Program-made: the position numbers and the translations under genes | Assembly: GCA_964019335.1 (NCBI GenBank) | Contig: OZ025743.1 | Coordinates: forward strand, 248,001-312,000 | Origin: Diplonema japonicum | Taxonomy: Eukaryota > Protista > Euglenozoa: Diplonemea | DNA: 64,000 nucleotides | Reading direction: 5' to 3' | Shown here: positions 1 to 64,000 of the stretch, in pieces | Layout of the letters: each line of letters begins with the position of its first letter | How positions within the stretch are numbered: position 1 is the stretch's first letter | The notes under the pieces: generated by a model | What the model was told of the DNA's origin: nothing | Databases searched by the model: none | The model's input: only the letters and a program-made list of their open reading frames with translations

Positions 1-1600
1 GGGGCCAAGCCTCGAGGTGGACGATGGCGGAAGGGACCATGTAGGCGGGGAGCTTGGAGTCGAGGAGTGTGTTGACAGAGGGAGCGGCGTCGGCGTCGGC
101 CGTGTGCCCCCTCGCGATCACGTAGGCGACGATCCTCTTGTCCCCAGGGATGTCCTCCCTGACGAGACACAGAACGTCCGCTGTCTCTGGGTGCTGGCGA
201 ATCACGTTTTCGATCTCCCCGAGCTCGATCCTGAACCCCCTGATCTTCACCTGGAAGTCCACCCGCCCGATGTACTCCACCGTCCCGTCCGCGAGCCACC
301 GCCCCACGTCCCCGGTCTTGTACAGCCGCCCGCCCTTCCCGGCCGCTCCGAACGGGTCCGCCACGAACCTCTGCGCCGTCAGCCGCGGTTGGTTCTGGTA
401 CCCCCGCGCCAGCTGGTACTTGCCCCCGACGTGCAGCTCCCCACACACCCCGAGGGGCACCGGTTCCATCGCCTCGTTCAACAGGTACATCGTGAAGTCC
501 TTCAGCGGGGTTCCGATGTTGCTCTGGAAGGCCCGCGACATCACCTCCTCCGTGATCTCCTTGATCGTCACGTGAACAGTTGTCTCTGTGATCCCGTACA
601 TGTTCACCAACCGGGGCTGCTTGTACCCGAACCTCTCGAACCACTCCTTCAGGTTAGCCAGTTCCAACTTCTCTCCCCCGAAGACCACGTACCTCACTTG
701 TAGTTCTTTCTTCTTCTTCTTCTTCTCCTTCTTCCCCTCCTCCTCCTCCTGTCCTTCCCCGAGAGCGTAAGGAATGAGTTGGTAGAAAGCAGAGGGTGTC
801 TGGTTCAACACCGTCACCCCCTCATCCACGAGGAGCTCGTAGAAGTCGGGTGGGGATCGAGACACCAAATACGGAACAACCACAAGCTTCCCCCCGTAGC
901 AGAGGGCCCCGTACAGTTCCCAGACACTGAAGTCGAAGGCGGAGCTGTGAAACATCGTCCAGCAGTCCCGTTCTCCGAACCCGTAGAATTCCTCCGATGC
1001 CCGCAGCAGGTGCACCACGTTTCGGTGGCAGATGAAGATCCCCTTCGGCCTTCCTGTGGAACCGGAGGTGAAGATGATGTAGCACAGGTTCTTGCTTGTC
1101 GCCTCCCTCTTCTTTGGGGCAGCTTCCTCCATCACTCCGCTTCCGCTGTTCTCTCCCTCCCCGCCCTTCTCCATGTAGAAGAGCTCTCCCTTGAAGTCGA
1201 GCTCGGCGAGGGCGGCCTTGTGCTCCTCCCGCGTCACCACGTACATCATTTTGCAGTCCTCGATCATGTAGGCGAGGCGGTCCTGCGGGTAGGTCACGTC
1301 CAACGGGATGTACCCTCCCCCTGCCTTCAGGACTGCCATGATCCCCACCACCAGCTCAAGGGACCTCTCCACGTACACCCCTACCAGTACGTCGGGACCC
1401 ACCCCCGCTCTTTTCAGGTGGGCAGCCACACGAGACGCCGCAACGTCCAGCTCCTTGTACGTCAGGCGTTCTCCTCCGTACACCACAGCCGTCCGCTCCC
1501 CGTGCGCCGCAACGCACTTCTCGAACATCCCGTGAAGCGTCTCGTCGCACTCCACATCCTCCTGACGGTCGTTCCACTCCACCAGCATCTGGTGCTGCTC
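1..1600. repeat. Dispersed direct repeat: Thr A domain, copy of 32008-33607
   Basis: Identical shadow ORFs at offset 32007 (138..575 vs 32145..32582; 822..1085 vs 32829..33092). Confidence 0.95.
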
Positions 1601-2915
1601 AACTTTGCTAAGCATAGAGACTGTCGCGTACGGTGCCATCGGTGAGTCAAGAAGGGAGCCGCACAGGTTGATGAAGTGATTCAACATGCGCGACGCCGTT
1701 TCCCTGTGGAACAGGTCGGTGTTGAACTCCAGAGTGAGCTCGTACCCCGTAAGGCGCTCCAAAGCGTTCAGCGTGATGTCGAACTTGCTGATCGTGTTCC
1801 TCGTGTCCACGAAGGACAGCAACAAGTCGTCGCCCAGTTGAGGGTCCATGGGAACGTCTTGCAGAACGAAGCACGCTTGGAACAGAGGGTTGCGGGAGAG
1901 GTCGCGGGCAGGTTGCACGATGTCGACGACCTGCTCAAAGGGAATGTCTCGGTGGGTGTATGCCTTGATGCAGGTGTCCTTTACAATTGTCAAAAGGTCC
2001 TCGAAAGAGCACTTCCCGCTAGAGGCTACTCTGAACACCAAGGTGTTCACGAAGTCGCCCACGCACTTGCTTCCATCACGCCTGCCAACTATGGGCGATC
2101 CCACAGAAACATCGCTAGTGTTGCAATATCTGGACAACAGCACGTTGTACACAGTCAGCAGCGTCATGAAGGTGGTGCAGTTGTTGGCGCTCCCGAAGGC
2201 TTTTAGCCTGTCGGCCACTTCTCTGGGCAGCATCACAGTCACGGAATCGCCGTTGAACGTCTGTCTAGGAGGGCGTGTGAAGTCCAAAGGCAGCTCCAGC
2301 AGCGGTGCGTCAGCAAGGGCATTCTTCCAGTATTCTCCCTGTACCTGCAGCACACTCGGCAGCGCCTGCCGTTGCCATACGGCGTAGTCTGCGTACTGGT
2401 AAGGAAGCTCTTCTTCCTCGTCGGTTTTACCGTTGATCTCTTTGTAGTACCTCTGCGCCAGCTCCTCGACCAAAATGCCAACAGAAGAGCCGTCAGCAAT
2501 GATGTGGTGCACTACTAAGCAGAACACATGGTTTGCTTCTCCCTGTTTCACAAGGCAGCACTTGAACAGTGGGCCTTCAGAGAGACTGAACACGACCTCT
2601 GCTTCCTCTTGGATGATACCACGCAGAAGCTTGTCTTGCTGTCCTGCAGGCTCGGAGCTGATGTCAACGATGGAGAGAGGTGTCGACAGGGTGCATGCAT
2701 CAGATATGATCTGCTTTGGTCCATCGTCATGTTCTTCAAACGTGGTACGGAGGGATTCGTGACGTTCTACAAGGTACTTTACACAGCTCTGCAGCACGTT
2801 GACATCAAGGTGCCCTTCAAACCTCACAACAAGCGGTAGATTGTATGCAGCGCTGTTCGTCGATAGCTGCGACACAATCCACAATCTTTGCTGCGAGTAC
2901 GACACTGGCATCACT
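2..2915 (-). other. NRPS module 12 (partial): C(HHIIADG)-A Thr, cut by the window edge
   Basis: A domain matches module 2 (offset 32007 nt). Confidence 0.87.
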
Positions 2916-5900
2916 GTCCTCCCGTCCACGGTAGCCCTCTCCACATGCTGTACGCCAGCCACCATTCCTGTACCACCCTTTCTCACAAACCTCGCCATGC
3001 CCCTCACAGTCGGATCTTCATACAAGTCCTTCAGAGTCATGCTGCACTCATACGTCTCATTGATGTTCGTCACCAGCATCACCGCCATCAGCGATTGCCC
3101 GCCGATGCCGAAGAAGTCGTCGTCTCTCCCGACGTCCTCTCTCTGCAGCAAAGACTTCAGGATCTCTGCGATCTTCGTTTCCACACTTCCTTCAGGCACA
3201 GCATGTGAAGAAGACTTGCCTGCGTTCATCATCGCATGTCCATCCATGAGTGCCTTCCTGTCTACCTTCCCCGAAGTGTTCTTGGGAAGGGAAGAGAGGA
3301 AGAGGAAGAAGGAAGGGACCATGTAAGAGGGGAGAGAGGACTGGAGGGAGGAGCGAAGGGAGAGGATAAGCTCGTCCTCGTGGACTTGGTCCCGAGGGGC
3401 CTCCGCCAGAACGATGTAGGCGGCGATCGACGAGGATGCTTGTGACAGGGTGCAGCAGCAGTCTTTCACCTCCACTGCCTTTTGCTGACGAACAGCCCCC
3501 TCCACCTCCCCGAGCTCGATCCTGAAGCCACGAACCTTCACCTGGAAGTCCGCCCGACCGCAGAACACCACCCGCCCGTCCTCCTTGAACCTCCCAAGGT
3601 CCCCTGTCTTGTACATCCTGTCCTTCCCGCTGCTCCCGAAAGGGTCCTTCTTGAAACTCTCCGAGGTGAGGTCCGCCCGACCCACGTAGCCACGGGACAC
3701 CTGAGGACCCCCGATCCAGATCATCCCGGTTGCTCCAACAGGGCACAGCTTCCTCTCAGAGTCGAGGATTCGAACCCTCGTGTTCGGGAGAGCCCGCCCG
3801 ATCCCCATCGCCACTTCCGTGTCGTCAGATAGGTCCCCCCGCTTGAAGGTCTCGCAGGTCACCTCCACACAGGTCTCCGTCGGGCCGTAGCAATTGTGGA
3901 ACACCGTGTCGTCCCTCGCCCCGGTCATCCACCTCCGAGCCACCTCCGCAGAAGCCGCCTCCCCTCCCGAGTGGATCCTCTTCAGATCCCGAAGCCCCGT
4001 CCCTTCCACGGATCGCATCACAGAGGGGGTGAGGAACACGCTCTCCACACGCTGTACCTCCAAGAAGTCACGGAGCCCGCTGGTCCTCTCCTCACCGACA
4101 GCCATCGCGAGCCTTGCCCCACCGCACAGGGCGCACAACGTGTCCATCACACTGATGTCGAAGGTGTAGGCGTAGAACTGCAGAGTCCTCTCCCCTTCAC
4201 GTCCCACCACGCGTCCCTCCGTTCCCTTCAGAAGGTTCCACAGGTTCCTCTGTTCCACCACCACACCCTTCGGCTTCCCAGTCGACCCTGATGTGAACAG
4301 GCAGTAGGCCGCAGAGCCTCCCTCCACACAGCCTCTCTTCACCTTCAGTTCTTCAGAAGGAATGTCTTCTTCTTCTTCTTCTTCTTCCCCGCTTCTTCGT
4401 GTGTACAGAACCTGTACCCCGTCCTCCAAGAAGGAGTCACACCCACCGACAGGGCCGTTGCTCACCACCACTCGCACCCCACTGCTCTTCGCCATGTACC
4501 GAAGACGCTCCTCAGGGAGCGACGGGTCCAACGGGACGAACCCTGCCCCGCTCCGGAGGATCCCCACAGTTCCGGTGATCACCTCCGTCGAGCGCGTGCA
4601 GTGGAGACCCACCAACAGCTCCCCTTCGCCGTCCCGCCTCTTCTCCAGCAGTTCCCATGCCACTCTCCGGCTCCTCCTCTCGAGTTCGCCGTAAGTTACT
4701 GCTTCCGTCTCGCAGGTTACTGCAATCTCGTCCTTCGCCTCCTCCATCCTCTCCTCCAGTGCCTCCACAACGTTCCCTTCCCCGAAGTCAACTTCGTTGC
4801 TGTTCCACTCCACAAGGAGTCGGCGCGTGTCTTCAGGGTCAATGACAGAGATGTCTGAGATGAAAACTGCGGGGCTGGAGACAGAGGACTCAACTAGGGT
4901 CTTGAGCGACCGGAGGAGCCGGAGTGCTGTGGCCTCGTCAAAGAGGTCAGTGTTGTACTCAAGTGCAATGCAATGGGCAGCTTCCTGCTTCGTAACATTG
5001 AAAGTGAGGTCCATCTTCGCCACAATATCCTCCTGTTCAATACGTGTTAGCTTGAGCTGCGCATCGACATCGGCAGCAGGTGACGGCGTAGTAGAAATGT
5101 TAAGCAGCACCTGGAAGATCGGGTTACGGCTTAGGTCACGCACAGGGCTGATGGTGTCGACCAGCCTCTCGAAGGGGTAGTCAGAGTGGGTCAGTGCTTG
5201 GAGACAGATCTCCTTGCTCTTTGCAAAGAAGGCCTCAACAGTGTCGGTCGGTGTAACGTTGAAACGCAGCGCAAGTGTATTGACGAAGAACCCAATGAGG
5301 GCCTCTGCCTGAGGGAGCAGTCTGCAAGACACGGGCGTCCCAATCACGACATCAGTGCTTCCTGAGAACTTACTCACCAACACGCTCAAACAGCTTTGCA
5401 GCAGCATGAACAGTGTCAGTCCGTATTTCCCACAAGCGCTCTCTACGATGCAGGTATCAACATCGACACTCACCACCGCTCCGTTGAAGGTCTGCACGGC
5501 GCCTCGAGGACGGTCCGTAGGGATCTCAGTCGTAGGCAGCCCTGTGTCTTGCAAGAGGTGCTCCGTCCAGTACTTGCTCATGACGTCCAGCTTCTGTTCT
5601 GTGAAGGTAGTGCGTTCCCACAACGCGTACGTTCTGTACTGTGTGGTAAGAGGTGGTAGACGCTCGCCTGCGTATAGCCTGCAGAGCTCCGACACGAAAA
5701 TGGAGCTCGACCATGCATCGGTGATGATGTGGTGAAGACTGACTTCAAGATGCCATTTTGCTTCGGCTTGGTTCACAACCTTCACCTCGTATAGCGGGTA
5801 CCTTGATAACATGAACTTCGCGTTTCTGGTATCATCGGCGATCCTTGTCGTGCTCGACACCTCGTCGTAGCCAAGCACCTTCTGCACCACCTTACCTCCA

Positions 5901-8900
5901 GCGATCGTAAACACGGTTCTAAGCGACTCGTGCCTGTCCACCAGCTGCTTCAAGGCGTCTTCCAAGCGCTTCACTTCCAGACTGCCCTGTACCTCAAATA
6001 CGTCCGTCATCCTGTAAGCTTCTGCATCGGACTCGATCTGATCAAGCATGTAAATCCTCTGCATGGCAAAGGTAAGCGGTGCGTCATCTGCACTGGGTTC
6101 CATATCTTCAATCTTTGGTAGAGCTGCTTTGGGTGCCTTCACAACAGCAGTGGCCATGTCAGCAAGGACAGGGTGTTCGAAGACTGTCCTGATGGACAGC
6201 TCGACACCAAGGAGCTTCCTCACCTTCGAGACCAGTCTGGTTGCGGAGATGCTGTCTCCTCCAAAGGAGAAGAAGTCTGAGCCCCTCCCGGCCTTGCTGT
6301 TCCCTCCGAGGACCTCCTCCCATGCGGAGGCGAGACCCTTCTCCACTGCCCCGCGAGGCTCTTCGAACTCCTCCCCGTCTTCTTCAACAGGGACGGGAAG
6401 ACGCTTCCTGTCAACCTTCCCTGCCGCCGACAAGGGAAAGCTCTCCATCCGCACCAGTACGGACGGGACCATGTAGGCAGGAAGTGCCTTCTGTGCCTGT
6501 GACGTCACCGCCTCTCTCCACTCCTCCCCTGCACCAGAGGACTCCTCCTTCTCCTCCTCCAGCACAAAATAGGCAACGAGCCTCTTCTGCCCAGGAAGAT
6601 CCTCTCGCACCACAACAGCGACTTCCACGACACCAGCGACCCTGCTGAGGACAGCCTCCACCTCCCCGAGCTCGATGCGAAGGCCTCGAAGCTTCACCTG
6701 GAAGTCCATCCTCCCACAGAACACGACTTCCCCAGTCTCCAGGCGCCTCCCCAGGTCCCCGCTGAGGTACATCCTCCCACACCCAGGGCTTTTCCCGAGG
6801 GGGAACGGGTCCGCCACAAACTTCTGTGCCGTGAGCCTCGCGTCCCCGACGTAGCCGCGTGCCACCTGAACCCCACCGAAGGCGATCTGCCCCACCACCC
6901 CGGGGCCCACAGCCGCCATCCGCTTGTCCACCACGTAGCACAGAACATTCCTCAGAGGCATCCCGATGGGAACAGGCCCGCCGCCAAGGAGGCGTACCCG
7001 CTCCAAAGCCGCCCCGTCCCTCTCGAACACGAATGCGTTCGTCGACACGCTCACCTCCGTCGGACCGTACGAGTTGATGAGCCTCACCCCTGCTCCCATG
7101 CACCTCTCCACCTGCACCAACGGGAGCTCCTCTCCCATCGCCGCAATCGTGCGAAGCCGGGGGAACACTCTCTTCCCTTGTTCTTCTGTTGAAAGTTGTG
7201 TTTGCTCATCCTTCTCTCCTCCTCCCCCGTTGTTGAAGAAGGGGAGGCCCGCGAGCACCGACGGAGACAGCTGGCACATTTCCACCCTCTCCTTCGCAAG
7301 AAGGGCCGCGAGGTCCTCCCCAAGAGGCTGCCTCGACCCTTCCCCGAAGACAAGGGTGCCCCCTTGCAGCAAGGCAAGGAACACCTCGCTGATCGACGCA
7401 TCGAAGGTGAACGACGCGAACTCCAGAACCCGCGCCCCTTCCCCGGGGGCGAATCGCTCTCCCTCACCGTAGATGAAGCTGCACAGCCCAGCGTGCTCGA
7501 TCTGTACCCCTTTCGGTTTCCCTGTCGACCCTGAGGTGTAGATCACGTAGGCAAGGTCTTTCTCGGACAGGTCCCCCTCGCCTTTGCTTGAAGAGACCTG
7601 CTGCGCCCCTCCCTTCTGCTCCTTCATCATCTCCTCAGCTGCCAGAACCTGAACAGAGGAATCAGCAGAGAGGCGCTCCGCCACCTGCGTCCTGTCATCC
7701 TTCAGACACACCACAACCTGCATCCCGATGTCTTCCATGATGTACAGGAGCCTCTCCGAGGGGATGTCTCTTGCCAGCGGGACGTACACGGCCTCTCCTC
7801 GCCAGCATCCGAGCATCGCCACCAGTGCAAGGAGGGAGCGGTCCATGAGGACACCGACAGCCCCGCCCTTTCGAACACCGGCCTCCCGGAGCCCTGCCCC
7901 CACGCGGCCGACCAACTCTTCAAGCCTTCCGTAGGTCACCAGGTCTTCTCCGCACTGCACCGCCACGCTGTCAGGCCTCTCCATGCTCATCTCCTTCACG
8001 ATCCTGTCCACTCGCTGCGTCTTGTAAGGCACCGACTCGTCCAGCTCGTTCCACCCCACAGTTACCTTCTGGTGCTCTTCAGGAGTCATCGTAGATAGAG
8101 ACCCAACAGGTGTGGAGGGATCACGCAAAATATCATCAAGAAGGATTTCCCACCTGCGAAGGAAGGCAGTGATGTCAGCGGCCTCGAAGAGGTCTGTGTT
8201 GTACTCACAGATGATGGTCGTGCCTGTCGATGTTTCTGCGGCTGTAAGCATCAAGTCGAACTTAGCGACAGTGCTCGGTACGTCAAAGGGCTCATAAGTA
8301 GTGCCCGAGGAGGGTGCCATGGACTTGGCTTCCATGTCGAACATGACTTGGAAGAGAGGGTTGCGGCTGGGGTCTCTTTGCGGCTGGACTAGCTGCACGA
8401 TGTCCTCGAAAGGCAGCATGGCGTGTGTGAAGATGTCGCTCACATCCTTCTTGACATCCGCCACAAGGTCCGAAAAGGGTTGCAGGGGATGGGACTTCGT
8501 CCTGTACACCACTGTGTTCATGAAGAAGCCTAGTACGTCTTGGATCTGGGGGTTCAGCCTGTTGGCCATGACACCGCCCACCATGACTTCGTCAACACCC
8601 GACCACTTGGCAAGCACTACGTGCAAGGACGCCAAAAGCATCTGATGAATTGTTACACCGAATTCTGTGCACAACTTGTTCAACCCTTGTGTCACGTCTG
8701 GCACGATGAGCATGTCGATGGAGCTCCCGTTGAAGGTTTGCACTGGCGGGCGTTTTTTATTCGAGATGTTGATTACAGGCAGGTCACCGGACAGGTACGA
8801 CTGCCAGAAGGACTTTGCCGAGTGCGGTCTGCACGCCTCACGATGCCACACGGCATAGTCGATGTACTGCACAGGTAGCGGTGGGAACTCAGGGGTGGTA

Positions 8901-11900
8901 CCCGAGAGGTATGCCTCGTAGCATGCAATAAGCTGTTGGATAAGCATTCCCATGGACCACCCATCGCCCACAATGTGGTGAAGCGTCAGCAGCAGCAGCT
9001 GATCGATACCGTTGGTGGCGGTCTTCACACGAAGAAGAGGTGCTGTCGCAAGATCGAAGCACTGCTGTGCCTCCACCCTGGCTGTGGACAAAAGATCTTC
9101 GGTGTGGATGGTCTCGACCGGGCACAGCACAGGACCTTCGGCAACTACCTGCTGCGGCTGCTCAGTGCTGCTTTCAATGAAGTACGTCCTGAGCGACTCG
9201 TGTCTGTCCAACATCGCATCCACCGCACGCTGCAGTACCGGAACGTTGATTTTGCTACCTACCTTCACTGCAAAGGGCAAGTTGTATGCAGCCGACTCGC
9301 GGTCCATCATAGTCATGATGTAGATCTGGTGCTGCGCGGGGCTCAACGGGTACGGCACCGTGCGCTGCTCCAGCACAGCGATTTGCTCCTGTTCGAAGTC
9401 TGCCCCATCAGCGCCCAGCAGTTGGTCCGCTTTACATGCGATTGCCACAACAGAAGGGTCTGCAAAGAAGTCTTTGATGGGTACTTCAACACCTAAACGC
9501 ACTTTCAGCGCTGCAAGCAGCTTCACGGCAAGAAGCGAATGTCCCCCAAGGTTGAAGAACTTCCCGTTCCTCCCAACAGTGCAGCCCAGCAGGTCGGTGA
9601 AGACTTCCGCGACAATGCGCTCGGAATACGTTTCCGGAGGCTGGTAAGAGGCGGGGAGGACTGCGTCAGGGATGGGAAGGGCTTTCTTGTCGACCTTTCC
9701 TGCGGGGTTCAGAGGCATAGACTCGAGACACACGACGGCAGATGGTACCATGTGTACAGGAAGTGTTCCTGCTGCATGGGTAGTGATGGTGTCGGTGTCT
9801 GCGGTGCCAACAACGTACGCCACAATGCGCTTGTCGCCGGGCGTGTCCTCACGGACGATGCAGACACAGTCGGCGACGCCTTGGCAGGAGATCACCGCGG
9901 CCTCGATCTCCCCGAGCTCGATCCGGAACCCACGGATCTTCACCTGGTGGTCGATCCTTCCGACGAACTCAATATTACCATCACGCAAGTACCTCGCAAG
10001 GTCGCCCGTACGATACATCCTCTGCGAGGAGTCGAACGGTGATGTAGTAAATTTCTCCGCAGTCAACTCCGGCCTGTTCAGGTACCCACGAGTCACCTGG
10101 ATACCAGCTACACAGATCTCACCAGCAACACCGATCGGCTGCGGTGACGCGGTGGGCGACAAGATGTACAGGGATTGGTTGTGTGTGACCCTTCCGATAG
10201 GAACAAAGTGCTGCGGGGTGTTCGGGGTGACCTCGTAGTGAGTGGCCTCAATGGACGTCTCGGTGGGACCGTACAGGTTGAAGAACCTCCTGTTCATCAT
10301 CCAGCGCTGCCTGGCGGCAATGGAGCATGCCTCACCAGCAGTCACCATAGAATGCAGCATCGGCAACCCATCTGACGGCAGCACGGCAAGCAGCGATTGC
10401 GGCAGTAAGGCAGCAGTGACGCCCTGTCTGTTCATAATCCTGACCACGTTTTCTCCAAACAGGTCATCTTTTGTCGGCATCACAAGGGCACCTCCTGATC
10501 CAAGGCACATGAACACTTCCCACACAGAAGCGTCGAAGCTGAACGCTGCGAACTGTAAAACACGGTCACACGTTGTCCAGCCAAGGTTCACCCTGTTTGA
10601 ATACACCAGGTTGACGATGCCCTTGTGAGGGACAAGCACACCCTTCGGCTTCCCTGTCGACCCAGAGGTGTAGATCACGTAGGCGAGGTCCTCCTCGCTC
10701 ACGCTGGGCAGTTTCACGTCTCCTACCGTCGTGCTGCAAAACACCTCTTTCACATCAAGGCACCTCACTCCTTCTGGTACGGCAATCCCTGCCAACACTT
10801 CCTTGCTGCTTACTATAACCTTCATCCCCGAATCTTCTATCATGTACTCCAAGCGGTCCTTCGGGTAGTTCGGGTCCAGTGGGACGAATGCACCCCCCGC
10901 CTTCAGAACACCTAAAAGCATGGGTACCAGCTCGAGCGACTTAGGCAAGCAAAGGCCGACAAGTGTGTCGGGGGTGCTGACACCGTGAGCCACGAGATTG
11001 TGGGCGACACAAGTAGTAACTTGTTGGAGCCCCTCGTAGGTGTAGTGTTGGCCTTCGTATGAGAGGGCCACTGTGTCCGGGTGCTCTTCGGCTTCGTCTT
11101 GGAATATTTCGTGCAAAAGCTTCTGTTTGGGAAACGACATTTCACTGTCGTTCCACTCGTTGAGGAGAAGGTGGGTCTCCGAAGGGGTCAGCATTTGAAC
11201 ATTGCGAACCTTCTGATGCGGGTTCTTGAAGACGGCTCTGAGAAGCTCCTGGTAGTGTGCTCCCATCTGGGCGATGGTCTCCCTGTCAAATAGATCTGTG
11301 TTGTACTCCCAGTGGACCTTCACCCCTGCCGCCTCTTCGATGCAACTCACCGTCAGGTCGAACCTCGAGTGAGTCGTTTCCGTCTCGTACGGGGTGGCAT
11401 CTAGATGCCCCTTCTCCTCTGAGGAAGAAGACCCGTACGATGGGGTGTTCTGTAGAATGAACATGACTTGGAAGACGGGGTTCCTGCTCAGGTCTCTGTC
11501 AGGACGGAGTTCTTTGACAAGTTCTTCAAAAGGGAGGTTCGAGTTGGAAAAGGCCTCGAACGCCGTTGCCTTCACCTGCTGGAGCAGCTCCATGAACGTG
11601 GGATCGCCCTCCACCTTGCATCGCACCACAACGGTATTGATGAAGAATCCGATCAGCCCTTCAACAGCCTGCTGCACTCTGCCCGCAACAGGCGTACCCA
11701 ACACAATGTCGTCCTGACCAGAGTATCTCGACATCAGCATGTTGAAGACAGCCAACAGCACCACGTAGGTCGTTGATCCTGTTCGCTTGGCCAAGCTTGA
11801 GACCGACTGTGCTACTCCCGCAGGAATCAGAATGTCCAACGAGCTCCCGCTGTACTGCTGTATCGCAGGGCGGGGCCTGTCTGTTGGAAGCTGCAACGTG

Positions 11901-14900
11901 GGCGCCTCGCTTAGTTTCTCCTTCCAGTACTGCATCTGGTTGCGCAGCGCACTGCCGCTTAGCTGCGATGCCTGCCATTCGGCGTAATCGGTGTACTGCA
12001 CGGCAAGAGGCGGCAATGATTCACCAGCATACAACCTGGACAGCTCTCCGATGAAGATAGCAAGCGACCACCCGTCAGAAACAATGTGGTGCATGCACAG
12101 GCACAGGAGGGACGTGTTCTCGTCAAGTTTGACAGCCGTCACCCTCGTCAAAGGACCTTCAAGAAGGTCGAAAGGAGTGTACGAATCCTCTGTGGCTACC
12201 TTGCGTGCCATCGACATGCGGTCCTGCTCGCACTCCACATGCGTGAGGTCCACCGCGTTAAGCGGCAGCCCTTGGGGGTCCTTCACGAGTTGCACAGGGT
12301 CGCCTTCTTCGTTCTCGCCGAACACTGTGCGTAGCGTGCCGTGGCGTGCTTCCAATGCGTCCAAAGCGCTCTGCAGGCGCTTCAAGTCAACATTCTTCAC
12401 AATCATCGCAACAGGCATGTTGTACATCGTGCTGTGCGCGTCCATCTGCAACACGGTCCACATCTGCCTCTGAGCGAAGGATAGTGTTGCCTTCTTGCTG
12501 CCCAAAGCAACGATCTCTTCAAACTTCGCGTCGCCAGTAGCCACCAAAGACGCGACCATCTTCGCAACTGCCGACAATGTTGAGGACTCGAAGAAGGCTT
12601 TCAGAGGGAAGTCCACCCCAAAGTCCGTCTTGATTTGCGACATGAGACGCACTGCAAGCAGACTGTGTCCACCGATCTCGAAGAAATCGTCAGCAGACCC
12701 AACGTCGCTCACTCCGAGCATGGCCTCCCACATCTTCGCCACCTCTACCTCGTACACACCGGTAGGTGCAACGTAGCCATCTTTGTTGACAGCGTAAACC
12801 TCAGGCTCCGGAAGCTTCTTCCTGTCGTACTTCCCAGTTGCACCTCTCGGGAAGTCTTGGAGGATGACAAAAGCATGGGGAACCATGTATCCCGGGAGGC
12901 TGGCGGAGAGGAAGGTGTGGAGGTCTTGGGAAGAGAGGGTCTCCCAGTGTTCCCCTGCGAGGATGTAGGCGACGAGCCTCTTGTCCCCAAGGGCGGTCTC
13001 CCTCGCGAGGCAGATGGAGTCGTGGACCTGAGGGTGCTCCGAGAGGCGCGCCTCGATCTCCCCGAGCTCCACGCGGTAGCCTCGGATCTTTACCTGTTGG
13101 TCCACCCTCCCCAGGAAGTCGATGTTCCCGTCCGGGAGGTACCTCCCCAGGTCCCCGCTCCTGTACATCCTGTCCCCTTCCCTCCCGGTGAAGCGGTTCG
13201 GGACGAACACCTTCGGGGTGAGGTCGTCACGCTTCCTGTAGCCGCGAGCCACCTGCCTCCCCCCACACACGATCTCCCCGGCCACCCCGACAGGGAGCGG
13301 GTTCAGGTATTTGTCCACCACGTACAGCTGCAGGTTGCAGTTCGGACGACCAGCAGGTGCCCCCTTCCCGTACCCGTCGGCCCCGCCGCCGTCGTGCGGA
13401 ACCACGAACCAAGACACCTCGCACGAGCACTCCGTAGGCCCATAGGCGTTGATGAGCTTTCGGGTCGGGGTCGCCCACTTCTCCACGATCAGATTGATAC
13501 ACGGTTCCCCGGCGCTCACCAGCACCCGCAGGCGCGGGCACCCGACGCTCTCCATCGTCTTCAGCAGAGCAGGAGGGAACATCCCCGCATCCACCTCGTT
13601 CCGCTCCATGAACCCCACCAGGTTGTCCCCGAGGAGCTCCTCCTTCGCAGCCATCCACAGGGTCGCTCCTGTCATGAACGCCATCCCGAACTCCAAGATC
13701 GACGGGTCGAAGCTGTACGTGTAGAACTGAAGCATGTTGTCCCCGGGACGAAGCCCGTACTCCCTGTTCAGCGACACGCAGTTGTTGAGAGGGCCCTGTT
13801 GCATCACTTCCACACCCTTCGGCCGACCGGTCGACCCTGACGTGTAGATCACCATGAACAGGTCTTTCAGAGACCTCCCCTCACGAGAGGGGTTCTCCCT
13901 CTTCCCGCTGCTCTTCTTCTTCTTCTTCTCACACTTCGTCTCGAAGAAGGCATCAAGGAGAATCACCGTCTCCGCACCGTGTCCCTCGCACACCGTCTCC
14001 GCGAGGCGCGAGTCGCTCACCAAGAACTGCAGCCCAACATCTTCCATCTGGTAGACGAGCCTCTCCCGAGGGTAGCTCGGGTCCAGCGGGGTGTATGCCC
14101 CGCCAGCCTTGTGCACCGCCAGAAGAGCAACGGGGAGCCTCCAGCTTCGCTCCACGCACACCCCGACCACAGTGTCCCGCTGCACCCCGGCTTCAATCAG
14201 AGCGTGCGCCAGCTCGTTCGCCCGCCCGTTCACCTCGCTGTAGGTGAGGTGCTCTTCTTCGAACACCACGCACACCTGGTCCGGCATCTCCTCCACCCGC
14301 TCCTCGAACTGCGCGTACAGCGGCTTCGAAGGCAGCTCCAGCTCAGTGTCGTTCCACTCGTACAGAACCTGGTGGCGCTCAGCTGGGGTCAAGATGGGCA
14401 CGTGCCACACTTTGGCATGCGGGTCTTGAGAAAGGTACTCCACAAGTTTTGTGTAGTGAAGCAGCAAACGGGAGGCTGTTGTTTCCGTGAAGACGTCAGT
14501 GTTGTACTCAAGCGACACTTCATAAGTGTTTGAAGCAGTGTCCTCGTGAACGAAGAGGGTGAGGTCCCACTTGGCCACGTTGGACTTGTAGTTGATGTCG
14601 GATACCTCGAGACCAGACGGCAGACTCCTGTGCTTGCTTGCGTTGTGCATCATGAAGAGGACCTGAAAGAGGGGGTGCTTAGACACGTCGCGCTCAAGAT
14701 CGAGAGCATCAACGATCTTCTCGAAAGGCACGTCGCCGTTGGCAAAGGCATCGAGCGAGGTAGCGTGGGTCTGCTTGAGGAGGGACGAGAAGGTGGGGTC
14801 GTCGGAGAGATCGGCACGCATCACCTGAAGGTTGACGAAAAGGCCGATCATGTTGTGTGTTTCAGCGTTGCTCCTGTTTTGGATGGCGGTCCCGACCGGG

Positions 14901-17900
14901 ATGTCCTCCTGCGAAGAATTCCTCGCGAGCAACACTTGGAACACAGTCAGCAACGTCATGAACATAGACGCACCACATGCCTCCTTCCCGAACCGCACCA
15001 GATTGCCCACTACATCGCCAGGCATGTTCCTCTTGACGATTGTACCTCTGAGAGACTGTGTGGGTGGTCTCTCTCTGTCAAGCGGCAGCTGTAAAGTCGG
15101 GAGTCCATCGAGCTGCTTCTTCCAGTACCCGATCTGCGTGTCGGCAATGTCGTCTAAGTACACCCGCTGCCACTGCGCGAAGTCTGCATACTGGTATTTC
15201 AATGGCGGAAGCGGCGCGGCATCGCCGCTTTGTGTGTAGTAGTACAACAGCTCGTCGACAAGGATGTCCAGCGACCACCCGTCGGAGATGATGTGGTGCA
15301 GGCTGATGATGAAACAGTGCACGTCTTCCTCATCATTGATCTTAATAAGCTTCGCTCTGATGAGTGGTCCCTCCGCAAGATCGAAGGCCGCTGTTGCTTC
15401 TTCTGCTGCAATGAGATTGACGTCAGCCACAGCAGGGCATTCAAGGAACTCAATGTCGGCCGGTGCATCTGTAGGCAGCGGTTGCACGAAAGGCACACCC
15501 TCAGCAGTGGATCTAATGCAGCAGCGAAGGGCCTCGTGTCTAGCCACAACCTTCTGCAAAGCCTCCACGAGGACGGGGATATCCAGCTTGCCTTTAATAC
15601 TCAGTGGTGCCACTACGTTGTATGCGCTGGACTGCTTGTCGATCTCGCTGACCACCCACAGCCTCTGCTGTGCATAGGACAGGGGCAAAGCAACACTTCC
15701 ATCTCGAGGAAGTCGTTTGATGGCGGGTGCCGACCTGGCGGCACCTCTCATGCTGTCAACTACCTCTGAGAGGGCCCTCACTGTGGAATTCTCAAACACT
15801 GTCTTGAGCTTTGTCTCGACACCAAGCACTTTCTGCACGTCAGCAATGAGCTGCACAGCAAGCAGAGAGTGTCCTCCTGCGTCGAAGAACGAGGTTGTCA
15901 CAGCCAGCTCATCGACACCAAGGTGTTTCTCAAACAGCCTTAGAAGTTCCTCTTCTGTCTCTGTCGTGGGCAGGCTTTCCCCTGCATTTTGTGAATAGTC
16001 AGGAGGGGGCAGTCTTTTCCTGTCCGTCTTTCCAGCAATGCCCTTCGGGAACTCTTCAAGAGACACAAACGCCGACGGCATCATGTACGACGGCAGTTTC
16101 CCTACAATCATCTTCTGCAGCTCTGCCACATCCACGATGTCCTTGAAGATGACGTAAGCAACAATGCGCTTGTCGCCAGGCTTGTCTTCTCTCACCATCA
16201 CGCACACGTCGCGCACTAGAGCGGTGTTCCCACGCAGTACGGTTTCGATCTCCCCGAGCTCGATCCTGAAGCCCCTGATCTTCACCTGGTGGTCCAGCCT
16301 TCCCACGTACTCAACCCTCCCATCGTTACGGAACCTACACAGATCCCCTGTCTTGTACAGCGTGCTGCCGTCCCACATAGGCACAAAAACCTTGCTCGTG
16401 AGCTCCGGCCTGTTAAGGTACCCTCTGGCAATTTGTACTCCACTGCAGCACAGTTCACCGTACGCACCCACAGGTACGAGCTTTCTCTTGCTGTCCAGAA
16501 TGAAGGCCTTGCAGTTCGGGGCTGGGTACCCGATGGATTTAGTCTCCTTCATAACCTTATAGTCACGTGGTGCTTTGTACCAGATGATCTCGATGGAGCA
16601 CTCCGTAGGGCCGTACAGGTCATACAACACACTGCTTGGGAACCTGTTGTACAATTTCTGGATGAGGCTAGTAGTGATGGCTTCGCCAGAAGAACCTACC
16701 ACCCTCACCTTCTTGAACTTTTCAGCGTACTCTTCGCCGATGACTGTGCAGAACGCCTCGAGCATGGAAGGGACGAAGTGGAGGACTGTGACGTGCTCCT
16801 CTTCGATGAAGGAGGCGATGTACGAGGGGTCGGTGTGGCCTCCAGGCTTCGTGAAGGCGAGGCGTGCCCCTGTCATGAGCGGCCAGAACAGCTCCCACAC
16901 AGACACGTCGAAGATGTACGGGGTCTTCTGCATCACCACATCCTCCCCAGCCACGAGTGGTTCCTTCTCCGCCAGCCACCGCAGCCTGTTCACCGTCCCA
17001 GAGTGCTGCAACATCACCCCCTTCGGGAGCCCAGTCGACCCCGAGGTGTAGATGATGTAGGCGAGGTTCTGTGCCGTCACGCACGATGCGGGGCGCTCCA
17101 CAGACATCGGAGCAAACACCTCGTCCCACTCCGTGTCCAGCTCGCAGCACCACACCCCGGGAGCCTCCGGGACGCGTCCCCTGCACCCTCCCTGCGTCAA
17201 CACCACCCCTGCCTTGCAGTCGTTCATGATGTACAGCGTCCTGTCCTTCGGGTAGCTCGGGTCCACAGGAACGTAGCAGCCCCCGGCCTTCATCACCCCC
17301 AGGATCCCCACAGCCATCTCCACACTCCTCTCCAGCATCAGCACCACGGGCACCTCCGGTCCCACCCCTCGCTGGTGCAGCACGTGCGCCACCTGGTTCG
17401 CCCGCTCCTCCAGCTCCCGCCCGCTCAGCACCCTGTTCTCGTCCGACACCGCCTTCGCGACAGGGTTTTCGTCCACAGCCGCTTCAAACAGCTCGTGCAT
17501 GCATGGCGCACCGGGGAATTCCCTTGCTGTGTCATTCCACTCACACATAATTTGGTGCTCGTCCGTCTTTGTGACAACAGGAAGATCAGCCACAGTTGAT
17601 TGGATGCAAGAAGACAAGGCTGTCAGGATGGTGCACATGGACACCACGAGCTTCTCGGCCGTAGCTTGCTGGAAAAGAGATGTGTTGTATTCCAACGTGA
17701 AGTCCAGCCCGTCGTCACTGTGCTGGGTGTACATCGTCAAATCGAACTTCGCAACAGAGCTTTGCATGGGCACCGATGTGATCTGCGCACCGCCAGCTTC
17801 AAACGTGCTCTTGATATTCGAGTCCTGCAGCACAAACATGACCTGGAAGAGAGGGTTCCTGCTGAGGTCCCTTTCCACGTCCATGGCCTCAACGACCTTC

Positions 17901-20900
17901 TCGAAGGGCACTTCCTGGTGCTCGAAGGCTTCCAGGACCCTCTCCTTGACGTGCAGGAGGGCGGCCTCGACAGTATCGCCTTCTGAGATGGTGCTGCGGA
18001 GCACCAATGTGTTTACAAAGAAGCCGATAAGCCCTTCGATGCTAGAGTGGTTCCGTCCTGATATCGGGGTGCCCACAGACAGGTCTGATTGCGTGCTGTA
18101 CTTGTTCAGCAGAACGTTGAAACCAGTCAGCAGAACCATGAACAGTGTAGCATTGTACCGCTTACCTAGTGCTACGAGCTCACTGGCAACTGCAGCAGAC
18201 AGGCTGCCCGTGACTTGCGCCCCTGAGTACTGCTGGACAGCAGGACGGGAGTAGTCCGTCGGAATCTGAAGGACAGTGAGACCCTCAAGCCTGTTCTTCC
18301 AATGAGCAAGACCCATCTTGCCTCTTGTCTCGATAAGGTTATTCTGCCACACAGCGTAGTCTGCGTACTGTACTGAGAGGTCGGGGAGGTCAACCTTTCC
18401 GTCTGTGTGTAGAGCATCATAGATCGCAGTGAGTTCCTTGATGAGCACAGCTACACTCCACCCGTCGGCGATGATGTGGTGGATCGATAGTAGTAACAAT
18501 TGATCAGACTCGCTGATGGGGCAGAACACGACGCGTACTAGTGCCTCGTCAAGCCTGAATGTCTTCTGCGAATACTTCTTTATCACATCGCTCACGCGCA
18601 ATTCGTCGCCGCCCTCCAAGCACTCATCAACCTTTACGTGCACATATGGTTTCCCTGCCTCAACGATTCTTTGCATAGGACCCGCTTCCGTCTTCTCGAA
18701 GACTGTTCTCAATGACTCGTGCCTGTCCACCAGCATGTTAACAGCTTTTTGCAAAGTACCAGCATGCAACTTACCCTTTACTCTCATTGCCGAAGGTATC
18801 ACATATGCTAGTGAATCCTGCTCAATCTCTGACAGCAGCCACAGCCTCTTCTGAGCATGCGACAAAGGTAGCGGGTGGTCTCTTGGCTGCACCGGGATAA
18901 CTGCCATTGTTGGGTCTTCCTTGTGTAGCCTCACGACAGCAGTGGCCATGTCAGCAAGGACAGGGTGTTCGAAGACTGTCCTGATGGACAGCTCGACACC
19001 AAGGAGCTTCCTCACCTTCGAGACCAGTCTGGTTGCGGAGATGCTGTCTCCTCCAAAGGAGAAGAAGTCTGAGCCCCTCCCGGCCTTGCTGTTCCCTCCG
19101 AGGACCTCCTCCCATGCGGAGGCGAGACCCTTCTCCACTGCCCCGCGAGGCTCTTCGAACTCCTCCCCGTCTTCTTCAACAGGGACGGGAAGACGCTTCC
19201 TGTCAACCTTCCCTGCCGCCGACAAGGGAAAGCTCTCCATCCGCACCAGTACGGACGGGACCATGTAGGCAGGAAGTGCCTTCTGTGCCTGTGACGTCAC
19301 CGCCTCTCTCCACTCCTCCCCTGCACCAGAGGACTCCTCCTTCTCCTCCTCCAGCACAAAATAGGCAACGAGCCTCTTCTGCCCAGGAAGATCCTCTCGC
19401 ACCACAACAGCGACTTCCACGACACCAGCGACCCTGCTGAGGACAGCCTCCACCTCCCCGAGCTCGATGCGAAGGCCTCGAAGCTTCACCTGGAAGTCCA
19501 TCCTCCCACAGAACACGACTTCCCCAGTCTCCAGGCGCCTCCCCAGGTCCCCGCTGAGGTACATCCTCCCACACCCAGGGCTTTTCCCGAGGGGGAACGG
19601 GTCCGCCACAAACTTCTGTGCCGTGAGCCTCGCGTCCCCGACGTAGCCGCGTGCCACCTGAACCCCACCGAAGGCGATCTGCCCCACCACCCCGGGGCCC
19701 ACAGCCGCCATCCGCTTGTCCACCACGTAGCACAGAACATTCCTCAGAGGCATCCCGATGGGAACAGGCCCGCCGCCAAGGAGGCGTACCCGCTCCAAAG
19801 CCGCCCCGTCCCTCTCGAACACGAATGCGTTCGTCGACACGCTCACCTCCGTCGGACCGTACGAGTTGATGAGCCTCACCCCTGCTCCCATGCACCTCTC
19901 CACCTGCACCAACGGGAGCTCCTCTCCCATCGCCGCAATCGTGCGAAGCCGGGGGAACACTCTCTTCCCTTGTTCTTCTGTTGAAAGTTGTGTTTGCTCA
20001 TCCTTCTCTCCTCCTCCCCCGTTGTTGAAGAAGGGGAGGCCCGCGAGCACCGACGGAGACAGCTGGCACATTTCCACCCTCTCCTTCGCAAGAAGGGCCG
20101 CGAGGTCCTCCCCAAGAGGCTGCCTCGACCCTTCCCCGAAGACAAGGGTGCCCCCTTGCAGCAAGGCAAGGAACACCTCGCTGATCGACGCATCGAAGGT
20201 GAACGACGCGAACTCCAGAACCCGCGCCCCTTCCCCGGGGGCGAATCGCTCTCCCTCACCGTAGATGAAGCTGCACAGCCCAGCGTGCTCGATCTGTACC
20301 CCTTTCGGTTTCCCTGTCGACCCTGAGGTGTAGATCACGTAGGCAAGGTCTTTCTCGGACAGGTCCCCCTCGCCTTTGCTTGAAGAGACCTGCTGCGCCC
20401 CTCCCTTCTGCTCCTTCATCATCTCCTCAGCTGCCAGAACCTGAACAGAGGAATCAGCAGAGAGGCGCTCCGCCACCTGCGTCCTGTCATCCTTCAGACA
20501 CACCACAACCTGCATCCCGATGTCTTCCATGATGTACAGGAGCCTCTCCGAGGGGATGTCTCTTGCCAGCGGGACGTACACGGCCTCTCCTCGCCAGCAT
20601 CCGAGCATCGCCACCAGTGCAAGGAGGGAGCGGTCCATGAGGACACCGACAGCCCCGCCCTTTCGAACACCGGCCTCCCGGAGCCCTGCCCCCACGCGGC
20701 CGACCAACTCTTCAAGCCTTCCGTAGGTCACCAGGTCTTCTCCGCACTGCACCGCCACGCTGTCAGGCCTCTCCATGCTCATCTCCTTCACGATCCTGTC
20801 CACTCGCTGCGTCTTGTAAGGCACCGACTCGTCCAGCTCGTTCCACCCCACAGTCACCTTCTGGTGCTCGTCGGGTGTTAAGAGTGAGACATCGGCGATC

Positions 20901-23900
20901 GGCCCGTTGGGCGATGAAGACAGCGCATCGAGCATGACGATGTAGTAGCTGGCCATTCGCTCGATACTCGCTGCTGTGAATAGTGCGGTGCAGTACTCGA
21001 AAGAGAAACTCAGGGCACCACCTGTCTGTGAGGCAGTTACGGTCAAGTCGAACTTGGATGTTGATGTAGCTGCCTCTAATGGATCGAAGTGGAGGTCGGT
21101 AGAGGTAAAGGTGTCGAGATCGTCAGCCGTGTAGTCGAACATGACTTGGAAGAGCGGGTTGCGCGACTCGTCGTGCGGCACCTGGAGCGCTTTAACGACA
21201 TGGTCGAAGGGTACAGTGCTGTGCTGCAGTGCCTCTTTCATGGCGGTGTTGGTCTGCGCGCAGTGCGAGGCGAAGTTTGCGTCGAGGTCGACACCCAATC
21301 GCAGCGCCATTGTGTTCACGAAGTACCCCACAACGTGCTGCATTTCCTGCCTTCTGTTGGCAACAGGCGTACCGACTACGAAGTCTGTCTGGCTCGTGAG
21401 CTTCGAGAGGAACATAGTAAACGTCGACAGCAACGCTCCAAAGACGGACACCCCTGCAGTGCGAGACACCTCCTCGATCCACTGCGCAACACTTCCAGGT
21501 ACCGTGCACTTCCAAACATCACCCTTTGTAGACTGCACAACAGGTCTAGGGCGGTCAAGCGGAAGCTCGATTGTGGGGTAAGCAGCAAGAACACGCGTCC
21601 AATAGGCAGTGTCTTCTGCAAAGTTAAGGCCCCTCTGCCACACTGCGTACTGGACGTATGTGTAGGGCGGTTGGATTACATCGGAATCGGGTGTCTCGTA
21701 AATAGCTACAAGATCGCTCATTATGATCTTCAGGGACCACTCGTCACTCACAGCATGGTGCATGTTAAGGACGAGGTACCACTGCGAATCTTGCACGATC
21801 ACAGATCCCCTGAACAGGGGCCCTGAACTGAGGTCGAAGGGTGTATCCACCTCTTGCTGGATGGCGCTCTTTGCATGCGACCAAGACTCGCAGCGCACCA
21901 CAGAGAGCTCGATGTCGTGCTGTGGGTTAACTACTTGCAACAGGGTGTCATTCGTGTCGCTGAACACAGTTCGAAGCGCTGCGTGCCTGTTGTACGTCTT
22001 GTTGATGGCGTTCTGCAGCCTGGGGATGTCTAGCTCGCCACCGTCTTCTGTTGCAGTGATCTTTACTACACATGGCATGTTGTACACAGACGTAGACCCC
22101 AAGATCTCTTGCACCACCCATAGCCGCTCCTGTGCGTAACTAGCTTGCTGTTGCGTGCCGGACACCTGCGGTATAATGCTCGTCTCGAAGTCCCCGCTCG
22201 TCATCTTGGACTCTACCAACGCTGCCAGGTCGCAGAACACCTCATGTGCGAAGAATTCCTTCAACTCAATAACTACCTTGAACACCTCCTTGACTCTGAA
22301 CAGCATCTTCACAGCAATCAAAGAGTGGCCGCCTGTGCTGAAAAAGCTATCTCTCCTTCCGGGGCTCTTCAATCCTAGTTCCATCCAGATCTCGGCGAGC
22401 TTCTTCTCAGCACCAGTGAGGGGCTCTTCGTATGTGTCTTTGCTTCGAGACACGGGGTCAGGGAGCGCCTTCCTGTCTACCTTCCCCGAAGTGTTCTTGG
22501 GAAGGGAAGAGAGGAAGAGGAAGAAGGAAGGGACCATGTAAGAGGGGAGAGAGGACTGGAGGGAGGAGCGGAGGGAGAGGGTAAGCTCGTCCTCGTGGAC
22601 TTGGTCCCGAGGGGCCTCCGCCAGAACGATGTAGGCGGCGATCGACGAGGATGCTTGTGACAGGGTGCAGCAGCAGTCTTTCACCTCCACTGCCTTTTGC
22701 TGACGAACAGCCCCCTCCACCTCCCCGAGCTCGATCCTGAAGCCACGAACCTTCACCTGGAAGTCCGCCCGACCGCAGAACACCACCCGCCCGTCCTCCT
22801 TGAACCTCCCAAGGTCCCCTGTCTTGTACATCCTGTCCTTCCCGCTGCTCCCGAAAGGGTCCTTCTTGAAACTCTCCGAGGTGAGGTCCGCCCGACCCAC
22901 GTAGCCACGGGACACCTGAGGACCCCCGATCCAGATCATCCCAGTTGCTCCAACAGGGCACAGCTTCCTCTCAGAGTCGAGGATTCGAACCCTCGTGTTC
23001 GGGAGAGCCCGCCCGATCCCCATCGCCACTTCCGTGTCGTCAGATAGGTCCCCCCGCTTGAAGGTCTCGCAGGTCACCTCCACACAGGTCTCCGTCGGGC
23101 CGTAGCAATTGTGGAACACCGTGTCGTCCCTCGCCCCGGTCATCCACCTCCGAGCCACCTCCGCAGAAGCCGCCTCCCCTCCCGAGTGGATCCTCTTCAG
23201 ATCCCGAAGCCCCGTCCCTTCCACGGATCGCATCACAGAGGGGGTGAGGAACACGCTCTCCACACGCTGTACCTCCAAGAAGTCACGGAGCCCGCTGGTC
23301 CTCTCCTCACCGACAGCCATCGCGAGCCTTGCCCCACCGCACAGGGCGCACAACGTGTCCATCACACTGATGTCGAAGGTGTAGGCGTAGAACTGCAGAG
23401 TCCTCTCCCCTTCACGTCCCACCACGCGTCCCTCCGTTCCCTTCAGAAGGTTCCACAGGTTCCTCTGTTCCACCACCACACCCTTCGGCTTCCCAGTCGA
23501 CCCTGATGTGAACAGGCAGTAGGCCGCAGAGCCTCCCTCCACACAGCCTCTCTTCACCTTCAGTTCTTCAGAAGGAATGTCTTCTTCTTCTTCTTCTTCT
23601 TCCCCGCTTCTTCGTGTGTACAGAACCTGTACCCCGTCCTCCAAGAAGGAGTCACACCCACCGACAGGGCCGTTGCTCACCACCACTCGCACCCCACTGC
23701 TCTTCGCCATGTACCGAAGACGCTCCTCAGGGAGCGACGGGTCCAACGGGACGAACCCTGCCCCGCCCCGGAGGATCCCCACAGTTCCGGTGATCACCTC
23801 CGTCGAGCGCGTGCAGTGGAGACCCACCAACAGCTCCCCTTCGCCGTCCCGCCTCTTCTCCAGCAGTTCCCATGCCACTCTCCGGCTCCTCCTCTCGAGT

Positions 23901-26900
23901 TCGCCGTAAGTTACTGCTTCCGTCTCGCAGGTTACTGCAATCTCGTCCTTCGCCTCCTCCATCCTCTCCTCCAGTGCCTCCACAACGTTCCCTTCCCCGA
24001 AGTCAGCCTCGTTGCTGTTCCACTCCACAAGGAGTCGGCGCGTGTCCTCAGAGGAGATTAGCGACACTTCTTTGTAGGGTGTCTGGGGTGCAGTTGTGAA
24101 GGTGTTGAAGCACATTGCTATCATGTCCAAGACACGCTCTGCCGTGGATTCGTTGAGGACATTTGTGTTGTACTCCAAATCGAGGTGGATGTGCCCTGCT
24201 GTGTTGCGCACAGCGAGCGTCATATCGAAACGTGAAATACCCGTCTCGTAAGTGAGAGGCTCGACCGCGAGGTTGGGGGTCTGCGGGAATGCGGGCTCTT
24301 CGTGGGTGGAGAGCGCTGCCTGGAAGAAAGGGTTGCGGTTCAGCTCGCGGGGCGGTTGACAGATGTCGATGATACGCGAAAAGGGGATATCAGAGTTGTC
24401 CTCTGCTGTCATGGTGACAGCACGTGCCGTCTGCAGAAGGTCGGCAAGGGTGGCGTTTTCGGCGTCGCGGAGCTTCATGCGGAGGACTAAAGTGTTCAGG
24501 AAGAGACCGACGACATTGTGAGTTTGGTGGAGAGCACGATTCGCCACAAAGGTGCCCATCGGGATGTCCTCACTGCCCGTCAACTGCGACAGGGCAAGCG
24601 AGAAGGCCACAAGCGAAGCATGGAACAACGTTGCCTTGTGTGACACGCAGGTATGTGTCAATGCGGCTGTCTCCCTTGCGCCTACGTTTCTGAACACGGT
24701 GTGTCCTTCAAACCCTTGGCGCAAGCTCCTCGGACGGTCAGTGTACTCTACAGTCTCAAGCCCTTCCAGCTCAGCTCTCCAAAACTCTTCTTGCTTGACA
24801 ATCTTTGCTGGTCTGGCAGAGAATGCCTCTCTTTCCCATTCAGCGAAGTCACCATACGTGATGGGAAGATCAGCCAGTTCACACGCGTCACCACCTGTCG
24901 CCTTGCTGTGGTACAGTTCCAAGCATTCTCTAATGACAATACCCAGCGACCACCCGTCTGCGATGATGTGGTGCACGGTGAGGAGCAGCACGAGCTCGTC
25001 CTTCTTCAACTTGACCACCGTGATGCGGAACAGCGGGCCACTCGAGAGGTCGAACGGCTTGCGGACATCGCTTTTGATAACGGCCGCAAGGTAGGCAGAG
25101 AGCTCGGTTTCCTTTGTTGTTTGCGTGAAATCCTTCACTGTGAAAGGGAGATGCGTGGTGATGGGGTTGATACACTGGCGCAGAGTGCCCGTGTGGTCAT
25201 CGCGAACTATGGTAGTACGGAGGGATGGGTGGCGCGACACCACAGCACGCAAGCATGTCAGCAGGAGCTGCAAGTTGACATCGCCCTTCAGCTTCACAGG
25301 GTTCGGGATATTGTTCACAGCCACGTTCTCTTCTAGTTCGCTTACGAGCCATATCCTCTGCTGTGCGATCGACAGCTCGTAAGATTGCTTCTGCTTTGCA
25401 TCGATCACGACACCTGACCCAGCCCCACTGTCACGCAGTCTCCTGACCATTGCTGCCTGTCCCTCGATGGTCGGGTGGTTGAAGATCTCCCTCAAGGGAA
25501 CTTGCACTCCTACCTTCTTTGACAGCTCGCCGCTCACCCTTACAGCCATCAACGAATGCCCACCCACGCTGAAGAAGTTGTCCTGCCTCGAGCAAACTCT
25601 GCCCAGCACCGTGGTCCACACACTCGACACAAGGACCTCATCCTCATCCTGAGGAACATCGATTTCCTCCGAGGCAGCTGTCAAGGAAGGCTTTGGGAGC
25701 TTGCTTCTGTCGACCTTTCCTGAGTGGTTGAGGGGCAGCTTGTCCATTTCGACCACAACAGGTACCATGTAGGAGGGAACTGTCTTAATCATAACCTCCC
25801 CGAAAGTAGTCTTGTTGAAGGTCTCGTCGCCCACAATGTATGCCACAAGCTGTGCATCGGCGCCACTGCCTAAAGCGACCACGCAGGCTTCCTTCACGCC
25901 TTCCACTTCAACAGAGACAGCCTCCACCTCGCCAAGCTCCACACGGAAGCCTCTGATCTTCACCTGGTAGTCCTTACGGCCACCGAATTCCAAGGAACCG
26001 TTTTCAAGCCACCTCCCGAGGTCCCCTGTTCTGTACATTCTGCCATGCTGGCTATCGATGAACTTCTGCGATGTTAGCTCGGGCTTGCCCACGTAGCCGA
26101 TTGCAAGCTGTCGGCCTGTCAAGCACAGCTCGCCGTAGACACCCACAGGGCACGGCTCCATCCCGTTCAGCACATGGCACTGCACATTTGGCGACGGCTT
26201 GCCTATCGGGAGCGTGTGAAAATCGATGTCGCGCACTTCATAGAAGGTTGAGGACACGGTGTTTTCACTCGGACCGTAGTCGTTCCAAAGGGTGCGGTTC
26301 ACCGACCACTTCTTCACAAGAGGAATGGGACAGACATCTCCCGCGGTGATGACATGCACGAGGCTGGGCATGCCCTGGTGTGGGAGGGCCGCCATCAGGG
26401 ACGGTGGCAAAAATGCCATCTCCACCCTGTTGATGTCCACAAACTCGACCAAGGCGTCGCCAAGAAGGTCGGTCTTGTCCTTTGTAACCATCATGGCACC
26501 CCTGCACAGGTAGCAGAAGATCTCCATCACGGACGTGTCGAAGGAAAAATTGTGGAATTGCAGCGTGTGCAGCCCCTGCGTGACCCTTGTTGTCACCGTG
26601 ACCAAGTTGTACAGCCCCGAGTGTCTTAGAGCCACGCCCTTGGGTTTTCCTGTCGACCCAGACGTGTAGATGTAGTAAGCTATGTCGTCCGGCGAGTGCT
26701 GTTTTTCAGGTACGTCGGCCCTCTTCTGAGAGTACCCGGTCACATCGAGCAGTGCCATGGGCATGTTTTGCAACAGGTGTTGTGTGGTGCTCGTCACGAA
26801 GCACATTTTCATCCCGCTGTCTTGTGCGATGTACTTCACGCGGTCCTCGGGCAGTGTCGGGTCAAGAGCAACGTAACAGCCGCCCGCCTTCAACACACCG

Positions 26901-29900
26901 AAGATACAGGCGTACATGATGATGGACCTGTCAATACAGATCCCCACAGGGCTTCCTCTTCTTAGACCTTGGCCTCGTAGGTTCCATGCCAGAGCATTGG
27001 CTAGCTGGTCCAACGCAGAGTATGTGATCTGCACATCAGCGAAGGAGATGGCAACAGTATCGGGGTACTCGGTAGCAGTGTTTTCGAAAAGCTTGTCTAC
27101 CACCACAGGCTGCCATTCTTCTGTGAGGGTGTCGTTCCACTCCAGTTGCTGCTCGACTTCCACGGTGCTCAGCATTCCTACAGAGGATAGCGGGTCTGCC
27201 AACATGCACGGTACTTCTCGGAGGAAGGTAGCTAAGTGCTGCAGCATCTTCTTGGCCGTGTTTCCGTCAAACAGCGCGGTGCAGTACTCAAGCTTCAGCT
27301 GGAGCCCTTGCGACCCTGCGTCCGTCACGAAGAACGTCAAATCGTAGCGCGACTTGCTGCCCTGCATCTCGATCTCTTCGAAGTCGTTGCCGCTTCCTTT
27401 CATCTTCTGCCCGCTCACAAGCATCACTTGGAACAGCGGATGCCTGCTGGGGTCGTACGAAGGCCGCGTAACTTCGACCACCTTCTCAAACGACGTGTCA
27501 GAGTGGCTCATCGCGTCGCTGCACACATTCTTCGCCCTGTCGAGCAGCCCTTGGTATGTGAGAGGGGACGCATCGTTGTCGGTGTTGACCCTCAACACAA
27601 GTAGATTCACAAAGAACCCTATCAAGTCTTCAAGCTGCACCGATGGTCTGTTTGCAACAGGTGTACCTATCACCACGTCACGGCTCCCTGTGTACCTAGT
27701 CAGCATTGCCGACAGGCATGCCACAGAGCACATGAAGAGCGTGTACCCTGATCTGCACAGCTGTCTGAGTTCTGTGATTTGAGTATCCGGGATGACCAGT
27801 GTTTCTGTCGACCCAGCATACGACTGCATTGGCGGCCTGGGGTGGTCAGTGGCAAGCGGGAGCGTTGGGAGGTCACGAAGAGTGGTCTCCCAGAATGAAA
27901 GTTGCCTTGCCTGCTCGTCTTGTTCCACCCAATCACGATGCCACGCTGCGTAGTCGCCGTACTGAATGCTCAAAGGGGGCAAGTGCGGGTCAATCCCCGC
28001 ATGGAGGCTGCGGTACACGGTTGTGAGGTCCTTGACAAGGACATTCAATGACCACGCATCGGCTATGATGTGGTGTATGCAGAGGACGAGGCACGTGCCT
28101 GTGGCAGTTAAAACATGCGTGATACGCAGCAAGGGTGGTATCTGGAGGTCGAATGCCGCGTTCTCTTGTTCCTTCACGAGCTTGGTTATCATGGCGTGCA
28201 GGTTTTCGTCAGAAAGGTGCCTGCAGTCGACCTTCCCAAGAGTGAAGGGAGCAGTGTCGTGGATCGTGGTGGTGTCAGAGGTGGTGAATGAGCACCTGAG
28301 GACCTCGTGCCTGCCGATGACCTTTATGGCAGCCGCTTGCAAGGTGCTGTGGTCAAGAGCACCGCACACCTTCACAGCGTCCACCATGTTGTAGGCTGCT
28401 TTGTCGTCGTCGACAGCATCTAGAAGCCACAGTCTCTGCTGTGCAAGACTAGTCGGCAAGCTTTCCTCAGTCTGCCTCTGTGCTGCTGAAGGTATCTCAC
28501 TGTACGTGCTCGTCCCTTGTTTCGTCTTTATCAGCTCTGCCAGTGCTGAGACTGTGTCGTTTTCAAAGAACTCCTTCATAGTGACAGTAGCGTTCATCCC
28601 GGCCTTCAGGCTGGCAACCACCCGCACAGCGAGCAAGGAGTGCCCACCATTCTCAAAAAAGCTCATTGTAGATGTGATGGTGTCCATCTCTAGCACCTGC
28701 TTGAAGCACTCGGCAACCGTGCACTGCAGTTCTCCGCTGGGCGCCGCACCTTGATCTTTCTGGTATTCCGGTGCTGGCAGCTTCTTTCTGTCTGTTTTAC
28801 CACTGATTAGCTTCGGAAACTCCACAAGTCTCACATAGGCAGATGGCTTCATGTACGATGGCAGCTTCCCAGCGACTTCCTTCTCTAGGTCGTCTGCCTG
28901 TGCCTGCGGTGTCTTGAAGATGACGTAGGCAACGACACGTTTGTCGCCAGGCTTGTCTTCTCTCACCATCACGCACACGTCGCGCACTACAGAGTTTGCA
29001 CGCAGTACGGTTTCGATCTCCCCGAGCTCGATCCTGAAGCCCCTGATCTTCACCTGGTGGTCCAGCCTTCCCACGTACTCGACCTCACCCCCTGCCCAGA
29101 ACCTGCACAGATCCCCTGTCTTGTACAGCATACCCTCCGCGTAGGGGTTTTTGACAAACATCTTGTTCGTGAGCTCCGGCCTGTTAAGGTACCCTCTTGC
29201 AATCTGCACCCCGCTGCAGCACAGCTCACCGTACGCGCCGGGAGGCGCAGAGAGGTTCGTTTTAGGGTCCAAGATGTAGGACTTGCAGTTTGCAGTTGGG
29301 CGCCCGATGGGCTTCATGATGTTAGTTGAGTTCCAGTCCATTTTGTGCCAAACAATCTCGATGGAGCACTCCGTAGGGCCGTACAGGTCATACAACACAC
29401 TGCTTGGGAACCTCTTGTGGAACTGTCTCGCGAGCTGGTTGGACAGAGCTTCGCCAGAAGCAGCAGAGACCCTCACCTTCTTGAACTTTTCAGCGTACTC
29501 TTCGCCGATGACTGTGCAGAACGCCTCGAGCATGGAAGGGACGAAGTGGAGGACTGTGACGTGCTCCTCTTCGATGAAGGAGGCGATGTACGAGGGGTCG
29601 GTGTGGCCTCCAGGCTTCGTGAAGGCGAGGCGTGCCCCTGTCATGAGCGGCCAGAACAGCTCCCACACAGACACGTCGAAGATGTACGGGGTCTTCTGCA
29701 TCACCACATCCTCCCCAGCCACGAGTGGTTCCTTCTCCGCCAGCCACCGCAGCCTGTTCACCGTCCCAGAGTGCTGCAACATCACCCCCTTCGGGAGCCC
29801 AGTCGACCCCGAGGTGTAGATGATGTAGGCGAGGTTCTGTGCCGTCACGCACGATGCGGGGCGCTCCACAGACATCGGAGCAAACACCTCGTCCCACTCC

Positions 29901-32900
29901 GTGTCCAGCTCGCAGCACCACACCCCGGGAGCCTCCGGGACGCGTCCCCTGCACCCTCCCTGCGTCAACACCACCCCTGCCTTGCAGTCGTTCATGATGT
30001 ACAGCGTCCTGTCCTTCGGGTAGCTCGGGTCCACAGGAACGTAGCAGCCCCCGGCCTTCATCACCCCCAGGATCCCCACAGCCATCTCCACACTCCTCTC
30101 CAGCATCAGCACCACGGGCACCTCCGGTCCCACCCCTCGCTGGTGCAGCACGTGCGCCACCTGGTTCGCCCGCTCCTCCAGCTCCCGCCCGCTCAGCACC
30201 CTGTTCTCGTCCGACACCGCCTTCGCGACAGGGTTTTCGTCCACAGCCGCTTCAAACAGCTCGTGCATGCATGGCGCACCGGGGAATTCCCTTGCTGTGT
30301 CATTCCACTCCACTAAGGTTTGGTGAAGCTCCTGAGGGGGAACTAGCGGACAGGTTTCGGGGTCGCAGTCAGGGTTTTCCGCAATGTGCGTGAGAAGTAC
30401 ATCAAACCTGTTCAACAACAACTGCATGGTGGCTGGCGCGAAGAGCTTTGTACAGAATTCCATGCTAAAGGTGTAGTCGCCCGACTGAGACTCTCGTGCG
30501 AAGAGGCACATGTCGAACCTGCTGACCTTCTGGTCGAAGTCATACATTGAAAAGGTAAGGTCGGACACATCGATCTTCTCGAAGGGCGCGTTCTGCAGCA
30601 CAAACATGACCTGGAAGAGAGGATTCCTGCTCATGTCCCTTTCAGGCTGCACTGCCTCAACGACCTTCTCGAAGGGAACGTCTTGGTTGGCATAAGCTCC
30701 TACGCAGGTCTTTCGCATCCTATGGACGAGCTCTTTGAAGGTGCCCGCCTTGGTAAGGTCGAGGCGCAGCGTGAGCGTGTTGACAAAGAGACCGATGAGG
30801 TTGTGCAGCTCGGTGCGGTTCCTGCCTGCGATGGGGGTACCGATGCAGATGTCCTGCTGATTACTGTAGCGTGACAACAGCACATTGAAGCAGGCGGCGA
30901 GCACCATGAATATGGTTGCGTTGCACGACCTTCCAATCAGCTTCAGCTTTTCCATCACGGCAGCCGGCACCACATGACGCACCACCGAACCCTCAAAGCT
31001 CTGCACACGCTTCCTCGGATAATCAGTAGGGAACTGCAACGTTGGGGCTTCTGCAAGAACAGTCTTCCAGTACTCTACTTGCTGATGAAGGGTGTCAGAC
31101 TTGGTGAGAGCAGTCTTTTGCCACAACGCGTAGTCGCCGTACTGCACAGGCAGCTGTGTCAAGCTTGGGGTGCGTCGTTCTTTGAGTGCTTTGTATATCT
31201 CGGTAACCTCTTCCACGAGGACGTTCAGGGACCACCCGTCCGACACGATGTGGTGCATGACCACCAAAAGCATCGAAAGCTCCTCTGTAATATTGTACAG
31301 CGTCACCTTCATCAAAGGCGCCTCGGCGAGGCTCATAACTACTTTGGAATCGGTCTCCAGCATGGTGTCAACCTGCGACATGTCCAGCCCTGCGTGCTGG
31401 AGGTCTTTGACGTCTACCTGTACTGTCTTGTCGGTAACTATTTGGATCAGGTTTTCGTCGGCATCCTGTCCAAACGAAGTCCTCAGCACTTCATGCCTTT
31501 CACACAACACTGTCATGACTTCTTGAAGGGTGTCGTTGTCCACACGGCCTGTCACCTTGACGGCGCCTGAGATGTTGTACACTCCCTGTAAATTCTTCCC
31601 ACCTTCAATCACTTCGATGAGCCACATCCGCTGCTGTGCGAACGAAGCGGGCAACAAGTCAGCACCAGACGCCCTCGGGGTCAGTTCAGGAAGGTCCGTG
31701 TGCAGCGCTTGCAGCTCTTCGATGATGCTTGCCACGTGCACGATGTCGGAGTGCTCGAAGAACTGCTTCAACGTCACTTCCACGCCGAACGTGTCCTTCA
31801 CAACACCCAGCAGCCTCACGGCAAGCAGCGAATGGCCACCCATATCAAAGAAGTCAGAGTCACGCGACACCCTCTCAACACCGAGCAGCGACGTGATGAT
31901 ACCCTCCAACATCTCCTCAGTGACACCTACAGGTTGAGTGTAGTCATCACCAACATCGATCTGCGGCTTTGGCAGTGCCCTCCTGTCAGTCTTCCCTTGT
32001 GCAGTGAGGGGCCAAGCCTCGAGGTGGACGATGGCGGAAGGGACCATGTAGGCGGGGAGCTTGGAGTCGAGGAGTGTGTTGACAGAGGGAGCGGCGTCGG
32101 CGTCGGCCGTGTGCCCCCTCGCGATCACGTAGGCGACGATCCTCTTGTCCCCAGGGATGTCCTCCCTGACGAGACACAGAACGTCCGCTGTCTCTGGGTG
32201 CTGGCGAATCACGTTTTCGATCTCCCCGAGCTCGATCCTGAACCCCCTGATCTTCACCTGGAAGTCCACCCGCCCGATGTACTCCACCGTCCCGTCCGCG
32301 AGCCACCGCCCCACGTCCCCGGTCTTGTACAGCCGCCCGCCCTTCCCGGCCGCTCCGAACGGGTCCGCCACGAACCTCTGCGCCGTCAGCCGCGGTTGGT
32401 TCTGGTACCCCCGCGCCAGCTGGTACTTGCCCCCGACGTGCAGCTCCCCACACACCCCGAGGGGCACCGGTTCCATCGCCTCGTTCAACAGGTACATCGT
32501 GAAGTCCTTCAGCGGGGTTCCGATGTTGCTCTGGAAGGCCCGCGACATCACCTCCTCCGTGATCTCCTTGATCGTCACGTGAACAGTTGTCTCTGTGATC
32601 CCGTACATGTTCACCAACCGGGGCTGCTTGTACCCGAACCTCTCGAACCACTCCTTCAGGTTAGCCAGTTCCAACTTCTCTCCCCCGAAGACCACGTACC
32701 TCACTTGTAGTTCTTTCTTCTTCTTCTTCTTCTCCTTCTTCCCCTCCTCCTCCTCCTGTCCTTCCCCGAGAGCGTAAGGAATGAGTTGGTAGAAAGCAGA
32801 GGGTGTCTGGTTCAACACCGTCACCCCCTCATCCACGAGGAGCTCGTAGAAGTCGGGTGGGGATCGAGACACCAAATACGGAACAACCACAAGCTTCCCC

Positions 32901-35900
32901 CCGTAGCAGAGGGCCCCGTACAGTTCCCAGACACTGAAGTCGAAGGCGGAGCTGTGAAACATCGTCCAGCAGTCCCGTTCTCCGAACCCGTAGAATTCCT
33001 CCGATGCCCGCAGCAGGTGCACCACGTTTCGGTGGCAGATGAAGATCCCCTTCGGCCTTCCTGTGGAACCGGAGGTGAAGATGATGTAGCACAGGTTCTT
33101 GCTTGTCGCCTCCCTCTTCTTTGGGGCAGCTTCCTCCATCACTCCGCTTCCGCTGTTCTCTCCCTCCCCGCCCTTCTCCATGTAGAAGAGCTCTCCCTTG
33201 AAGTCGAGCTCGGCGAGGGCGGCCTTGTGCTCCTCCCGCGTCACCACGTACATCATTTTGCAGTCCTCGATCATGTAGGCGAGGCGGTCCTGCGGGTAGG
33301 TCACGTCCAACGGGATGTACCCTCCCCCTGCCTTCAGGACTGCCATGATCCCCACCACCAGCTCAAGGGACCTCTCCACGTACACCCCTACCAGTACGTC
33401 GGGACCCACCCCCGCTCTTTTCAGGTGGGCAGCCACACGAGACGCCGCAACGTCCAGCTCCTTGTACGTCAGGCGTTCTCCTCCGTACACCACAGCCGTC
33501 CGCTCCCCGTGCGCCGCAACGCACTTCTCGAACATCCCGTGAAGCGTCTCGTCGCACTCCACATCCTCCTGACGGTCGTTCCACTCCACCAGCATCTGGT
33601 GCTGCTCCACCTTTGTGAGTATCTGAGCAGTGGTAACGTCCTGCACGGGTGAGCTGCTTAGACTGTCGCACAGGTTGGTGAAGTGCGAAAGCATCAAACT
33701 GGCAGTGCTCTCCCTAAAGAGGTCGGTGTTGTACTCCACATAAAGGTCGACAGACCCGTCTGTCCGGATAGTGGACCCGAAGACGAGATCGAACTTAGAG
33801 ATGTGCGTGTCGACGTCAAGCTGCGAGAGCTGCATGTCGGACAGCAGGGATGTGGTCTCGAGGGGTGGCTCATCATGCTGGACAAAAACAACCTGGAACA
33901 GAGGGTTGCGGGACATGTCACGTTCTGGCTGGATGGCCTCCACGAGTTTTTCGAAAGGCAGTTCCTGATGTGCCAGCGCGGACTCGACCGTTTGCTTGAT
34001 GTTGGTGATAACGTTGAGGAAGGACCCCGTCGCCGACATGCGCAGCACAACGGTGTTCACGAAGTCGCCGATCATTTCCTGGAACTCAGCACGGCTCCTG
34101 CCCGACACCGGTGAGCCCACCACGATGTCCTTCTGGTTGGAATACCTCGAAAGCAGCACGGTGAGGACCGCCAGCTGCAATACAAAAGGTGTTGCGGAGT
34201 GTTTCCTGCCCACATCCTGCAGCTTCTTGAATACGCTCGCAGAGAGGGTACTCTTCACCCTGGCGCCGTTGAAGGTCTGCAAGGGGGGGCGTTGAAAGTC
34301 AGTGGGAAGCTCCAAGAGGGGAAGGTCGGCAAGAGTGTGCACCCAGTAGTCAGAAAGCGTCTTTAAGAATGTGGAGTCGGCAAGTCGCTCTCGTTGCCAA
34401 AGGGCGTAGTCGGAGTACTGCACGGACAGCGCAGGGAGTGAGAAGTTGTGTCTCTCCTGCATGGTTTTCATGCTGCTGTAGGCTTTCGCAATGTCTGCCA
34501 TGAAGACAAGCATGCTCCACCCGTCAAACACAGTGTGGTGAGACGTGATGACCAACACGTTGTCATCTTTGGCACACACCACCACCTGTGCCCTTAACAG
34601 AGGTGGTGCCGTCAGGTCGAACATCGTCCTCGCCTCTTTGCTCATCAGGTCCTGCATGAAGCTCGCGTTGTACCCTCCTGGGCAGTTGGTTACCCTTAGC
34701 TTCAACTCACAGCTTTCGATACGCTGGCAGGGCGGTGGCCCCTCGTGCAGGCCTGTTCTCAGCGCCTCGTGCTTCTCGAGTACCTTCTGCAAGCTGTCCT
34801 CCAGCAGGCCGATGTCCAGTTCGCCCTTGATCCTGACACCGCCAGGCATGTTGTAAGCCATGGCCCCCTTGTCGATGCGATCCACTACCCACAGCCTCTG
34901 CTGGGAGTACGACATTGGTGCTTCGCCGAGTCCTCGCTTTTCCACTTTGCTCGCGCTGCCTTGGCTTTGTTTCACGTACCCGGCCACGCCCTTAATGCTG
35001 GGATCCTTGAAGAGCTGCTTGAAAGGAACCTCTACCTGTAGTGTCCTAGTGATCAACCCAAGCAGTTGGACGGCTAGAAGCGAGTTTCCCCCGGCGCTGA
35101 AGAAGCTGTCCTTTACACCGATTCCGAATTTCAAAACTTCACCAAAGAGTTCTCCGATTTTCTGCTCCACCTCATCAAGTGGTTCTTCTAAATCATTGAC
35201 TGCAGTGGTAGGCGTTGGATCAGGGAGCGCCTTCCTGTCTACCTTCCCCGAAGTGTTCTTGGGAAGGGAAGAGAGGAAGAGGAAGAAGGAAGGGACCATG
35301 TAAGAGGGGAGAGAGGACTGGAGGGAGGAGCGGAGGGAGAGGATAAGCTCGTCCTCGTGGACTTGGTCCCGAGGGGCCTCCGCCAGAACGATGTAGGCGG
35401 CGATCGACGAGGATGCTTGTGACAGGGTGCAGCAGCAGTCTTTCACCTCCACTGCCTTTTGCTGACGAACAGCTCCCTCGACCTCCCCGAGCTCGATCCT
35501 GAAGCCACGAACCTTCACCTGGAAGTCCGCCCGACCGCAGAACACCACCCGCCCGTCCTCCTTGAACCTCCCAAGGTCCCCTGTCTTGTACATCCTGTCC
35601 TTCCCGCTGCTCCCGAAAGGGTCCTTCTTGAAACTCTCCGAGGTGAGGTCCGCCCGACCCACGTAGCCACGGGACACCTGAGGACCCCCGATCCAGATCA
35701 TCCCAGTTGCTCCAACAGGGCACAGCTTCCTCTCAGAGTCGAGGATTCGAACCCTCGTGTTCGGGAGAGCCCGCCCGATCCCCATCGCCACTTCCGTGTC
35801 GTCAGATAGGTCCCCCCGCTTGAAGGTCTCGCAGGTCACCTCCACACAGGTCTCCGTCGGGCCGTAGCAATTGTGGAACACCGTGTCGTCCCTCGCCCCG

Positions 35901-38900
35901 GTCATCCACCTCCGAGCCACCTCCGCAGAAGCCGCCTCCCCTCCCGAGTGGATCCTCTTCAGATCCCGAAGCCCCGTCCCTTCCACGGATCGCATCACAG
36001 AGGGGGTGAGGAACACGCTCTCCACACGCTGTACCTCCAAGAAGTCACGGAGCCCGCTGGTCCTCTCCTCACCGACAGCCATCGCGAGCCTTGCCCCACC
36101 GCACAGGGCGCACAACGTGTCCATCACACTGATGTCGAAGGTGTAGGCGTAGAACTGCAGAGTCCTCTCCCCTTCACGTCCCACCACGCGTCCCTCCGTT
36201 CCCTTCAGAAGGTTCCACAGGTTCCTCTGTTCCACCACCACACCCTTCGGCTTCCCAGTCGACCCTGATGTGAACAGGCAGTAGGCCGCAGAGCCTCCCT
36301 CCACACAGCCTCTCTTCACCTTCAGTTCTTCAGAAGGAATGTCTTCTTCTTCTTCTTCTTCTTCCCCGCTTCTTCGTGTGTACAGAACCTGTACCCCGTC
36401 CTCCAAGAAGGAGTCACACCCACCGACAGGGCCGTTGCTCACCACCACTCGCACCCCACTGCTCTTCGCCATGTACCGAAGACGCTCCTCAGGGAGCGAC
36501 GGGTCCAACGGGACGAACCCTGCCCCGCTCCGGAGGATCCCCACAGTTCCGGTGATCACCTCCGTCGAGCGCGTGCAGTGGAGACCCACCAACAGCTCCC
36601 CTTCGCCGTCCCGCCTCTTCTCCAGCAGTTCCCATGCCACTCTCCGGCTCCTCCTCTCGAGTTCGCCGTAAGTTACTGCTTCCGTCTCGCAGGTTACTGC
36701 AATCTCATCCCTCGCCTTTTCCATCCTCTCCTCCAGTGCCTCCACAACGTTCCCTTCCCCGAAGTCAGCCTCGTTGCTGTTCCACTCCACGAGAAGTCGG
36801 TGTCGCTCTGTTGCAGTGATCAACGACACATCGGTCAGGGGTAGCACGGTGTTAGCGACGACCTGCTCCAAGACGTTCTTGAGGCCCGACAAGAGGCGCT
36901 TGGCGGTGCTAGCCTTATAGAGGTCAGTGTTGTACTCCAACTGGAAATGGATCTCGTTGCCGACCTCCTGTGCGGTCATCGTCATGTCGAATTTGGAGGT
37001 GTAGGCAGGGGCGGGGAGCTGCGTGATGGTGCACGACCTGAGGGCGATGGGCTTGGTGGGGGCATTGCCGAGGATGAAGCATATCTGGAAGAGCGGATTG
37101 CGGCTGGTGTCACGCGGGAGGTTTAGCTCGTCAACCAGCTTCTCAAAAGGCAAGTCTTGATTCGTGAAAGAGTTCATGGAGTTCTCCTTCAGGGACGCAA
37201 CGAGGGCCTCGAAGCTCATGGACTGCACAACCTCCGCCCTTATGCAGACGGTGTTAATGAATAGGCCCAGCATTTGGGTCATTTCTTGCTCGGGCCTATT
37301 CAGAACAGGTGTTCCGATGGTAAGGTCGGTCTCGCCAGTCACCTTTGCAAGAACAGCTTTCCAAGCAGCCAGCAGGACTGTGAAGAGAGTCCCGTTCGTC
37401 TTCTTGACCAAGCTGCGCACACCGCTGGCAACTTTCTCGTTTACGACGATCCACTCAGCAGCGCCAGGCAGGGATAGAACCTCAGGACGCGGGTAGTCGG
37501 TGGGTACCACAGCTGGTGTAAACCCCTTCAAGGTCTTCTTCCAAAACAATGTCTGTTCCGCAAGCGCACCTGGACTGCTGTACCATATCCGCTGGCTGCA
37601 AGAGTAGTCGACGTACTGCAGCTTTGGGGGATGCACTGTATACGGTGTACCCAAGGACAGATTGTTGTAAATACGTGTGAACTCTGATATAAAATGCCTC
37701 AGCGACCACCCATCAGTGATGATGTGGTGCACGGCAAAGACGAGAAGGATATCGTCAGTGTCCTGGTGCAGCAGCGTCACACGGAAGAGAGGGAAGCAGC
37801 TGAGGTCGAAAGGCGTGACCGCCGCTGCCTTGAGGGATGCATCGAGGTTGTCGGTGTGTGTGTGCAGTACGTTGGGCGTGACCTCCAACCCACTGGCAGG
37901 GAGAACCTGCTGGTACGGGTTCCCGTCCTCGTCGTTAAAGACTGTCCGCAGCACTTCGTGTGCCTCAACAAGTATTTCCAAGCTTTTCTTCACTGCGGCA
38001 ACGTCGAGCACACCCCGCACGGAGCACATCGCATGCAGCACATAAGCTTCGCTGCCCTGCAACCTGTCCAGCACCCACATCCTCTGTTGCTGCACAGACA
38101 TTGTGTACCTTCCCACTTGGTTCCTCTTCGTCTGTCGTACCCGCATCCTTCCGGATCGCACCCTATCAGGGGATGCTTGTGTCGCATTTTGCTTTCTTGT
38201 GGTGCTCTCTTGCATGCTATGGATCGCCTTTGCAAGATCGCAGACTATGGGATATTTAAACAGCATTCCGGGGGAGATCGGGCTGCGCAACCCCATCCAC
38301 GTGCTGATGTCCTGCGCGATGGCGACCATGCTGATAGACTCGATCCCCAGGTCGGCCAAGCTCACGGAGGGGGAGACCAAGTCAGGCGTGGCAGCGTACA
38401 TTTTCAGCAATAAAAGCAGTTTCTGCGTCAGCTGCTCGAGCGTCTTCGTGCTGCGCGATTCGCTGACGGCAGTAGGGCTTCTCAGCACTGTGGTGACGCT
38501 CTTTTCAAATGCTTTCCAGTTGATCCAAGCGGCGGTGATGACCCCACCGTCGGAGCTCATCAGCCTGCTCAAGGCTGCCGTGGTCTGGTCCTGCGTGAAC
38601 TTCATGAGCCCGATGGAGGTAAGGGCGTCAACTGCTGACTTCCCTTCACGGGCCAGCATTCCAGTCTGGCCAAGGACACCCCAATGGACAACCAGGCAGG
38701 GAAGTCCAGCAGATTTCCTCACTGAGCACAAGCCGTCCAATGCGGCATTGGCTGCAGCGTAGCACAGCTGGCCTTGCATCGGGAGGCAAGCTGCCACCGA
38801 TCCAAAGCACACGAAGTGGTCCAGGTCGCAGTGCAGGGTCGCTTCGTGGAGGTGCATGGCAGCCATGACCTTTCCTGCGAAGGCGTTATCCAAGTTCTGC

Positions 38901-41900
38901 TTCTCAACACCTGAGAGCAAACCTTTCTCCAGCACGCCAGCTAGGTGGAAGATCCCCTTGATGCACGGCATGTCCATGGCTGTCATAAACAGCTTGTCGA
39001 CGTCTTCCCTCACAGACATGTCACCTTGGAACACAGCCACGCTCACTCCTTTATTCGCTCTCGCGTTGTTGATGGTCTTCTGCGACGCTGTGTCAGGTGC
39101 ACGTCGCCCCACAAGGACGATGTGCTTCGCGCCTCTGTTCACAGCCCATTTAAACACGGCCTGCCCGTACCCACCCAGACCGCCAGTGATGATGTACGTG
39201 CCTTCCTCGGCAAAGCTCACATCGGGAAGGGAGGGCAGCGTGAACCTTGTTGGGCTGGACAGCCGTGGCACCAATTTGCCGTCAGCCGTGAGCACAACCT
39301 CTGCCGAGCTGGGGTCATCAAAGTGGCACAGCACCTCCCATCCTGCTGTGTCCCATACAGAGCTCGACTGACTGCCGGGTACATCCAACACAGTGATGGG
39401 GTTCGGCAGCTCTTGCCTTGCTGCCCTTACAGCGCCCCACAAAGCACATCCAGCAGTCGCTTTATCGACTTCCGACAGGTCCCTCTGCGAGGCTTGAGAA
39501 CCTTGAGTAACAACGACCAGTGGGATGTCTTTTCGTTTTATGTCGGCGGCTAGCCACTTGAGCACGCCGAGCAAGCCACGAACGGCGTCTAGTGTGTCAC
39601 ACCAAGCGTAAACCAACATGCCCACCGGCCCCTTCAGTACGTCCCCTGTCGAGCCCATCGTGCATTGCATGAAGGAGTCGCGGTCCTTTAATGCTGTGCC
39701 CAAGGTGACGGTACGCACGTCAGTGCCGGCAGCTCGTAGGGAAGCAGAGAGGTGCTCGTCTGCCGAGTCGTAGACGTAAACAGGCATGTCGATGGGAGGA
39801 GGTGTCCTTCCAACGTAAGGTGCAGGAGTCCACTCCGTCTGCAGCAGCCACTCGTGCTCGAAGACGTCGTTCTGCGTGTGGCTGACGGGCTTGTGCTTAG
39901 TGACAGGGTCGGAGGGCTCCACCCAGAACCTTTTACTGTTCCATTGATAGGTGGGTAGCGACATAAACTTTCCCTTTGCGACGGGATCCCAGTTCACGTG
40001 CACGCCCTTGGACCACAGCCGACCAAGCTCTTCGAGGATCACCTGCTGCTCCGCCTGCTTGCGCTTCATGGACGACGCCACGATGATGCTTTGTTGCTGA
40101 GCCGCAGCGACTGTCGCAATATAGGGGGACATGGCTGTGTGCGGCCCGATCTCTACGAAGCACGACACTCTCTGCTTCAAGGACTCAACCACAGCCTCCT
40201 CAAACTTAACAGATGTGCAGAGCTGCTCACCCCAGTAGCCCGCGCTCTCCGGGACACCACCGGTTGTCAGGAACTTGCAGCAGCTGTCATGATGTGTGAC
40301 ACCCTCGGCGAGGACCAATGCAGTGACATCTTCCGAAACCTTTTGCATTGCGTGCGAGTGCAGCAGGATATTGCTTGGCAGGGTCCTCGTGTACAGGCCT
40401 TCGGCGTTCAGCTCTTCAAGCACAGCTGCGACGCTCTCTGGTGCCCCGCCGAAGGTCACGTCTGTCGGTGAGTTGTAAGCGGTGATATCAACATGCACCC
40501 CAGCAATGGAGCATGTCTCTTGCAGCTTTGCAGCACTGATGCCCACCGCCACCATGGTGCCCCGGGCTGCAAGAGAGAGAGCTTTGGCCCTGACCAGCAC
40601 AACCTTGGCGCCATCCTTGAGAGACAGCATCCCGCAGCACACTGCGGCAGCTACTTCACCGTGAGAGTGACCGATAACTAGATCAGGGGTGACGCCCCAC
40701 GACTTCCACAGTTTGGCGAGGGATACTTGCACAGCAAAGGTAGCAGCGTGGGCAAGGCCAGGGTCGCGGAGCTTGGCGGGGTTTGTCAGAATGTTGCTCG
40801 GGAGGTATTCAAGGACGCCTAGCGACTCGAAGACAGCCTCCACATCTTCCATTGCAGTTCGGAAGACCGCTTCGGTTTTCTGCAGCTCAGTGCCCATGCC
40901 TGCCCACTCGTTCCCAGCACCTGAGAACACAAAACCCACCTGCGGGCTGTTGACGGGTATCCTCTGAGGAGGGGCTTCCGCCTCGAGAAGCTTCTTCACC
41001 AACTCCTTCGCATCGCTCCCTACAACAGCGGTCCTGTACTCGTGATGTGTTCTGTACACGGAAGCTGTCCTGCACACGTCTGACAAATTATATATCTCGT
41101 CCGAGTCCAGCTTGCCGACCAGCGCACGAATGTTCGCGCCAAGTGCTTGCGAGCTCCTCCCCGACACTGGTAGGAGGTAGTTCCTCTTCACATCACCCAA
41201 TACTTCCACAGCAGGGCTCCCAGGAATGGCCTTTGGCGCCTCCGCAAGGCACAAAGCAGCCATGACACCATCGGGAGCGGCCAGACAGTGCACCAAACAT
41301 GCTCTTGCATCTAATGACAGCAGTTTCGTGGGTACGGTGAGACCATCTGTCACTGAAGAGGAAGGGGATGTGAAATGGATGGCAGCGGGCACTGCACAGT
41401 GATGGAGTGAAAGCGCCGCTTTGATAAGTCCAGCGACACCCTGAGCAGCACCCATGAAACCAAAGTTGTTGGAGGCTGTACCAAGGAACACGGGGTTTCC
41501 CTCTTCCAAGCAGAGTGCGGTGCGGATGGCCTCAGCCTCTTCCGCGTCGCAGCTGGGAACCCCTGTGGCGGATGTCTCAACGAAGGCGACGGCAGATGTC
41601 TCGACGGCGCTACGTGAAAGTGTCTGGGTGATGACCTTGACCCTGTCCTCGCGCTCTCGACCCGTCCCCGTGCACCCGCCTTTTATGGTGGCGTAGATTT
41701 TGTTGCCAGCCGCAATGGCATCCTGCAGAGGTCGTAGGATCACAATGCCGATACCCTCTCCAGGGAGCAACCCGGAGGCGGCTGCGTCGAAGGCTGCAGA
41801 GCGCTCGTCCGACGTGGACAGCAAACCTGCTGCTTTGTAAGCCTCGACCGTGGCGGAGTCGAGGTGGAGCTGCGCACCGCCAGCAATAGCCATGGAGCAC

Positions 41901-44263: not shown

Positions 44264-44734
44264 TTTATTCTTCTTCTTCTTTTTTTTCCTTCTTCTTCTT
44301 ATTTCACTTTTTTTTTTTTTAAATAATTTTTTTTGCTTTTTTTTTTTTTTCCTTCTTTTTTTTTTTTTTTTTTTCCTCCAAAAGACAGCGAACCCGTGTA
44401 AATCTTTTTTTTCTTCTCTCTCTTTTTTTTTTTTTCTGTGTAACGTTGAAAAAAAAACCTCCTTTTTTTTCTTCTTTTTTTTTTTGAAGTAAACTCCTGT
44501 GTAACCAAAGTTTAAAAAAAAAAAAAACGGTAAAAAAAAAAAAAACCCCTTTGGTACCCTCCCTTCTCCCTCTCCCAACAAGGAGCGCCTGTGAATTGCA
44601 GTGATGCTTTTTTTTTTTTGTTTTTTTTGTTTCATTGTTTAAAAAAAAAAAAGTGGGGGGGGTATTGAACTATGTAAGGGAGAGCTCCCCCAACCCACGG
44701 AAGTGGGGAATTTTTTTTTTTTTTTTTTTTTCCT

Positions 44735-46702
44735 TTACCTTTTGAGCTTCAGTGTTTGGACTAAACTCTGCCTCCGCCTTCTGTTATTCATGGGGACATG
44801 GAGAGGTGCCTCCCATGGGAACAGCTCACCAAATACATTGTTATAACCAAGCCACAGGCTCTTATCGTGCTCAGACTCAGGTAGCTTGCCTCGCAGAGTA
44901 GAACGCGCAGCATTCACAACAGGACCAAGCGAGGCTGCCGTCGGGAAGCGAGAGACAAAAGGCCTGACAGGAGCCGCACCATGTTCCGTGAGGAAAGCAA
45001 CAGAGAGAACTTCGTCACACTCAGCTAGGTAGCTGCCCACCTCGAGACCCTTGACCCACGCAGCCTTCTCGTTGTTAAACTTCTGCAGAGCATCTTTGTT
45101 CCTCTTCGCCGCCTTTTCGTACCGAGATAAAATGGCGGAGAATCGAAGTTGGAAGGGAACCCGTTCTATCTTTTCCTTCTCGATTCCCAACGCTGCTTTT
45201 TTACGCCGTTCGGCCTGGACGGCCTTCAGCTCCAAGTGGATGAACAGCATATTATAGATTTGCAGGGTGATCCTCCCCCTCCGAACGCACGCCATATACC
45301 ATCGTTGGATCCGTCTGACCGATTCTGTAAAGGATCGGATCGCCGCTTTGAGTTTTGATGCCTTGGTAAGCTCGGACAGCCAGGATTTGATGAGAAGAGT
45401 TGATCGGATTCGTTTCGCGGTTTTGAACCGCAGGCGCATGGTTATCCTCATGAAGGAGCGGACCATCCACAAGCATCTAGTTTGTTCAAGAGGTGCGCTG
45501 TTGTAGGAGCTTTGTTGCGATAGCTTCCTGTCTACCGTGGTTTCGACTCGTGCGTTGTCTACGGTGGCCATGCCTGATTTTATTTTCACGCCGATGAATT
45601 CTGAGTGGACGGCGAGGACCAGCCAGAGTTGGGTGATCTCTCGAAGCGCGGTTTGTTGTTGTAATAGTTGAGCTCTGTTCGTTTTCTGCTCCACGTCATG
45701 GAGGATCCGTAGCTGTTCGTGTTTGTCAATTTGGTATTTTCTCTCTCTAACTTGGTCGCCCTGTACCGTGCTTTCTTTGAACCTGCCCGGCGACGGCGAT
45801 TGCATCCCCGACAACGGCCGCGATTTTTTTTTCACCACCGCCAAGAATTTTTCAAGTGTGATCGATGTTTTTTGCACCACCGGTTTATCGTTGTTCGGGG
45901 GGTTTTCACGGGGTGTTCGCTTCATCACCCGGCCTTTTCGCCGTTTCTTTCTTCCATCGGGGGTGGTGTCGTCGAACCTGAAACTGCAAATCCCCTTTTG
46001 AAGGCTGCAAAACATGTCATTACACTCGGGTGTAGACACAATTGACGCACGGTCCCTCTTAAGCAGGACACGGAGCACAGACATAATCTGTGTTCTGTGC
46101 TCTGTAAGCCTATTGAGCTCTTCAGTGACAGGCTCATTACTGGTACGCGAGGAATCTGTAGTAAGGTCGTCGTCATGACATGTAGGGAGTGAACTTTGCA
46201 GCTCGCTGATTTTTTTATTTGCTTTTTCAAGACATGGAGACAAGGCTCCCGTCCGTCTAATGCTGTGGTTCGCTTCACAGTACCGTTTTCTAAGCTCTTC
46301 TGTTAGGTGGGACAGGTTTTCTTCCAGAGCGTGAGGTGTGCACAGTGAAGTGGCGGGGGGGGAGAAGGAGTACGCCATAGCATTGCTCAACAGGTCGGAT
46401 GGCAGGAATTCCTTTCTCGTAGAAGGGCTCATAGGGCTTTGCATTCCCGTTTCCAGCAAAGCGCTCCACCCTTGTCGAGTAGGGGGCTCGTCAACACCCG
46501 TCCACCGGTCCCCGTTGTCCAAACGTGCGATGCTGCGCCTCCCCCGTGCCTTCTTCTTCTCCAAATGCCACAGGCCCCATGCCTCCCTGTCAGCTACTGA
46601 GTACCATGCCTTCCCCCTGCGGGCCTTTGTTTTACTTCCGCATTGTTTTGGGGGTCTTGGGGTATATTTTATGTGCGCCTCCTGGAGCCTTGCGTATGGC
46701 AT
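44735..46702 (-). CDS. Hypothetical basic protein, 655 aa, with IQ-like motifs
   Basis: Long ORF flanked by homopolymer-rich non-coding DNA; VRRIQRWYMACVRR resembles an IQ motif. The 3' end AAAG/GTAAAG followed by poly(A) could instead be an intron donor. Confidence 0.7.
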   Translation of the reverse strand: MPYARLQEAHIKYTPRPPKQCGSKTKARRGKAWYSVADREAWGLWHLEKKKARGRRSIARLDNGDRWTGVDEPPTRQGWSALLETGMQSPMSPSTRKEFLPSDLLSNAMAYSFSPPATSLCTPHALEENLSHLTEELRKRYCEANHSIRRTGALSPCLEKANKKISELQSSLPTCHDDDLTTDSSRTSNEPVTEELNRLTEHRTQIMSVLRVLLKRDRASIVSTPECNDMFCSLQKGICSFRFDDTTPDGRKKRRKGRVMKRTPRENPPNNDKPVVQKTSITLEKFLAVVKKKSRPLSGMQSPSPGRFKESTVQGDQVRERKYQIDKHEQLRILHDVEQKTNRAQLLQQQTALREITQLWLVLAVHSEFIGVKIKSGMATVDNARVETTVDRKLSQQSSYNSAPLEQTRCLWMVRSFMRITMRLRFKTAKRIRSTLLIKSWLSELTKASKLKAAIRSFTESVRRIQRWYMACVRRGRITLQIYNMLFIHLELKAVQAERRKKAALGIEKEKIERVPFQLRFSAILSRYEKAAKRNKDALQKFNNEKAAWVKGLEVGSYLAECDEVLSVAFLTEHGAAPVRPFVSRFPTAASLGPVVNAARSTLRGKLPESEHDKSLWLGYNNVFGELFPWEAPLHVPMNNRRRRQSLVQTLKLKR

Positions 46703-46899
46703 TGCATAGTGTTGTTAACCTCCCCTTCTCTCTGGGGGGGGGGGGGGGTTTTAATTTCTTATGAAAGAGAGGAGGGAAATGAAACATACAATGAAAGGAG
46801 GTTTATTAAGATTATTTTTAACTGAAGAAGAAACTCAAAGTACAGGACAAGCCCCCGCTAGAGGGCCGCCCTATGGGAGGGGGGGGGGGGGGGGGGGGG

Positions 46900-47411
46900 G
46901 ATCTGTTAATACTCCCCTTCTGGAGCATTGCTTTCATCCCGATTGTGGCTGTGAGCGTCTTGTGGAGTCGTGTGATGCGGTCCCGCTTGTAGGCTGCCTT
47001 CAAATCCATCAGCTTGTCGTGCGTGGACTGGGTAGCAAAAATGGGCCTCCTGGAGAAGCCTATAGCTGCCTTTCCTCCTATGGCGATGAGGGACTTCACC
47101 CTTTTCTGCTCATCCGCTGGGAAGGGGCGTCGCTTCTTCCGTGCCCTGCACGCTGTGTTTATCTTTACGATTAGGGCCTTGATTCTGCGTGCCCTATCTT
47201 CCAGCAGGCTTCCTAATGATTTACCGGTCGTCCATTCGAAGTCAATGGCTAGCTCCACCGCCGACACCTCCGAGGTGGTGTCCTTCTCCACCCAGCGCAG
47301 CTGTGACAACCATTGTAGCAGCGGGTTCAGGTACTGGGACAGGACCCCACTCACTCCTTCGAGCTCGCCTGCCAAGAAAAAAAGATTTCCGGGCCTTTGA
47401 ATGTGCGACAA
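46900..47411 (-). mobile_element. Possible 5'-truncated non-LTR retrotransposon remnant
   Basis: WLSQLRW...VSAVELAIDFEWTTG resembles, from memory, C-terminal segments of protist LINE ORFs. No RT domain is present, and the ORF runs into homopolymer DNA. Confidence 0.3.
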
Positions 47412-47548
47412 TGGGGGGGGGTCTAAAAAAGCTCGAAATTCGTGTTTTTTTTCAGAAAACGCACTTCTGGGTAAATTTACACACTCACGAACGAATTTGG
47501 CCTAATTTCGATCCCCCCCCCCCCCCCCCCCTCCCTCCCTCCCTCCCC

Positions 47549-47999
47549 TAGGGCTATGTTGGCAGGAAACGGGGAAACGTTGTACTTAAGGAAACGCGTT
47601 TCCTTCTCAAGAGGGAAACGTGGTCCCTTCTTAAAGGAAACGGGCCCCCAAAATAAGGAAACGTTTTCCGTATTCGTTTCCTTATAATAAGTTATTTTCA
47701 AAAAAAAAAAAAAAAATAACGCTCTATATTCGCTAAGTGACCCACCAGAACCCGCATTTTGAAGAGCTAAAAAAATTTCTAATTGCTTTTTCTAGGGCTG
47801 GAATGGATTTATTTGCGTCCGGGCCCAATGTTCGACATATGGATTTTGAAAAAAAAATTCAATGAACCTTTGGGCATTTTTGACATTTTTTCCCCTATAG
47901 CCCCCTATAACCCCTTTGGGACATAGGGCGGGTCACTTAGCGAATATGGAGCGTAAATAAAAAAACTTGGAAACGCATTTCCTTGCCAACATAGCCCTG
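47549..47999. mobile_element. MITE-like element family A (TIR TAGGGCTATG(T/C)TGGCA-GGAAA)
   Basis: Left end tagggctatgttggcaggaaa at 47549; right end tttccttgccaacatagccct at ~47978-47998; internal GGAAACG / CGTTTCC subrepeats; second copy at 51271-51444. Confidence 0.75.
47719..47954. mobile_element. MITE-like element family B nested inside family A
   Basis: 25-bp TIR acgctctatattcgctaagtgaccc (47719-47743) vs gggtcacttagcgaatatggagcgt (47930-47954), 1 mismatch. Confidence 0.75.
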
Positions 48000-48142
48000 G
48001 GGGGGGGGGGGGGGGGGGGAGTGTCCTTGGGGAGGAATCACATTACTTTTTTTTTCTCTTGCCCTCCACCAAGTCATCTGTGAAAATCTTTTTTTGAAAA
48101 AAAAAAAAAAGAAAGCATCGCATCGAGAAAGTGTTTCATTCA

Positions 48143-48173
<31 letters not shown>

Positions 48174-48210
48174 TTTTTTGTTCTTACAAAGAAAACTAAG
48201 TGTACTACCC

Positions 48211-48492
48211 TCAGCGGGATTTTTTGATCTTTCGCAAGGCATGGGAGAGTGTTGATAATTTTGTCTTGTATGCATCAGTGGCATGGGAGAGAGAGTCGGT
48301 GAGGTTGATGTGCTGCTCCGTGAGTGTGTCGATCACACTCTTCATGTTGTTGCGCTCCAACTCCGATTGGGTGAAAAGGCTTTCGAACTTTTTTTTTTTT
48401 TTTCCTTCCCCTTCCTTCTGAAATACCTCTTGTTTTCGACTTATTTCCTCCCTCAGTTCTGCCGCAAGGTTCTCTATCTGAGTTCTGTGATG

Positions 48493-48541
<49 letters not shown>

Positions 48542-50739
48542 GGTTTGTTGCCGAACACATACCCTGCTGCTGTTTTTTCCTCTTCCAAGGTCTCCAAAGC
48601 TTGTTCCAGTGCTTTTTTATTCTGTTCTGCCTCGTTCTTGAGCTGTGCCAGCTCGACGGGGTTCGTTTGCCCCTTGACCACCGACTCTAGCTGGGCCTGT
48701 AGGTCTGCCAGCTCCTCCTTGTAGCTGGCTGCAGACATCAGTTGTGTCTTTCGCAAAGTCTCGTTTTCTGCCTCCAAGTCCTGGCACATCTCGGCCCTTC
48801 GTTCTTGTTCTTCATCAACCTTCACTGTCTGTTCTTTCATCTCGCTGATGTTTTGATCCAGCTTTTCCTGAACGGCAGCGAGCTGATCTGAGGTGTCCTG
48901 GTTCACCCCCTCCAAACGTTCCCTGTCTTCCTCCAGGATGCTTGTTTGACGCTGTGCTGCCTCCAGTTCGGCTGTAAGGCTGTTGATCTTTTCCGTGTTG
49001 GCTTCTATCTCTCTTGCGTGGGTTTCGTCCGTCTTCGCTTGCTTCTCGTCGTTCTGCTGCTGCAGGTTTTCAACTTTTTCCGTTAGGCTCTCGTTTGCGT
49101 CCTTCAGGTTTTTAACTTCCTCTGCGAGGCTCTCTCTTGCACCCTTCAGCTCGTCGTTTTGTTGCTGCAGGTTTTCAACCTCCTCCGCGAGGTTCTCGTT
49201 TGCGTCCTTCAGCTCGCCGCTCTGCTGTTGCAGGTTTTCGACGTCCTTTGTGAGGCTTTCTCCCGCATCCTTCAGCTCGTCGTTCTGCTGCTGCAGGTTT
49301 TCGATTTCCTCCGTGAGGTATTGTTGTTCAATTTTTAGTTTGTCGGCCGCCGCTTGGTTCTCGCTGAACTGCTGTTGCATATCGTCCAGATTTTTCAGTT
49401 TCGCACGCAGAGCTTTCACTTCGTTAGCTAGCTCGGTGTTTGTGGCCCCTGCCTGCTGTGATGCTGCTAACTTCTCTTCGAGCTGCTGGTTGGCATCGTG
49501 CAGGGATGCGGTTTCTTCACGTGCCTTCTCCAACTCGTCAGCCAGCTGTTTTTTCTGCCTGTGAGCATCATCGAGGTCAACGGTGAGAGTGTTCACCTTC
49601 TGCTCCTGAGTGGAACTGTGCCCCAAGAGGTCTGCTTGCAGCGTCTCAATAGTGCCTTTCAAGCTTGCGATGGTCAGCTCGTGTTGTGCGATGGCGTGAA
49701 GACTGCTTTCGATGGTGTTGTCTTTCTCCGCAACAGCATTCTGCAGCGCGTTTAGTTGTTTGGCCTCGCCGTCCTTCTCGAGCAGTTGTTGCTCGAAGGT
49801 TTTGAGTCGTGACCGTGTTCCTTCAAGCTCCGCAGCGACATCTTTTGCGTCGTCGAGCTCTTTACGCAGGTTGAGTAGTTCCTCTGTGGTTGGCATGTTT
49901 TTGGTGATGATCTCGAGGTGTTCGGAGGTCTTGTCTTCGGATTGCAGCAGCTGCTCGCGGAGCGCTTGGATCTCAACGATTTGGTGTTTCACCCGCGTGA
50001 CGTGGACGAAGGCGCGGAAGGTGGAGAAGTACCGCCCGCGAAGCGAATCACGCACAGCATCACGCAGTTGCAGCACCCGCCCTGTTATCACACGACGGCG
50101 CTGCGATATAAGAAAATGACCCACAAGATAACAAAAGTAACGCTTCCGCAAACAGAAATCCACCGTGTCATCGAAATCAACAACAGAAAGGTGGGAAGCA
50201 GATGCACCTCCAGATGTTGGTAAGGGAGAGGATGTGTTTGTTCCCCTTGTGGAGAAGTGTTTCAAGGGGGCGGGGCTGACCATCACTGTGGGGCTGGGTT
50301 GTGCAGGATAAGCCTGCTGGATCTGTGTTTTGAGTTTCCGATATTTTGCCAGAAGTTCTCTTCTCTTGGTCTTTTGGCTGCCGCAGTTGTACCTCAGCTC
50401 GGAGCTTTCTTGCTCCACTCGCCGCAGGACGTTGAGTTGGTTTTTGTACAATTCCATCAGATCCTGCTTCTCGCGGACCTCTCTCTCGTAGTCGGCTTCC
50501 ATGTTTTTTATCTTTGTGTCCCATAGCTTCTCTCGTTCTTGCATGTCTTGTGTTGCCTCCTTGAGACGCCGCCTGGCACGCTCCGCGTCCTGCTCCAGCA
50601 GCGAGCTGTATTTCATGTACTCCTCCCTCCTCGGCGAGGGCTCCCTTCCGGGACTGTATCCTCCGCTTGTCCTGCTGTCCATTCTCGTCAGCCGCATGCT
50701 TCCAAATGTCGAAGTTCCTCTGAAACCGTCCTCCGACAT
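48211..50739 (-). CDS. Long coiled-coil protein with 1-2 in-frame poly(A) introns near the 3' end
   Basis: Heptad-rich E/Q/K/L sequence. Intron 48562-48485 (GTATGT...CAG, 78 nt); probable intron 48426-48361 (GTATTT..., acceptor uncertain). The poly-Lys runs in the ORF track are intronic. Confidence 0.8.
49040..49320 (-). repeat. Coding tandem repeat, ~63 nt (21 aa: EEVENLQQQNDELKDANESLA)
   Basis: 4-5 degenerate copies visible in both translation and DNA. Confidence 0.85.
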
Positions 50740-50825
50740 TTTTTTTTGTTGTTGGTGTTTGTTTCCTTTTTTTTTTTTTTTTTTTTTTTTCCCTATATTT
50801 TAGTCCTGCGGCGGGGGAGGGGGTA

Positions 50826-51270
50826 GGGGGGGGTCATATGGTCCTTAAAAAGGGCCACTTTTTGCCCTTTTTCAGGCTCTTCGCCAAGGGCATTTTTTGA
50901 GCCCTTAAGAAAACTGTAACCACCCCAAAAGTGCCCACAAATCACCCAAACCCCCGTTTCCCGATGGTTTCCGGCCCCAGAAGTGCCCAGAATCATGTTC
51001 TAATTTTGGGGCCCCCGTTTGGTACTTTCCCTATGTAATCCTAGGGAACATAAAATAGGGGCCCCTAGGATTACATAGGGAAAGTACCAAACGGGGGCCC
51101 CAAAATTAGAACATGATTCTGGGCACTTCTGGGGCCGGAAACCATCGGGAAACGGGGGTTTGGGTGATTTGTGGGCACTTTTGGGGTGGTTACAGTTTTC
51201 TTAAGGGCCAAAATGCCCTTGGCGAAGAGCCTGAAAAAGGGCAAATAACGACCCCCTTATGACCCCCCCC
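50826..51270. repeat. Long palindrome / fold-back element, ~185-bp near-perfect arms and ~16-nt loop
   Basis: ~50860-51046 is the reverse complement of ~51063-51245; the outer gggggggtcata and tatgacccccccc also pair. Confidence 0.9.
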
Positions 51271-51444
51271 TAGGGCTATGCTGGCATGGAAACGCGTTTC
51301 CATGCATTTTTTGAAAAAAAGGGAAACGGAAACGGAAACGGAAACGTTTCCTTATGTTTCCTTAAGAAGGAAACGCGTTTCCATAAGAATTTTGAAAAGT
51401 ATGGAAACGGAAACGTTTCCACGTTTCCTGCCAGCATAGCCCTA
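51271..51444. mobile_element. MITE-like element family A, short copy
   Basis: Perfect 16-bp TIR tagggctatgctggca ... tgccagcatagcccta; internal GGAAAC arrays. Confidence 0.8.
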
Positions 51445-52314
51445 GGGGGGGGGGGGCTTGCGACGAGGGGGGCAATTTCTTTTTTTTTTCTCGTCAAGAT
51501 GTACACAGGCAAATGGAACCCCATACACGAAGTACGAGTAGAGGAGACAGAGGAGGGGTTTCTCAACGCGATTCGATGCCAGACCACTACAAAAGTAGGA
51601 GCAAGAAGAAGTTCACCAGCACAGACGGATTGCAACGGCATGAAGACGAGCGGTGGAAGCAGCAGTAGCAAGACACAAGGTATGACAGAAGATATGGTCA
51701 ATCTCCCCTACCTTCTTAACACCCTCCTAAATGCAGAAAAAAAAGAAAAAAAAAAGAGAGGGGAGGGAGGGGGGGTGACAGGAAATAAATAAAATAAAAA
51801 TAAAAAAGACTTTTTTTCCCCCACCAACGAGGGGGGGAAAAAAATAAGAGATAAAGAAGTGTTGGTGGCGCTCTGCAATCACCTTCTACTTAATTCCCTT
51901 TTAAAAAAAGGGGGGGGGAAGGGGGCGTTTCCTTTCGTATGCAGGCCCCTTCCTTTCCCCCCCCCCCTTTCCCTTTTTTTCAATTGTATTTACCTCTCGT
52001 AGCCCCTCTCACCCCTTTCTTTTTTTTATTTGTTTCCACTATGTTCCCCCCTCCCCCCCTGCCTCCCCACTATTGAGGGGGAAAAAGGGGGGGGGGGGGG
52101 GGGAAATACAAAAAATAACGAAAAAAGAGGAAAGATTAAACTTTTTTTTTCATAAAAATTATTCAAAAAAAAAGGGGGGGTGGTAAAAAAAAAAAAAGTA
52201 ATGGGGCGAAAAGAAACAAGGATCCACCTCAGTAGCCCTTCGGTTATGCCCTTGGCTCAGTTCTTTTACTTTTTTCTGCGGGAGGGGGGAGAGGGGGTAC
52301 AATTGTGGAAAAAC

Positions 52315-52356
<42 letters not shown>

Positions 52357-52402
52357 TCAATTTCTTTTTTATACACTCGAAAGAAAGAAGAAGGGTAAAG
52401 GG

Positions 52403-52440
<38 letters not shown>

Positions 52441-52449
52441 ACCCGATGT

Positions 52450-54451
52450 CTATTCAAATTCGATTAGGACCTGCTCGTCCTGAATAGTGTCCCCAGCCTT
52501 AATGTGGACAGCCTTCACAACCCCATCGATCTGGGAAAGAAGCGACTGCTGCATCTTCATGGCCTCAAGGATAAGCAGCTCCGACCCAGAGTTGATTGTC
52601 TGTCCCACTTCCACAGCAACCTTCACCACTGCCCCGGGCATGGGCGCAATAAGCATCTTGGAGGTGTCGATCACCTTAGGAGGCGGCCTGCAATTTTTTT
52701 TTTTCTTTTTCTCCCCAGCCAACATACATGATCGGCTCCAGCTCTGCCTGAAGCTCGCTGAGCACCTTCACGGTGTAAGGCGTACCGATGTACTGCACTC
52801 TGTAGTTCATCTCGTCAGCTGAGGACAGGTGCTGGAAGGCCTCCCTCGCAGTCTCAACCCCGTTCACGGAAACCTCGGTGCGGAAGACAGGCTGCCTGAT
52901 ACCCCACTCCACGTTCGAGAGCACAACCTTTTTTTTTTTTTTTTTTTTTTTTTCCCCTCCAAACCTCATCGTCGCCAATGTTAACGGTAAAGGTAGTGCC
53001 GTCCTGCTTCACAGTCACATTGGACACCTCTTCGTTAAGCGTGGTGATCGATGTCGACTCCACAGCATGGTTCTTCGTTGTTTTGGAGTTTTCGTACATA
53101 TGACGCATAACAGCGGCAGTAGCGATAACCTTAAGAGACTCCGATGGGGAAAGCTGGTGCCCTGCGAAGCCCTCAGGGTACTCCTGGGGGAGGTAGTTGG
53201 TAGAAATATCACCCGACCTGTACGTCTCCGAGGTGAGCACATCTCTCAAAAGCGTGATGTTGTGCCCCACACCCCTCACCACATAGTCATCAAGCGCAAG
53301 GTTCATCTTGTCAATGCACTCATCACGAGTCTCAGCGTGCGTGATAAGCTTGCAGATCATAGGGTCGTAGTAGACAGAAATCTCTGAACCTTCAGTAATC
53401 CCGGAGTCGATTCTGACACCGTCACCCTTGGGCTCGACGTACCTGTTCAGGTGTCCGATGGAAGGGGCGTAGTTTCTGGTAGGGTCTTCAGCGTATACCC
53501 TGCATTCTGTAGCCCATCCGTTGATCTTCACCTCGTCTTGTTTAACAGATAGTTCGAGTCCTCTGGCTGCTCTCATCATTTGTTCGACAAGGTCGAGGCC
53601 TGTGATTTCCTCTGTGATCGGGTGCTCGACTTGGAGCCTGGTGTTCATTTCGAGGAAGTAGAAATTCTTCCTGGGATCGACAAGCATCTCAACTGTACCT
53701 GCGGTGTGGTAGTTGACAGATCTTGCGAGGGCTGCGGCTTGTTCGCCCATGGCTTGTCTTGTGGCGGGGTCGATGAAGGATGATGGAGCTTCTTCAATAA
53801 CCTTTTGGTTCCTTCTTTGAATGGAACACTCCCTTTCAGGAAGGTATACAACGTTTCCTAGCTTGTCTCCGATGACCTGGATCTCAATGTGTCGGGGGTT
53901 GTCGATGAACTTTTCCACGAGCATTCGGTCGTCGCCGAAGGATGAAATGGCTTCTCTTTTCGCGGCGTCCCATTCAACATCGGCTTGTTCCTTGTTCCAT
54001 GCAATTCTCATCCCCTTACCACCGCCTCCCGCGGAGGCCTTGATCATGATGGGGTAGCCGATGAGCTCAGCGACCTCGAACATTCTCTCCTTGGACTCGA
54101 TCTCGCCGTCGACGCCCGGGATGCAGGAGACGCCGGCTTCCTTTGCGAGAAGCTTCGACTGAATCTTGTCGCCCATGGCCGCGATGGCGGTGTGGGTGGG
54201 CCCGATGAACTCGACGCCTTGCGCCTGCAGCGCCTGCGAGAACTCAGCGTTTTCACTCAGGAAACCGTACCTGAACGGTGTGGTTGGAAGAAAAAAAAAG
54301 TTTTTTTTTTTTTTATACCCCGGGTGCACTGCGTCTGCTCCAGTGTCCTTGCATGCCTGAAGGATGCGGTCCATACGGAGGTAGGAGTCCCTTGAAGGTG
54401 CTGCCCCAACGTGAACAGCCTCGTCGGCCATTTGAACGTGTTTGGAGTGCT

Positions 54452-54482
<31 letters not shown>

Positions 54483-54694
54483 CTTTTATAACATACCTGG
54501 TCAGGGGTGGAGTACAGTGCCACCGTCTTGATGCCCAGCCTCTGGCAGGTCTCCATCACCCTGCACGCGATCTCGCCTCTGTTGGCGATCAGGACCTTGT
54601 CGAAGTAATGCCTGTCGCTGACGATCTCCACCTTCCCCCTTATCTGTGCCTTCAGCACCATCGCATTGCGGAGGCCCTGCGCCGCCCTTCTCAT
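52450..54694 (-). CDS. PCCA: Propionyl-CoA carboxylase alpha subunit (biotin carboxylase-BT-BCCP), probably mitochondrial; 4 introns
   Basis: [69 protein letters not shown] biotin site. Introns 54496-54450, 54318-54271, 52964-52928 and 52727-52688 restore the frame and motifs. Confidence 0.9.
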
Positions 54695-54859
54695 TGTTTT
54701 TTTTTTTTTTTTTTCCTTCTTTCTTTTTTTTTTTTTTTTTGGCGAAGAAAACCAAAGAAATGAAAAAAACCTGAAAAAAAAAACCAAAGAAAAATAATAT
54801 AAAAAAAAAAAAACAAAAAAAAAAAAAAACAAAAAAAAAAAAAACACTTCACCGTAGTC

Positions 54860-55535
<676 letters not shown>

Positions 55536-55781
55536 CTACAGTAATAAAGGTTTTTTTTCTTTAGCTCCCCTTCTCCCCCCCCACTCGGGGTGCGTTTTTT
55601 TTTGGGGGGGGGGGCTGGGGAAAAAAAAACATCAAAAAAATATGGGGAGGGCGAAAAAAAAAATGAAAACAAACAAAAAAAAATTGGGATGGAACAATAA
55701 AAAAAAACACTGATATCAAAATATAATTTATCCCCCCCTAAAAAAAATCAACACCCTCCTTTTTTTTTTCTTCCCGCCACC

Positions 55782-55826
55782 CTACAACTTCTCGGTCATC
55801 TCGGGCACAGCCTTGAGAGCGTCCTG

Positions 55827-55871
<45 letters not shown>

Positions 55872-56780
55872 CCATACAGCAACAAGCCCGTAGTCAGCCA
55901 GCGCCATAATTGGGGCCTCCTCATCAGTGTTGATGGCAACGATGGTCTTTGAGTCCTTCATGCCGGTGACGTGCTGGATGGCACCGGAGATACCGCAGGC
56001 CACGTACAACTGAGGGGCCACGATCTTCCCGGTCTGACCAACCTGCAGGTCGGAGGCAACCCACTCTGCGTCCACGACAGCACGGGTGGCACCAACAGCC
56101 GCGTTCATCTTCCCTGCAAGGCTTTCAATAAGGTGCCAGTTTGAGGGGTCCTTCATCCCACGGCCTCCTGACACGATAACGTCAGCAGACTGCAAGTCGG
56201 GTTTGTCAGATGATGCGGATGCAGCTGACACAAAGGCGCTCTGCCCGCTCTCAGACGAGGGGATCTCCTCCACTGCCGCGGAACCGCCTTCCGCTGCCGC
56301 CTTGTCGAAGGACGCACCCCTCACAGTCATGATCTTAACCTTGTCGTTGGACTTCACCTTGGTGACAACGTTACCAGCGTAGGTCCCCCTTGTGAAGGTG
56401 TCCTCAGAGTGGATCTCAGCGACGTCGGTCAGAGGCTGTGCATCGAGGAGCGCGCCGAGTCTTGGGGCGACGGACTTGCCCATTGCGCTGGAGGGTGCGA
56501 GGATGTGGGTGAAACCCTCTGCCTTCCCCAGTACCATGTTAGTGATGTTCTCTGCAAGGTCGTGCTCAACGGAGGAGCCCTCTCCGTACAGCACCTTGCT
56601 CACTCCGCTCACCTTGCTGACGGTCTCGGCCGCCGCCTTCCCGGAGACCAGCGCCGTGACGTCTCCGCCGATCTGCTGAGCGGCCGTGAACGCGCTCAGC
56701 GAGGCGGGGGTCACACCCTTGGCGTTCACCTGCGCCAGCACCATCACATTCCCCAGCACTCGTCGGGACCCGCGGAACAT
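55782..56780 (-). CDS. ETFA: Electron transfer flavoprotein alpha subunit; 1 intron (55877-55824)
   Basis: [54 protein letters not shown]. Removing GTATGG-(A)n-TGCAG gives YGLVA|DALKAVPE. Likely start MFRGSRR at 56780. Confidence 0.95.
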
Positions 56781-57288
56781 TTTTGTTTTTTTTTTTTTCT
56801 TCTTCGCTGGATGGGGGGGTTTTTTTTGTTTTTTGTACAAAAAAATGAAAAGGAGTTTCAAAAATGAAAGGGAAAAAAAAAAAAGAAATCATTCGTTGGA
56901 AGAGCATAAAAAAGAACGGGGGGGGGGGGGATGAAAATGAAGGGGGAGAAAAAAAGAGAAACAAAAAACAATGAATTAAGAGGAACAACAGAAGTTCTGT
57001 TGTTTCGTGCTGTTCGTGCCGGAAAGAGAGGGGGGGGGGGGGGGAGAAGAAATTCGATAAAGCTTCTGTGTGCGGGGGGGGGGGGGGGGGTGCTCACTGT
57101 CAAGAAGGGAAGAAAAAAAAGAGGAACTGGCTTTTTGCCTCAGAGAGCCCCCCCCCCCCCCCCCCCCCCAGCACTGTGAAGAAAAAAAAGAAACAAAATC
57201 ATTAATACCTATGAGGGGAGAAAGAGAAAACCCAACACGGGCGCAACAAAAAAAAAAAAAAAAAAAAAAGCTTTAAGATAACCCAAGG

Positions 57289-60200
57289 TCACTCTTTCAG
57301 ACCATTCACGGGTGCCACGTTCACAATCTCCGCAATGGTGAGCCGCTTGCTAATGTACCATTCTCCTGTCGAACCTGCGGGCGTGTAACCATATTGCGCC
57401 TGGCTGCCGTGCCGCCACCTCCAGATGTACGCGTTCCCTCCGCTTGTGAGGGCCACAAGGTTCTTTCCAGCTAGCTTCAGGTCGACGATCCCTTCCGACT
57501 CCAACAGCAGCTTGGTAACCTTATCAGTACACACGATAAGGGAGGACCCTTGGTACACCCATGCTGTGTGCCTACCGCCTTCGGATTTGAGGAGCTTCTC
57601 GCCGAAAGGAGGTAGTTCCTGTGAATCTTCATACACCAGTTGGTCGACATGTGTTCTAGGCGGCCTGCTGGCTGGCTGCACAGGATCGCTCGCAACCCGT
57701 TCCTCAGGGGTGCGGTCCTTCAGTTCCATTGTTTCCGGTCCAAGGCTCACTGTTTCAAATACCCTGTGACCTGACTCCACTGTGAAAACCTGTTTTCCTT
57801 TGTCCCAACCAATGTGGTCAAAAGCCATGTCCACAGGTTCTTTAAGACGGCTCAGGGTGCCGGTCGCTCTGCAGTACACAACAACATCTTGCTGTTTGAG
57901 ATCGTCGCCGCACTCCACCAGCGTGCCTACCAAGCCACCGTCGTGCGAGACACAGATCTTGCGAACAGCGCCTTTTAGGATCGGAGTGGACTTCGGAAGC
58001 TTCATGCATATCAATCCGAAATTGCTGTTGTTGTTGCCATCCATGTGGTAGTACGCCTTGGCAGCGGAAGCGTATGTGTTGAGGACGTTGATTCGTGTTG
58101 TTCCGTCTCCGAAGGCTCTTGTGTATAGGCGTGTGGCGCTTTTTTCCTTCAACAGCCAACAGAAGTTGCTGGTCCTGTGCCGTCCCATTGTGAGAAGTAC
58201 CCTTCCGGACACGACGTGCCGCGGGACGTCTTTCTTCTCCCTGCTGCTTTGGTACATTGGGAACGAATAGATCTCTTCGCACGACAGCGATTCGCGTCCA
58301 TCGCCTAGTTCCCGCACAGCTACCTTGCACACCGTGCACACCCATCGGTTGGCGATGTAGCTCCAAGCAAGCAGCCTATCGCTCATAGGTGTGAGGTACT
58401 CGTACACGGATTTTTGCGTCGCGGGCTCGAGGGACTGTTTCTTCTTGACATCAACAGCGTTGAGTGCACCGTTCTCGAGCCAGTAGATAGCGTTGTCAAC
58501 CAGACAGAGGCTTTTCATAAAAGCGGGCTTGCCTGTCCACTTGCGGCACACAACTGGGCCGTTTTTTGCGGTTGCTGTCAGAAACTCGACGGTGCCACCG
58601 TGCTGCACATAGCACACTTCACCGTGCCTTGTGATCTTTACAAGCTTTCCGTGTGCGCCCAACTCGTACTGTGTCTTGACCGAGTCCCGCGCCACCTCCA
58701 TGATCACTATGTTGCTGTTTGTTTTGTAAGCGACGACGAGAACACGCGAGGCGCCCCTCCTCACTATCCTGCTCAGGAGAGTCGTGCCTGCTGGTATCTG
58801 GTGGTTGTCTGGCAGCGTCACCATGTTATCTCCAAACATTACTCTGTCTGTGTACACCTCAGCCACGATGTCGGTGCCATTGTCATCTGTGAAGGCTGCA
58901 AACGAAAGCAGGTTTTCCCCCACGGGTGTTCCCTGAACTTCGCGTAGATGGAGCCTTCCATCCCGCATGAGGTAAGCCCTTGAGAGGTGCGTTCCTTGCA
59001 ATTCGTCGTTTGTGATGTTCGTTCTGTCGAAGGTGCTGTCCTCAAGGTACGCCCCCTTCACTCTGATCCCTCTGAGGTCCATCCCAGCGAAGCTGTCGTT
59101 CGCAGCCGACAAGATCGTGATCGCCACAGCGGCGGGAACCTTGCACCAAGGTAGTTTCGACAGCTCCACAAGGGAGTACAGCGTGTCCCTGAACCACACC
59201 AGAAGCTTGTTCTCCCCCTTCGTCCTGTTCTTCTTCCTCACCATCTTCGCCAAGAACAGCCTCAAGGTATCAGGGTAGTTCTTCAGGTCCTCCATCAACA
59301 CATTCCACGTCTCCTGCTTCATGCACGCTGCCTTGCATGCCCCGACAAGGTATTTCGAGGCTTCTTCTTCAGTGATGCTAGGGATTGCGCACTTCACCTT
59401 CATCACCATCAGGTTTTTATGCCGTCGAAAGTACGCCCATCTGTTTTCGTTCTGTTCAACAGCGTTCAGGGAAAGACCTGTGTCTGTTTGAGACATGAAA
59501 GAGACGAAGAACTTTGTACAGCAGCGGTTCAGAGGGACTTGCATCAGATTGTCATGGACGGCGATGGCGGTGAAGGCCTCTTGCATCCACTTGTTGTAGA
59601 AGCTGTACACCCTCTCGTTGTCCGCTTCCCAGGCAAACAGGGGTGAGGCCGCGAACAAATCGCGTACCAGCTGAGGGTCTAGCTTGTCGGCGATGCACGC
59701 AGCGTTGCCATAAGGTGCTTGCAGTGAGTGGCCCCGTGTCATGTCGACTGCAAGGAGGGCGTTGTAGCGCATCATAAGGCTGACAAGGTCCCCATCGCTG
59801 ATGGAGGGGTGCTTCGTGTTCAGCTCCTTCAACGACAGTCGGAAGTACTCTTCAAGACACGTTCTCAGTAAGCTGGTGTTTATTTCCTTCTCATTCACGA
59901 TGTTCATCATGTGCCCCGCTCCGTAAGGCTTCATCAAGTAACTATCCAGCTGTGCGAGGATAGCTGTTGCCCTGTTGCTCTCGACCTCTTTCAAGACGTG
60001 GTCGGCTAGCTTGTACATCACCACTTCGTGTGAAGGCTCGTCTGTTTCGTTCGGAAGCATCTTGTGATATGTTTCCCTCACCAGCTTCTTGCCGTCCTCT
60101 GTGACAGGGTTCGCGGTGAGGATGTCGGGGAAGTTCCTTGTGGTCCATTGGCCGCTTGTTTCATCGTAAACGCTGTACGGCACGGACCAAAAGCGGTCCC

Positions 60201-63200
60201 TCGTGTCCTCCTCATGAATAGCTTGTGTGACGGACATAAGCATCGCTAAGGTCATGGTGCACTGTTGTGTTTCGTGATTGTGCTCGATGTATTTGGCAAA
60301 TTTTCGGTACAGCAGAACACTCCTCAGCACTGACCCGATTGACGCGTCGCCTGCGCCGAGCATTCTTGCAACGTCCCCGCGTTCCATGTTGCACATGCCG
60401 TACTCTTCACAAACTCTTTCCTCTCCGTAGTTGTTGTGGACGATGCAAAAACTGCTGTTGCACGCAAACACTTTGTTCAGGGGACACTCCAGAATGGCCG
60501 TGTCCGCAGCTACCAAGATGGTGGGGCCGCCCCATTCGCCAAGCCTGTTCTTCTTCCTCATTGAATCCAGGTGGAACTCCTTGTCGAGGAACGAGTACCC
60601 CACGAGGATCAGCACCAGGTGCACCTTTTTCTGCCCATTGGCGCCCCTCGTCCTCTCTTGAAGTCGCTGCACGTTCCCCATCGTGAAGCCGTGTTGCATC
60701 AGGGCCTCCTCAATAAGGCGTGTCGTTGGCTCCTTCATCGCAGGCAGGAACACATGAAGAGGAAGAAGAAGCACATCAGCGCTTTTGTCTGTAGCATCTT
60801 TGTAATAATCGCACCACAGCTCCTTCTCGACCAGAGACAGGAACCCCCTGCCCCAACAAGTGCCGTCACAGACGAAGCTCGACCCAGTCGGGTGGTCCTT
60901 CATACGCGACACAAAGTGCTTGGGACTGAACGGCTCTACTTTTTCAGAGGCCCCCTTATTCAAAACTCTTATGAAGGAGTACTTGTCACACAGATGGAGG
61001 TCACCACCGCAAGAGGTTCGTGCCTCGTGCAACAGGTCGATGTCGTCGTCCAGCTTCCTGTGCAGCTGGAGGTAGGAGTGGATGTCGCTCACTTCCTTCT
61101 TCATGTCCTGAAGCTGCCTGTCGATCCCTGCCACCCTGTTGAAGATGCTTGCCGTGAGGAGAAGGGTCGTCCCGGCTATCGCATTCAACCCTTCGAGGTT
61201 CGCTGCATACACCTTCACCGCCTTCTGCGCCTCTGTCAGAAGATTGTCGACGTGCTCCTCAGCCTCCTTGTTCGGCACAACCCTTCGAAGCTCCAGAAGC
61301 ATCTCTACTTCCCCCAGCAGCCCCTCCATGTCCTTCTTGTAGGTCTCTTCCTTCGTCCGTAGCGTCATCTTCAGGTACTGCCTCGCCTTCCCAAACACTC
61401 GGCCTGCCTGCTCTAGGTCCCTTCCCCCATTCTCGCTCCTTACTGTGTCCAGCACTTCTTCGCTCATTTCTTTTGCTAGTTTACAGTCCAGCTCCCCGCT
61501 CTCGACCACCTCGTAGCAAGCAAGAACCGCCCTGTGCCGCACACTGGTTCCCTCGTCGCCTCCAGAGGACGCTGTCAGTCCCGCCACAACCCCCTCCACT
61601 CCTGCGGCGATGTCTTTCAGTCCGGTGATCTTCTCTTCGTTGAATATCTTCCCCAGCTTTGCCATCACCTCCTCAGCCTTCAATATCTTCCTGGCCTCTT
61701 TCTGAACCCCTCCCAAGAGCTTGGTCGCCTTCTCAAGAAAGGCTTTCAGATAGCTTGGCGTCTTGCGGTCCCGTTTCAGGAGACCCAGCAAACAGTCCAC
61801 CATCGCCTCCCTCACCTGGCCTGGGAATTGTGTGACCCCTTGCTGTTCCCCTTCCACAGGGATCCTTTGGTAGAGAACCCCGTTGCTGTGGACAAGGCTC
61901 TCAGCTGCCCTCTCCGTTTGCTCCGACGATACGACACGGGAGAACACCAGGAGGTCAGCAAGGGTCCCTACCCACAACGACGCAGGGAGAGCCTTCGTAT
62001 CCTCGGGACACACTTCCTCGTGGATCTTCTTCACGAGGCCCACCAGGTATTCACTTGCTTGCGTCCCGTCACTTGTTGTAAGCGTACTCACCAGAAGCAG
62101 GTACTTCAAACGTTGAGAAAGGGCGTTGCACGTTGCTGCTGTCCTCACCTCTGCTCTTGTGTCCCAAGTGTCGCTGATGTTGAGAAATCCCACGATGCCC
62201 TCCCCAGCTGCTGCAAATGTCTCCGTGTCGAAGCCCATTGTCTTGAGAGCGACAACACCAGAGGCCACTGCAGCAAGGTTGCCGAGAATGCTCTTCCCGA
62301 TAACCCCACCCACCTTGGTGATGATCTCGTGGTCTGTTGCCGACGACGCGTGCATGAACACCTTGTACCTCTCCTTGTTCAGGCTTGTCACGAGTGCCCG
62401 GAATTCATCTAGTTGTTGTCCTGCATCAGAGCCGATGCTGTCTCCTTCGTCGTACATGGCAAGCTGCACCACCAGGGAGGCCACCATACGGTACAGGTGG
62501 ATGTTGTTCATCACCACGATGTCACTTGTATCACTGTCCCCCAACGACTGCCGCAGCGCCCTCAGAAGCTCACACACAGCCACCAACATGTACTCTGCCG
62601 CAAGCTTGCTGCCCCACTGAACCTCGAGCAGTGACGAGAGCTTCACCTCGTTCAGCTTGAACCACTTCACGAAGGTCTGCAATCTTGCAACCCTGTCCCT
62701 TGCCTCCGCGCACTGCGCTACATCTTTTGCCCGGCTCTCCAACCCCCTGAGGAAGGACAGGGTGTCCTTCGTGATGTCTTGCAATCCGTTTCGCGCGGGG
62801 AGCTGGGGCCCTGCACTGAGGACGGCATCGGGGAGAAGTCCGATTGTGGCCAGCACAGCCAGATTGTGTTTGTACAGCTCGAGTGCATGCTGAGACATGT
62901 TTGCCACCTGTGGGTCTGGGTAGGCACCAACCTCGTCCTGCAGTTTCGCGTTGTCGGCGTTGTACTGAGCCTCTGCTTTGATATCTTCTTCGTTTTCTAA
63001 TGTAAATCTGCACTCAGTCTCATTCAGTGGCACCTCCTCTTTGCACCCAGTCCCCTTCAGCAGTATGTTCAAATAGTACTCCGTGTGTCTGAAGGCCTTC
63101 ATCTGCGAAACGAGCAACGCCCCTTCTCCGTCGCTCCTCACAGTGTCCAACACCTCACGGCCCATCATCTCTGCTAGATTGCCGTCCAGCTCCCCGCTCT

Positions 63201-64000
63201 CGATCACCTCGTAGCAGGCAAGAACTGCCCTGTGCCGTATCTTCGCGCTGTTCGCACCGATTGTCCCCAGGAGTGCCGCCACCGTCTCTCTCACACCAAT
63301 CGCTGTCCTCTTTTTCGCCTCCTCGTTCAGGTCGGGGCTTCTCCCCTCTGCCAGCAGTGTTGTCAGTCTGCCAGGTGTCACGCGGCCACGCTTCAGGAGA
63401 TTCACCAAACACGTCACCATCGTCTCCCTCATCTGACCGGGGAACCGCGTGACCCCTTGCTGTTCCCCCAGCATTGGAAGCCTGTGGTACAGAACCCCGT
63501 TGCTGTGTACAAGGCTCTCCTCCCCTGCCTTGTTGCTTGGCTTCGAGACCACGACACGGGAAAACACCAGGAGGTCAGCAAGGGTCCCCGCCCACAAGGA
63601 CGCAGGAAGGGAGAGACTCGTTCCCTCGGGACACACTTGTCCGTGGATCTTCTTCACGAGGCTCACCAGGTGCACGTCAAGAGTAGGTGCTTGCGTCCCG
63701 TCACTTGTTGTAAGCGTACTCACCAGAAGCAGGTACTTCAGACGTTGAGAAAGTGCGTTGCACGTTGCTGCTGTCCTCACCTCTGCTCTTGTGTCCCAAG
63801 TGTCGCTGATGTTGAGAAATCCCACGATGCCCTCCCCAGCTGCTGCAAATGTCTCCGTGTCGAGAGCGACAACACCAGAGGCCACTGCAGCAAGGTTGCC
63901 GAGAATGCTCTTCCCGATAACCCCACCCACCTTGGTGATGATCTCGTGGTCTGTTGCCGACGACGCGTGCATGAACACCTTGTACCTCTCCTTGTTCAGG
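57289..64000 (-). CDS. Large NLR-like protein: repeated helical N-terminal units, degenerate NACHT, pentapeptide repeats, divergent beta-propeller; 5' end outside the window
   Basis: >2229-aa ORF. LVEKELW..Y...LPLHVFLPAMKEP..LIEEAL...GF, FYNKWMQEAFTA and AAVAITILSAANDSFAGMDLRGIRVKGAYL follow the order seen in NACHT-pentapeptide-WD40 proteins. Confidence 0.7.
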   Translation of the reverse strand, partial: LNKERYKVFMHASSATDHEIITKVGGVIGKSILGNLAAVASGVVALDTETFAAAGEGIVGFLNISDTWDTRAEVRTAATCNALSQRLKYLLLVSTLTTSDGTQAPTLDVHLVSLVKKIHGQVCPEGTSLSLPASLWAGTLADLLVFSRVVVSKPSNKAGEESLVHSNGVLYHRLPMLGEQQGVTRFPGQMRETMVTCLVNLLKRGRVTPGRLTTLLAEGRSPDLNEEAKKRTAIGVRETVAALLGTIGANSAKIRHRAVLACYEVIESGELDGNLAEMMGREVLDTVRSDGEGALLVSQMKAFRHTEYYLNILLKGTGCKEEVPLNETECRFTLENEEDIKAEAQYNADNAKLQDEVGAYPDPQVANMSQHALELYKHNLAVLATIGLLPDAVLSAGPQLPARNGLQDITKDTLSFLRGLESRAKDVAQCAEARDRVARLQTFVKWFKLNEVKLSSLLEVQWGSKLAAEYMLVAVCELLRALRQSLGDSDTSDIVVMNNIHLYRMVASLVVQLAMYDEGDSIGSDAGQQLDEFRALVTSLNKERYKVFMHASSATDHEIITKVGGVIGKSILGNLAAVASGVVALKTMGFDTETFAAAGEGIVGFLNISDTWDTRAEVRTAATCNALSQRLKYLLLVSTLTTSDGTQASEYLVGLVKKIHEEVCPEDTKALPASLWVGTLADLLVFSRVVSSEQTERAAESLVHSNGVLYQRIPVEGEQQGVTQFPGQVREAMVDCLLGLLKRDRKTPSYLKAFLEKATKLLGGVQKEARKILKAEEVMAKLGKIFNEEKITGLKDIAAGVEGVVAGLTASSGGDEGTSVRHRAVLACYEVVESGELDCKLAKEMSEEVLDTVRSENGGRDLEQAGRVFGKARQYLKMTLRTKEETYKKDMEGLLGEVEMLLELRRVVPNKEAEEHVDNLLTEAQKAVKVYAANLEGLNAIAGTTLLLTASIFNRVAGIDRQLQDMKKEVSDIHSYLQLHRKLDDDIDLLHEARTSCGGDLHLCDKYSFIRVLNKGASEKVEPFSPKHFVSRMKDHPTGSSFVCDGTCWGRGFLSLVEKELWCDYYKDATDKSADVLLLPLHVFLPAMKEPTTRLIEEALMQHGFTMGNVQRLQERTRGANGQKKVHLVLILVGYSFLDKEFHLDSMRKKNRLGEWGGPTILVAADTAILECPLNKVFACNSSFCIVHNNYGEERVCEEYGMCNMERGDVARMLGAGDASIGSVLRSVLLYRKFAKYIEHNHETQQCTMTLAMLMSVTQAIHEEDTRDRFWSVPYSVYDETSGQWTTRNFPDILTANPVTEDGKKLVRETYHKMLPNETDEPSHEVVMYKLADHVLKEVESNRATAILAQLDSYLMKPYGAGHMMNIVNEKEINTSLLRTCLEEYFRLSLKELNTKHPSISDGDLVSLMMRYNALLAVDMTRGHSLQAPYGNAACIADKLDPQLVRDLFAASPLFAWEADNERVYSFYNKWMQEAFTAIAVHDNLMQVPLNRCCTKFFVSFMSQTDTGLSLNAVEQNENRWAYFRRHKNLMVMKVKCAIPSITEEEASKYLVGACKAACMKQETWNVLMEDLKNYPDTLRLFLAKMVRKKNRTKGENKLLVWFRDTLYSLVELSKLPWCKVPAAVAITILSAANDSFAGMDLRGIRVKGAYLEDSTFDRTNITNDELQGTHLSRAYLMRDGRLHLREVQGTPVGENLLSFAAFTDDNGTDIVAEVYTDRVMFGDNMVTLPDNHQIPAGTTLLSRIVRRGASRVLVVAYKTNSNIVIMEVARDSVKTQYELGAHGKLVKITRHGEVCYVQHGGTVEFLTATAKNGPVVCRKWTGKPAFMKSLCLVDNAIYWLENGALNAVDVKKKQSLEPATQKSVYEYLTPMSDRLLAWSYIANRWVCTVCKVAVRELGDGRESLSCEEIYSFPMYQSSREKKDVPRHVVSGRVLLTMGRHRTSNFCWLLKEKSATRLYTRAFGDGTTRINVLNTYASAAKAYYHMDGNNNSNFGLICMKLPKSTPILKGAVRKICVSHDGGLVGTLVECGDDLKQQDVVVYCRATGTLSRLKEPVDMAFDHIGWDKGKQVFTVESGHRVFETVSLGPETMELKDRTPEERVASDPVQPASRPPRTHVDQLVYEDSQELPPFGEKLLKSEGGRHTAWVYQGSSLIVCTDKVTKLLLESEGIVDLKLAGKNLVALTSGGNAYIWRWRHGSQAQYGYTPAGSTGEWYISKRLTIAEIVNVAPVNGLKE
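61440..64000. repeat. Internal tandem duplication with a ~1.6 kb (~539 aa) period
   Basis: 63961 aligns to 62344 (offset 1617). VFMHASSATDHEIITKVGG...TTSDGTQA is present twice, near-identical apart from a 15-nt indel, and the copies then diverge. Confidence 0.9.

What the first reader, a model, noticed from the sequence alone, without database searches (positions are those of the whole stretch)
2..44263. Hidden >14,700-aa intronless hybrid PKS-NRPS megasynthetase in a protist-like eukaryotic genome
Seen: one reading frame from ATG 44263 past position 1, absent from the ORF track, encoding FAAL-ACP-KS-AT-KR-ACP plus at least 12 NRPS modules, next to intron-containing eukaryotic housekeeping genes. 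Known: FAAL-ACP/PKS/NRPS lines with this domain order make lipopeptides in bacteria, where they are usually split over several genes. Inference: a bacterially derived line fused into one giant polypeptide in a euglenozoan-like protist, making an undescribed N-acylated peptide of 12 or more residues. It has no introns over 44 kb, while PCCA has 4 in 2.2 kb.
Basis: partly seen in the sequence, partly recalled or inferred. Interest (0 to 1): 0.93.

Follow-up and report, generated by a model that had tools for sequence, protein, structure and literature searches.

The report
Giant 18-module peptide synthetase in a protist
A single uninterrupted 64-kb gene in a diplonemid-like marine protist encodes a 21,330-residue, 2.35-MDa assembly-line enzyme of bacterial type. 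It should build an unknown 18-residue peptide and is at least as large as the largest peptide synthetases described so far.

Summary
The frame from ATG 44263 has no stop to the window's start and continues for another 19.7 kb. The full ORF is G000:C96:228271-292263 (minus strand): 63,993 bp, 21,330 aa, 2.35 MDa.

- **Architecture:** eroded FAAL-like domain, ACP, KS, AT, KR, ACP, then 18 collinear C-A-T modules and a 127-aa tail with no recognisable release domain.
- **Domain state:** all 18 C, A and T domains keep their catalytic motifs. The KS has lost Cys, His and His, and the FAAL-like domain has lost its P-loop.
- **Host gene, not a chimera:** eukaryotic genes lie on both sides on the same strand of a 374-kb contig. 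Codon usage is host-like. The genome carries at least 241 copies of a kinetoplastid/diplonemid-type spliced-leader sequence. A Hemistasia phaeocysticola transcript is the sister of the KS-AT region and shares the dead KS.
- **Relatives:** NRPS modules match bacterial NRPS at 37-44% identity, and nothing closer was found.
- **Module evolution:** C domains are 26-41% identical to each other, but A domains form sets that are 99-100% identical. This points to gene conversion confined to A domains.

The product, N-acylation, release and expression are inferred, not shown. First-stage notes on the adjacent window describe the 3' modules of the same gene; none had been followed up.

The parts
1..44263 (-). 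Part of the megasynthetase ORF inside the window (codons 1-14,754 and the first base of codon 14,755). The whole ORF is G000:C96:228271-292263, 21,330 aa. Modules 13-18, T12 and the 127-aa tail lie before the window's start (loci L004, L005).
42764..44263 (-). N-terminal ANL/FAAL-like domain (aa 1 to about 500), eroded. The A3 P-loop reads QDNPG in place of TSGST, and A7/A10 are not recognisable.
   Evidence: Pfam AMP-binding E 6.9e-13 with no significant stretch. Best PDB hit E 3e-4. Best of 1.84 billion proteins E 2.4e-9. The top relatives are FAALs by NCBIfam, while the domain itself is far below the cut-offs.
42497..42694 (-). ACP1 (aa 524-589), GIDS serine present
   Evidence: PF00550 E 3.5e-12; sequence
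41372..42439 (-). KS (aa 609-964) with a complete fold but no catalytic triad: Cys to Ser (DSGSSSS), His to Ser (ETSATG), His to Phe (SNNFGF)
   Evidence: PF00109/PF02801; residue-level alignment to 7zma and CurL 4mz0
40025..40933 (-). AT (aa 1111-1413), GHSHG active-site serine and the downstream Arg are present
   Evidence: PF00698 E 7.6e-48; sequence; both conserved in the Hemistasia homologue
38672..39202 (-). KR (aa 1688-1864), GGLGGYG cofactor motif and YAAAN tyrosine present
   Evidence: PF08659 E 7e-50; sequence
38222..38389 (-). ACP2 (aa about 1959-2014), GIES serine
   Evidence: PF00550, 21.6 bits against a cut-off of 20.8
34973..38113 (-). Module 1: C1-A1-T1. A code DIMFHGCVEK (unassigned). 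The A domain is 99-100% identical to A5 and A11. C1 is LCL-like, not starter-type.
31721..34927 (-). Module 2: C-A-T. A code DFWNVGMVHK (Thr-like). Identical to A12.
28529..31657 (-). Module 3: C-A-T. A code DVWHASLIEK (Ser-like). The N-terminal half of the A domain is identical to A7.
25445..28462 (-). Module 4: C-A-T. A code DTMFIADVSK (unassigned). C4 motif HHIIADA.
22214..25387 (-). Module 5: C-A-T. A domain same as A1 and A11.
18935..22156 (-). Module 6: C-A-T. A code DASQAMSVSK (unassigned). The A-T didomain is 99.7% identical in DNA to module 10. T motif GGDSI. C6 motif HHAVSDE.
15758..18874 (-). Module 7: C-A-T. A code DVWHGSLIEK (Ser-like), mosaic with A3.
12554..15691 (-). Module 8: C-A-T. 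A code DPLMVAACEK (unassigned). Identical to A14.
9434..12496 (-). Module 9: C-A-T. A code DAWLVALIEK (unassigned), a unique A domain. Used as the query for relatives.
6143..9358 (-). Module 10: C-A-T. A-T same as module 6.
2984..6088 (-). Module 11: C-A-T. A domain same as A1 and A5.
1..2917 (-). Module 12: C12 and A12 (Thr-like, identical to A2). T12 lies just before the window's start.

Best explanation
This is a real nuclear gene of a diplonemid-type euglenozoan. It encodes one 21,330-aa (2.35 MDa) polypeptide: an eroded FAAL-like domain, ACP, a catalytically dead KS, AT, KR and ACP, then 18 collinear C-A-T modules.

**Shown**
- The frame is intact over 64 kb.
- All 18 C (HHxxxD), A (A3, A5, A7, A8, A10) and T (GGxS) domains keep their catalytic motifs.
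- The gene lies among host genes on the same strand and has host-like codon usage.
- A diplonemid (Hemistasia) transcript is the sister of the KS-AT region and shares the dead KS.
- The closest relatives outside Euglenozoa are bacterial.

**Inferred**
- The gene descends from an old bacterial-type hybrid PKS-NRPS taken up before the two euglenozoan lineages split.
- Its modules multiplied inside the gene.
- A domains that load the same residue are kept 99-100% identical by gene conversion. The tracts start at the C-A junction and end at or in the T domain.
- After phosphopantetheinylation by one of the genome's PPTases, the line builds an 18-residue peptide, probably all-L. There are no E domains and no dual E/C motif, and the two C domains compared with solved structures (C1, C9) are LCL-like. 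The pattern is X1-Thr-Ser*-X4-X1-X6-Ser*-X8-X9-X6-X1-Thr-X13-X8-X13-Ser*-X13-X18, with 11 distinct A types.
- The KS serves only as a scaffold. Any N-terminal cap would be a small unit loaded by the intact AT onto ACP2, possibly reduced by the KR, and passed to C1.
- The chain is released in trans. The best candidate is the unlinked MbtH-thioesterase fusion on contig C3.
For: - **Open frame and length:**
- **Domain map:**
- **Motif integrity:**
- **Dead KS:**. The Hemistasia homologue has Cys to Ala and His to Ala.
- **Eroded FAAL:**
- **Host context:** eukaryotic genes on both flanks, all on the minus strand. RSCU correlation with pooled neighbours is 0.87, with a shared preference for AGG, GGG, CTG and GTG. 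The 7-kb stretch across the 5' junction is held by runs from five studies, three of them of organism A and holding at least half of its sampled words.
- **Host identity:** 241 spliced-leader matches against 0 in the control. Hpha = Hemistasia phaeocysticola (PMC7052976).
- **Sisterhood of the window's KS-AT and the Hemistasia transcript:** SH-aLRT 100.
- **Bacterial affinity:** 37-44% identity per module, with all named hits bacterial; 26-36% for giant proteins. The best PDB hits for C1 and C9 are Txo1/2 and TycC.
- **Module evolution:** C 26-41%, T 20-51%, and A sets 99-100% identical. The 18 C domains form one group.
- **Accessory genes elsewhere in the genome:** PPTase hits, the MbtH-TE fusion and a free TE.
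Against: - No RNA run of this organism was on record. Transcription, spliced-leader addition and physical linkage are therefore not shown directly.
- No cis release domain exists, and the 127-aa tail matches nothing.
- Two loading domains are catalytically dead, so the enzyme could be impaired or used differently.
- Only the Thr-like and Ser-like specificity codes resemble canonical ones. Those canonical codes come from my own recollection of Stachelhaus codes. The other eight A types are unassigned.
- The single-clade result for the C domains rests on a FastTree with long branches and odd composition.
- The bacterial donor lineage is unresolved.
Confidence: 0.8

Rival explanations
1. Assembly chimera or contaminant: the 64-kb ORF belongs to a bacterium in the culture and was joined to protist DNA near 44.3 kb.
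For: GC is 57% in the ORF against 46-50% in the flanking 2-kb windows. All relatives outside Euglenozoa are bacterial.
Against: - The ORF is internal to a 374-kb contig, with eukaryotic genes on both sides on the same strand.
- GC3 is 0.71, against 0.53-0.69 in the neighbours. Codon preferences are host-like, including AGG for Arg.
- In-frame GAA/AAG microsatellite inserts occur in the A domains.
- The nearest relative is a diplonemid transcript that shares the dead KS.
- No bacterial protein is closer than 44%.
- Runs from three studies of the same organism hold at least half of the junction-spanning stretch.
Confidence: 0.03
2. An intact frame but a non-producing or repurposed protein: with a dead KS, an eroded FAAL and no release domain, the line no longer makes a free peptide, or it is silent.
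For: Loss of the KS triad and the FAAL P-loop. No TE, R or CT domain in cis. No RNA evidence.
Against: 21,330 codons with no stop, and 54 NRPS domains that all keep their catalytic motifs, require long purifying selection. The same dead KS is conserved in a transcribed Hemistasia homologue at 39% identity, so the state is old and tolerated. The genome keeps PPTases and one MbtH-TE gene.
Confidence: 0.12
3. A classic lipopeptide line: the N-terminal domain still activates a fatty acid, the PKS module extends it, and the product is an N-(beta-hydroxyacyl) 18-mer.
For: The domain order FAAL-like, ACP, KS, AT, KR, ACP, C matches bacterial lipopeptide starters. The nearest relatives of the N-terminal domain are FAALs. 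AT, KR and both ACPs look intact.
Against: The KS lacks Cys, His and His. In Hemistasia the Cys is Ala, so Claisen extension is excluded. The A3 P-loop is lost and the domain scores far below every ANL cut-off. C1 resembles LCL domains and not lipoinitiation starter C domains (Txo2 1e-69 against CDA-C1 3e-6).
Confidence: 0.05

Closest known systems
SelB, selethramide synthetase of Burkholderia (PMC10589681)
   Same: One contiguous gene with 18 C-A-T modules and a size above 2 MDa. Bacterial-type LCL-like C domains. An MbtH-like helper is encoded in the genome. The product is rich in Ser and Thr.
   Different: SelB is 59.9 kb and 2.2 MDa, against 64.0 kb and 2.35 MDa here. SelB is bacterial, and its product is a cyclic lipodepsipeptide with D-residues and a 3-hydroxy fatty acid. 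I did not read its domain map. This gene sits in a eukaryote and starts with an eroded FAAL and a KS-dead PKS module. It has no cis release domain and no sign of epimerisation. Its MbtH is fused to a TE and is unlinked.
Tex1, 18-module peptaibol synthetase of Trichoderma virens (PMC11610996)
   Same: A eukaryotic gene of about 63 kb. A PKS-type KS-AT-ACP loading module is followed by 18 NRPS modules.
   Different: Tex1 ends in a reductase domain and is fungal. Here there is no R domain. All the named best relatives are bacterial. Fungal CT-type C domains are distant (TqaA 1e-9). The KS is dead, and a KR and a second ACP are present.
Kolossin synthetase of Photorhabdus (cited in PMC10589681)
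   Same: A giant NRPS in a single gene.
   Different: It has 15 modules, 49.1 kb and 1.8 MDa, and it is bacterial.
Bacterial FAAL-ACP-PKS-NRPS lipopeptide starters, such as the mycosubtilin/iturin and puwainaphycin types (my own knowledge, not tested here)
   Same: The domain order at the N-terminus, and a PKS-to-NRPS hand-over to a C domain.
   Different: In those lines the FAAL and KS are active. Here both have lost their defining catalytic residues.
Giant intronless megasynthases of other protists: Cryptosporidium CpPKS1/CpFAS1, Chlamydomonas PKS1, Prymnesium PKZILLAs (my own knowledge)
   Same: Megadalton assembly-line enzymes of bacterial type encoded in protist nuclear genomes.
   Different: Those are polyketide or fatty-acid synthases. 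This one is essentially an NRPS, and it occurs in Euglenozoa. The literature searches found no report of NRPS genes in diplonemids.

Membership tests
Modular (type I) NRPS | Condensation domains with the HHxxxD(G) active site | tested here: met
   18 of 18 have it. C4 and C11 end in DA, and C6 in DE.
Modular (type I) NRPS | Adenylation domains with core motifs A3, A5, A7, A8 and the A10 Lys | tested here: met
   18 of 18 by alignment; Pfam E values 1e-42 to 1e-83.
Modular (type I) NRPS | Carrier domains with the GGxS phosphopantetheine serine, in collinear C-A-T order | tested here: met
   18 of 18.
Modular (type I) NRPS | Terminal release domain (TE, R or CT) in cis | tested here: not met
   The 127-aa tail has no Pfam or Atlas match. 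There is no PF00975, PF07993 or extra PF00668 hit near C96:226-229 kb.
Modular (type I) NRPS | A PPTase available to make holo-carrier domains | tested here: met
   Three PF01648 hits elsewhere in the genome. Which one serves this enzyme was not tested.
Modular (type I) NRPS | A peptide product | not testable with these tools
   Needs LC-MS/MS and genetics.
Type I PKS elongation module | KS catalytic Cys-His-His | tested here: not met
   Cys to Ser, His to Ser, His to Phe against 7zma and 4mz0.
Type I PKS elongation module | AT GHSxG serine, KR cofactor and Tyr motifs, ACP serine | tested here: met
   Pfam hits and the motifs read in the sequence.
Fatty acyl-AMP ligase (FAAL) | ANL core motifs (A3 P-loop, A7, A10) and a score over the family cut-off | tested here: not met
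   The P-loop position reads QDNPG. NCBIfam scores are 19-29 bits against cut-offs of 317-775.
Fatty acyl-AMP ligase (FAAL) | Nearest relatives are FAALs (descent) | tested here: met
   The top phmmer relatives P0361, P0364, P0369 and P0371 match FAAL subfamily models with whole-protein E values from 1e-93 to 1e-120, and they align collinearly with the query.
Fatty acyl-AMP ligase (FAAL) | FAAL-specific insertion that blocks CoA ligation | not tested
   The domain is too diverged for a reliable alignment.
Lipoinitiation by a starter C (Cs) domain | C1 groups with starter C domains | tested here: not met
   The best C1 hits are Txo2/Txo1/TycC (1e-69 to 1e-60). The starter domains CDA-C1 and RzmA-Cs score 3e-6 and 7e-10.
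Fungal peptaibol synthetase (Tex1 type) | C-terminal reductase and fungal-type domains | tested here: not met
   No R domain. The named top relatives are all bacterial.

The most novel reading that the evidence does not exclude
A conserved natural-product pathway of diplonemids, among the most abundant marine heterotrophic protists. The largest contiguous NRPS yet seen would make an 18-residue peptide of ecological importance. It would use a new initiation scheme, in which a KS-dead PKS scaffold with an intact AT, KR and ACP supplies or gates the N-cap. It would be released in trans by an MbtH-thioesterase fusion, and its substrate code would be kept uniform by gene conversion confined to A domains.
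Probability: 0.3. Interest if true: 0.8.

Novelty: new member of a known kind. Interest (0 to 1): 0.62.

Why it matters
The literature searches found no report of NRPS genes in diplonemids.

- **Size:** at 64.0 kb and 2.35 MDa the gene equals or exceeds SelB (59.9 kb, 2.2 MDa, called the largest contiguous NRPS in PMC10589681) and tex1 (about 62.8 kb).
- **What it shows:** a bacterial-type assembly line can be kept, expanded and adapted to host codon usage in a trans-splicing protist.
- **What it predicts:** an undescribed 18-mer peptide from an ecologically abundant group.
- **A natural experiment:** C domains at 26-41% identity sit beside A domains at 99-100% identity, with sharp breakpoints at the C-A junction. 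This maps exchange units that NRPS engineers try to define.
- **An old puzzle made testable:** the dead KS and eroded FAAL are conserved in Hemistasia, so one can ask what such scaffolds do.

Tried and rejected
- No reads were laid.
- **Host naming failed.** The Atlas search with PCCA returned only generic bacterial-looking clusters.
- **Time-out.** Rerun with region 1-2500, it found nothing closer than 36%.
- **Metagenomes.** The scan with the window/Hemistasia alignment found only relatives at 35% identity or less.
- **The tail.** No Pfam or Atlas match.
- **K/E-rich inserts as hidden introns: rejected.** They are in-frame GAA/AAG repeats with no GT...AG ends.
- **The C94 C-A-T-R protein as a missing 19th module or releasing module: rejected.** Its C domain lacks the second His, and its A domain is only 26-30% identical to those of the megasynthase.
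- **Dual E/C domains: rejected.** No HH[ILVM]xxxxGD motif was found.
- **First KS-AT tree.** It left the Hemistasia row out through my own length filter. The tree was redone.
- **Not attempted.** Only the intron-like interruptions were read.
Full report
**Observation**

On the minus strand, the frame that starts at ATG 44263 runs to window position 2 as 14,754 codons with no stop. The longest open stretch on the opposite strand across the gene is 459 codons. The ORF listing does not list the ORF only because it leaves the window.

The window is G000:C96:248001-312000, in a 62.5-Mb genome of 132 contigs. With 40 kb of the same contig added, the first stop falls after codon 21,330, at C96:228271-228273. 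A six-frame Pfam search of the genome gives 18 Condensation hits in one open frame of 21,455 aa, stop to stop. The protein weighs 2.35 MDa.

**Anatomy**

Pfam scans in 1,000-aa pieces and self-built profiles give this map:
- AMP-binding-like domain, aa 1 to about 500
- ACP, aa 524-589
- KS, aa 609-964
- AT, aa 1111-1413
- KR, aa 1688-1864
- ACP, aa about 1959-2014
- 18 repeats of C-A(+A_C)-T, aa 2051-21203
- a 127-aa tail with no Pfam or Atlas match

There are no E, MT, TE, R or CT domains. No TE or R hit lies near the 3' end. The next gene downstream, 784 bp away, is a PDZ-protein kinase.

**Domain integrity**

- All 18 C domains have HHxxxD. None has the N-terminal dual E/C motif.
- All 18 T domains have GGxS. 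T6 and T10 read GGDSI.
- All 18 A domains keep motifs A3, A5, A7, A8 and A10.
- The KS aligns over its full length to solved KS domains, but Cys is Ser, the first His is Ser and the second His is Phe.
- The N-terminal domain is a relic:
  - its best PDB match has E 3e-4;
  - its best match among 1.84 billion proteins has E 2.4e-9, with none below 1e-10;
  - those relatives are FAALs by NCBIfam, while the domain itself scores 19-29 bits against cut-offs of 317-775;
  - the P-loop position reads QDNPG.
- AT (GHSHG and the downstream Arg), KR (GGLGGYG, YAAAN) and both ACP serines are present.

**Is it a host gene?**

- The ORF is internal to a 374-kb contig. Every neighbour examined is eukaryotic in type and on the same strand: ETF-alpha and PCCA upstream, PDZ-kinase and a BCD1/CSD/CCCH protein downstream. 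This fits polycistronic gene arrays.
- Codon usage correlates with the pooled neighbours (r = 0.87). Both prefer AGG, GGG, CTG and GTG. GC3 is 0.71, against 0.53-0.69 in the neighbours.
- The A domains carry in-frame GAA/AAG microsatellite inserts.
- The host's intron hallmark is visible in PCCA as four GT...poly(A)...AG interruptions. It is absent from the ORF, which has one A-run of 8 or more in 64 kb against 2-19 per 4 kb in the flanks.
- The genome holds 241 matches to CAGTTTCTGTACTNTATTGGT and none to the reversed control. The exon reads ACCAACGATTCTAAAGCTACAGTTTCTGTACTTTATTG|GT. From my own recollection, this is a kinetoplastid/diplonemid-type spliced leader.
- Runs from five studies hold at least part of the 7-kb stretch across the 5' junction. 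Three of them, all of organism A, hold at least half of its sampled words.

**Relatives**

- *PKS part.* For the N-terminal 2,050 aa, the hit with the highest identity is a 1,339-aa EukProt transcript, Hpha_TRINITY_DN11736. It is 39% identical and collinear from aa 461 to 1697. Hpha is Hemistasia phaeocysticola, whose transcriptome was published in PMC7052976.
- *Shared dead KS.* The Hemistasia KS also lacks the Cys (DTGASSS) and the first His (ETAAAG).
- *Tree.* In a KS-AT tree the two euglenozoan sequences are sisters (SH-aLRT 100) on a long stem, apart from 28 bacterial PKSs.
- *Other hits.* All are bacterial: 28-35% for the PKS part, 37-44% for a whole C-A-T module from cyanobacteria, myxobacteria, Acidobacteria and others, and 26-36% among giant proteins of 5,500-17,500 aa.
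- *Metagenomes.* A scan found nothing above 35%.
- *C-domain type.* C1 and C9 match Txo1/2, TycC and other LCL-type domains best. Starter, fungal CT, E and Cy domains are far weaker.

**Module evolution**

- C domains are 26-41% identical to one another. T domains are 20-51% identical, except T6/T10 at 92%.
- A domains fall into sets that are 99-100% identical: {1,5,11}, {2,12}, {6,10}, {8,14} and {13,15}. A3/A7 are 87% identical, A17 is 72% identical to A13, and A16 is 58% identical to A3.
- In DNA these sets are tracts of 1.6-1.9 kb at 95.5-99.7% identity. By my own conversion of the coordinates to the domain map, the tracts start within about ten residues of the end of the C domain (the ...EWN motif). 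They end in the A-T linker, at the T serine, or after T.
- The mosaics have sharp edges. A3 and A7 are identical for the first 272 or so aligned columns and then diverge. A17 carries the A13 core between foreign N- and C-terminal parts.
- In a FastTree the 18 C domains form one group against 94 bacterial C domains (SH-like 98). C2/C12 and C8/C14 pair up, and these are the same modules that share identical A domains. The branches are long and the composition is odd, so this is suggestive only.
- My reading: old internal duplications, then continuing gene conversion restricted to A (or A-T) units.

**Predicted chemistry (inferred)**

I read the Stachelhaus positions from the alignment, anchored on the FDxS, LPPS, GGE and NxYGPTE motifs:
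- A2 and A12: DFWNVGMVHK, Thr-like
- A3, A7 and A16: DVWH[A/G]SLIEK and DVAHWSLIEK, Ser-like
- the other eight A types: unassigned

The canonical codes used for comparison come from my own knowledge. Asp235 and Lys517 are present in all 18 A domains. This predicts an 18-residue peptide built from 11 A-domain types and, with no epimerisation machinery, probably all-L.

With no KS nucleophile, and Ala at that position in Hemistasia, chain extension is excluded. Any N-cap would have to come from the AT, KR and ACP2.

Release must be in trans. The genome has one clear MbtH domain. It is fused to a type II-like thioesterase with GYSMG and GGHFF motifs, at C3:15106-16248. There is also a free TE on C17 and three PPTase hits. 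A C*-A-T-R protein on C94 is not close kin to the megasynthase and has a dead C domain.

**Comparison and novelty**

SelB has 18 modules, 59.9 kb and 2.2 MDa, and was called the largest contiguous NRPS reported. tex1 has about 62.8 kb and 18 modules, starts with KS-AT-ACP and ends with R. These are the closest in scale. This gene is slightly larger and combines a bacterial-type NRPS body with a eukaryotic home.

Searches for NRPS or polyketide work on diplonemids and Euglenozoa returned nothing relevant. I file the gene as a new member of a known kind. Its unusual features are a dead KS and FAAL relic conserved across two lineages, the lack of a cis release domain, and A-limited homogenisation.

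**Limits**

- Expression, linkage by reads, product, N-cap and release were not shown.

Noticed in passing
G000:C3:15106-16248 (L012:2106-3248, minus): A 380-aa ORF fuses an MbtH-like domain (aa 15-57) to a type II-like thioesterase (aa 132-370, with GYSMG and GGHFF motifs). It holds the only clear MbtH domain in the genome. It is a candidate trans helper or release enzyme for the megasynthetase.
   Followed up: partly
G000:C94:66270-71126 (L011:2270-7126, minus): A 1,618-aa NRPS-like protein with the order C*-A-T-R. Its C domain has HRxxxDA, so the second His is lost. Its A domain is only 26-30% identical to those of the megasynthetase.
   Followed up: partly
window 52400-54900 and 55700-56900: The PCCA and ETF-alpha coding sequences are interrupted by very short GT...AG segments made mostly of poly(A), 11-43 A long. 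The host's introns look tiny and A-rich.
   Followed up: partly
G000, genome-wide (e.g. L008-L010): At least 241 dispersed copies of the spliced-leader 3' end plus GT have different downstream sequences. Many lie near contig ends, and some are clustered (e.g. C24:7176-45964).
   Followed up: no
window 18935-19130 and 6143-6340 (T6, T10): Two T domains carry GGDSI, the motif usual before epimerisation domains. The other 16 carry GGHSL-like motifs. No E domain follows them.
   Followed up: no
window 44735-46702, 48211-50739, 57289-63978 (minus): Three long ORFs upstream of the megasynthetase (655, 842 and 2,229 aa) have no Pfam family at E 1e-5.
   Followed up: no
G000:C72:389317-395517: Two thioesterase-domain hits lie in long open frames of 1,952 and 2,611 aa, the second with two stops. 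This suggests another PKS/NRPS-type locus.
   Followed up: no
window 32700-32760, 13900-13960, 24300-24340 and their repeats: In-frame GAA/AAG microsatellites encode E7, [10 protein letters not shown] and EKKKKK loops inside A domains. They are copied together with the converted A-domain tracts.
   Followed up: yes

What the first reader, a model, noticed from the sequence alone, without database searches (positions are those of the whole stretch)
1..36790. Adenylation domains behave as copy-paste cassettes: near-identical A domains between twelve different C domains
Seen: A type X occurs 3 times (M1, M5, M11), A-Thr twice (M2, M12), A-T type Y twice (M6, M10) and the Ser-like half-domain twice (M3, M7). 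The copies share ~99-100% nucleotide identity over 0.8-1.9 kb. Identity starts sharply at the C-A linker (the xWN motif) and ends near A10 GKxDR or the end of T. No two C domains share such identity, so whole-module duplication does not explain it. Inference: ongoing intragenic gene conversion or A-domain swapping that reprograms or homogenises the peptide sequence, with junctions close to those used in NRPS engineering. Three of the pairs are exactly 4 modules apart (12,762-12,792 nt).
Basis: partly seen in the sequence, partly recalled or inferred. Interest (0 to 1): 0.82.

Follow-up and report, generated by a model that had tools for sequence, protein, structure and literature searches.

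The report
Copy-pasted adenylation cassettes in protist NRPS
In one giant peptide-assembly gene of the marine protist Diplonema japonicum, the parts that pick each amino acid are letter-for-letter copies sitting between very different neighbouring parts, a striking eukaryotic case of a recombination process already known from bacteria.

Summary
The region is part of one intronless minus-strand open frame of 21,455 codons. Its layout is AMP-ligase-ACP-KS-AT-KR-ACP followed by 18 C-A-T modules, 12 of them in the window.

- **A domains:** 14 of 18 fall into six families with exact nucleotide runs of 731-1,919 nt. The longest run in 1,000 site shuffles was 53 nt.
- **C domains:** all 153 pairs are only 26-41% identical in amino acids (42-52% nt).
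- **5' tract ends:** all six families start within 20 alignment columns, at the EWN motif of the C-A linker.
- **3' tract ends:** four families end just after A10, one at the end of T and one inside Acore. Module 17 carries an A3-to-A8 sub-block whose 5' flank is at background identity and whose 3' flank is slightly above it.
- **GC3:** tracts have 0.76-0.84, against 0.64-0.72 in unique A domains and 0.69 in C domains. I read this as GC-biased gene conversion.

The best reading is recurrent intragenic, non-reciprocal recombination that both overwrites and homogenises A domains. The assembly size matches the published D. japonicum genome (102x HiFi, hifiasm), so an assembly artefact is unlikely. 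No close relative was found, so orthologue tests were impossible.

The process is known in bacteria; this is an extreme eukaryotic member. The scan already noted the same pattern on adjacent DNA of this gene (s1-869289).

The parts
1..44263 (-). In-window part of one open frame of 21,455 codons (window 44638 down to -19726). The likely ATG is at 44263. It is a hybrid PKS-NRPS with 18 C-A-T modules, modules 1-12 lying in the window.
   Evidence: The frame has no stop. Pfam finds Condensation, AMP-binding, AMP-binding_C, PP-binding, ketoacyl-synt, Acyl_transf_1 and KR. C domains in the window: 36845-38104, 33641-34918, 30365-31651, 27191-28456, 24080-25378, 20903-22147, 17600-18868, 14414-15685, 11213-12487, 8111-9349, 4865-6079 and 1634-2908. 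All are mutually 26-41% identical in amino acids.
38105..44263 (-). Loading region: weak AMP-binding, ACP, KS, AT, KR, second ACP.
   Evidence: Pfam, (AMP-binding 46 bits; PP-binding 524-589; KS 609-964; AT 1111-1413; KR 1688-1864 of this piece). A second GIDSI carrier motif was seen.
35217..36800 (-). Cassette X, copy in module 1 (linker + whole A domain).
   Evidence: 99.2-99.3% identical to the copies in modules 5 and 11. Exact runs of 1,048 and 1,001 nt.
22455..24051 (-). Cassette X, copy in module 5.
   Evidence: It differs from the module-11 copy in 6 codons.
3248..4836 (-). Cassette X, copy in module 11.
31827..33615 (-). Thr-like cassette, copy in module 2. It covers linker + A, then a 28-codon diverged gap, then a 44-nt identical patch in T.
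   Evidence: Exact run of 1,646 nt. The code DFWNVGMVHK was read at recalled Stachelhaus positions.
1..1607 (-). Thr-like cassette, copy in module 12. It runs on to window -183, outside the window.
18921..20869 (-). Cassette Y, copy in module 6 (linker + A + whole T).
   Evidence: Exact run of 1,919 nt with module 10.
6129..8077 (-). Cassette Y, copy in module 10.
28811..30325 (-). Ser-like A domain of module 3. The first part (about 29469-30310) is identical to module 7; the rest is mosaic.
   Evidence: 89.8% overall. The first part is 100% identical over 280 codons, the second 75.5% nt with exact patches of 59, 82 and 49 nt.
16043..17557 (-). Ser-like A domain of module 7. The first part (about 16701-17542) is identical to module 3.
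12801..14397 (-). Cassette W, copy in module 8. Its partner is in module 14, outside the window at -6450..-4854.
   Evidence: 99.94% over 1,597 nt. Exact run of 1,594 nt.

Best explanation
This is a real nuclear gene of Diplonema japonicum: one intronless 64-kb PKS-NRPS. Its adenylation-domain segments exchange sequence with each other by recurrent, non-reciprocal homologous recombination, that is, intragenic gene conversion without crossover.

Tract ends are pinned near the few stretches where all modules are alike at the DNA level. These are the EWN motif of the C-A linker, A3, A8, A10/LPxP and the T-domain FFxxGGxS motif. As a result the copied unit is usually 'linker + whole A', sometimes A+T, and sometimes a sub-domain.

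The process does two things:
- It overwrites a different A domain. Module 17 now carries the specificity pocket of modules 13 and 15.
- It keeps existing copies identical. Four pairs have no difference over 1.6-1.9 kb.

The C domains are left untouched. The predicted consequence is that the same residue is placed at positions 1/5/11, 2/12, 6/10, 8/14 and 13/15/17, and similar ones at positions 3/7.

Shown: the identities, the borders, the divergence of the C domains, the GC3 contrast and the restriction of the copies to this gene. Inferred: gene conversion as the mechanism, its recurrence and GC bias, and the effect on the peptide.
For: - **Long identical runs.** Exact runs of 731-1,919 nt, including all synonymous sites, against at most 53 nt in 1,000 shuffles per pair.
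- **Diverged C domains.** They are 26-41% aa identical. The tree is star-like, with 0 of 15 inner branches fully supported. Family pairs average 35.3% against 33.9% for other pairs (permutation p = 0.07).
- **Clustered tract ends.** The 5' ends of 6 of 6 families lie in alignment columns 482-501. The 3' ends of 4 of 6 lie in columns 1074-1089. Both sit beside local peaks of background nucleotide conservation at columns 495 and 1073. The module-17 tract is flanked by the two strongest peaks, A3 (0.83) and A8 (0.85).
- **Several events.** The three X copies have staggered ends (columns 493/487/501 and 1077/1074) and clustered private differences.
- **Mosaics.** Modules 3/7 are 100% identical, then 75.5% with exact patches. 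T2/T12 share a 44-nt patch ending in the FF of FFxxGGxS.
- **Unrelated flanks.** Around the module-17 tract, identity to module 13 is 46.7% nt / 33.6% aa on the 5' side, which is background, and 55.4% nt / 48.6% aa on the 3' side, slightly above it. The tract itself is 100% identical.
- **Raised GC3.** Values are 0.755-0.84 in 5 of 5 fully converted families, 0.64-0.72 in 4 of 4 unique A domains and a mean of 0.69 in C domains (Mann-Whitney p = 0.008). The contrast also holds inside the partly converted modules 3, 7 and 17, and at four-fold sites.
- **Copies only in this gene.** No copy of a module 7-12 A domain (families X, Thr, Y, S, W and unique A9) lies elsewhere in the genome; family V and A4, A16 and A18 were not in that query.
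- **Sound assembly.** There is no N in the 104 kb examined.
Against: - No orthologue or second strain could be found. The classical test of concerted evolution, paralogues closer than orthologues, and any dating could therefore not be run.
- I did not see raw reads or the alternate haplotype.
- The GC3 contrast rests on 5-6 families against 4 unique domains. In principle it could reflect something other than biased conversion.
- Two families (Thr and W) have C domains that are weakly supported sisters (88/90 and 94/89). An old module duplication may therefore underlie those two.
- Recombination between flanks that are only about 47-55% identical is not ordinary homologous recombination, so the first step of a replacement may use another route.
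Confidence: 0.72

Rival explanations
1. There were a few recent, one-off cassette replacements, by microhomology-mediated template switching or illegitimate recombination at conserved motifs. No continuing homogenisation followed. The copies are identical simply because they are young.
For: The 5' flank of the module-17 tract is at background identity and the 3' flank slightly above it. Tract ends sit at short conserved motifs. Four pairs have zero differences.
Against: GC3 is raised in all six families and only inside tracts. A single recent copy event would not produce that. The X copies have staggered ends and clustered patches, and modules 3/7 are mosaic, which points to repeated events.
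Confidence: 0.18
2. Ancient whole-module duplications were followed by concerted evolution confined to the A domains, while the C and T domains diverged. No A domain ever replaced a different one.
For: C2/C12 and C8/C14 are sister pairs with moderate support (88/90 and 94/89). T identity is above background for 2/12, 8/14 and 13/15 (61, 57 and 67% aa). A3, A7 and A16 form an older family (58-59% aa), and C16 is the nearest C domain to both C3 and C7.
Against: C1/C5/C11 (28-32% aa) and C6/C10 (30%) are no closer than random pairs, and these families are not clades in the C tree (0% of bootstrap trees). Over all families the permutation p is 0.07. Module 17 is a chimera of unrelated parts.
Confidence: 0.12
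3. It is an assembly artefact: divergent copies were homogenised, or repeats were wrongly joined, by the assembler.
For: I inspected no raw reads. Perfect identity over 1.6-1.9 kb is what collapse or over-correction could give.
Against: Unique A domains differ by about 50% at the nucleotide level, and no corrector bridges that. Every cassette is flanked by unique C and T sequence. The X copies keep private differences. The paper's passages report 102x HiFi coverage (8.40e5 reads, 7.93 Gb, so about 9.4 kb mean by my division), hifiasm, and no occurrence of the word 'polish'. There is no gap in 104 kb, and the frame stays open for 21,455 codons.
Confidence: 0.03
4. Selection for the same protein sequence (convergence or strong constraint) keeps the A domains alike.
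For: Copies in one family presumably load the same substrate (identical pocket codes).
Against: Synonymous sites are identical too: 0 differing codons in 530-639 codons for three pairs. Unique A domains under the same constraint are only 31-46% aa identical.
Confidence: 0.01

Closest known systems
Natural A-domain / Acore recombination in bacterial NRPS (Baunach et al. 2021, PMC8097286; passages read)
   Same: Amino-acid positions are changed by recombination of A-domain sequence independently of the C domains. Conserved core motifs are proposed as recombination sites, and sub-domain swaps occur (here module 17, and modules 3/7).
   Different: [quoted passage not shown] Here 5 of 6 families carry part of the linker plus the whole A domain including Asub, and one also carries T. 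The host is a eukaryote, all partners lie in a single gene, and 14 of 18 A domains are involved.
Recombination hotspots and 'linker + A domain' substitution (Calcott et al. 2020, PMC7486941; passages read)
   Same: [quoted passage not shown] The working engineered unit is the linker plus the A domain. The 5' junctions here lie in that same linker, and the module-17 and module-3/7 junctions lie near A3 and before A5.
   Different: Those hotspots are statistical inferences over Pseudomonas, Bacillus and Streptomyces modules. Here the events are visible as exact tracts inside one eukaryotic gene.
Intragenomic A-domain recombination in the wollamide/desotamide pathway (Booth et al. 2022, PMC9205934; passages read)
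   Same: There is non-reciprocal exchange inside A domains between NRPS loci of one genome. The authors note that gene conversion or concerted evolution can mask duplications.
   Different: That case is a single event between two loci in a Streptomyces. Here there are many events within one gene, with perfect identity.
Engineering exchange units: XU (fusion in the C-A linker; the motif name WNATE is recalled and comes from no call) and XUT (fusion in the T-domain FFxxGGxS motif; preprint 10.1101/2022.12.02.518901, passages read)
   Same: Natural tract ends here fall at the EWN linker motif, and for the T2/T12 patch inside FFxxGGxS.
   Different: These are design rules for laboratory chimeras, not a natural system. 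XU moves A-T-C units, whereas here the C domains never move.
Microcystin synthetase A-domain replacement (Shishido et al. 2013, PMC3640908; search listing and start of abstract only)
   Same: By its title and term counts (listing only), it concerns A-domain recombination that changes the peptide.
   Different: It is a comparison between strains of cyanobacteria. I did not read the text.

Membership tests
Modular type I NRPS (C-A-T) | Repeated Condensation, AMP-binding (+C-terminal subdomain) and carrier domains in one polypeptide. | tested here: met
   Pfam hits far above cut-off. There are 18 of each domain, in C-A-T order.
Modular type I NRPS (C-A-T) | Catalytic motifs intact: HHxxxD in C, the Ser of GGxS in T, and the A10 Lys (motifs recalled from the literature). 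| tested here: met
   HHxxxD is present in 18 of 18 C domains; 3 of these have A or E in place of the final G. GGxS(L/I) is present in 18 of 18 T domains, and K at the recalled 517 position in 18 of 18.
Natural A-domain substitution by recombination (bacterial type) | A-domain relationships are incongruent with C-domain relationships. | tested here: met
   A families are 99-100% identical, against C domains at 26-41% aa. 4 of 6 families are not clades in the C tree.
Natural A-domain substitution by recombination (bacterial type) | Exchange confined to Acore, with the native C-A linker and Asub kept (the trend stated by Baunach 2021). | tested here: not met
   Tracts of 5 of 6 families start in the linker and run through Asub past A10. 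Only module 17 (A3-A8) and modules 3/7 (linker to before A5) are partial.
Concerted evolution by gene conversion | Paralogous tracts identical at synonymous sites, with sharp ends and mosaic patches. | tested here: met
Concerted evolution by gene conversion | Paralogues within a genome are closer to each other than to their orthologues in related genomes. | not testable with these tools
   No relative above 37% identity was listed: best 120 of 868 hits, best 150, best 120 of 527. The metagenome scan gave 0 confirmed of 590 pattern matches.
Concerted evolution by gene conversion | GC enrichment of converted tracts (GC-biased conversion). | tested here: met
   GC3 is 0.755-0.84 against 0.64-0.72, p = 0.008. 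The contrast also holds within partly converted domains. The link to biased conversion is an inference.
Tandem whole-module duplication | C and T domains pair in the same pattern and at similar identity as the A domains. | tested here: not met
   C domains reach at most 41% aa. T domains are 31-67% aa, except T6/T10, which lie inside a tract.

The most novel reading that the evidence does not exclude
The A-domain cassettes of this eukaryotic megasynthetase are in long-term concerted evolution driven by GC-biased gene conversion. The same machinery can overwrite an unrelated A domain, so the peptide sequence is being rewritten in place. The 1.6-1.9 kb perfect direct repeats also make the gene a natural generator of in-frame module deletions and duplications. 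Isolates of D. japonicum, or even cells in one culture, should therefore differ in module number, order or cassette content. A bolder version, which I rate far less likely, is that this uses the short-homology segmental conversion known from antigen-gene mosaics in the sister group, the kinetoplastids.
Probability: 0.3. Interest if true: 0.75.

Novelty: new member of a known kind. Interest (0 to 1): 0.58.

Why it matters
How assembly-line enzymes change their products in nature is the basis of current NRPS engineering rules. Most of the evidence is statistical and comes from bacteria. Here the events can be read directly as exact tracts with visible ends, in one gene.

- The case shows that 'linker + whole A' units, A+T units and A3-A8 sub-domains can all sit next to C domains that are only about 30-40% identical to one another and still leave a 21,455-codon frame open.
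- It is in a eukaryote. My searches found no paper describing an NRPS in diplonemids (this covers only the held library).
- The GC3 contrast offers a simple sequence signature for telling long-running conversion from a one-off swap.

Tried and rejected
- **Period-4 block duplication.** The three 4-module offsets are real. Over the whole gene, however, the offsets are 2, 2, 4, 4, 4, 4, 6, 6, 10 and 10 modules (13/17 gives the extra 4), and C1/C5, C3/C7 and C6/C10 are not sisters. I rejected this as a signal.
- **Cassette archive elsewhere in the genome.** An 18-kb query covering the A domains of modules 7-12 (families X, Thr, Y, S, W and unique A9) found strong matches only inside this gene. 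Outside it there was one 115-nt match at 79% on another contig. Family V and A4, A16 and A18 were not in the query.
- **Other large NRPS genes in the genome.** A Condensation search gave 21 matches. Eighteen are in this gene and 3 are weak ones elsewhere.
- **Orthologues or fragments elsewhere.** These leave the question open rather than answered:
  - A module query gave 868 hits, best 120 listed, at 28-35% identity and all bacterial.
  - A C/A-junction query of 401 aa gave 527 hits, best 120 listed, at 28-36%.
  - A C11 query against 1.84 billion representatives gave a best 150 at 28-37%. That list is ranked by summed score, so short high-identity fragments could have been missed.
  - The JGI metagenome scan gave 590 pattern matches, none confirmed.
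- **Polarising the X-family differences.** I tried to test GC bias directly this way, but there were too few sites (12 variable codons).
- **First identity-matrix script.** It timed out. I redid it with one alignment.
- **Supplementary files.** Those of the cited papers were closed. The exchange-unit boundary figures of Baunach 2021 and Calcott 2020 may bear on how unusual the whole-A unit is.

Full report
**What is there.**
The only long open frame through the region is on the minus strand, from window 2 to 44638. With 40 kb fetched to the left of the window, it becomes a single stop-free frame of 21,455 codons running from window 44638 to -19726. There is no N in the 104 kb examined. The likely start is the ATG at 44263, which follows a stretch of A and T homopolymer runs.

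Pfam and a domain map built from the gene's own domains give this layout:
- a weak AMP-binding domain, ACP, KS, AT, KR and a second ACP;
- then 18 C-A-T modules, of which modules 1-12 are in the window;
- no thioesterase or reductase in the 134 residues after T18.

**Whose gene it is.**
The window is contig C96:248001-312000 of a genome of 62,535,345 bases. The genome note for Diplonema japonicum YPF1604 gives exactly that assembly size. It reports 102x PacBio HiFi coverage, hifiasm and Hi-C scaffolding, and the word 'polish' does not occur in it (PMC13598402, passages). The species name was a lead from earlier scan notes; the size match is my check of it.

The neighbouring open frames on the same strand encode eukaryote-type proteins: a protein kinase, an ankyrin/ADP-ribosyltransferase protein, ETF-alpha and a biotin carboxylase. 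This is a nuclear gene, not a bacterial contaminant.

**The observation.**
Over the whole gene there are six families:

| Family | Modules | Longest exact runs (nt) |
|---|---|---|
| X | 1, 5, 11 | 1,048; 1,001; 823 |
| Thr-like | 2, 12 | 1,646 |
| Y | 6, 10 | 1,919 |
| Ser-like | 3, 7 | 842 |
| W | 8, 14 | 1,594 |
| V | 13, 15 | 1,591 |
| V sub-block | 17 | 731 |

- In 1,000 shuffles of the aligned sites of each pair, the longest run was 30-53 nt.
- Fourteen of the 18 A domains are involved. A4, A9, A16 and A18 are unique.
- By my addition, about 20.7 kb of the 64.4-kb frame lies in such tracts.
- Three pairs (6/10, 8/14, 13/15) have no differing codon in 529-639 codons. Pair 2/12 has none over its 1,646-nt tract (549 codons), alignment columns 487-1079.

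**The C domains.**
In a codon alignment of the 18 modules, the 153 C-domain pairs are 26-41% identical in amino acids and 42-52% in nucleotides. Unrelated A domains are 31-46% aa identical.
- Module pairs that share an A family have C identity of 35.3% on average, against 33.9% for the other pairs (permutation p = 0.07).
- A maximum-likelihood C tree is star-like: 0 of 15 inner branches are fully supported.
- Only C2/C12 (88/90) and C8/C14 (94/89) are sisters. X, Y, S and V are not clades.

The identity therefore cannot come from whole-module duplication. For two of the six families an old module duplication may still lie underneath.

**The junctions.**
- The 5' ends of all six families lie in alignment columns 482-501. 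That is 1-13 residues before, or at, the EWN/GWN motif of the C-A linker, a motif present in 17 of 18 modules.
- Four families (X, Thr, W, V) end at columns 1074-1089, just after GKxDRxxLPxP (A10).
- Y runs to the end of T (column 1170).
- The perfect block of the Ser-like pair ends at column 814, two or three codons before the recalled specificity position 299.
- The module-17 tract runs from just after A3 to just after A8 (columns 704-990).

These ends sit next to local peaks of background nucleotide conservation among unrelated modules: column 495 (0.64), 680 (0.83), 985 (0.85) and 1073 (0.71), against a mean of 0.475. The motif names A1-A10 and the Stachelhaus positions are recalled from the literature; no tool call supplied them.

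**Signs of repeated, patchy events.**
- The three X copies have staggered ends and private differences. Six of those in module 1 are clustered: four within five codons and two within three.
- Modules 3 and 7 are 100% identical over the first 280 codons of the A region and 75.5% nt identical over the rest, with exact patches of 59, 82 and 49 nt.
- T2 and T12, otherwise diverged, share an exact 44-nt patch that ends in the FF of the FFxxGGxS motif.
- Module 17 flanks its 100%-identical tract with sequence that is 46.7% nt / 33.6% aa identical to module 13 on the 5' side. That is background level, so here one A domain was partly overwritten by an unrelated one.

**A composition signature.**
Third-position GC values:

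| Region | GC3 |
|---|---|
| Five fully converted families | 0.755-0.84 |
| Four unique A domains | 0.64-0.72 |
| C domains | mean 0.69, maximum 0.75 |

- The contrast between converted and unique A domains gives Mann-Whitney p = 0.008.
- It holds segment by segment. In modules 3 and 7 it holds within the domain: 0.82-0.85 in the tract against 0.60-0.75 outside it.
- Module 17 is 0.81-0.82 in the tract and 0.66-0.69 outside it.
- It also holds at four-fold degenerate sites (0.69-0.79 against 0.55-0.65).

All of this is one gene, so expression cannot differ between the regions compared. I read the contrast as the trace of GC-biased gene conversion acting over a long time. That favours recurrent homogenisation over a single recent copy event. 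This reading is an inference. That GC-biased conversion is widespread in eukaryotes is my recollection and comes from no call.

**Artefact?**
- Unique A domains differ by about half their nucleotides, so no read correction could create the families.
- Each cassette lies between unique sequences.
- The X copies keep private differences.
- From the paper's read and base counts, mean read length is about 9.4 kb by my division, several times the repeat length.

I did not see reads or the alternate haplotype, so a small residual doubt remains.

**Relatives.**
- No copy of the module 7-12 A domains (X, Thr, Y, S, W, A9) lies outside the gene; family V and A4, A16, A18 were not queried. This is the only large NRPS in the genome.
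- Database searches found only bacterial-type NRPS proteins at 28-37% identity. The metagenome scan found nothing.
- The ranking could hide short high-identity fragments.

**Comparison with what is known.**
- Recombination that moves A-domain sequence independently of C domains is established for bacteria.
- Baunach et al. 2021 find the Acore to be the hotspot, with a trend to keep the native linker and Asub (passages).
- Calcott et al. 2020 find hotspots at the C/A boundary, between A2 and A4 and near A5. They show that 'linker + A' substitution works (passages).
- Booth et al. 2022 document one intragenomic event and mention the homogenising effect of gene conversion (passages).
- A preprint on XUT units reports the T-domain FFxxGGxS motif as a natural boundary (passages).

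This gene fits that kind. It differs in four ways: it is eukaryotic; all events lie within one gene; they affect 14 of 18 A domains with perfect tracts; and the usual unit is the linker plus the whole A domain including Asub.

Searches for diplonemids together with NRPS terms found no paper describing such a gene. Searches returned one paper each, all irrelevant by title; I read passages of only one. This covers only the held library.

**Verdict.**
- I file it as a new member of a known kind. It is an unusually clear natural example that could be used to test, in one organism, whether NRPS genes are rewritten by ongoing gene conversion.
- The same pattern in modules 13/15/17 was already reported by this scan on the adjacent window (s1-869289).

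Noticed in passing
window 41372-42439 (-): The KS domain of the loading region appears to lack its catalytic triad. Where the recalled Cys motif is expected it reads Ser, and neither of the two recalled His motifs is found. AT, KR and both carrier motifs are present. An earlier first-reader note (s1-864549) says the same.
   Followed up: partly
left of the window, window -19726..-19325 (C96:228275-228676): The gene ends 134 residues after T18, and Pfam finds no thioesterase, reductase or terminal C domain. The next open frame downstream is a protein kinase. How the peptide is released is open.
   Followed up: partly
window 4865-6079, 8111-9349, 20903-22147, 24080-25378, 36845-38104: The C domains that sit upstream of the X and Y cassettes (C11, C10, C6, C5, C1) have the longest terminal branches in the C tree: 2.0-2.5 changes per column, against a median of 1.3.
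   Followed up: no
window 44264-44740; also 48498-48540, 52316-52355, 55829-55871: The intergenic DNA consists largely of long A and T homopolymer runs. Near-identical runs of about 40 nt recur between genes.
   Followed up: no
window 57292-63999 (-): An open frame of 2,236 codons runs off the window and matches no Pfam family. It contains an internal repeat: 61765-62383 and 63382-64000 are 86.8% identical, 1,617 nt apart.
   Followed up: no
window 32405-33517 and 19643-20776 (A domains of modules 2 and 6, and their copies): Several cassettes carry low-complexity Glu/Lys-rich insertions between core motifs, for example about 20-25 extra residues between the pocket positions of the Thr-like and Y domains. 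The other modules lack these.
   Followed up: no
C96:208001-312000 (window -40000..64000): Apart from four plus-strand frames that lie inside the gene itself and one antisense to the ankyrin frame, every open frame of at least 400 codons in the 104 kb examined is on the minus strand. This is consistent with one long same-strand gene array.
   Followed up: no

What the first reader, a model, noticed from the sequence alone, without database searches (positions are those of the whole stretch)
41240..42440. Ketosynthase has lost all three catalytic residues while AT, KR and both ACPs stay intact: a possible new starter-loading strategy
Seen: DTACSSS reads DSGSSSS, EAHGTG reads ETSATG, KSNIGH reads SNNFGF, and the SFGFGGTN motif is gone. 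GHSHG (AT), GGLGGYG and YAAAN (KR) and the ACP serines are retained. Known: KSQ/KSS loading domains keep the two His residues for decarboxylation, and KS0 domains usually keep the Cys. Losing all three removes both condensation and transacylation. Inference: the KS is only a structural or dimerisation scaffold; the AT loads a ready-made acyl unit (for example a 3-oxoacyl-CoA) onto ACP2, the KR reduces it, and C1 transfers it to residue 1.
Basis: partly seen in the sequence, partly recalled or inferred. Interest (0 to 1): 0.8.

Follow-up and report, generated by a model that had tools for sequence, protein, structure and literature searches.

The report
Dead ketosynthase in giant diplonemid synthetase
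A giant peptide-building enzyme of a single-celled eukaryote (likely a diplonemid) starts with a chain-extending domain that has lost all its catalytic residues yet is conserved, also in a distant relative, so it likely survives as a pairing scaffold while the intact transfer domain beside it would load a ready-made acyl starter.

Summary
The KS at 41225-42445 (minus strand) has Cys->Ser, His->Ser, Lys->Ser and His->Phe and no SFGFGG loop. It is the only one of 1046 KS domains examined to lose all four residues. It lies in an intronless eukaryotic ORF of at least 14,754 aa: pseudo-FAAL, ACP1, KS*, AT, KR, ACP2, then 12 C and 12 A domains.

It is no relic. A diplonemid-labelled transcriptome protein (P0116, 50% identical) has the same layout and has also lost Cys, His1 and Lys. 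A diverged copy shows 10 silent and 0 replacement changes in the KS. The fold is predicted intact, and the predicted dimer interface is the best-conserved part. The FAAL is dead too, and both ATs share a remodelled pocket.

Best reading (0.5): KS* is a dimer scaffold, the AT loads a ready-made acyl-CoA on ACP2, the KR probably reduces it, and C1 caps residue 1. Main rival: condensation by a separate KS. Triad-less loading KSs are already described (lavencidin LadA1), so this is a new variant. The pair of dead domains, the KR and the protist host are what is new.

The parts
2..44263 (-). Intronless hybrid PKS-NRPS ORF, at least 14,754 aa, running off the window end. Likely start is the ATG at 44263; the frame is open to 44635, but that stretch is poly-A-derived Lys runs.
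42734..44263 (-). Pseudo-FAAL: FAAL-type adenylation domain with the P-loop, HDMGL, RTGD and the A10 Lys lost
   Evidence: (PF00501, E 5.5e-12); A10 read
42497..42694 (-). ACP1, GIDS motif, Ser553 at 42605-42607; resembles N-terminal bacterial ACPs that precede a KS
41225..42445 (-). Pseudo-ketosynthase KS*: Cys770Ser, His898Ser, Lys931Ser, His936Phe, SFGFGG loop lost
40025..40933 (-). Acyltransferase: Ser-His dyad and Arg kept, pocket remodelled (GAG for GQG, His for Gln63, GHSHG, LLHS)
38672..39202 (-). Ketoreductase: NADPH motif and catalytic Lys, Ser, Tyr and Asn kept; LEK instead of LDD
38204..38446 (-). ACP2, atypical GIES motif, Ser1976 at 38336-38338
36860..38113 (-). C1 condensation domain, HHIITDG intact; best solved matches are elongation-module C domains (Txo2, TycC, Txo1)
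2..36826 (-). NRPS part: 12 A domains, 11 T domains, 11 further C domains; no epimerase seen; end of the gene outside the window

Best explanation
The ketosynthase has lost its catalytic Cys, both His and the Lys, and is likely kept as a folded dimer-forming scaffold, while the intact AT would load a ready-made acyl group from acyl-CoA onto ACP2, the KR would reduce a 3-oxo group, and C1 would join the acyl group to the first amino acid. The unit likely descends from a bacterial-type FAAL-ACP-KS-AT-KR-ACP starter in which both chain-making steps were switched off (fatty-acid adenylation by the FAAL, Claisen extension by the KS) and the AT pocket was retuned. Shown: loss of the residues in two lineages, conservation of the domain, intact motifs in AT, KR, both ACPs and C1. 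Predicted: the fold and the homodimer. Inferred: the AT substrate, use of the KR, and a 3-hydroxyacyl-capped peptide of 12 or more residues. Rough odds for the steps: KS* non-catalytic and structural 0.8; AT loads the final starter without any condensation 0.55; that starter is 3-oxoacyl and is reduced by the KR 0.35-0.4.
For: (1) The ortholog P0116 (50% identical in the KS, sister branch with SH-aLRT 100) reads DTGASSS, ETAAAG, SGNTGH. Cys and His1 are replaced by different residues than in the window (Ala against Ser), so no new catalytic residue is shared at those two sites. (2) Of 40 strongly conserved columns in the C-terminal half, the window keeps 16 and P0116 keeps 19, against a minimum of 25 in 867 active KSs and 32 in the KSQs. 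In the N-terminal half they keep 46 and 48 of 57. (3) Diverged run X9: KS 10 silent and 0 replacement changes, ACP1 plus linker 7 and 0, pseudo-FAAL 24 and 15 codons; Fisher p 0.021 for KS against FAAL. (4) AlphaFold2 model with pLDDT 93.7, VIA Z 61.0, rmsd 1.4 A over 392 residues to GfsA KSQ. (5) Homodimer score 0.71 against a best control of 0.00; runs agree in at least 85% of contacts, pLDDT at least 85; the mark was reached by 20 of 30 solved pairs and 1 of 23 single chains. This may reflect likeness to solved KS dimers. (6) Predicted interface residues in the N-half are 26 of 34 identical between the orthologs, against 116 of 204 elsewhere in that half (p 0.037); 1.6% of 7778 matched pairs of active KSs reach this level (the pairs are not independent). 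(7) Both ATs share Glu14, His63, GHSHG and Leu200 and have lost Gln11; His after the Ser occurs in only these 2 of 674 ATs. (8) The FAAL is dead too, so nothing in cis can load ACP1 with a fatty acid. (9) Precedent for a triad-less loading KS beside an altered AT: LadA1.
Against: The AT keeps Arg117 (654 of 672 other ATs have it), the residue that binds the carboxylate of malonyl-type extenders (recalled). ACP1 keeps its Ser in both orthologs and shows no replacement change in X9, yet has no role in this scheme. C1's best solved matches are elongation-type rather than starter-type C domains. ACP2's GIES motif is atypical. There are no selection data for the KR, and for the AT only the comparison with P0116; X9 covers neither. 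Only one ortholog was found, and P0116 ends at the start of the KR. Most X9 contigs over the KS have depth 2-5, and 2 of 19 differences near contig ends were not listed. Over the whole KS the interface excess alone is not significant (28 of 43 against 180 of 350, p 0.11).
Confidence: 0.5

Rival explanations
1. Condensation still happens but is done in trans. A separate active KS (pairing with KS* as in KS/chain-length-factor pairs, or split off as in mycobactin MbtC/MbtD) joins an acyl group on ACP1 to an extender on ACP2, and the KR reduces the product.
For: Everything for one extension cycle except KS catalysis is kept: ACP1 Ser in both orthologs with 7 silent and 0 replacement changes, AT Arg117, intact KR. 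The AT region matches the NCBIfam MbtD model (E 3e-44, far below its cut-off). That MbtD is AT-KR-ACP working with a stand-alone KS is recalled; the paper was not held.
Against: It needs two outside partners, because the FAAL is dead too. The malonyl-pocket residues Gln11, Gln63 and Phe200 are changed in both orthologs. No other KS lies in the window. A homodimer is predicted.
Confidence: 0.22
2. The AT loads a simple or dicarboxylic acyl group (acetyl, malonyl, succinyl or similar), or relays an acyl group from ACP1 to ACP2, and the KR is a bystander. The peptide is N-acylated without reduction.
For: Arg117 kept and extra His residues in the pocket. LadA1's ATL is proposed to take acetyl-CoA. 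ACP1 Ser is conserved.
Against: The KR keeps the NADPH motif and the catalytic Lys, Ser, Tyr and Asn (36 of 45 conserved columns, within the range of 536 other KRs), while the FAAL and KS beside it have visibly decayed.
Confidence: 0.18
3. KS* has gained a new catalytic job with other residues, or decarboxylates without His.
For: Rare residues shared by the two orthologs occur near the motifs (for example Arg874, Ser931, Gln941). The best structural matches are KSQ domains (tied with ordinary KSs).
Against: The Cys, His1 and His2 positions differ between the orthologs (Ser/Ala, Ser/Ala, Phe/His), the HGTGT and SFGFGG loops have eroded differently in each, and the pair does not fall inside the KSQ clade.
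Confidence: 0.06
4. The whole PKS part is a decaying relic and C1 takes its acyl donor from elsewhere.
For: Two of its enzymes are dead and ACP2 is atypical.
Against: The frame is open over 2,400 codons. There are no replacement changes among 17 differences in ACP1-KS (P about 1e-6 under neutrality for the KS alone). The layout is conserved in an ortholog at about 43% identity over 1300 aa.
Confidence: 0.04

Closest known systems
Lavencidin LadA1 loading module (KSL-ATL-ACP), Streptomyces lavendulae; PMC12093942, passages read and one supplement look-up
   Same: A loading KS without the Cys-His-His triad, proposed to have neither decarboxylase nor condensation activity; its AT keeps the catalytic residues with altered neighbours and is proposed to take another substrate.
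   Different: It feeds a polyketide line, not a C domain. No KR, upstream pseudo-FAAL or ACP is described in the passages read. Bacterial. An in-silico proposal only.
RimA / PimS0 loading proteins (CoA ligase-ACP-KSS-AT-ACP); PMC4540446, passages read
   Same: The same order of adenylating domain, ACP, Cys->Ser KS, AT and ACP.
   Different: [quoted passage not shown] There is no KR and the acceptor is a KS. Here both His and the Lys are gone, and the ligase motifs too.
KSQ loading domains and trans-AT KS0 domains; PMC7327777, passages read
   Same: Non-condensing KS domains; a structural role is suggested for KS0.
   Different: KSQ has Gln for Cys and decarboxylates; the 138 KSQs examined all keep both His. 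KS0 typically lacks only the HGTG His and is more common in AT-less lines. Here Cys and both His are lost and the AT is in cis.
Bacterial FAAL-ACP-KS-AT-KR-ACP-C lipopeptide starter units (family knowledge recalled; 27 FAALs taken from fetched proteins and loci)
   Same: Identical domain order; FAAL-specific sequence features remain recognisable; likely the ancestor.
   Different: FAAL and KS are both catalytically dead, the AT pocket is remodelled, and the host is a eukaryote.
Mycobactin MbtC/MbtD (recalled; NCBIfam name)
   Same: An AT-KR-ACP unit that delivers a 3-hydroxyacyl group to an NRPS.
   Different: There an active stand-alone KS does the condensation; here no such partner is known and a dead KS is fused in.

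Membership tests
KSQ/KSS decarboxylating loading KS | Cys replaced by Gln or Ser | tested here: met
   Ser770; Ala in the ortholog
KSQ/KSS decarboxylating loading KS | Both His and the Lys retained | tested here: not met
   Ser, Ser, Phe in the window; 138 of 138 KSQs read HKH
KSQ/KSS decarboxylating loading KS | Groups with the KSQ clade | tested here: inconclusive
   Outside the starred KSQ clade, but on a long branch with an unresolved position; quick tree of 100 of 1046 rows, no one-clade test
trans-AT KS0 | HGTG His missing | tested here: met
   ETSATG
trans-AT KS0 | Cys retained for transacylation (recalled) | tested here: not met
   Ser in the window, Ala in P0116
trans-AT KS0 | Module without its own AT | tested here: not met
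   AT in cis with the Ser-His dyad
Triad-less loading KS (LadA1 KSL type) | Cys-His-His absent in the starter module | tested here: met
   description
Triad-less loading KS (LadA1 KSL type) | AT catalytic residues kept, neighbouring residues altered | tested here: met
Triad-less loading KS (LadA1 KSL type) | AT loads a ready acyl-CoA directly on the ACP | not testable with these tools
   needs a biochemical assay; also unproven for LadA1
FAAL-ACP-KS-AT-KR-ACP-C lipoinitiation unit | Domain order | tested here: met
FAAL-ACP-KS-AT-KR-ACP-C lipoinitiation unit | FAAL P-loop, RTGD and A10 Lys intact | tested here: not met
   PQDNPGTPIP, RTRE, no Lys; Gln at A10 in P0116
FAAL-ACP-KS-AT-KR-ACP-C lipoinitiation unit | Active KS triad | tested here: not met
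KS/CLF-like or MbtC/MbtD-like split condensation | An active partner KS encoded elsewhere | not testable with these tools
   no whole genome held; none in the window

The most novel reading that the evidence does not exclude
Diplonemids run a lipopeptide assembly line of 1.6 MDa or more per chain whose bacterial-type starter was rewired in the eukaryote. FAAL and KS became two pseudo-enzymes, the dead KS is kept to dimerise the line, and a retuned AT-KR-ACP unit makes a 3-hydroxyacyl cap in one step from the host's own 3-oxoacyl-CoA pool. That would be a condensation-free way to start lipopeptides, and a secondary-metabolite pathway that my paper searches did not find described for this group.
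Probability: 0.35. Interest if true: 0.8.

Novelty: new variant of a known kind. Interest (0 to 1): 0.62.

Why it matters
It gives a clean natural case of a ketosynthase held by selection after losing all its catalytic residues, which makes the structural role suggested for inactive KS domains directly testable. The remodelled AT (GHSHG, found in 2 of 674 ATs) is a candidate for a new starter specificity, useful for attaching chosen acyl caps to peptides. It also points to large nonribosomal lipopeptides in diplonemids. Searches for Diplonema or diplonemid with polyketide or nonribosomal peptide found no relevant paper. The D. papillatum genome paper mentions neither in its main text and lists three NRPS orthogroups only in a supplementary table.

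Tried and rejected
Shifted but intact triad: rejected by pairwise and multiple alignment. Assembly error: rejected. Descent from KSQ, suggested by the Gly before the Cys position (60 of 138 KSQs against 17 of 885 Cys-type KSs): not supported by the tree, which is unresolved.

More orthologs: three protein searches (each scored about 8000 candidates; lengths 714-2035, 715-2344 and 274-919 aa; best 120 shown), one representative search (best 150, all large multi-domain proteins at 29-37% identity) and one metagenome scan (78 loci, best segments 27-46%) gave only P0116. Proteins above 2344 aa were not searched by the word-index tool, so full-length orthologs may exist. The plasmid search gave only 29-31% matches in its top 8 rows.

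The single-sequence model of the pseudo-FAAL was unusable (pLDDT 34.7). No RNA holder was listed; X9 is only guessed to be RNA. No genome was held, so no search for a partner KS was possible. Earlier-finding look-ups by sequence and by words were empty. Paper searches for triad-less scaffold KSs, SalC and 3-oxoacyl-CoA starters returned nothing; one search gave the LadA1 paper, and one search gave 10 listings, of which one was read in passages. bioRxiv supplements and most subscription journals were not visible and may hold precedents.

Full report
Setting. The finding lies in one minus-strand frame that is open from 44635 to beyond the window's left end. The first 125 codons are Lys runs from poly-A tracts, so the likely start is the ATG at 44263, giving at least 14,754 aa without introns. 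Pfam gives the order: weak AMP-binding domain, ACP, KS, AT, KR, then condensation, adenylation and carrier domains. Motif counts give a second ACP, 12 C, 12 A and 11 T domains, and no epimerase was seen. The long upstream ORFs lie on the same strand. They include a biotin carboxylase (propionyl-CoA carboxylase alpha-like by my reading) and an ETF alpha, both interrupted by poly-A stretches. The closest KS relative is a EukProt protein labelled Hpha_TRINITY. The same label is used among the taxa of the D. papillatum genome paper's gene-family table, and I read it as Hemistasia phaeocysticola. Earlier AI notes on this genome call it Diplonema (unchecked). The host is therefore likely a diplonemid.

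Observation. Alignment to solved KS domains places Ser on the catalytic Cys, Ser on the HGTG His, Ser on the Lys and Phe on the second His, in register. The SFGFGG loop reads HCLAAPDG. Of 1046 distinct KS domains cut from the fetched proteins, 867 read C-H-K-H and 138 read Q-H-K-H; only the window lacks all four, and only the window and P0116 lack Cys, His1 and Lys together. This set is enriched for hits to the query. Contigs of runs X1 and X4 are identical to the window over the KS (either may be its source).

The loss is old. P0116 (1339 aa; FAAL end, ACP, KS, AT, start of KR) reads DTGASSS, ETAAAG and SGNTGH, keeps GLDS and GHSHG, and has Gln for the FAAL's A10 Lys. The two KSs are sisters (SH-aLRT 100) on a long stem and lie outside the KSQ clade; their deeper position is unresolved (100 of 1046 rows: the 45 best-scoring, 15 random KSQ, 10 other Cys-less, 30 random). 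The TRINITY label indicates a transcript assembly, so the ortholog is likely expressed.

The loss is tolerated but the domain is kept. Run X9 holds a copy 95-99% alike. In ACP1-KS, 17 of 19 differences were listed and all 17 are silent (KS 10, ACP1 and linker 7). In the pseudo-FAAL, the 40 differences shown (of 91 in that call) give 24 silent and 15 replacement codons, pN/pS about 0.23. X9 covers all four dead-site codons unchanged. Depth over most of the KS is only 2-5, but sequencing errors would not all be silent.

What is kept is the scaffold. Erosion is concentrated in the C-terminal half, which carries both His, the Lys and the malonyl-binding loops: 16 and 19 of 40 conserved columns kept, against a minimum of 25 in active KSs. 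The N-terminal half is near normal, with 46 and 48 of 57 kept. The fold is predicted intact (pLDDT 93.7; Z 61.0, rmsd 1.4 A over 392 residues to GfsA KSQ). A homodimer scores 0.71 against 0.00 for the best of three controls. The mark was reached by 20 of 30 solved pairs and 1 of 23 single chains, and since KS dimers are solved the pass may be from memory. Independent of that score, the predicted interface is more conserved between the two dead KSs than the rest of the N-half (26 of 34 against 116 of 204, p 0.037); active pairs matched for background identity average 53% there, and 1.6% of 7778 reach the observed 76%. Taken over the whole domain the excess is weaker (p 0.11).

The neighbours. 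The N-terminal domain is FAAL-derived by its remaining features but lacks the P-loop, HDMGL and RTGD (profile of 27 FAALs) and the A10 Lys; searches agree on the adenylation family. The AT keeps Ser, His and Arg117. Both orthologs replace Gln11, Gln14, Gln63 and Phe/Ser200, and both have His after the catalytic Ser, which none of the other 672 ATs shows (FabD-style numbering recalled). The KR keeps its catalytic residues. ACP1 is 41% identical to its ortholog and up to 38% to other ACPs, so it is not specially conserved beyond its Ser motif. C1 has HHIITDG, and its best solved matches are Txo2, TycC and Txo1.

Mechanism. With FAAL and KS both dead, the simplest scheme that uses what remains is this: the AT takes an acyl group from CoA and puts it on ACP2, the KR reduces it if it is 3-oxo, and C1 transfers it to the residue on T1. 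KS* would hold the dimer and position the AT. Trypanosomatids make fatty acids with elongases on CoA esters (recalled, not checked for diplonemids), which could make both lost steps redundant. Against it stand the retained AT Arg and the retained ACP1 Ser, which fit condensation by a KS in trans; I could not test that without a genome. I put the best reading at 0.5, trans condensation at 0.22, simple acyl loading with an idle KR at 0.18, new KS catalysis at 0.06 and relic at 0.04.

Comparison with what is known. KSQ decarboxylates and KS0 typically lacks only the HGTG His (PMC7327777, passages). RimA has the same ligase-ACP-KSS-AT-ACP order but is thought to select or decarboxylate its starter (PMC4540446, passages). 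LadA1 has a loading KS with no triad beside an altered AT, proposed to have no enzymatic function (PMC12093942, passages). A triad-less loading KS is therefore not new in kind. New, as far as my ten searches reach, are the pair of dead domains, a KR inside such a starter feeding an NRPS, the evidence for selection on the dead KS, and the host. Diplonemid NRPSs appear only as three orthogroups in a supplementary table of PMC10161547 (absent from D. papillatum there), and P0116's id was not found in those files.

Verdict. Observation confirmed; interpretation partly supported; new variant of a known kind; interest 0.62.

Noticed in passing
window 35217-36800, 22455-24051, 3248-4836; 32008-33615 and 1-1607; 18921-20869 and 6129-8077; 28811-30325 and 16043-17557: A domains occur as near-identical DNA copies within the gene (A1/A5/A11 over 99%, A2/A12 99.9%, A6/A10 with its T domain 99.7%, A3/A7 90% with changed pocket residues), while the 12 C domains are only 25-40% identical. 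This suggests recent A-domain or A-T swapping inside one gene; some homogenisation by the assembler cannot be excluded.
   Followed up: partly
window 33076 and 1069 (A2, A12): The pocket code DFWNVGMVHK is Thr-type (code recalled). A3 and A7 read DVWHASLIEK and DVWHGSLIEK, Ser-like by recall. The other codes (DIMFHGCVEK, DTMFIADVSK, DASQAMSVSK, DPLMVAACEK, DAWLVALIEK) I could not assign.
   Followed up: partly
window 28075, 21760, 5734, 2509: C4, C6 and C11 have HHxxxDA, HHxxxDE or HHxxxDA instead of DG, and C12 reads DGSS; no epimerase domain appears in the 12 modules seen.
   Followed up: no
window 52854-54847 and 55782-56861 (minus): A biotin carboxylase gene (propionyl-CoA carboxylase alpha-like) and an ETF alpha gene, both broken by short poly-A-rich stretches that look like introns, lie upstream on the same strand. 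Both belong to acyl-CoA metabolism, but the adjacency may be chance in a polycistronic genome.
   Followed up: no
window 57289-64000 (minus): ORF of at least 2236 aa with no Pfam match and an internal repeat (63382-64000 against 61765-62383, 87% identical).
   Followed up: no
window 46850-48050: Intergenic stretch with long C and G runs, inverted-repeat-like blocks and a 197-aa ORF; possibly a mobile-element remnant.
   Followed up: no
window 42734-44263: The pseudo-FAAL is still under purifying selection (pN/pS about 0.23) although catalytically dead, so it may have a docking or structural role of its own.
   Followed up: partly
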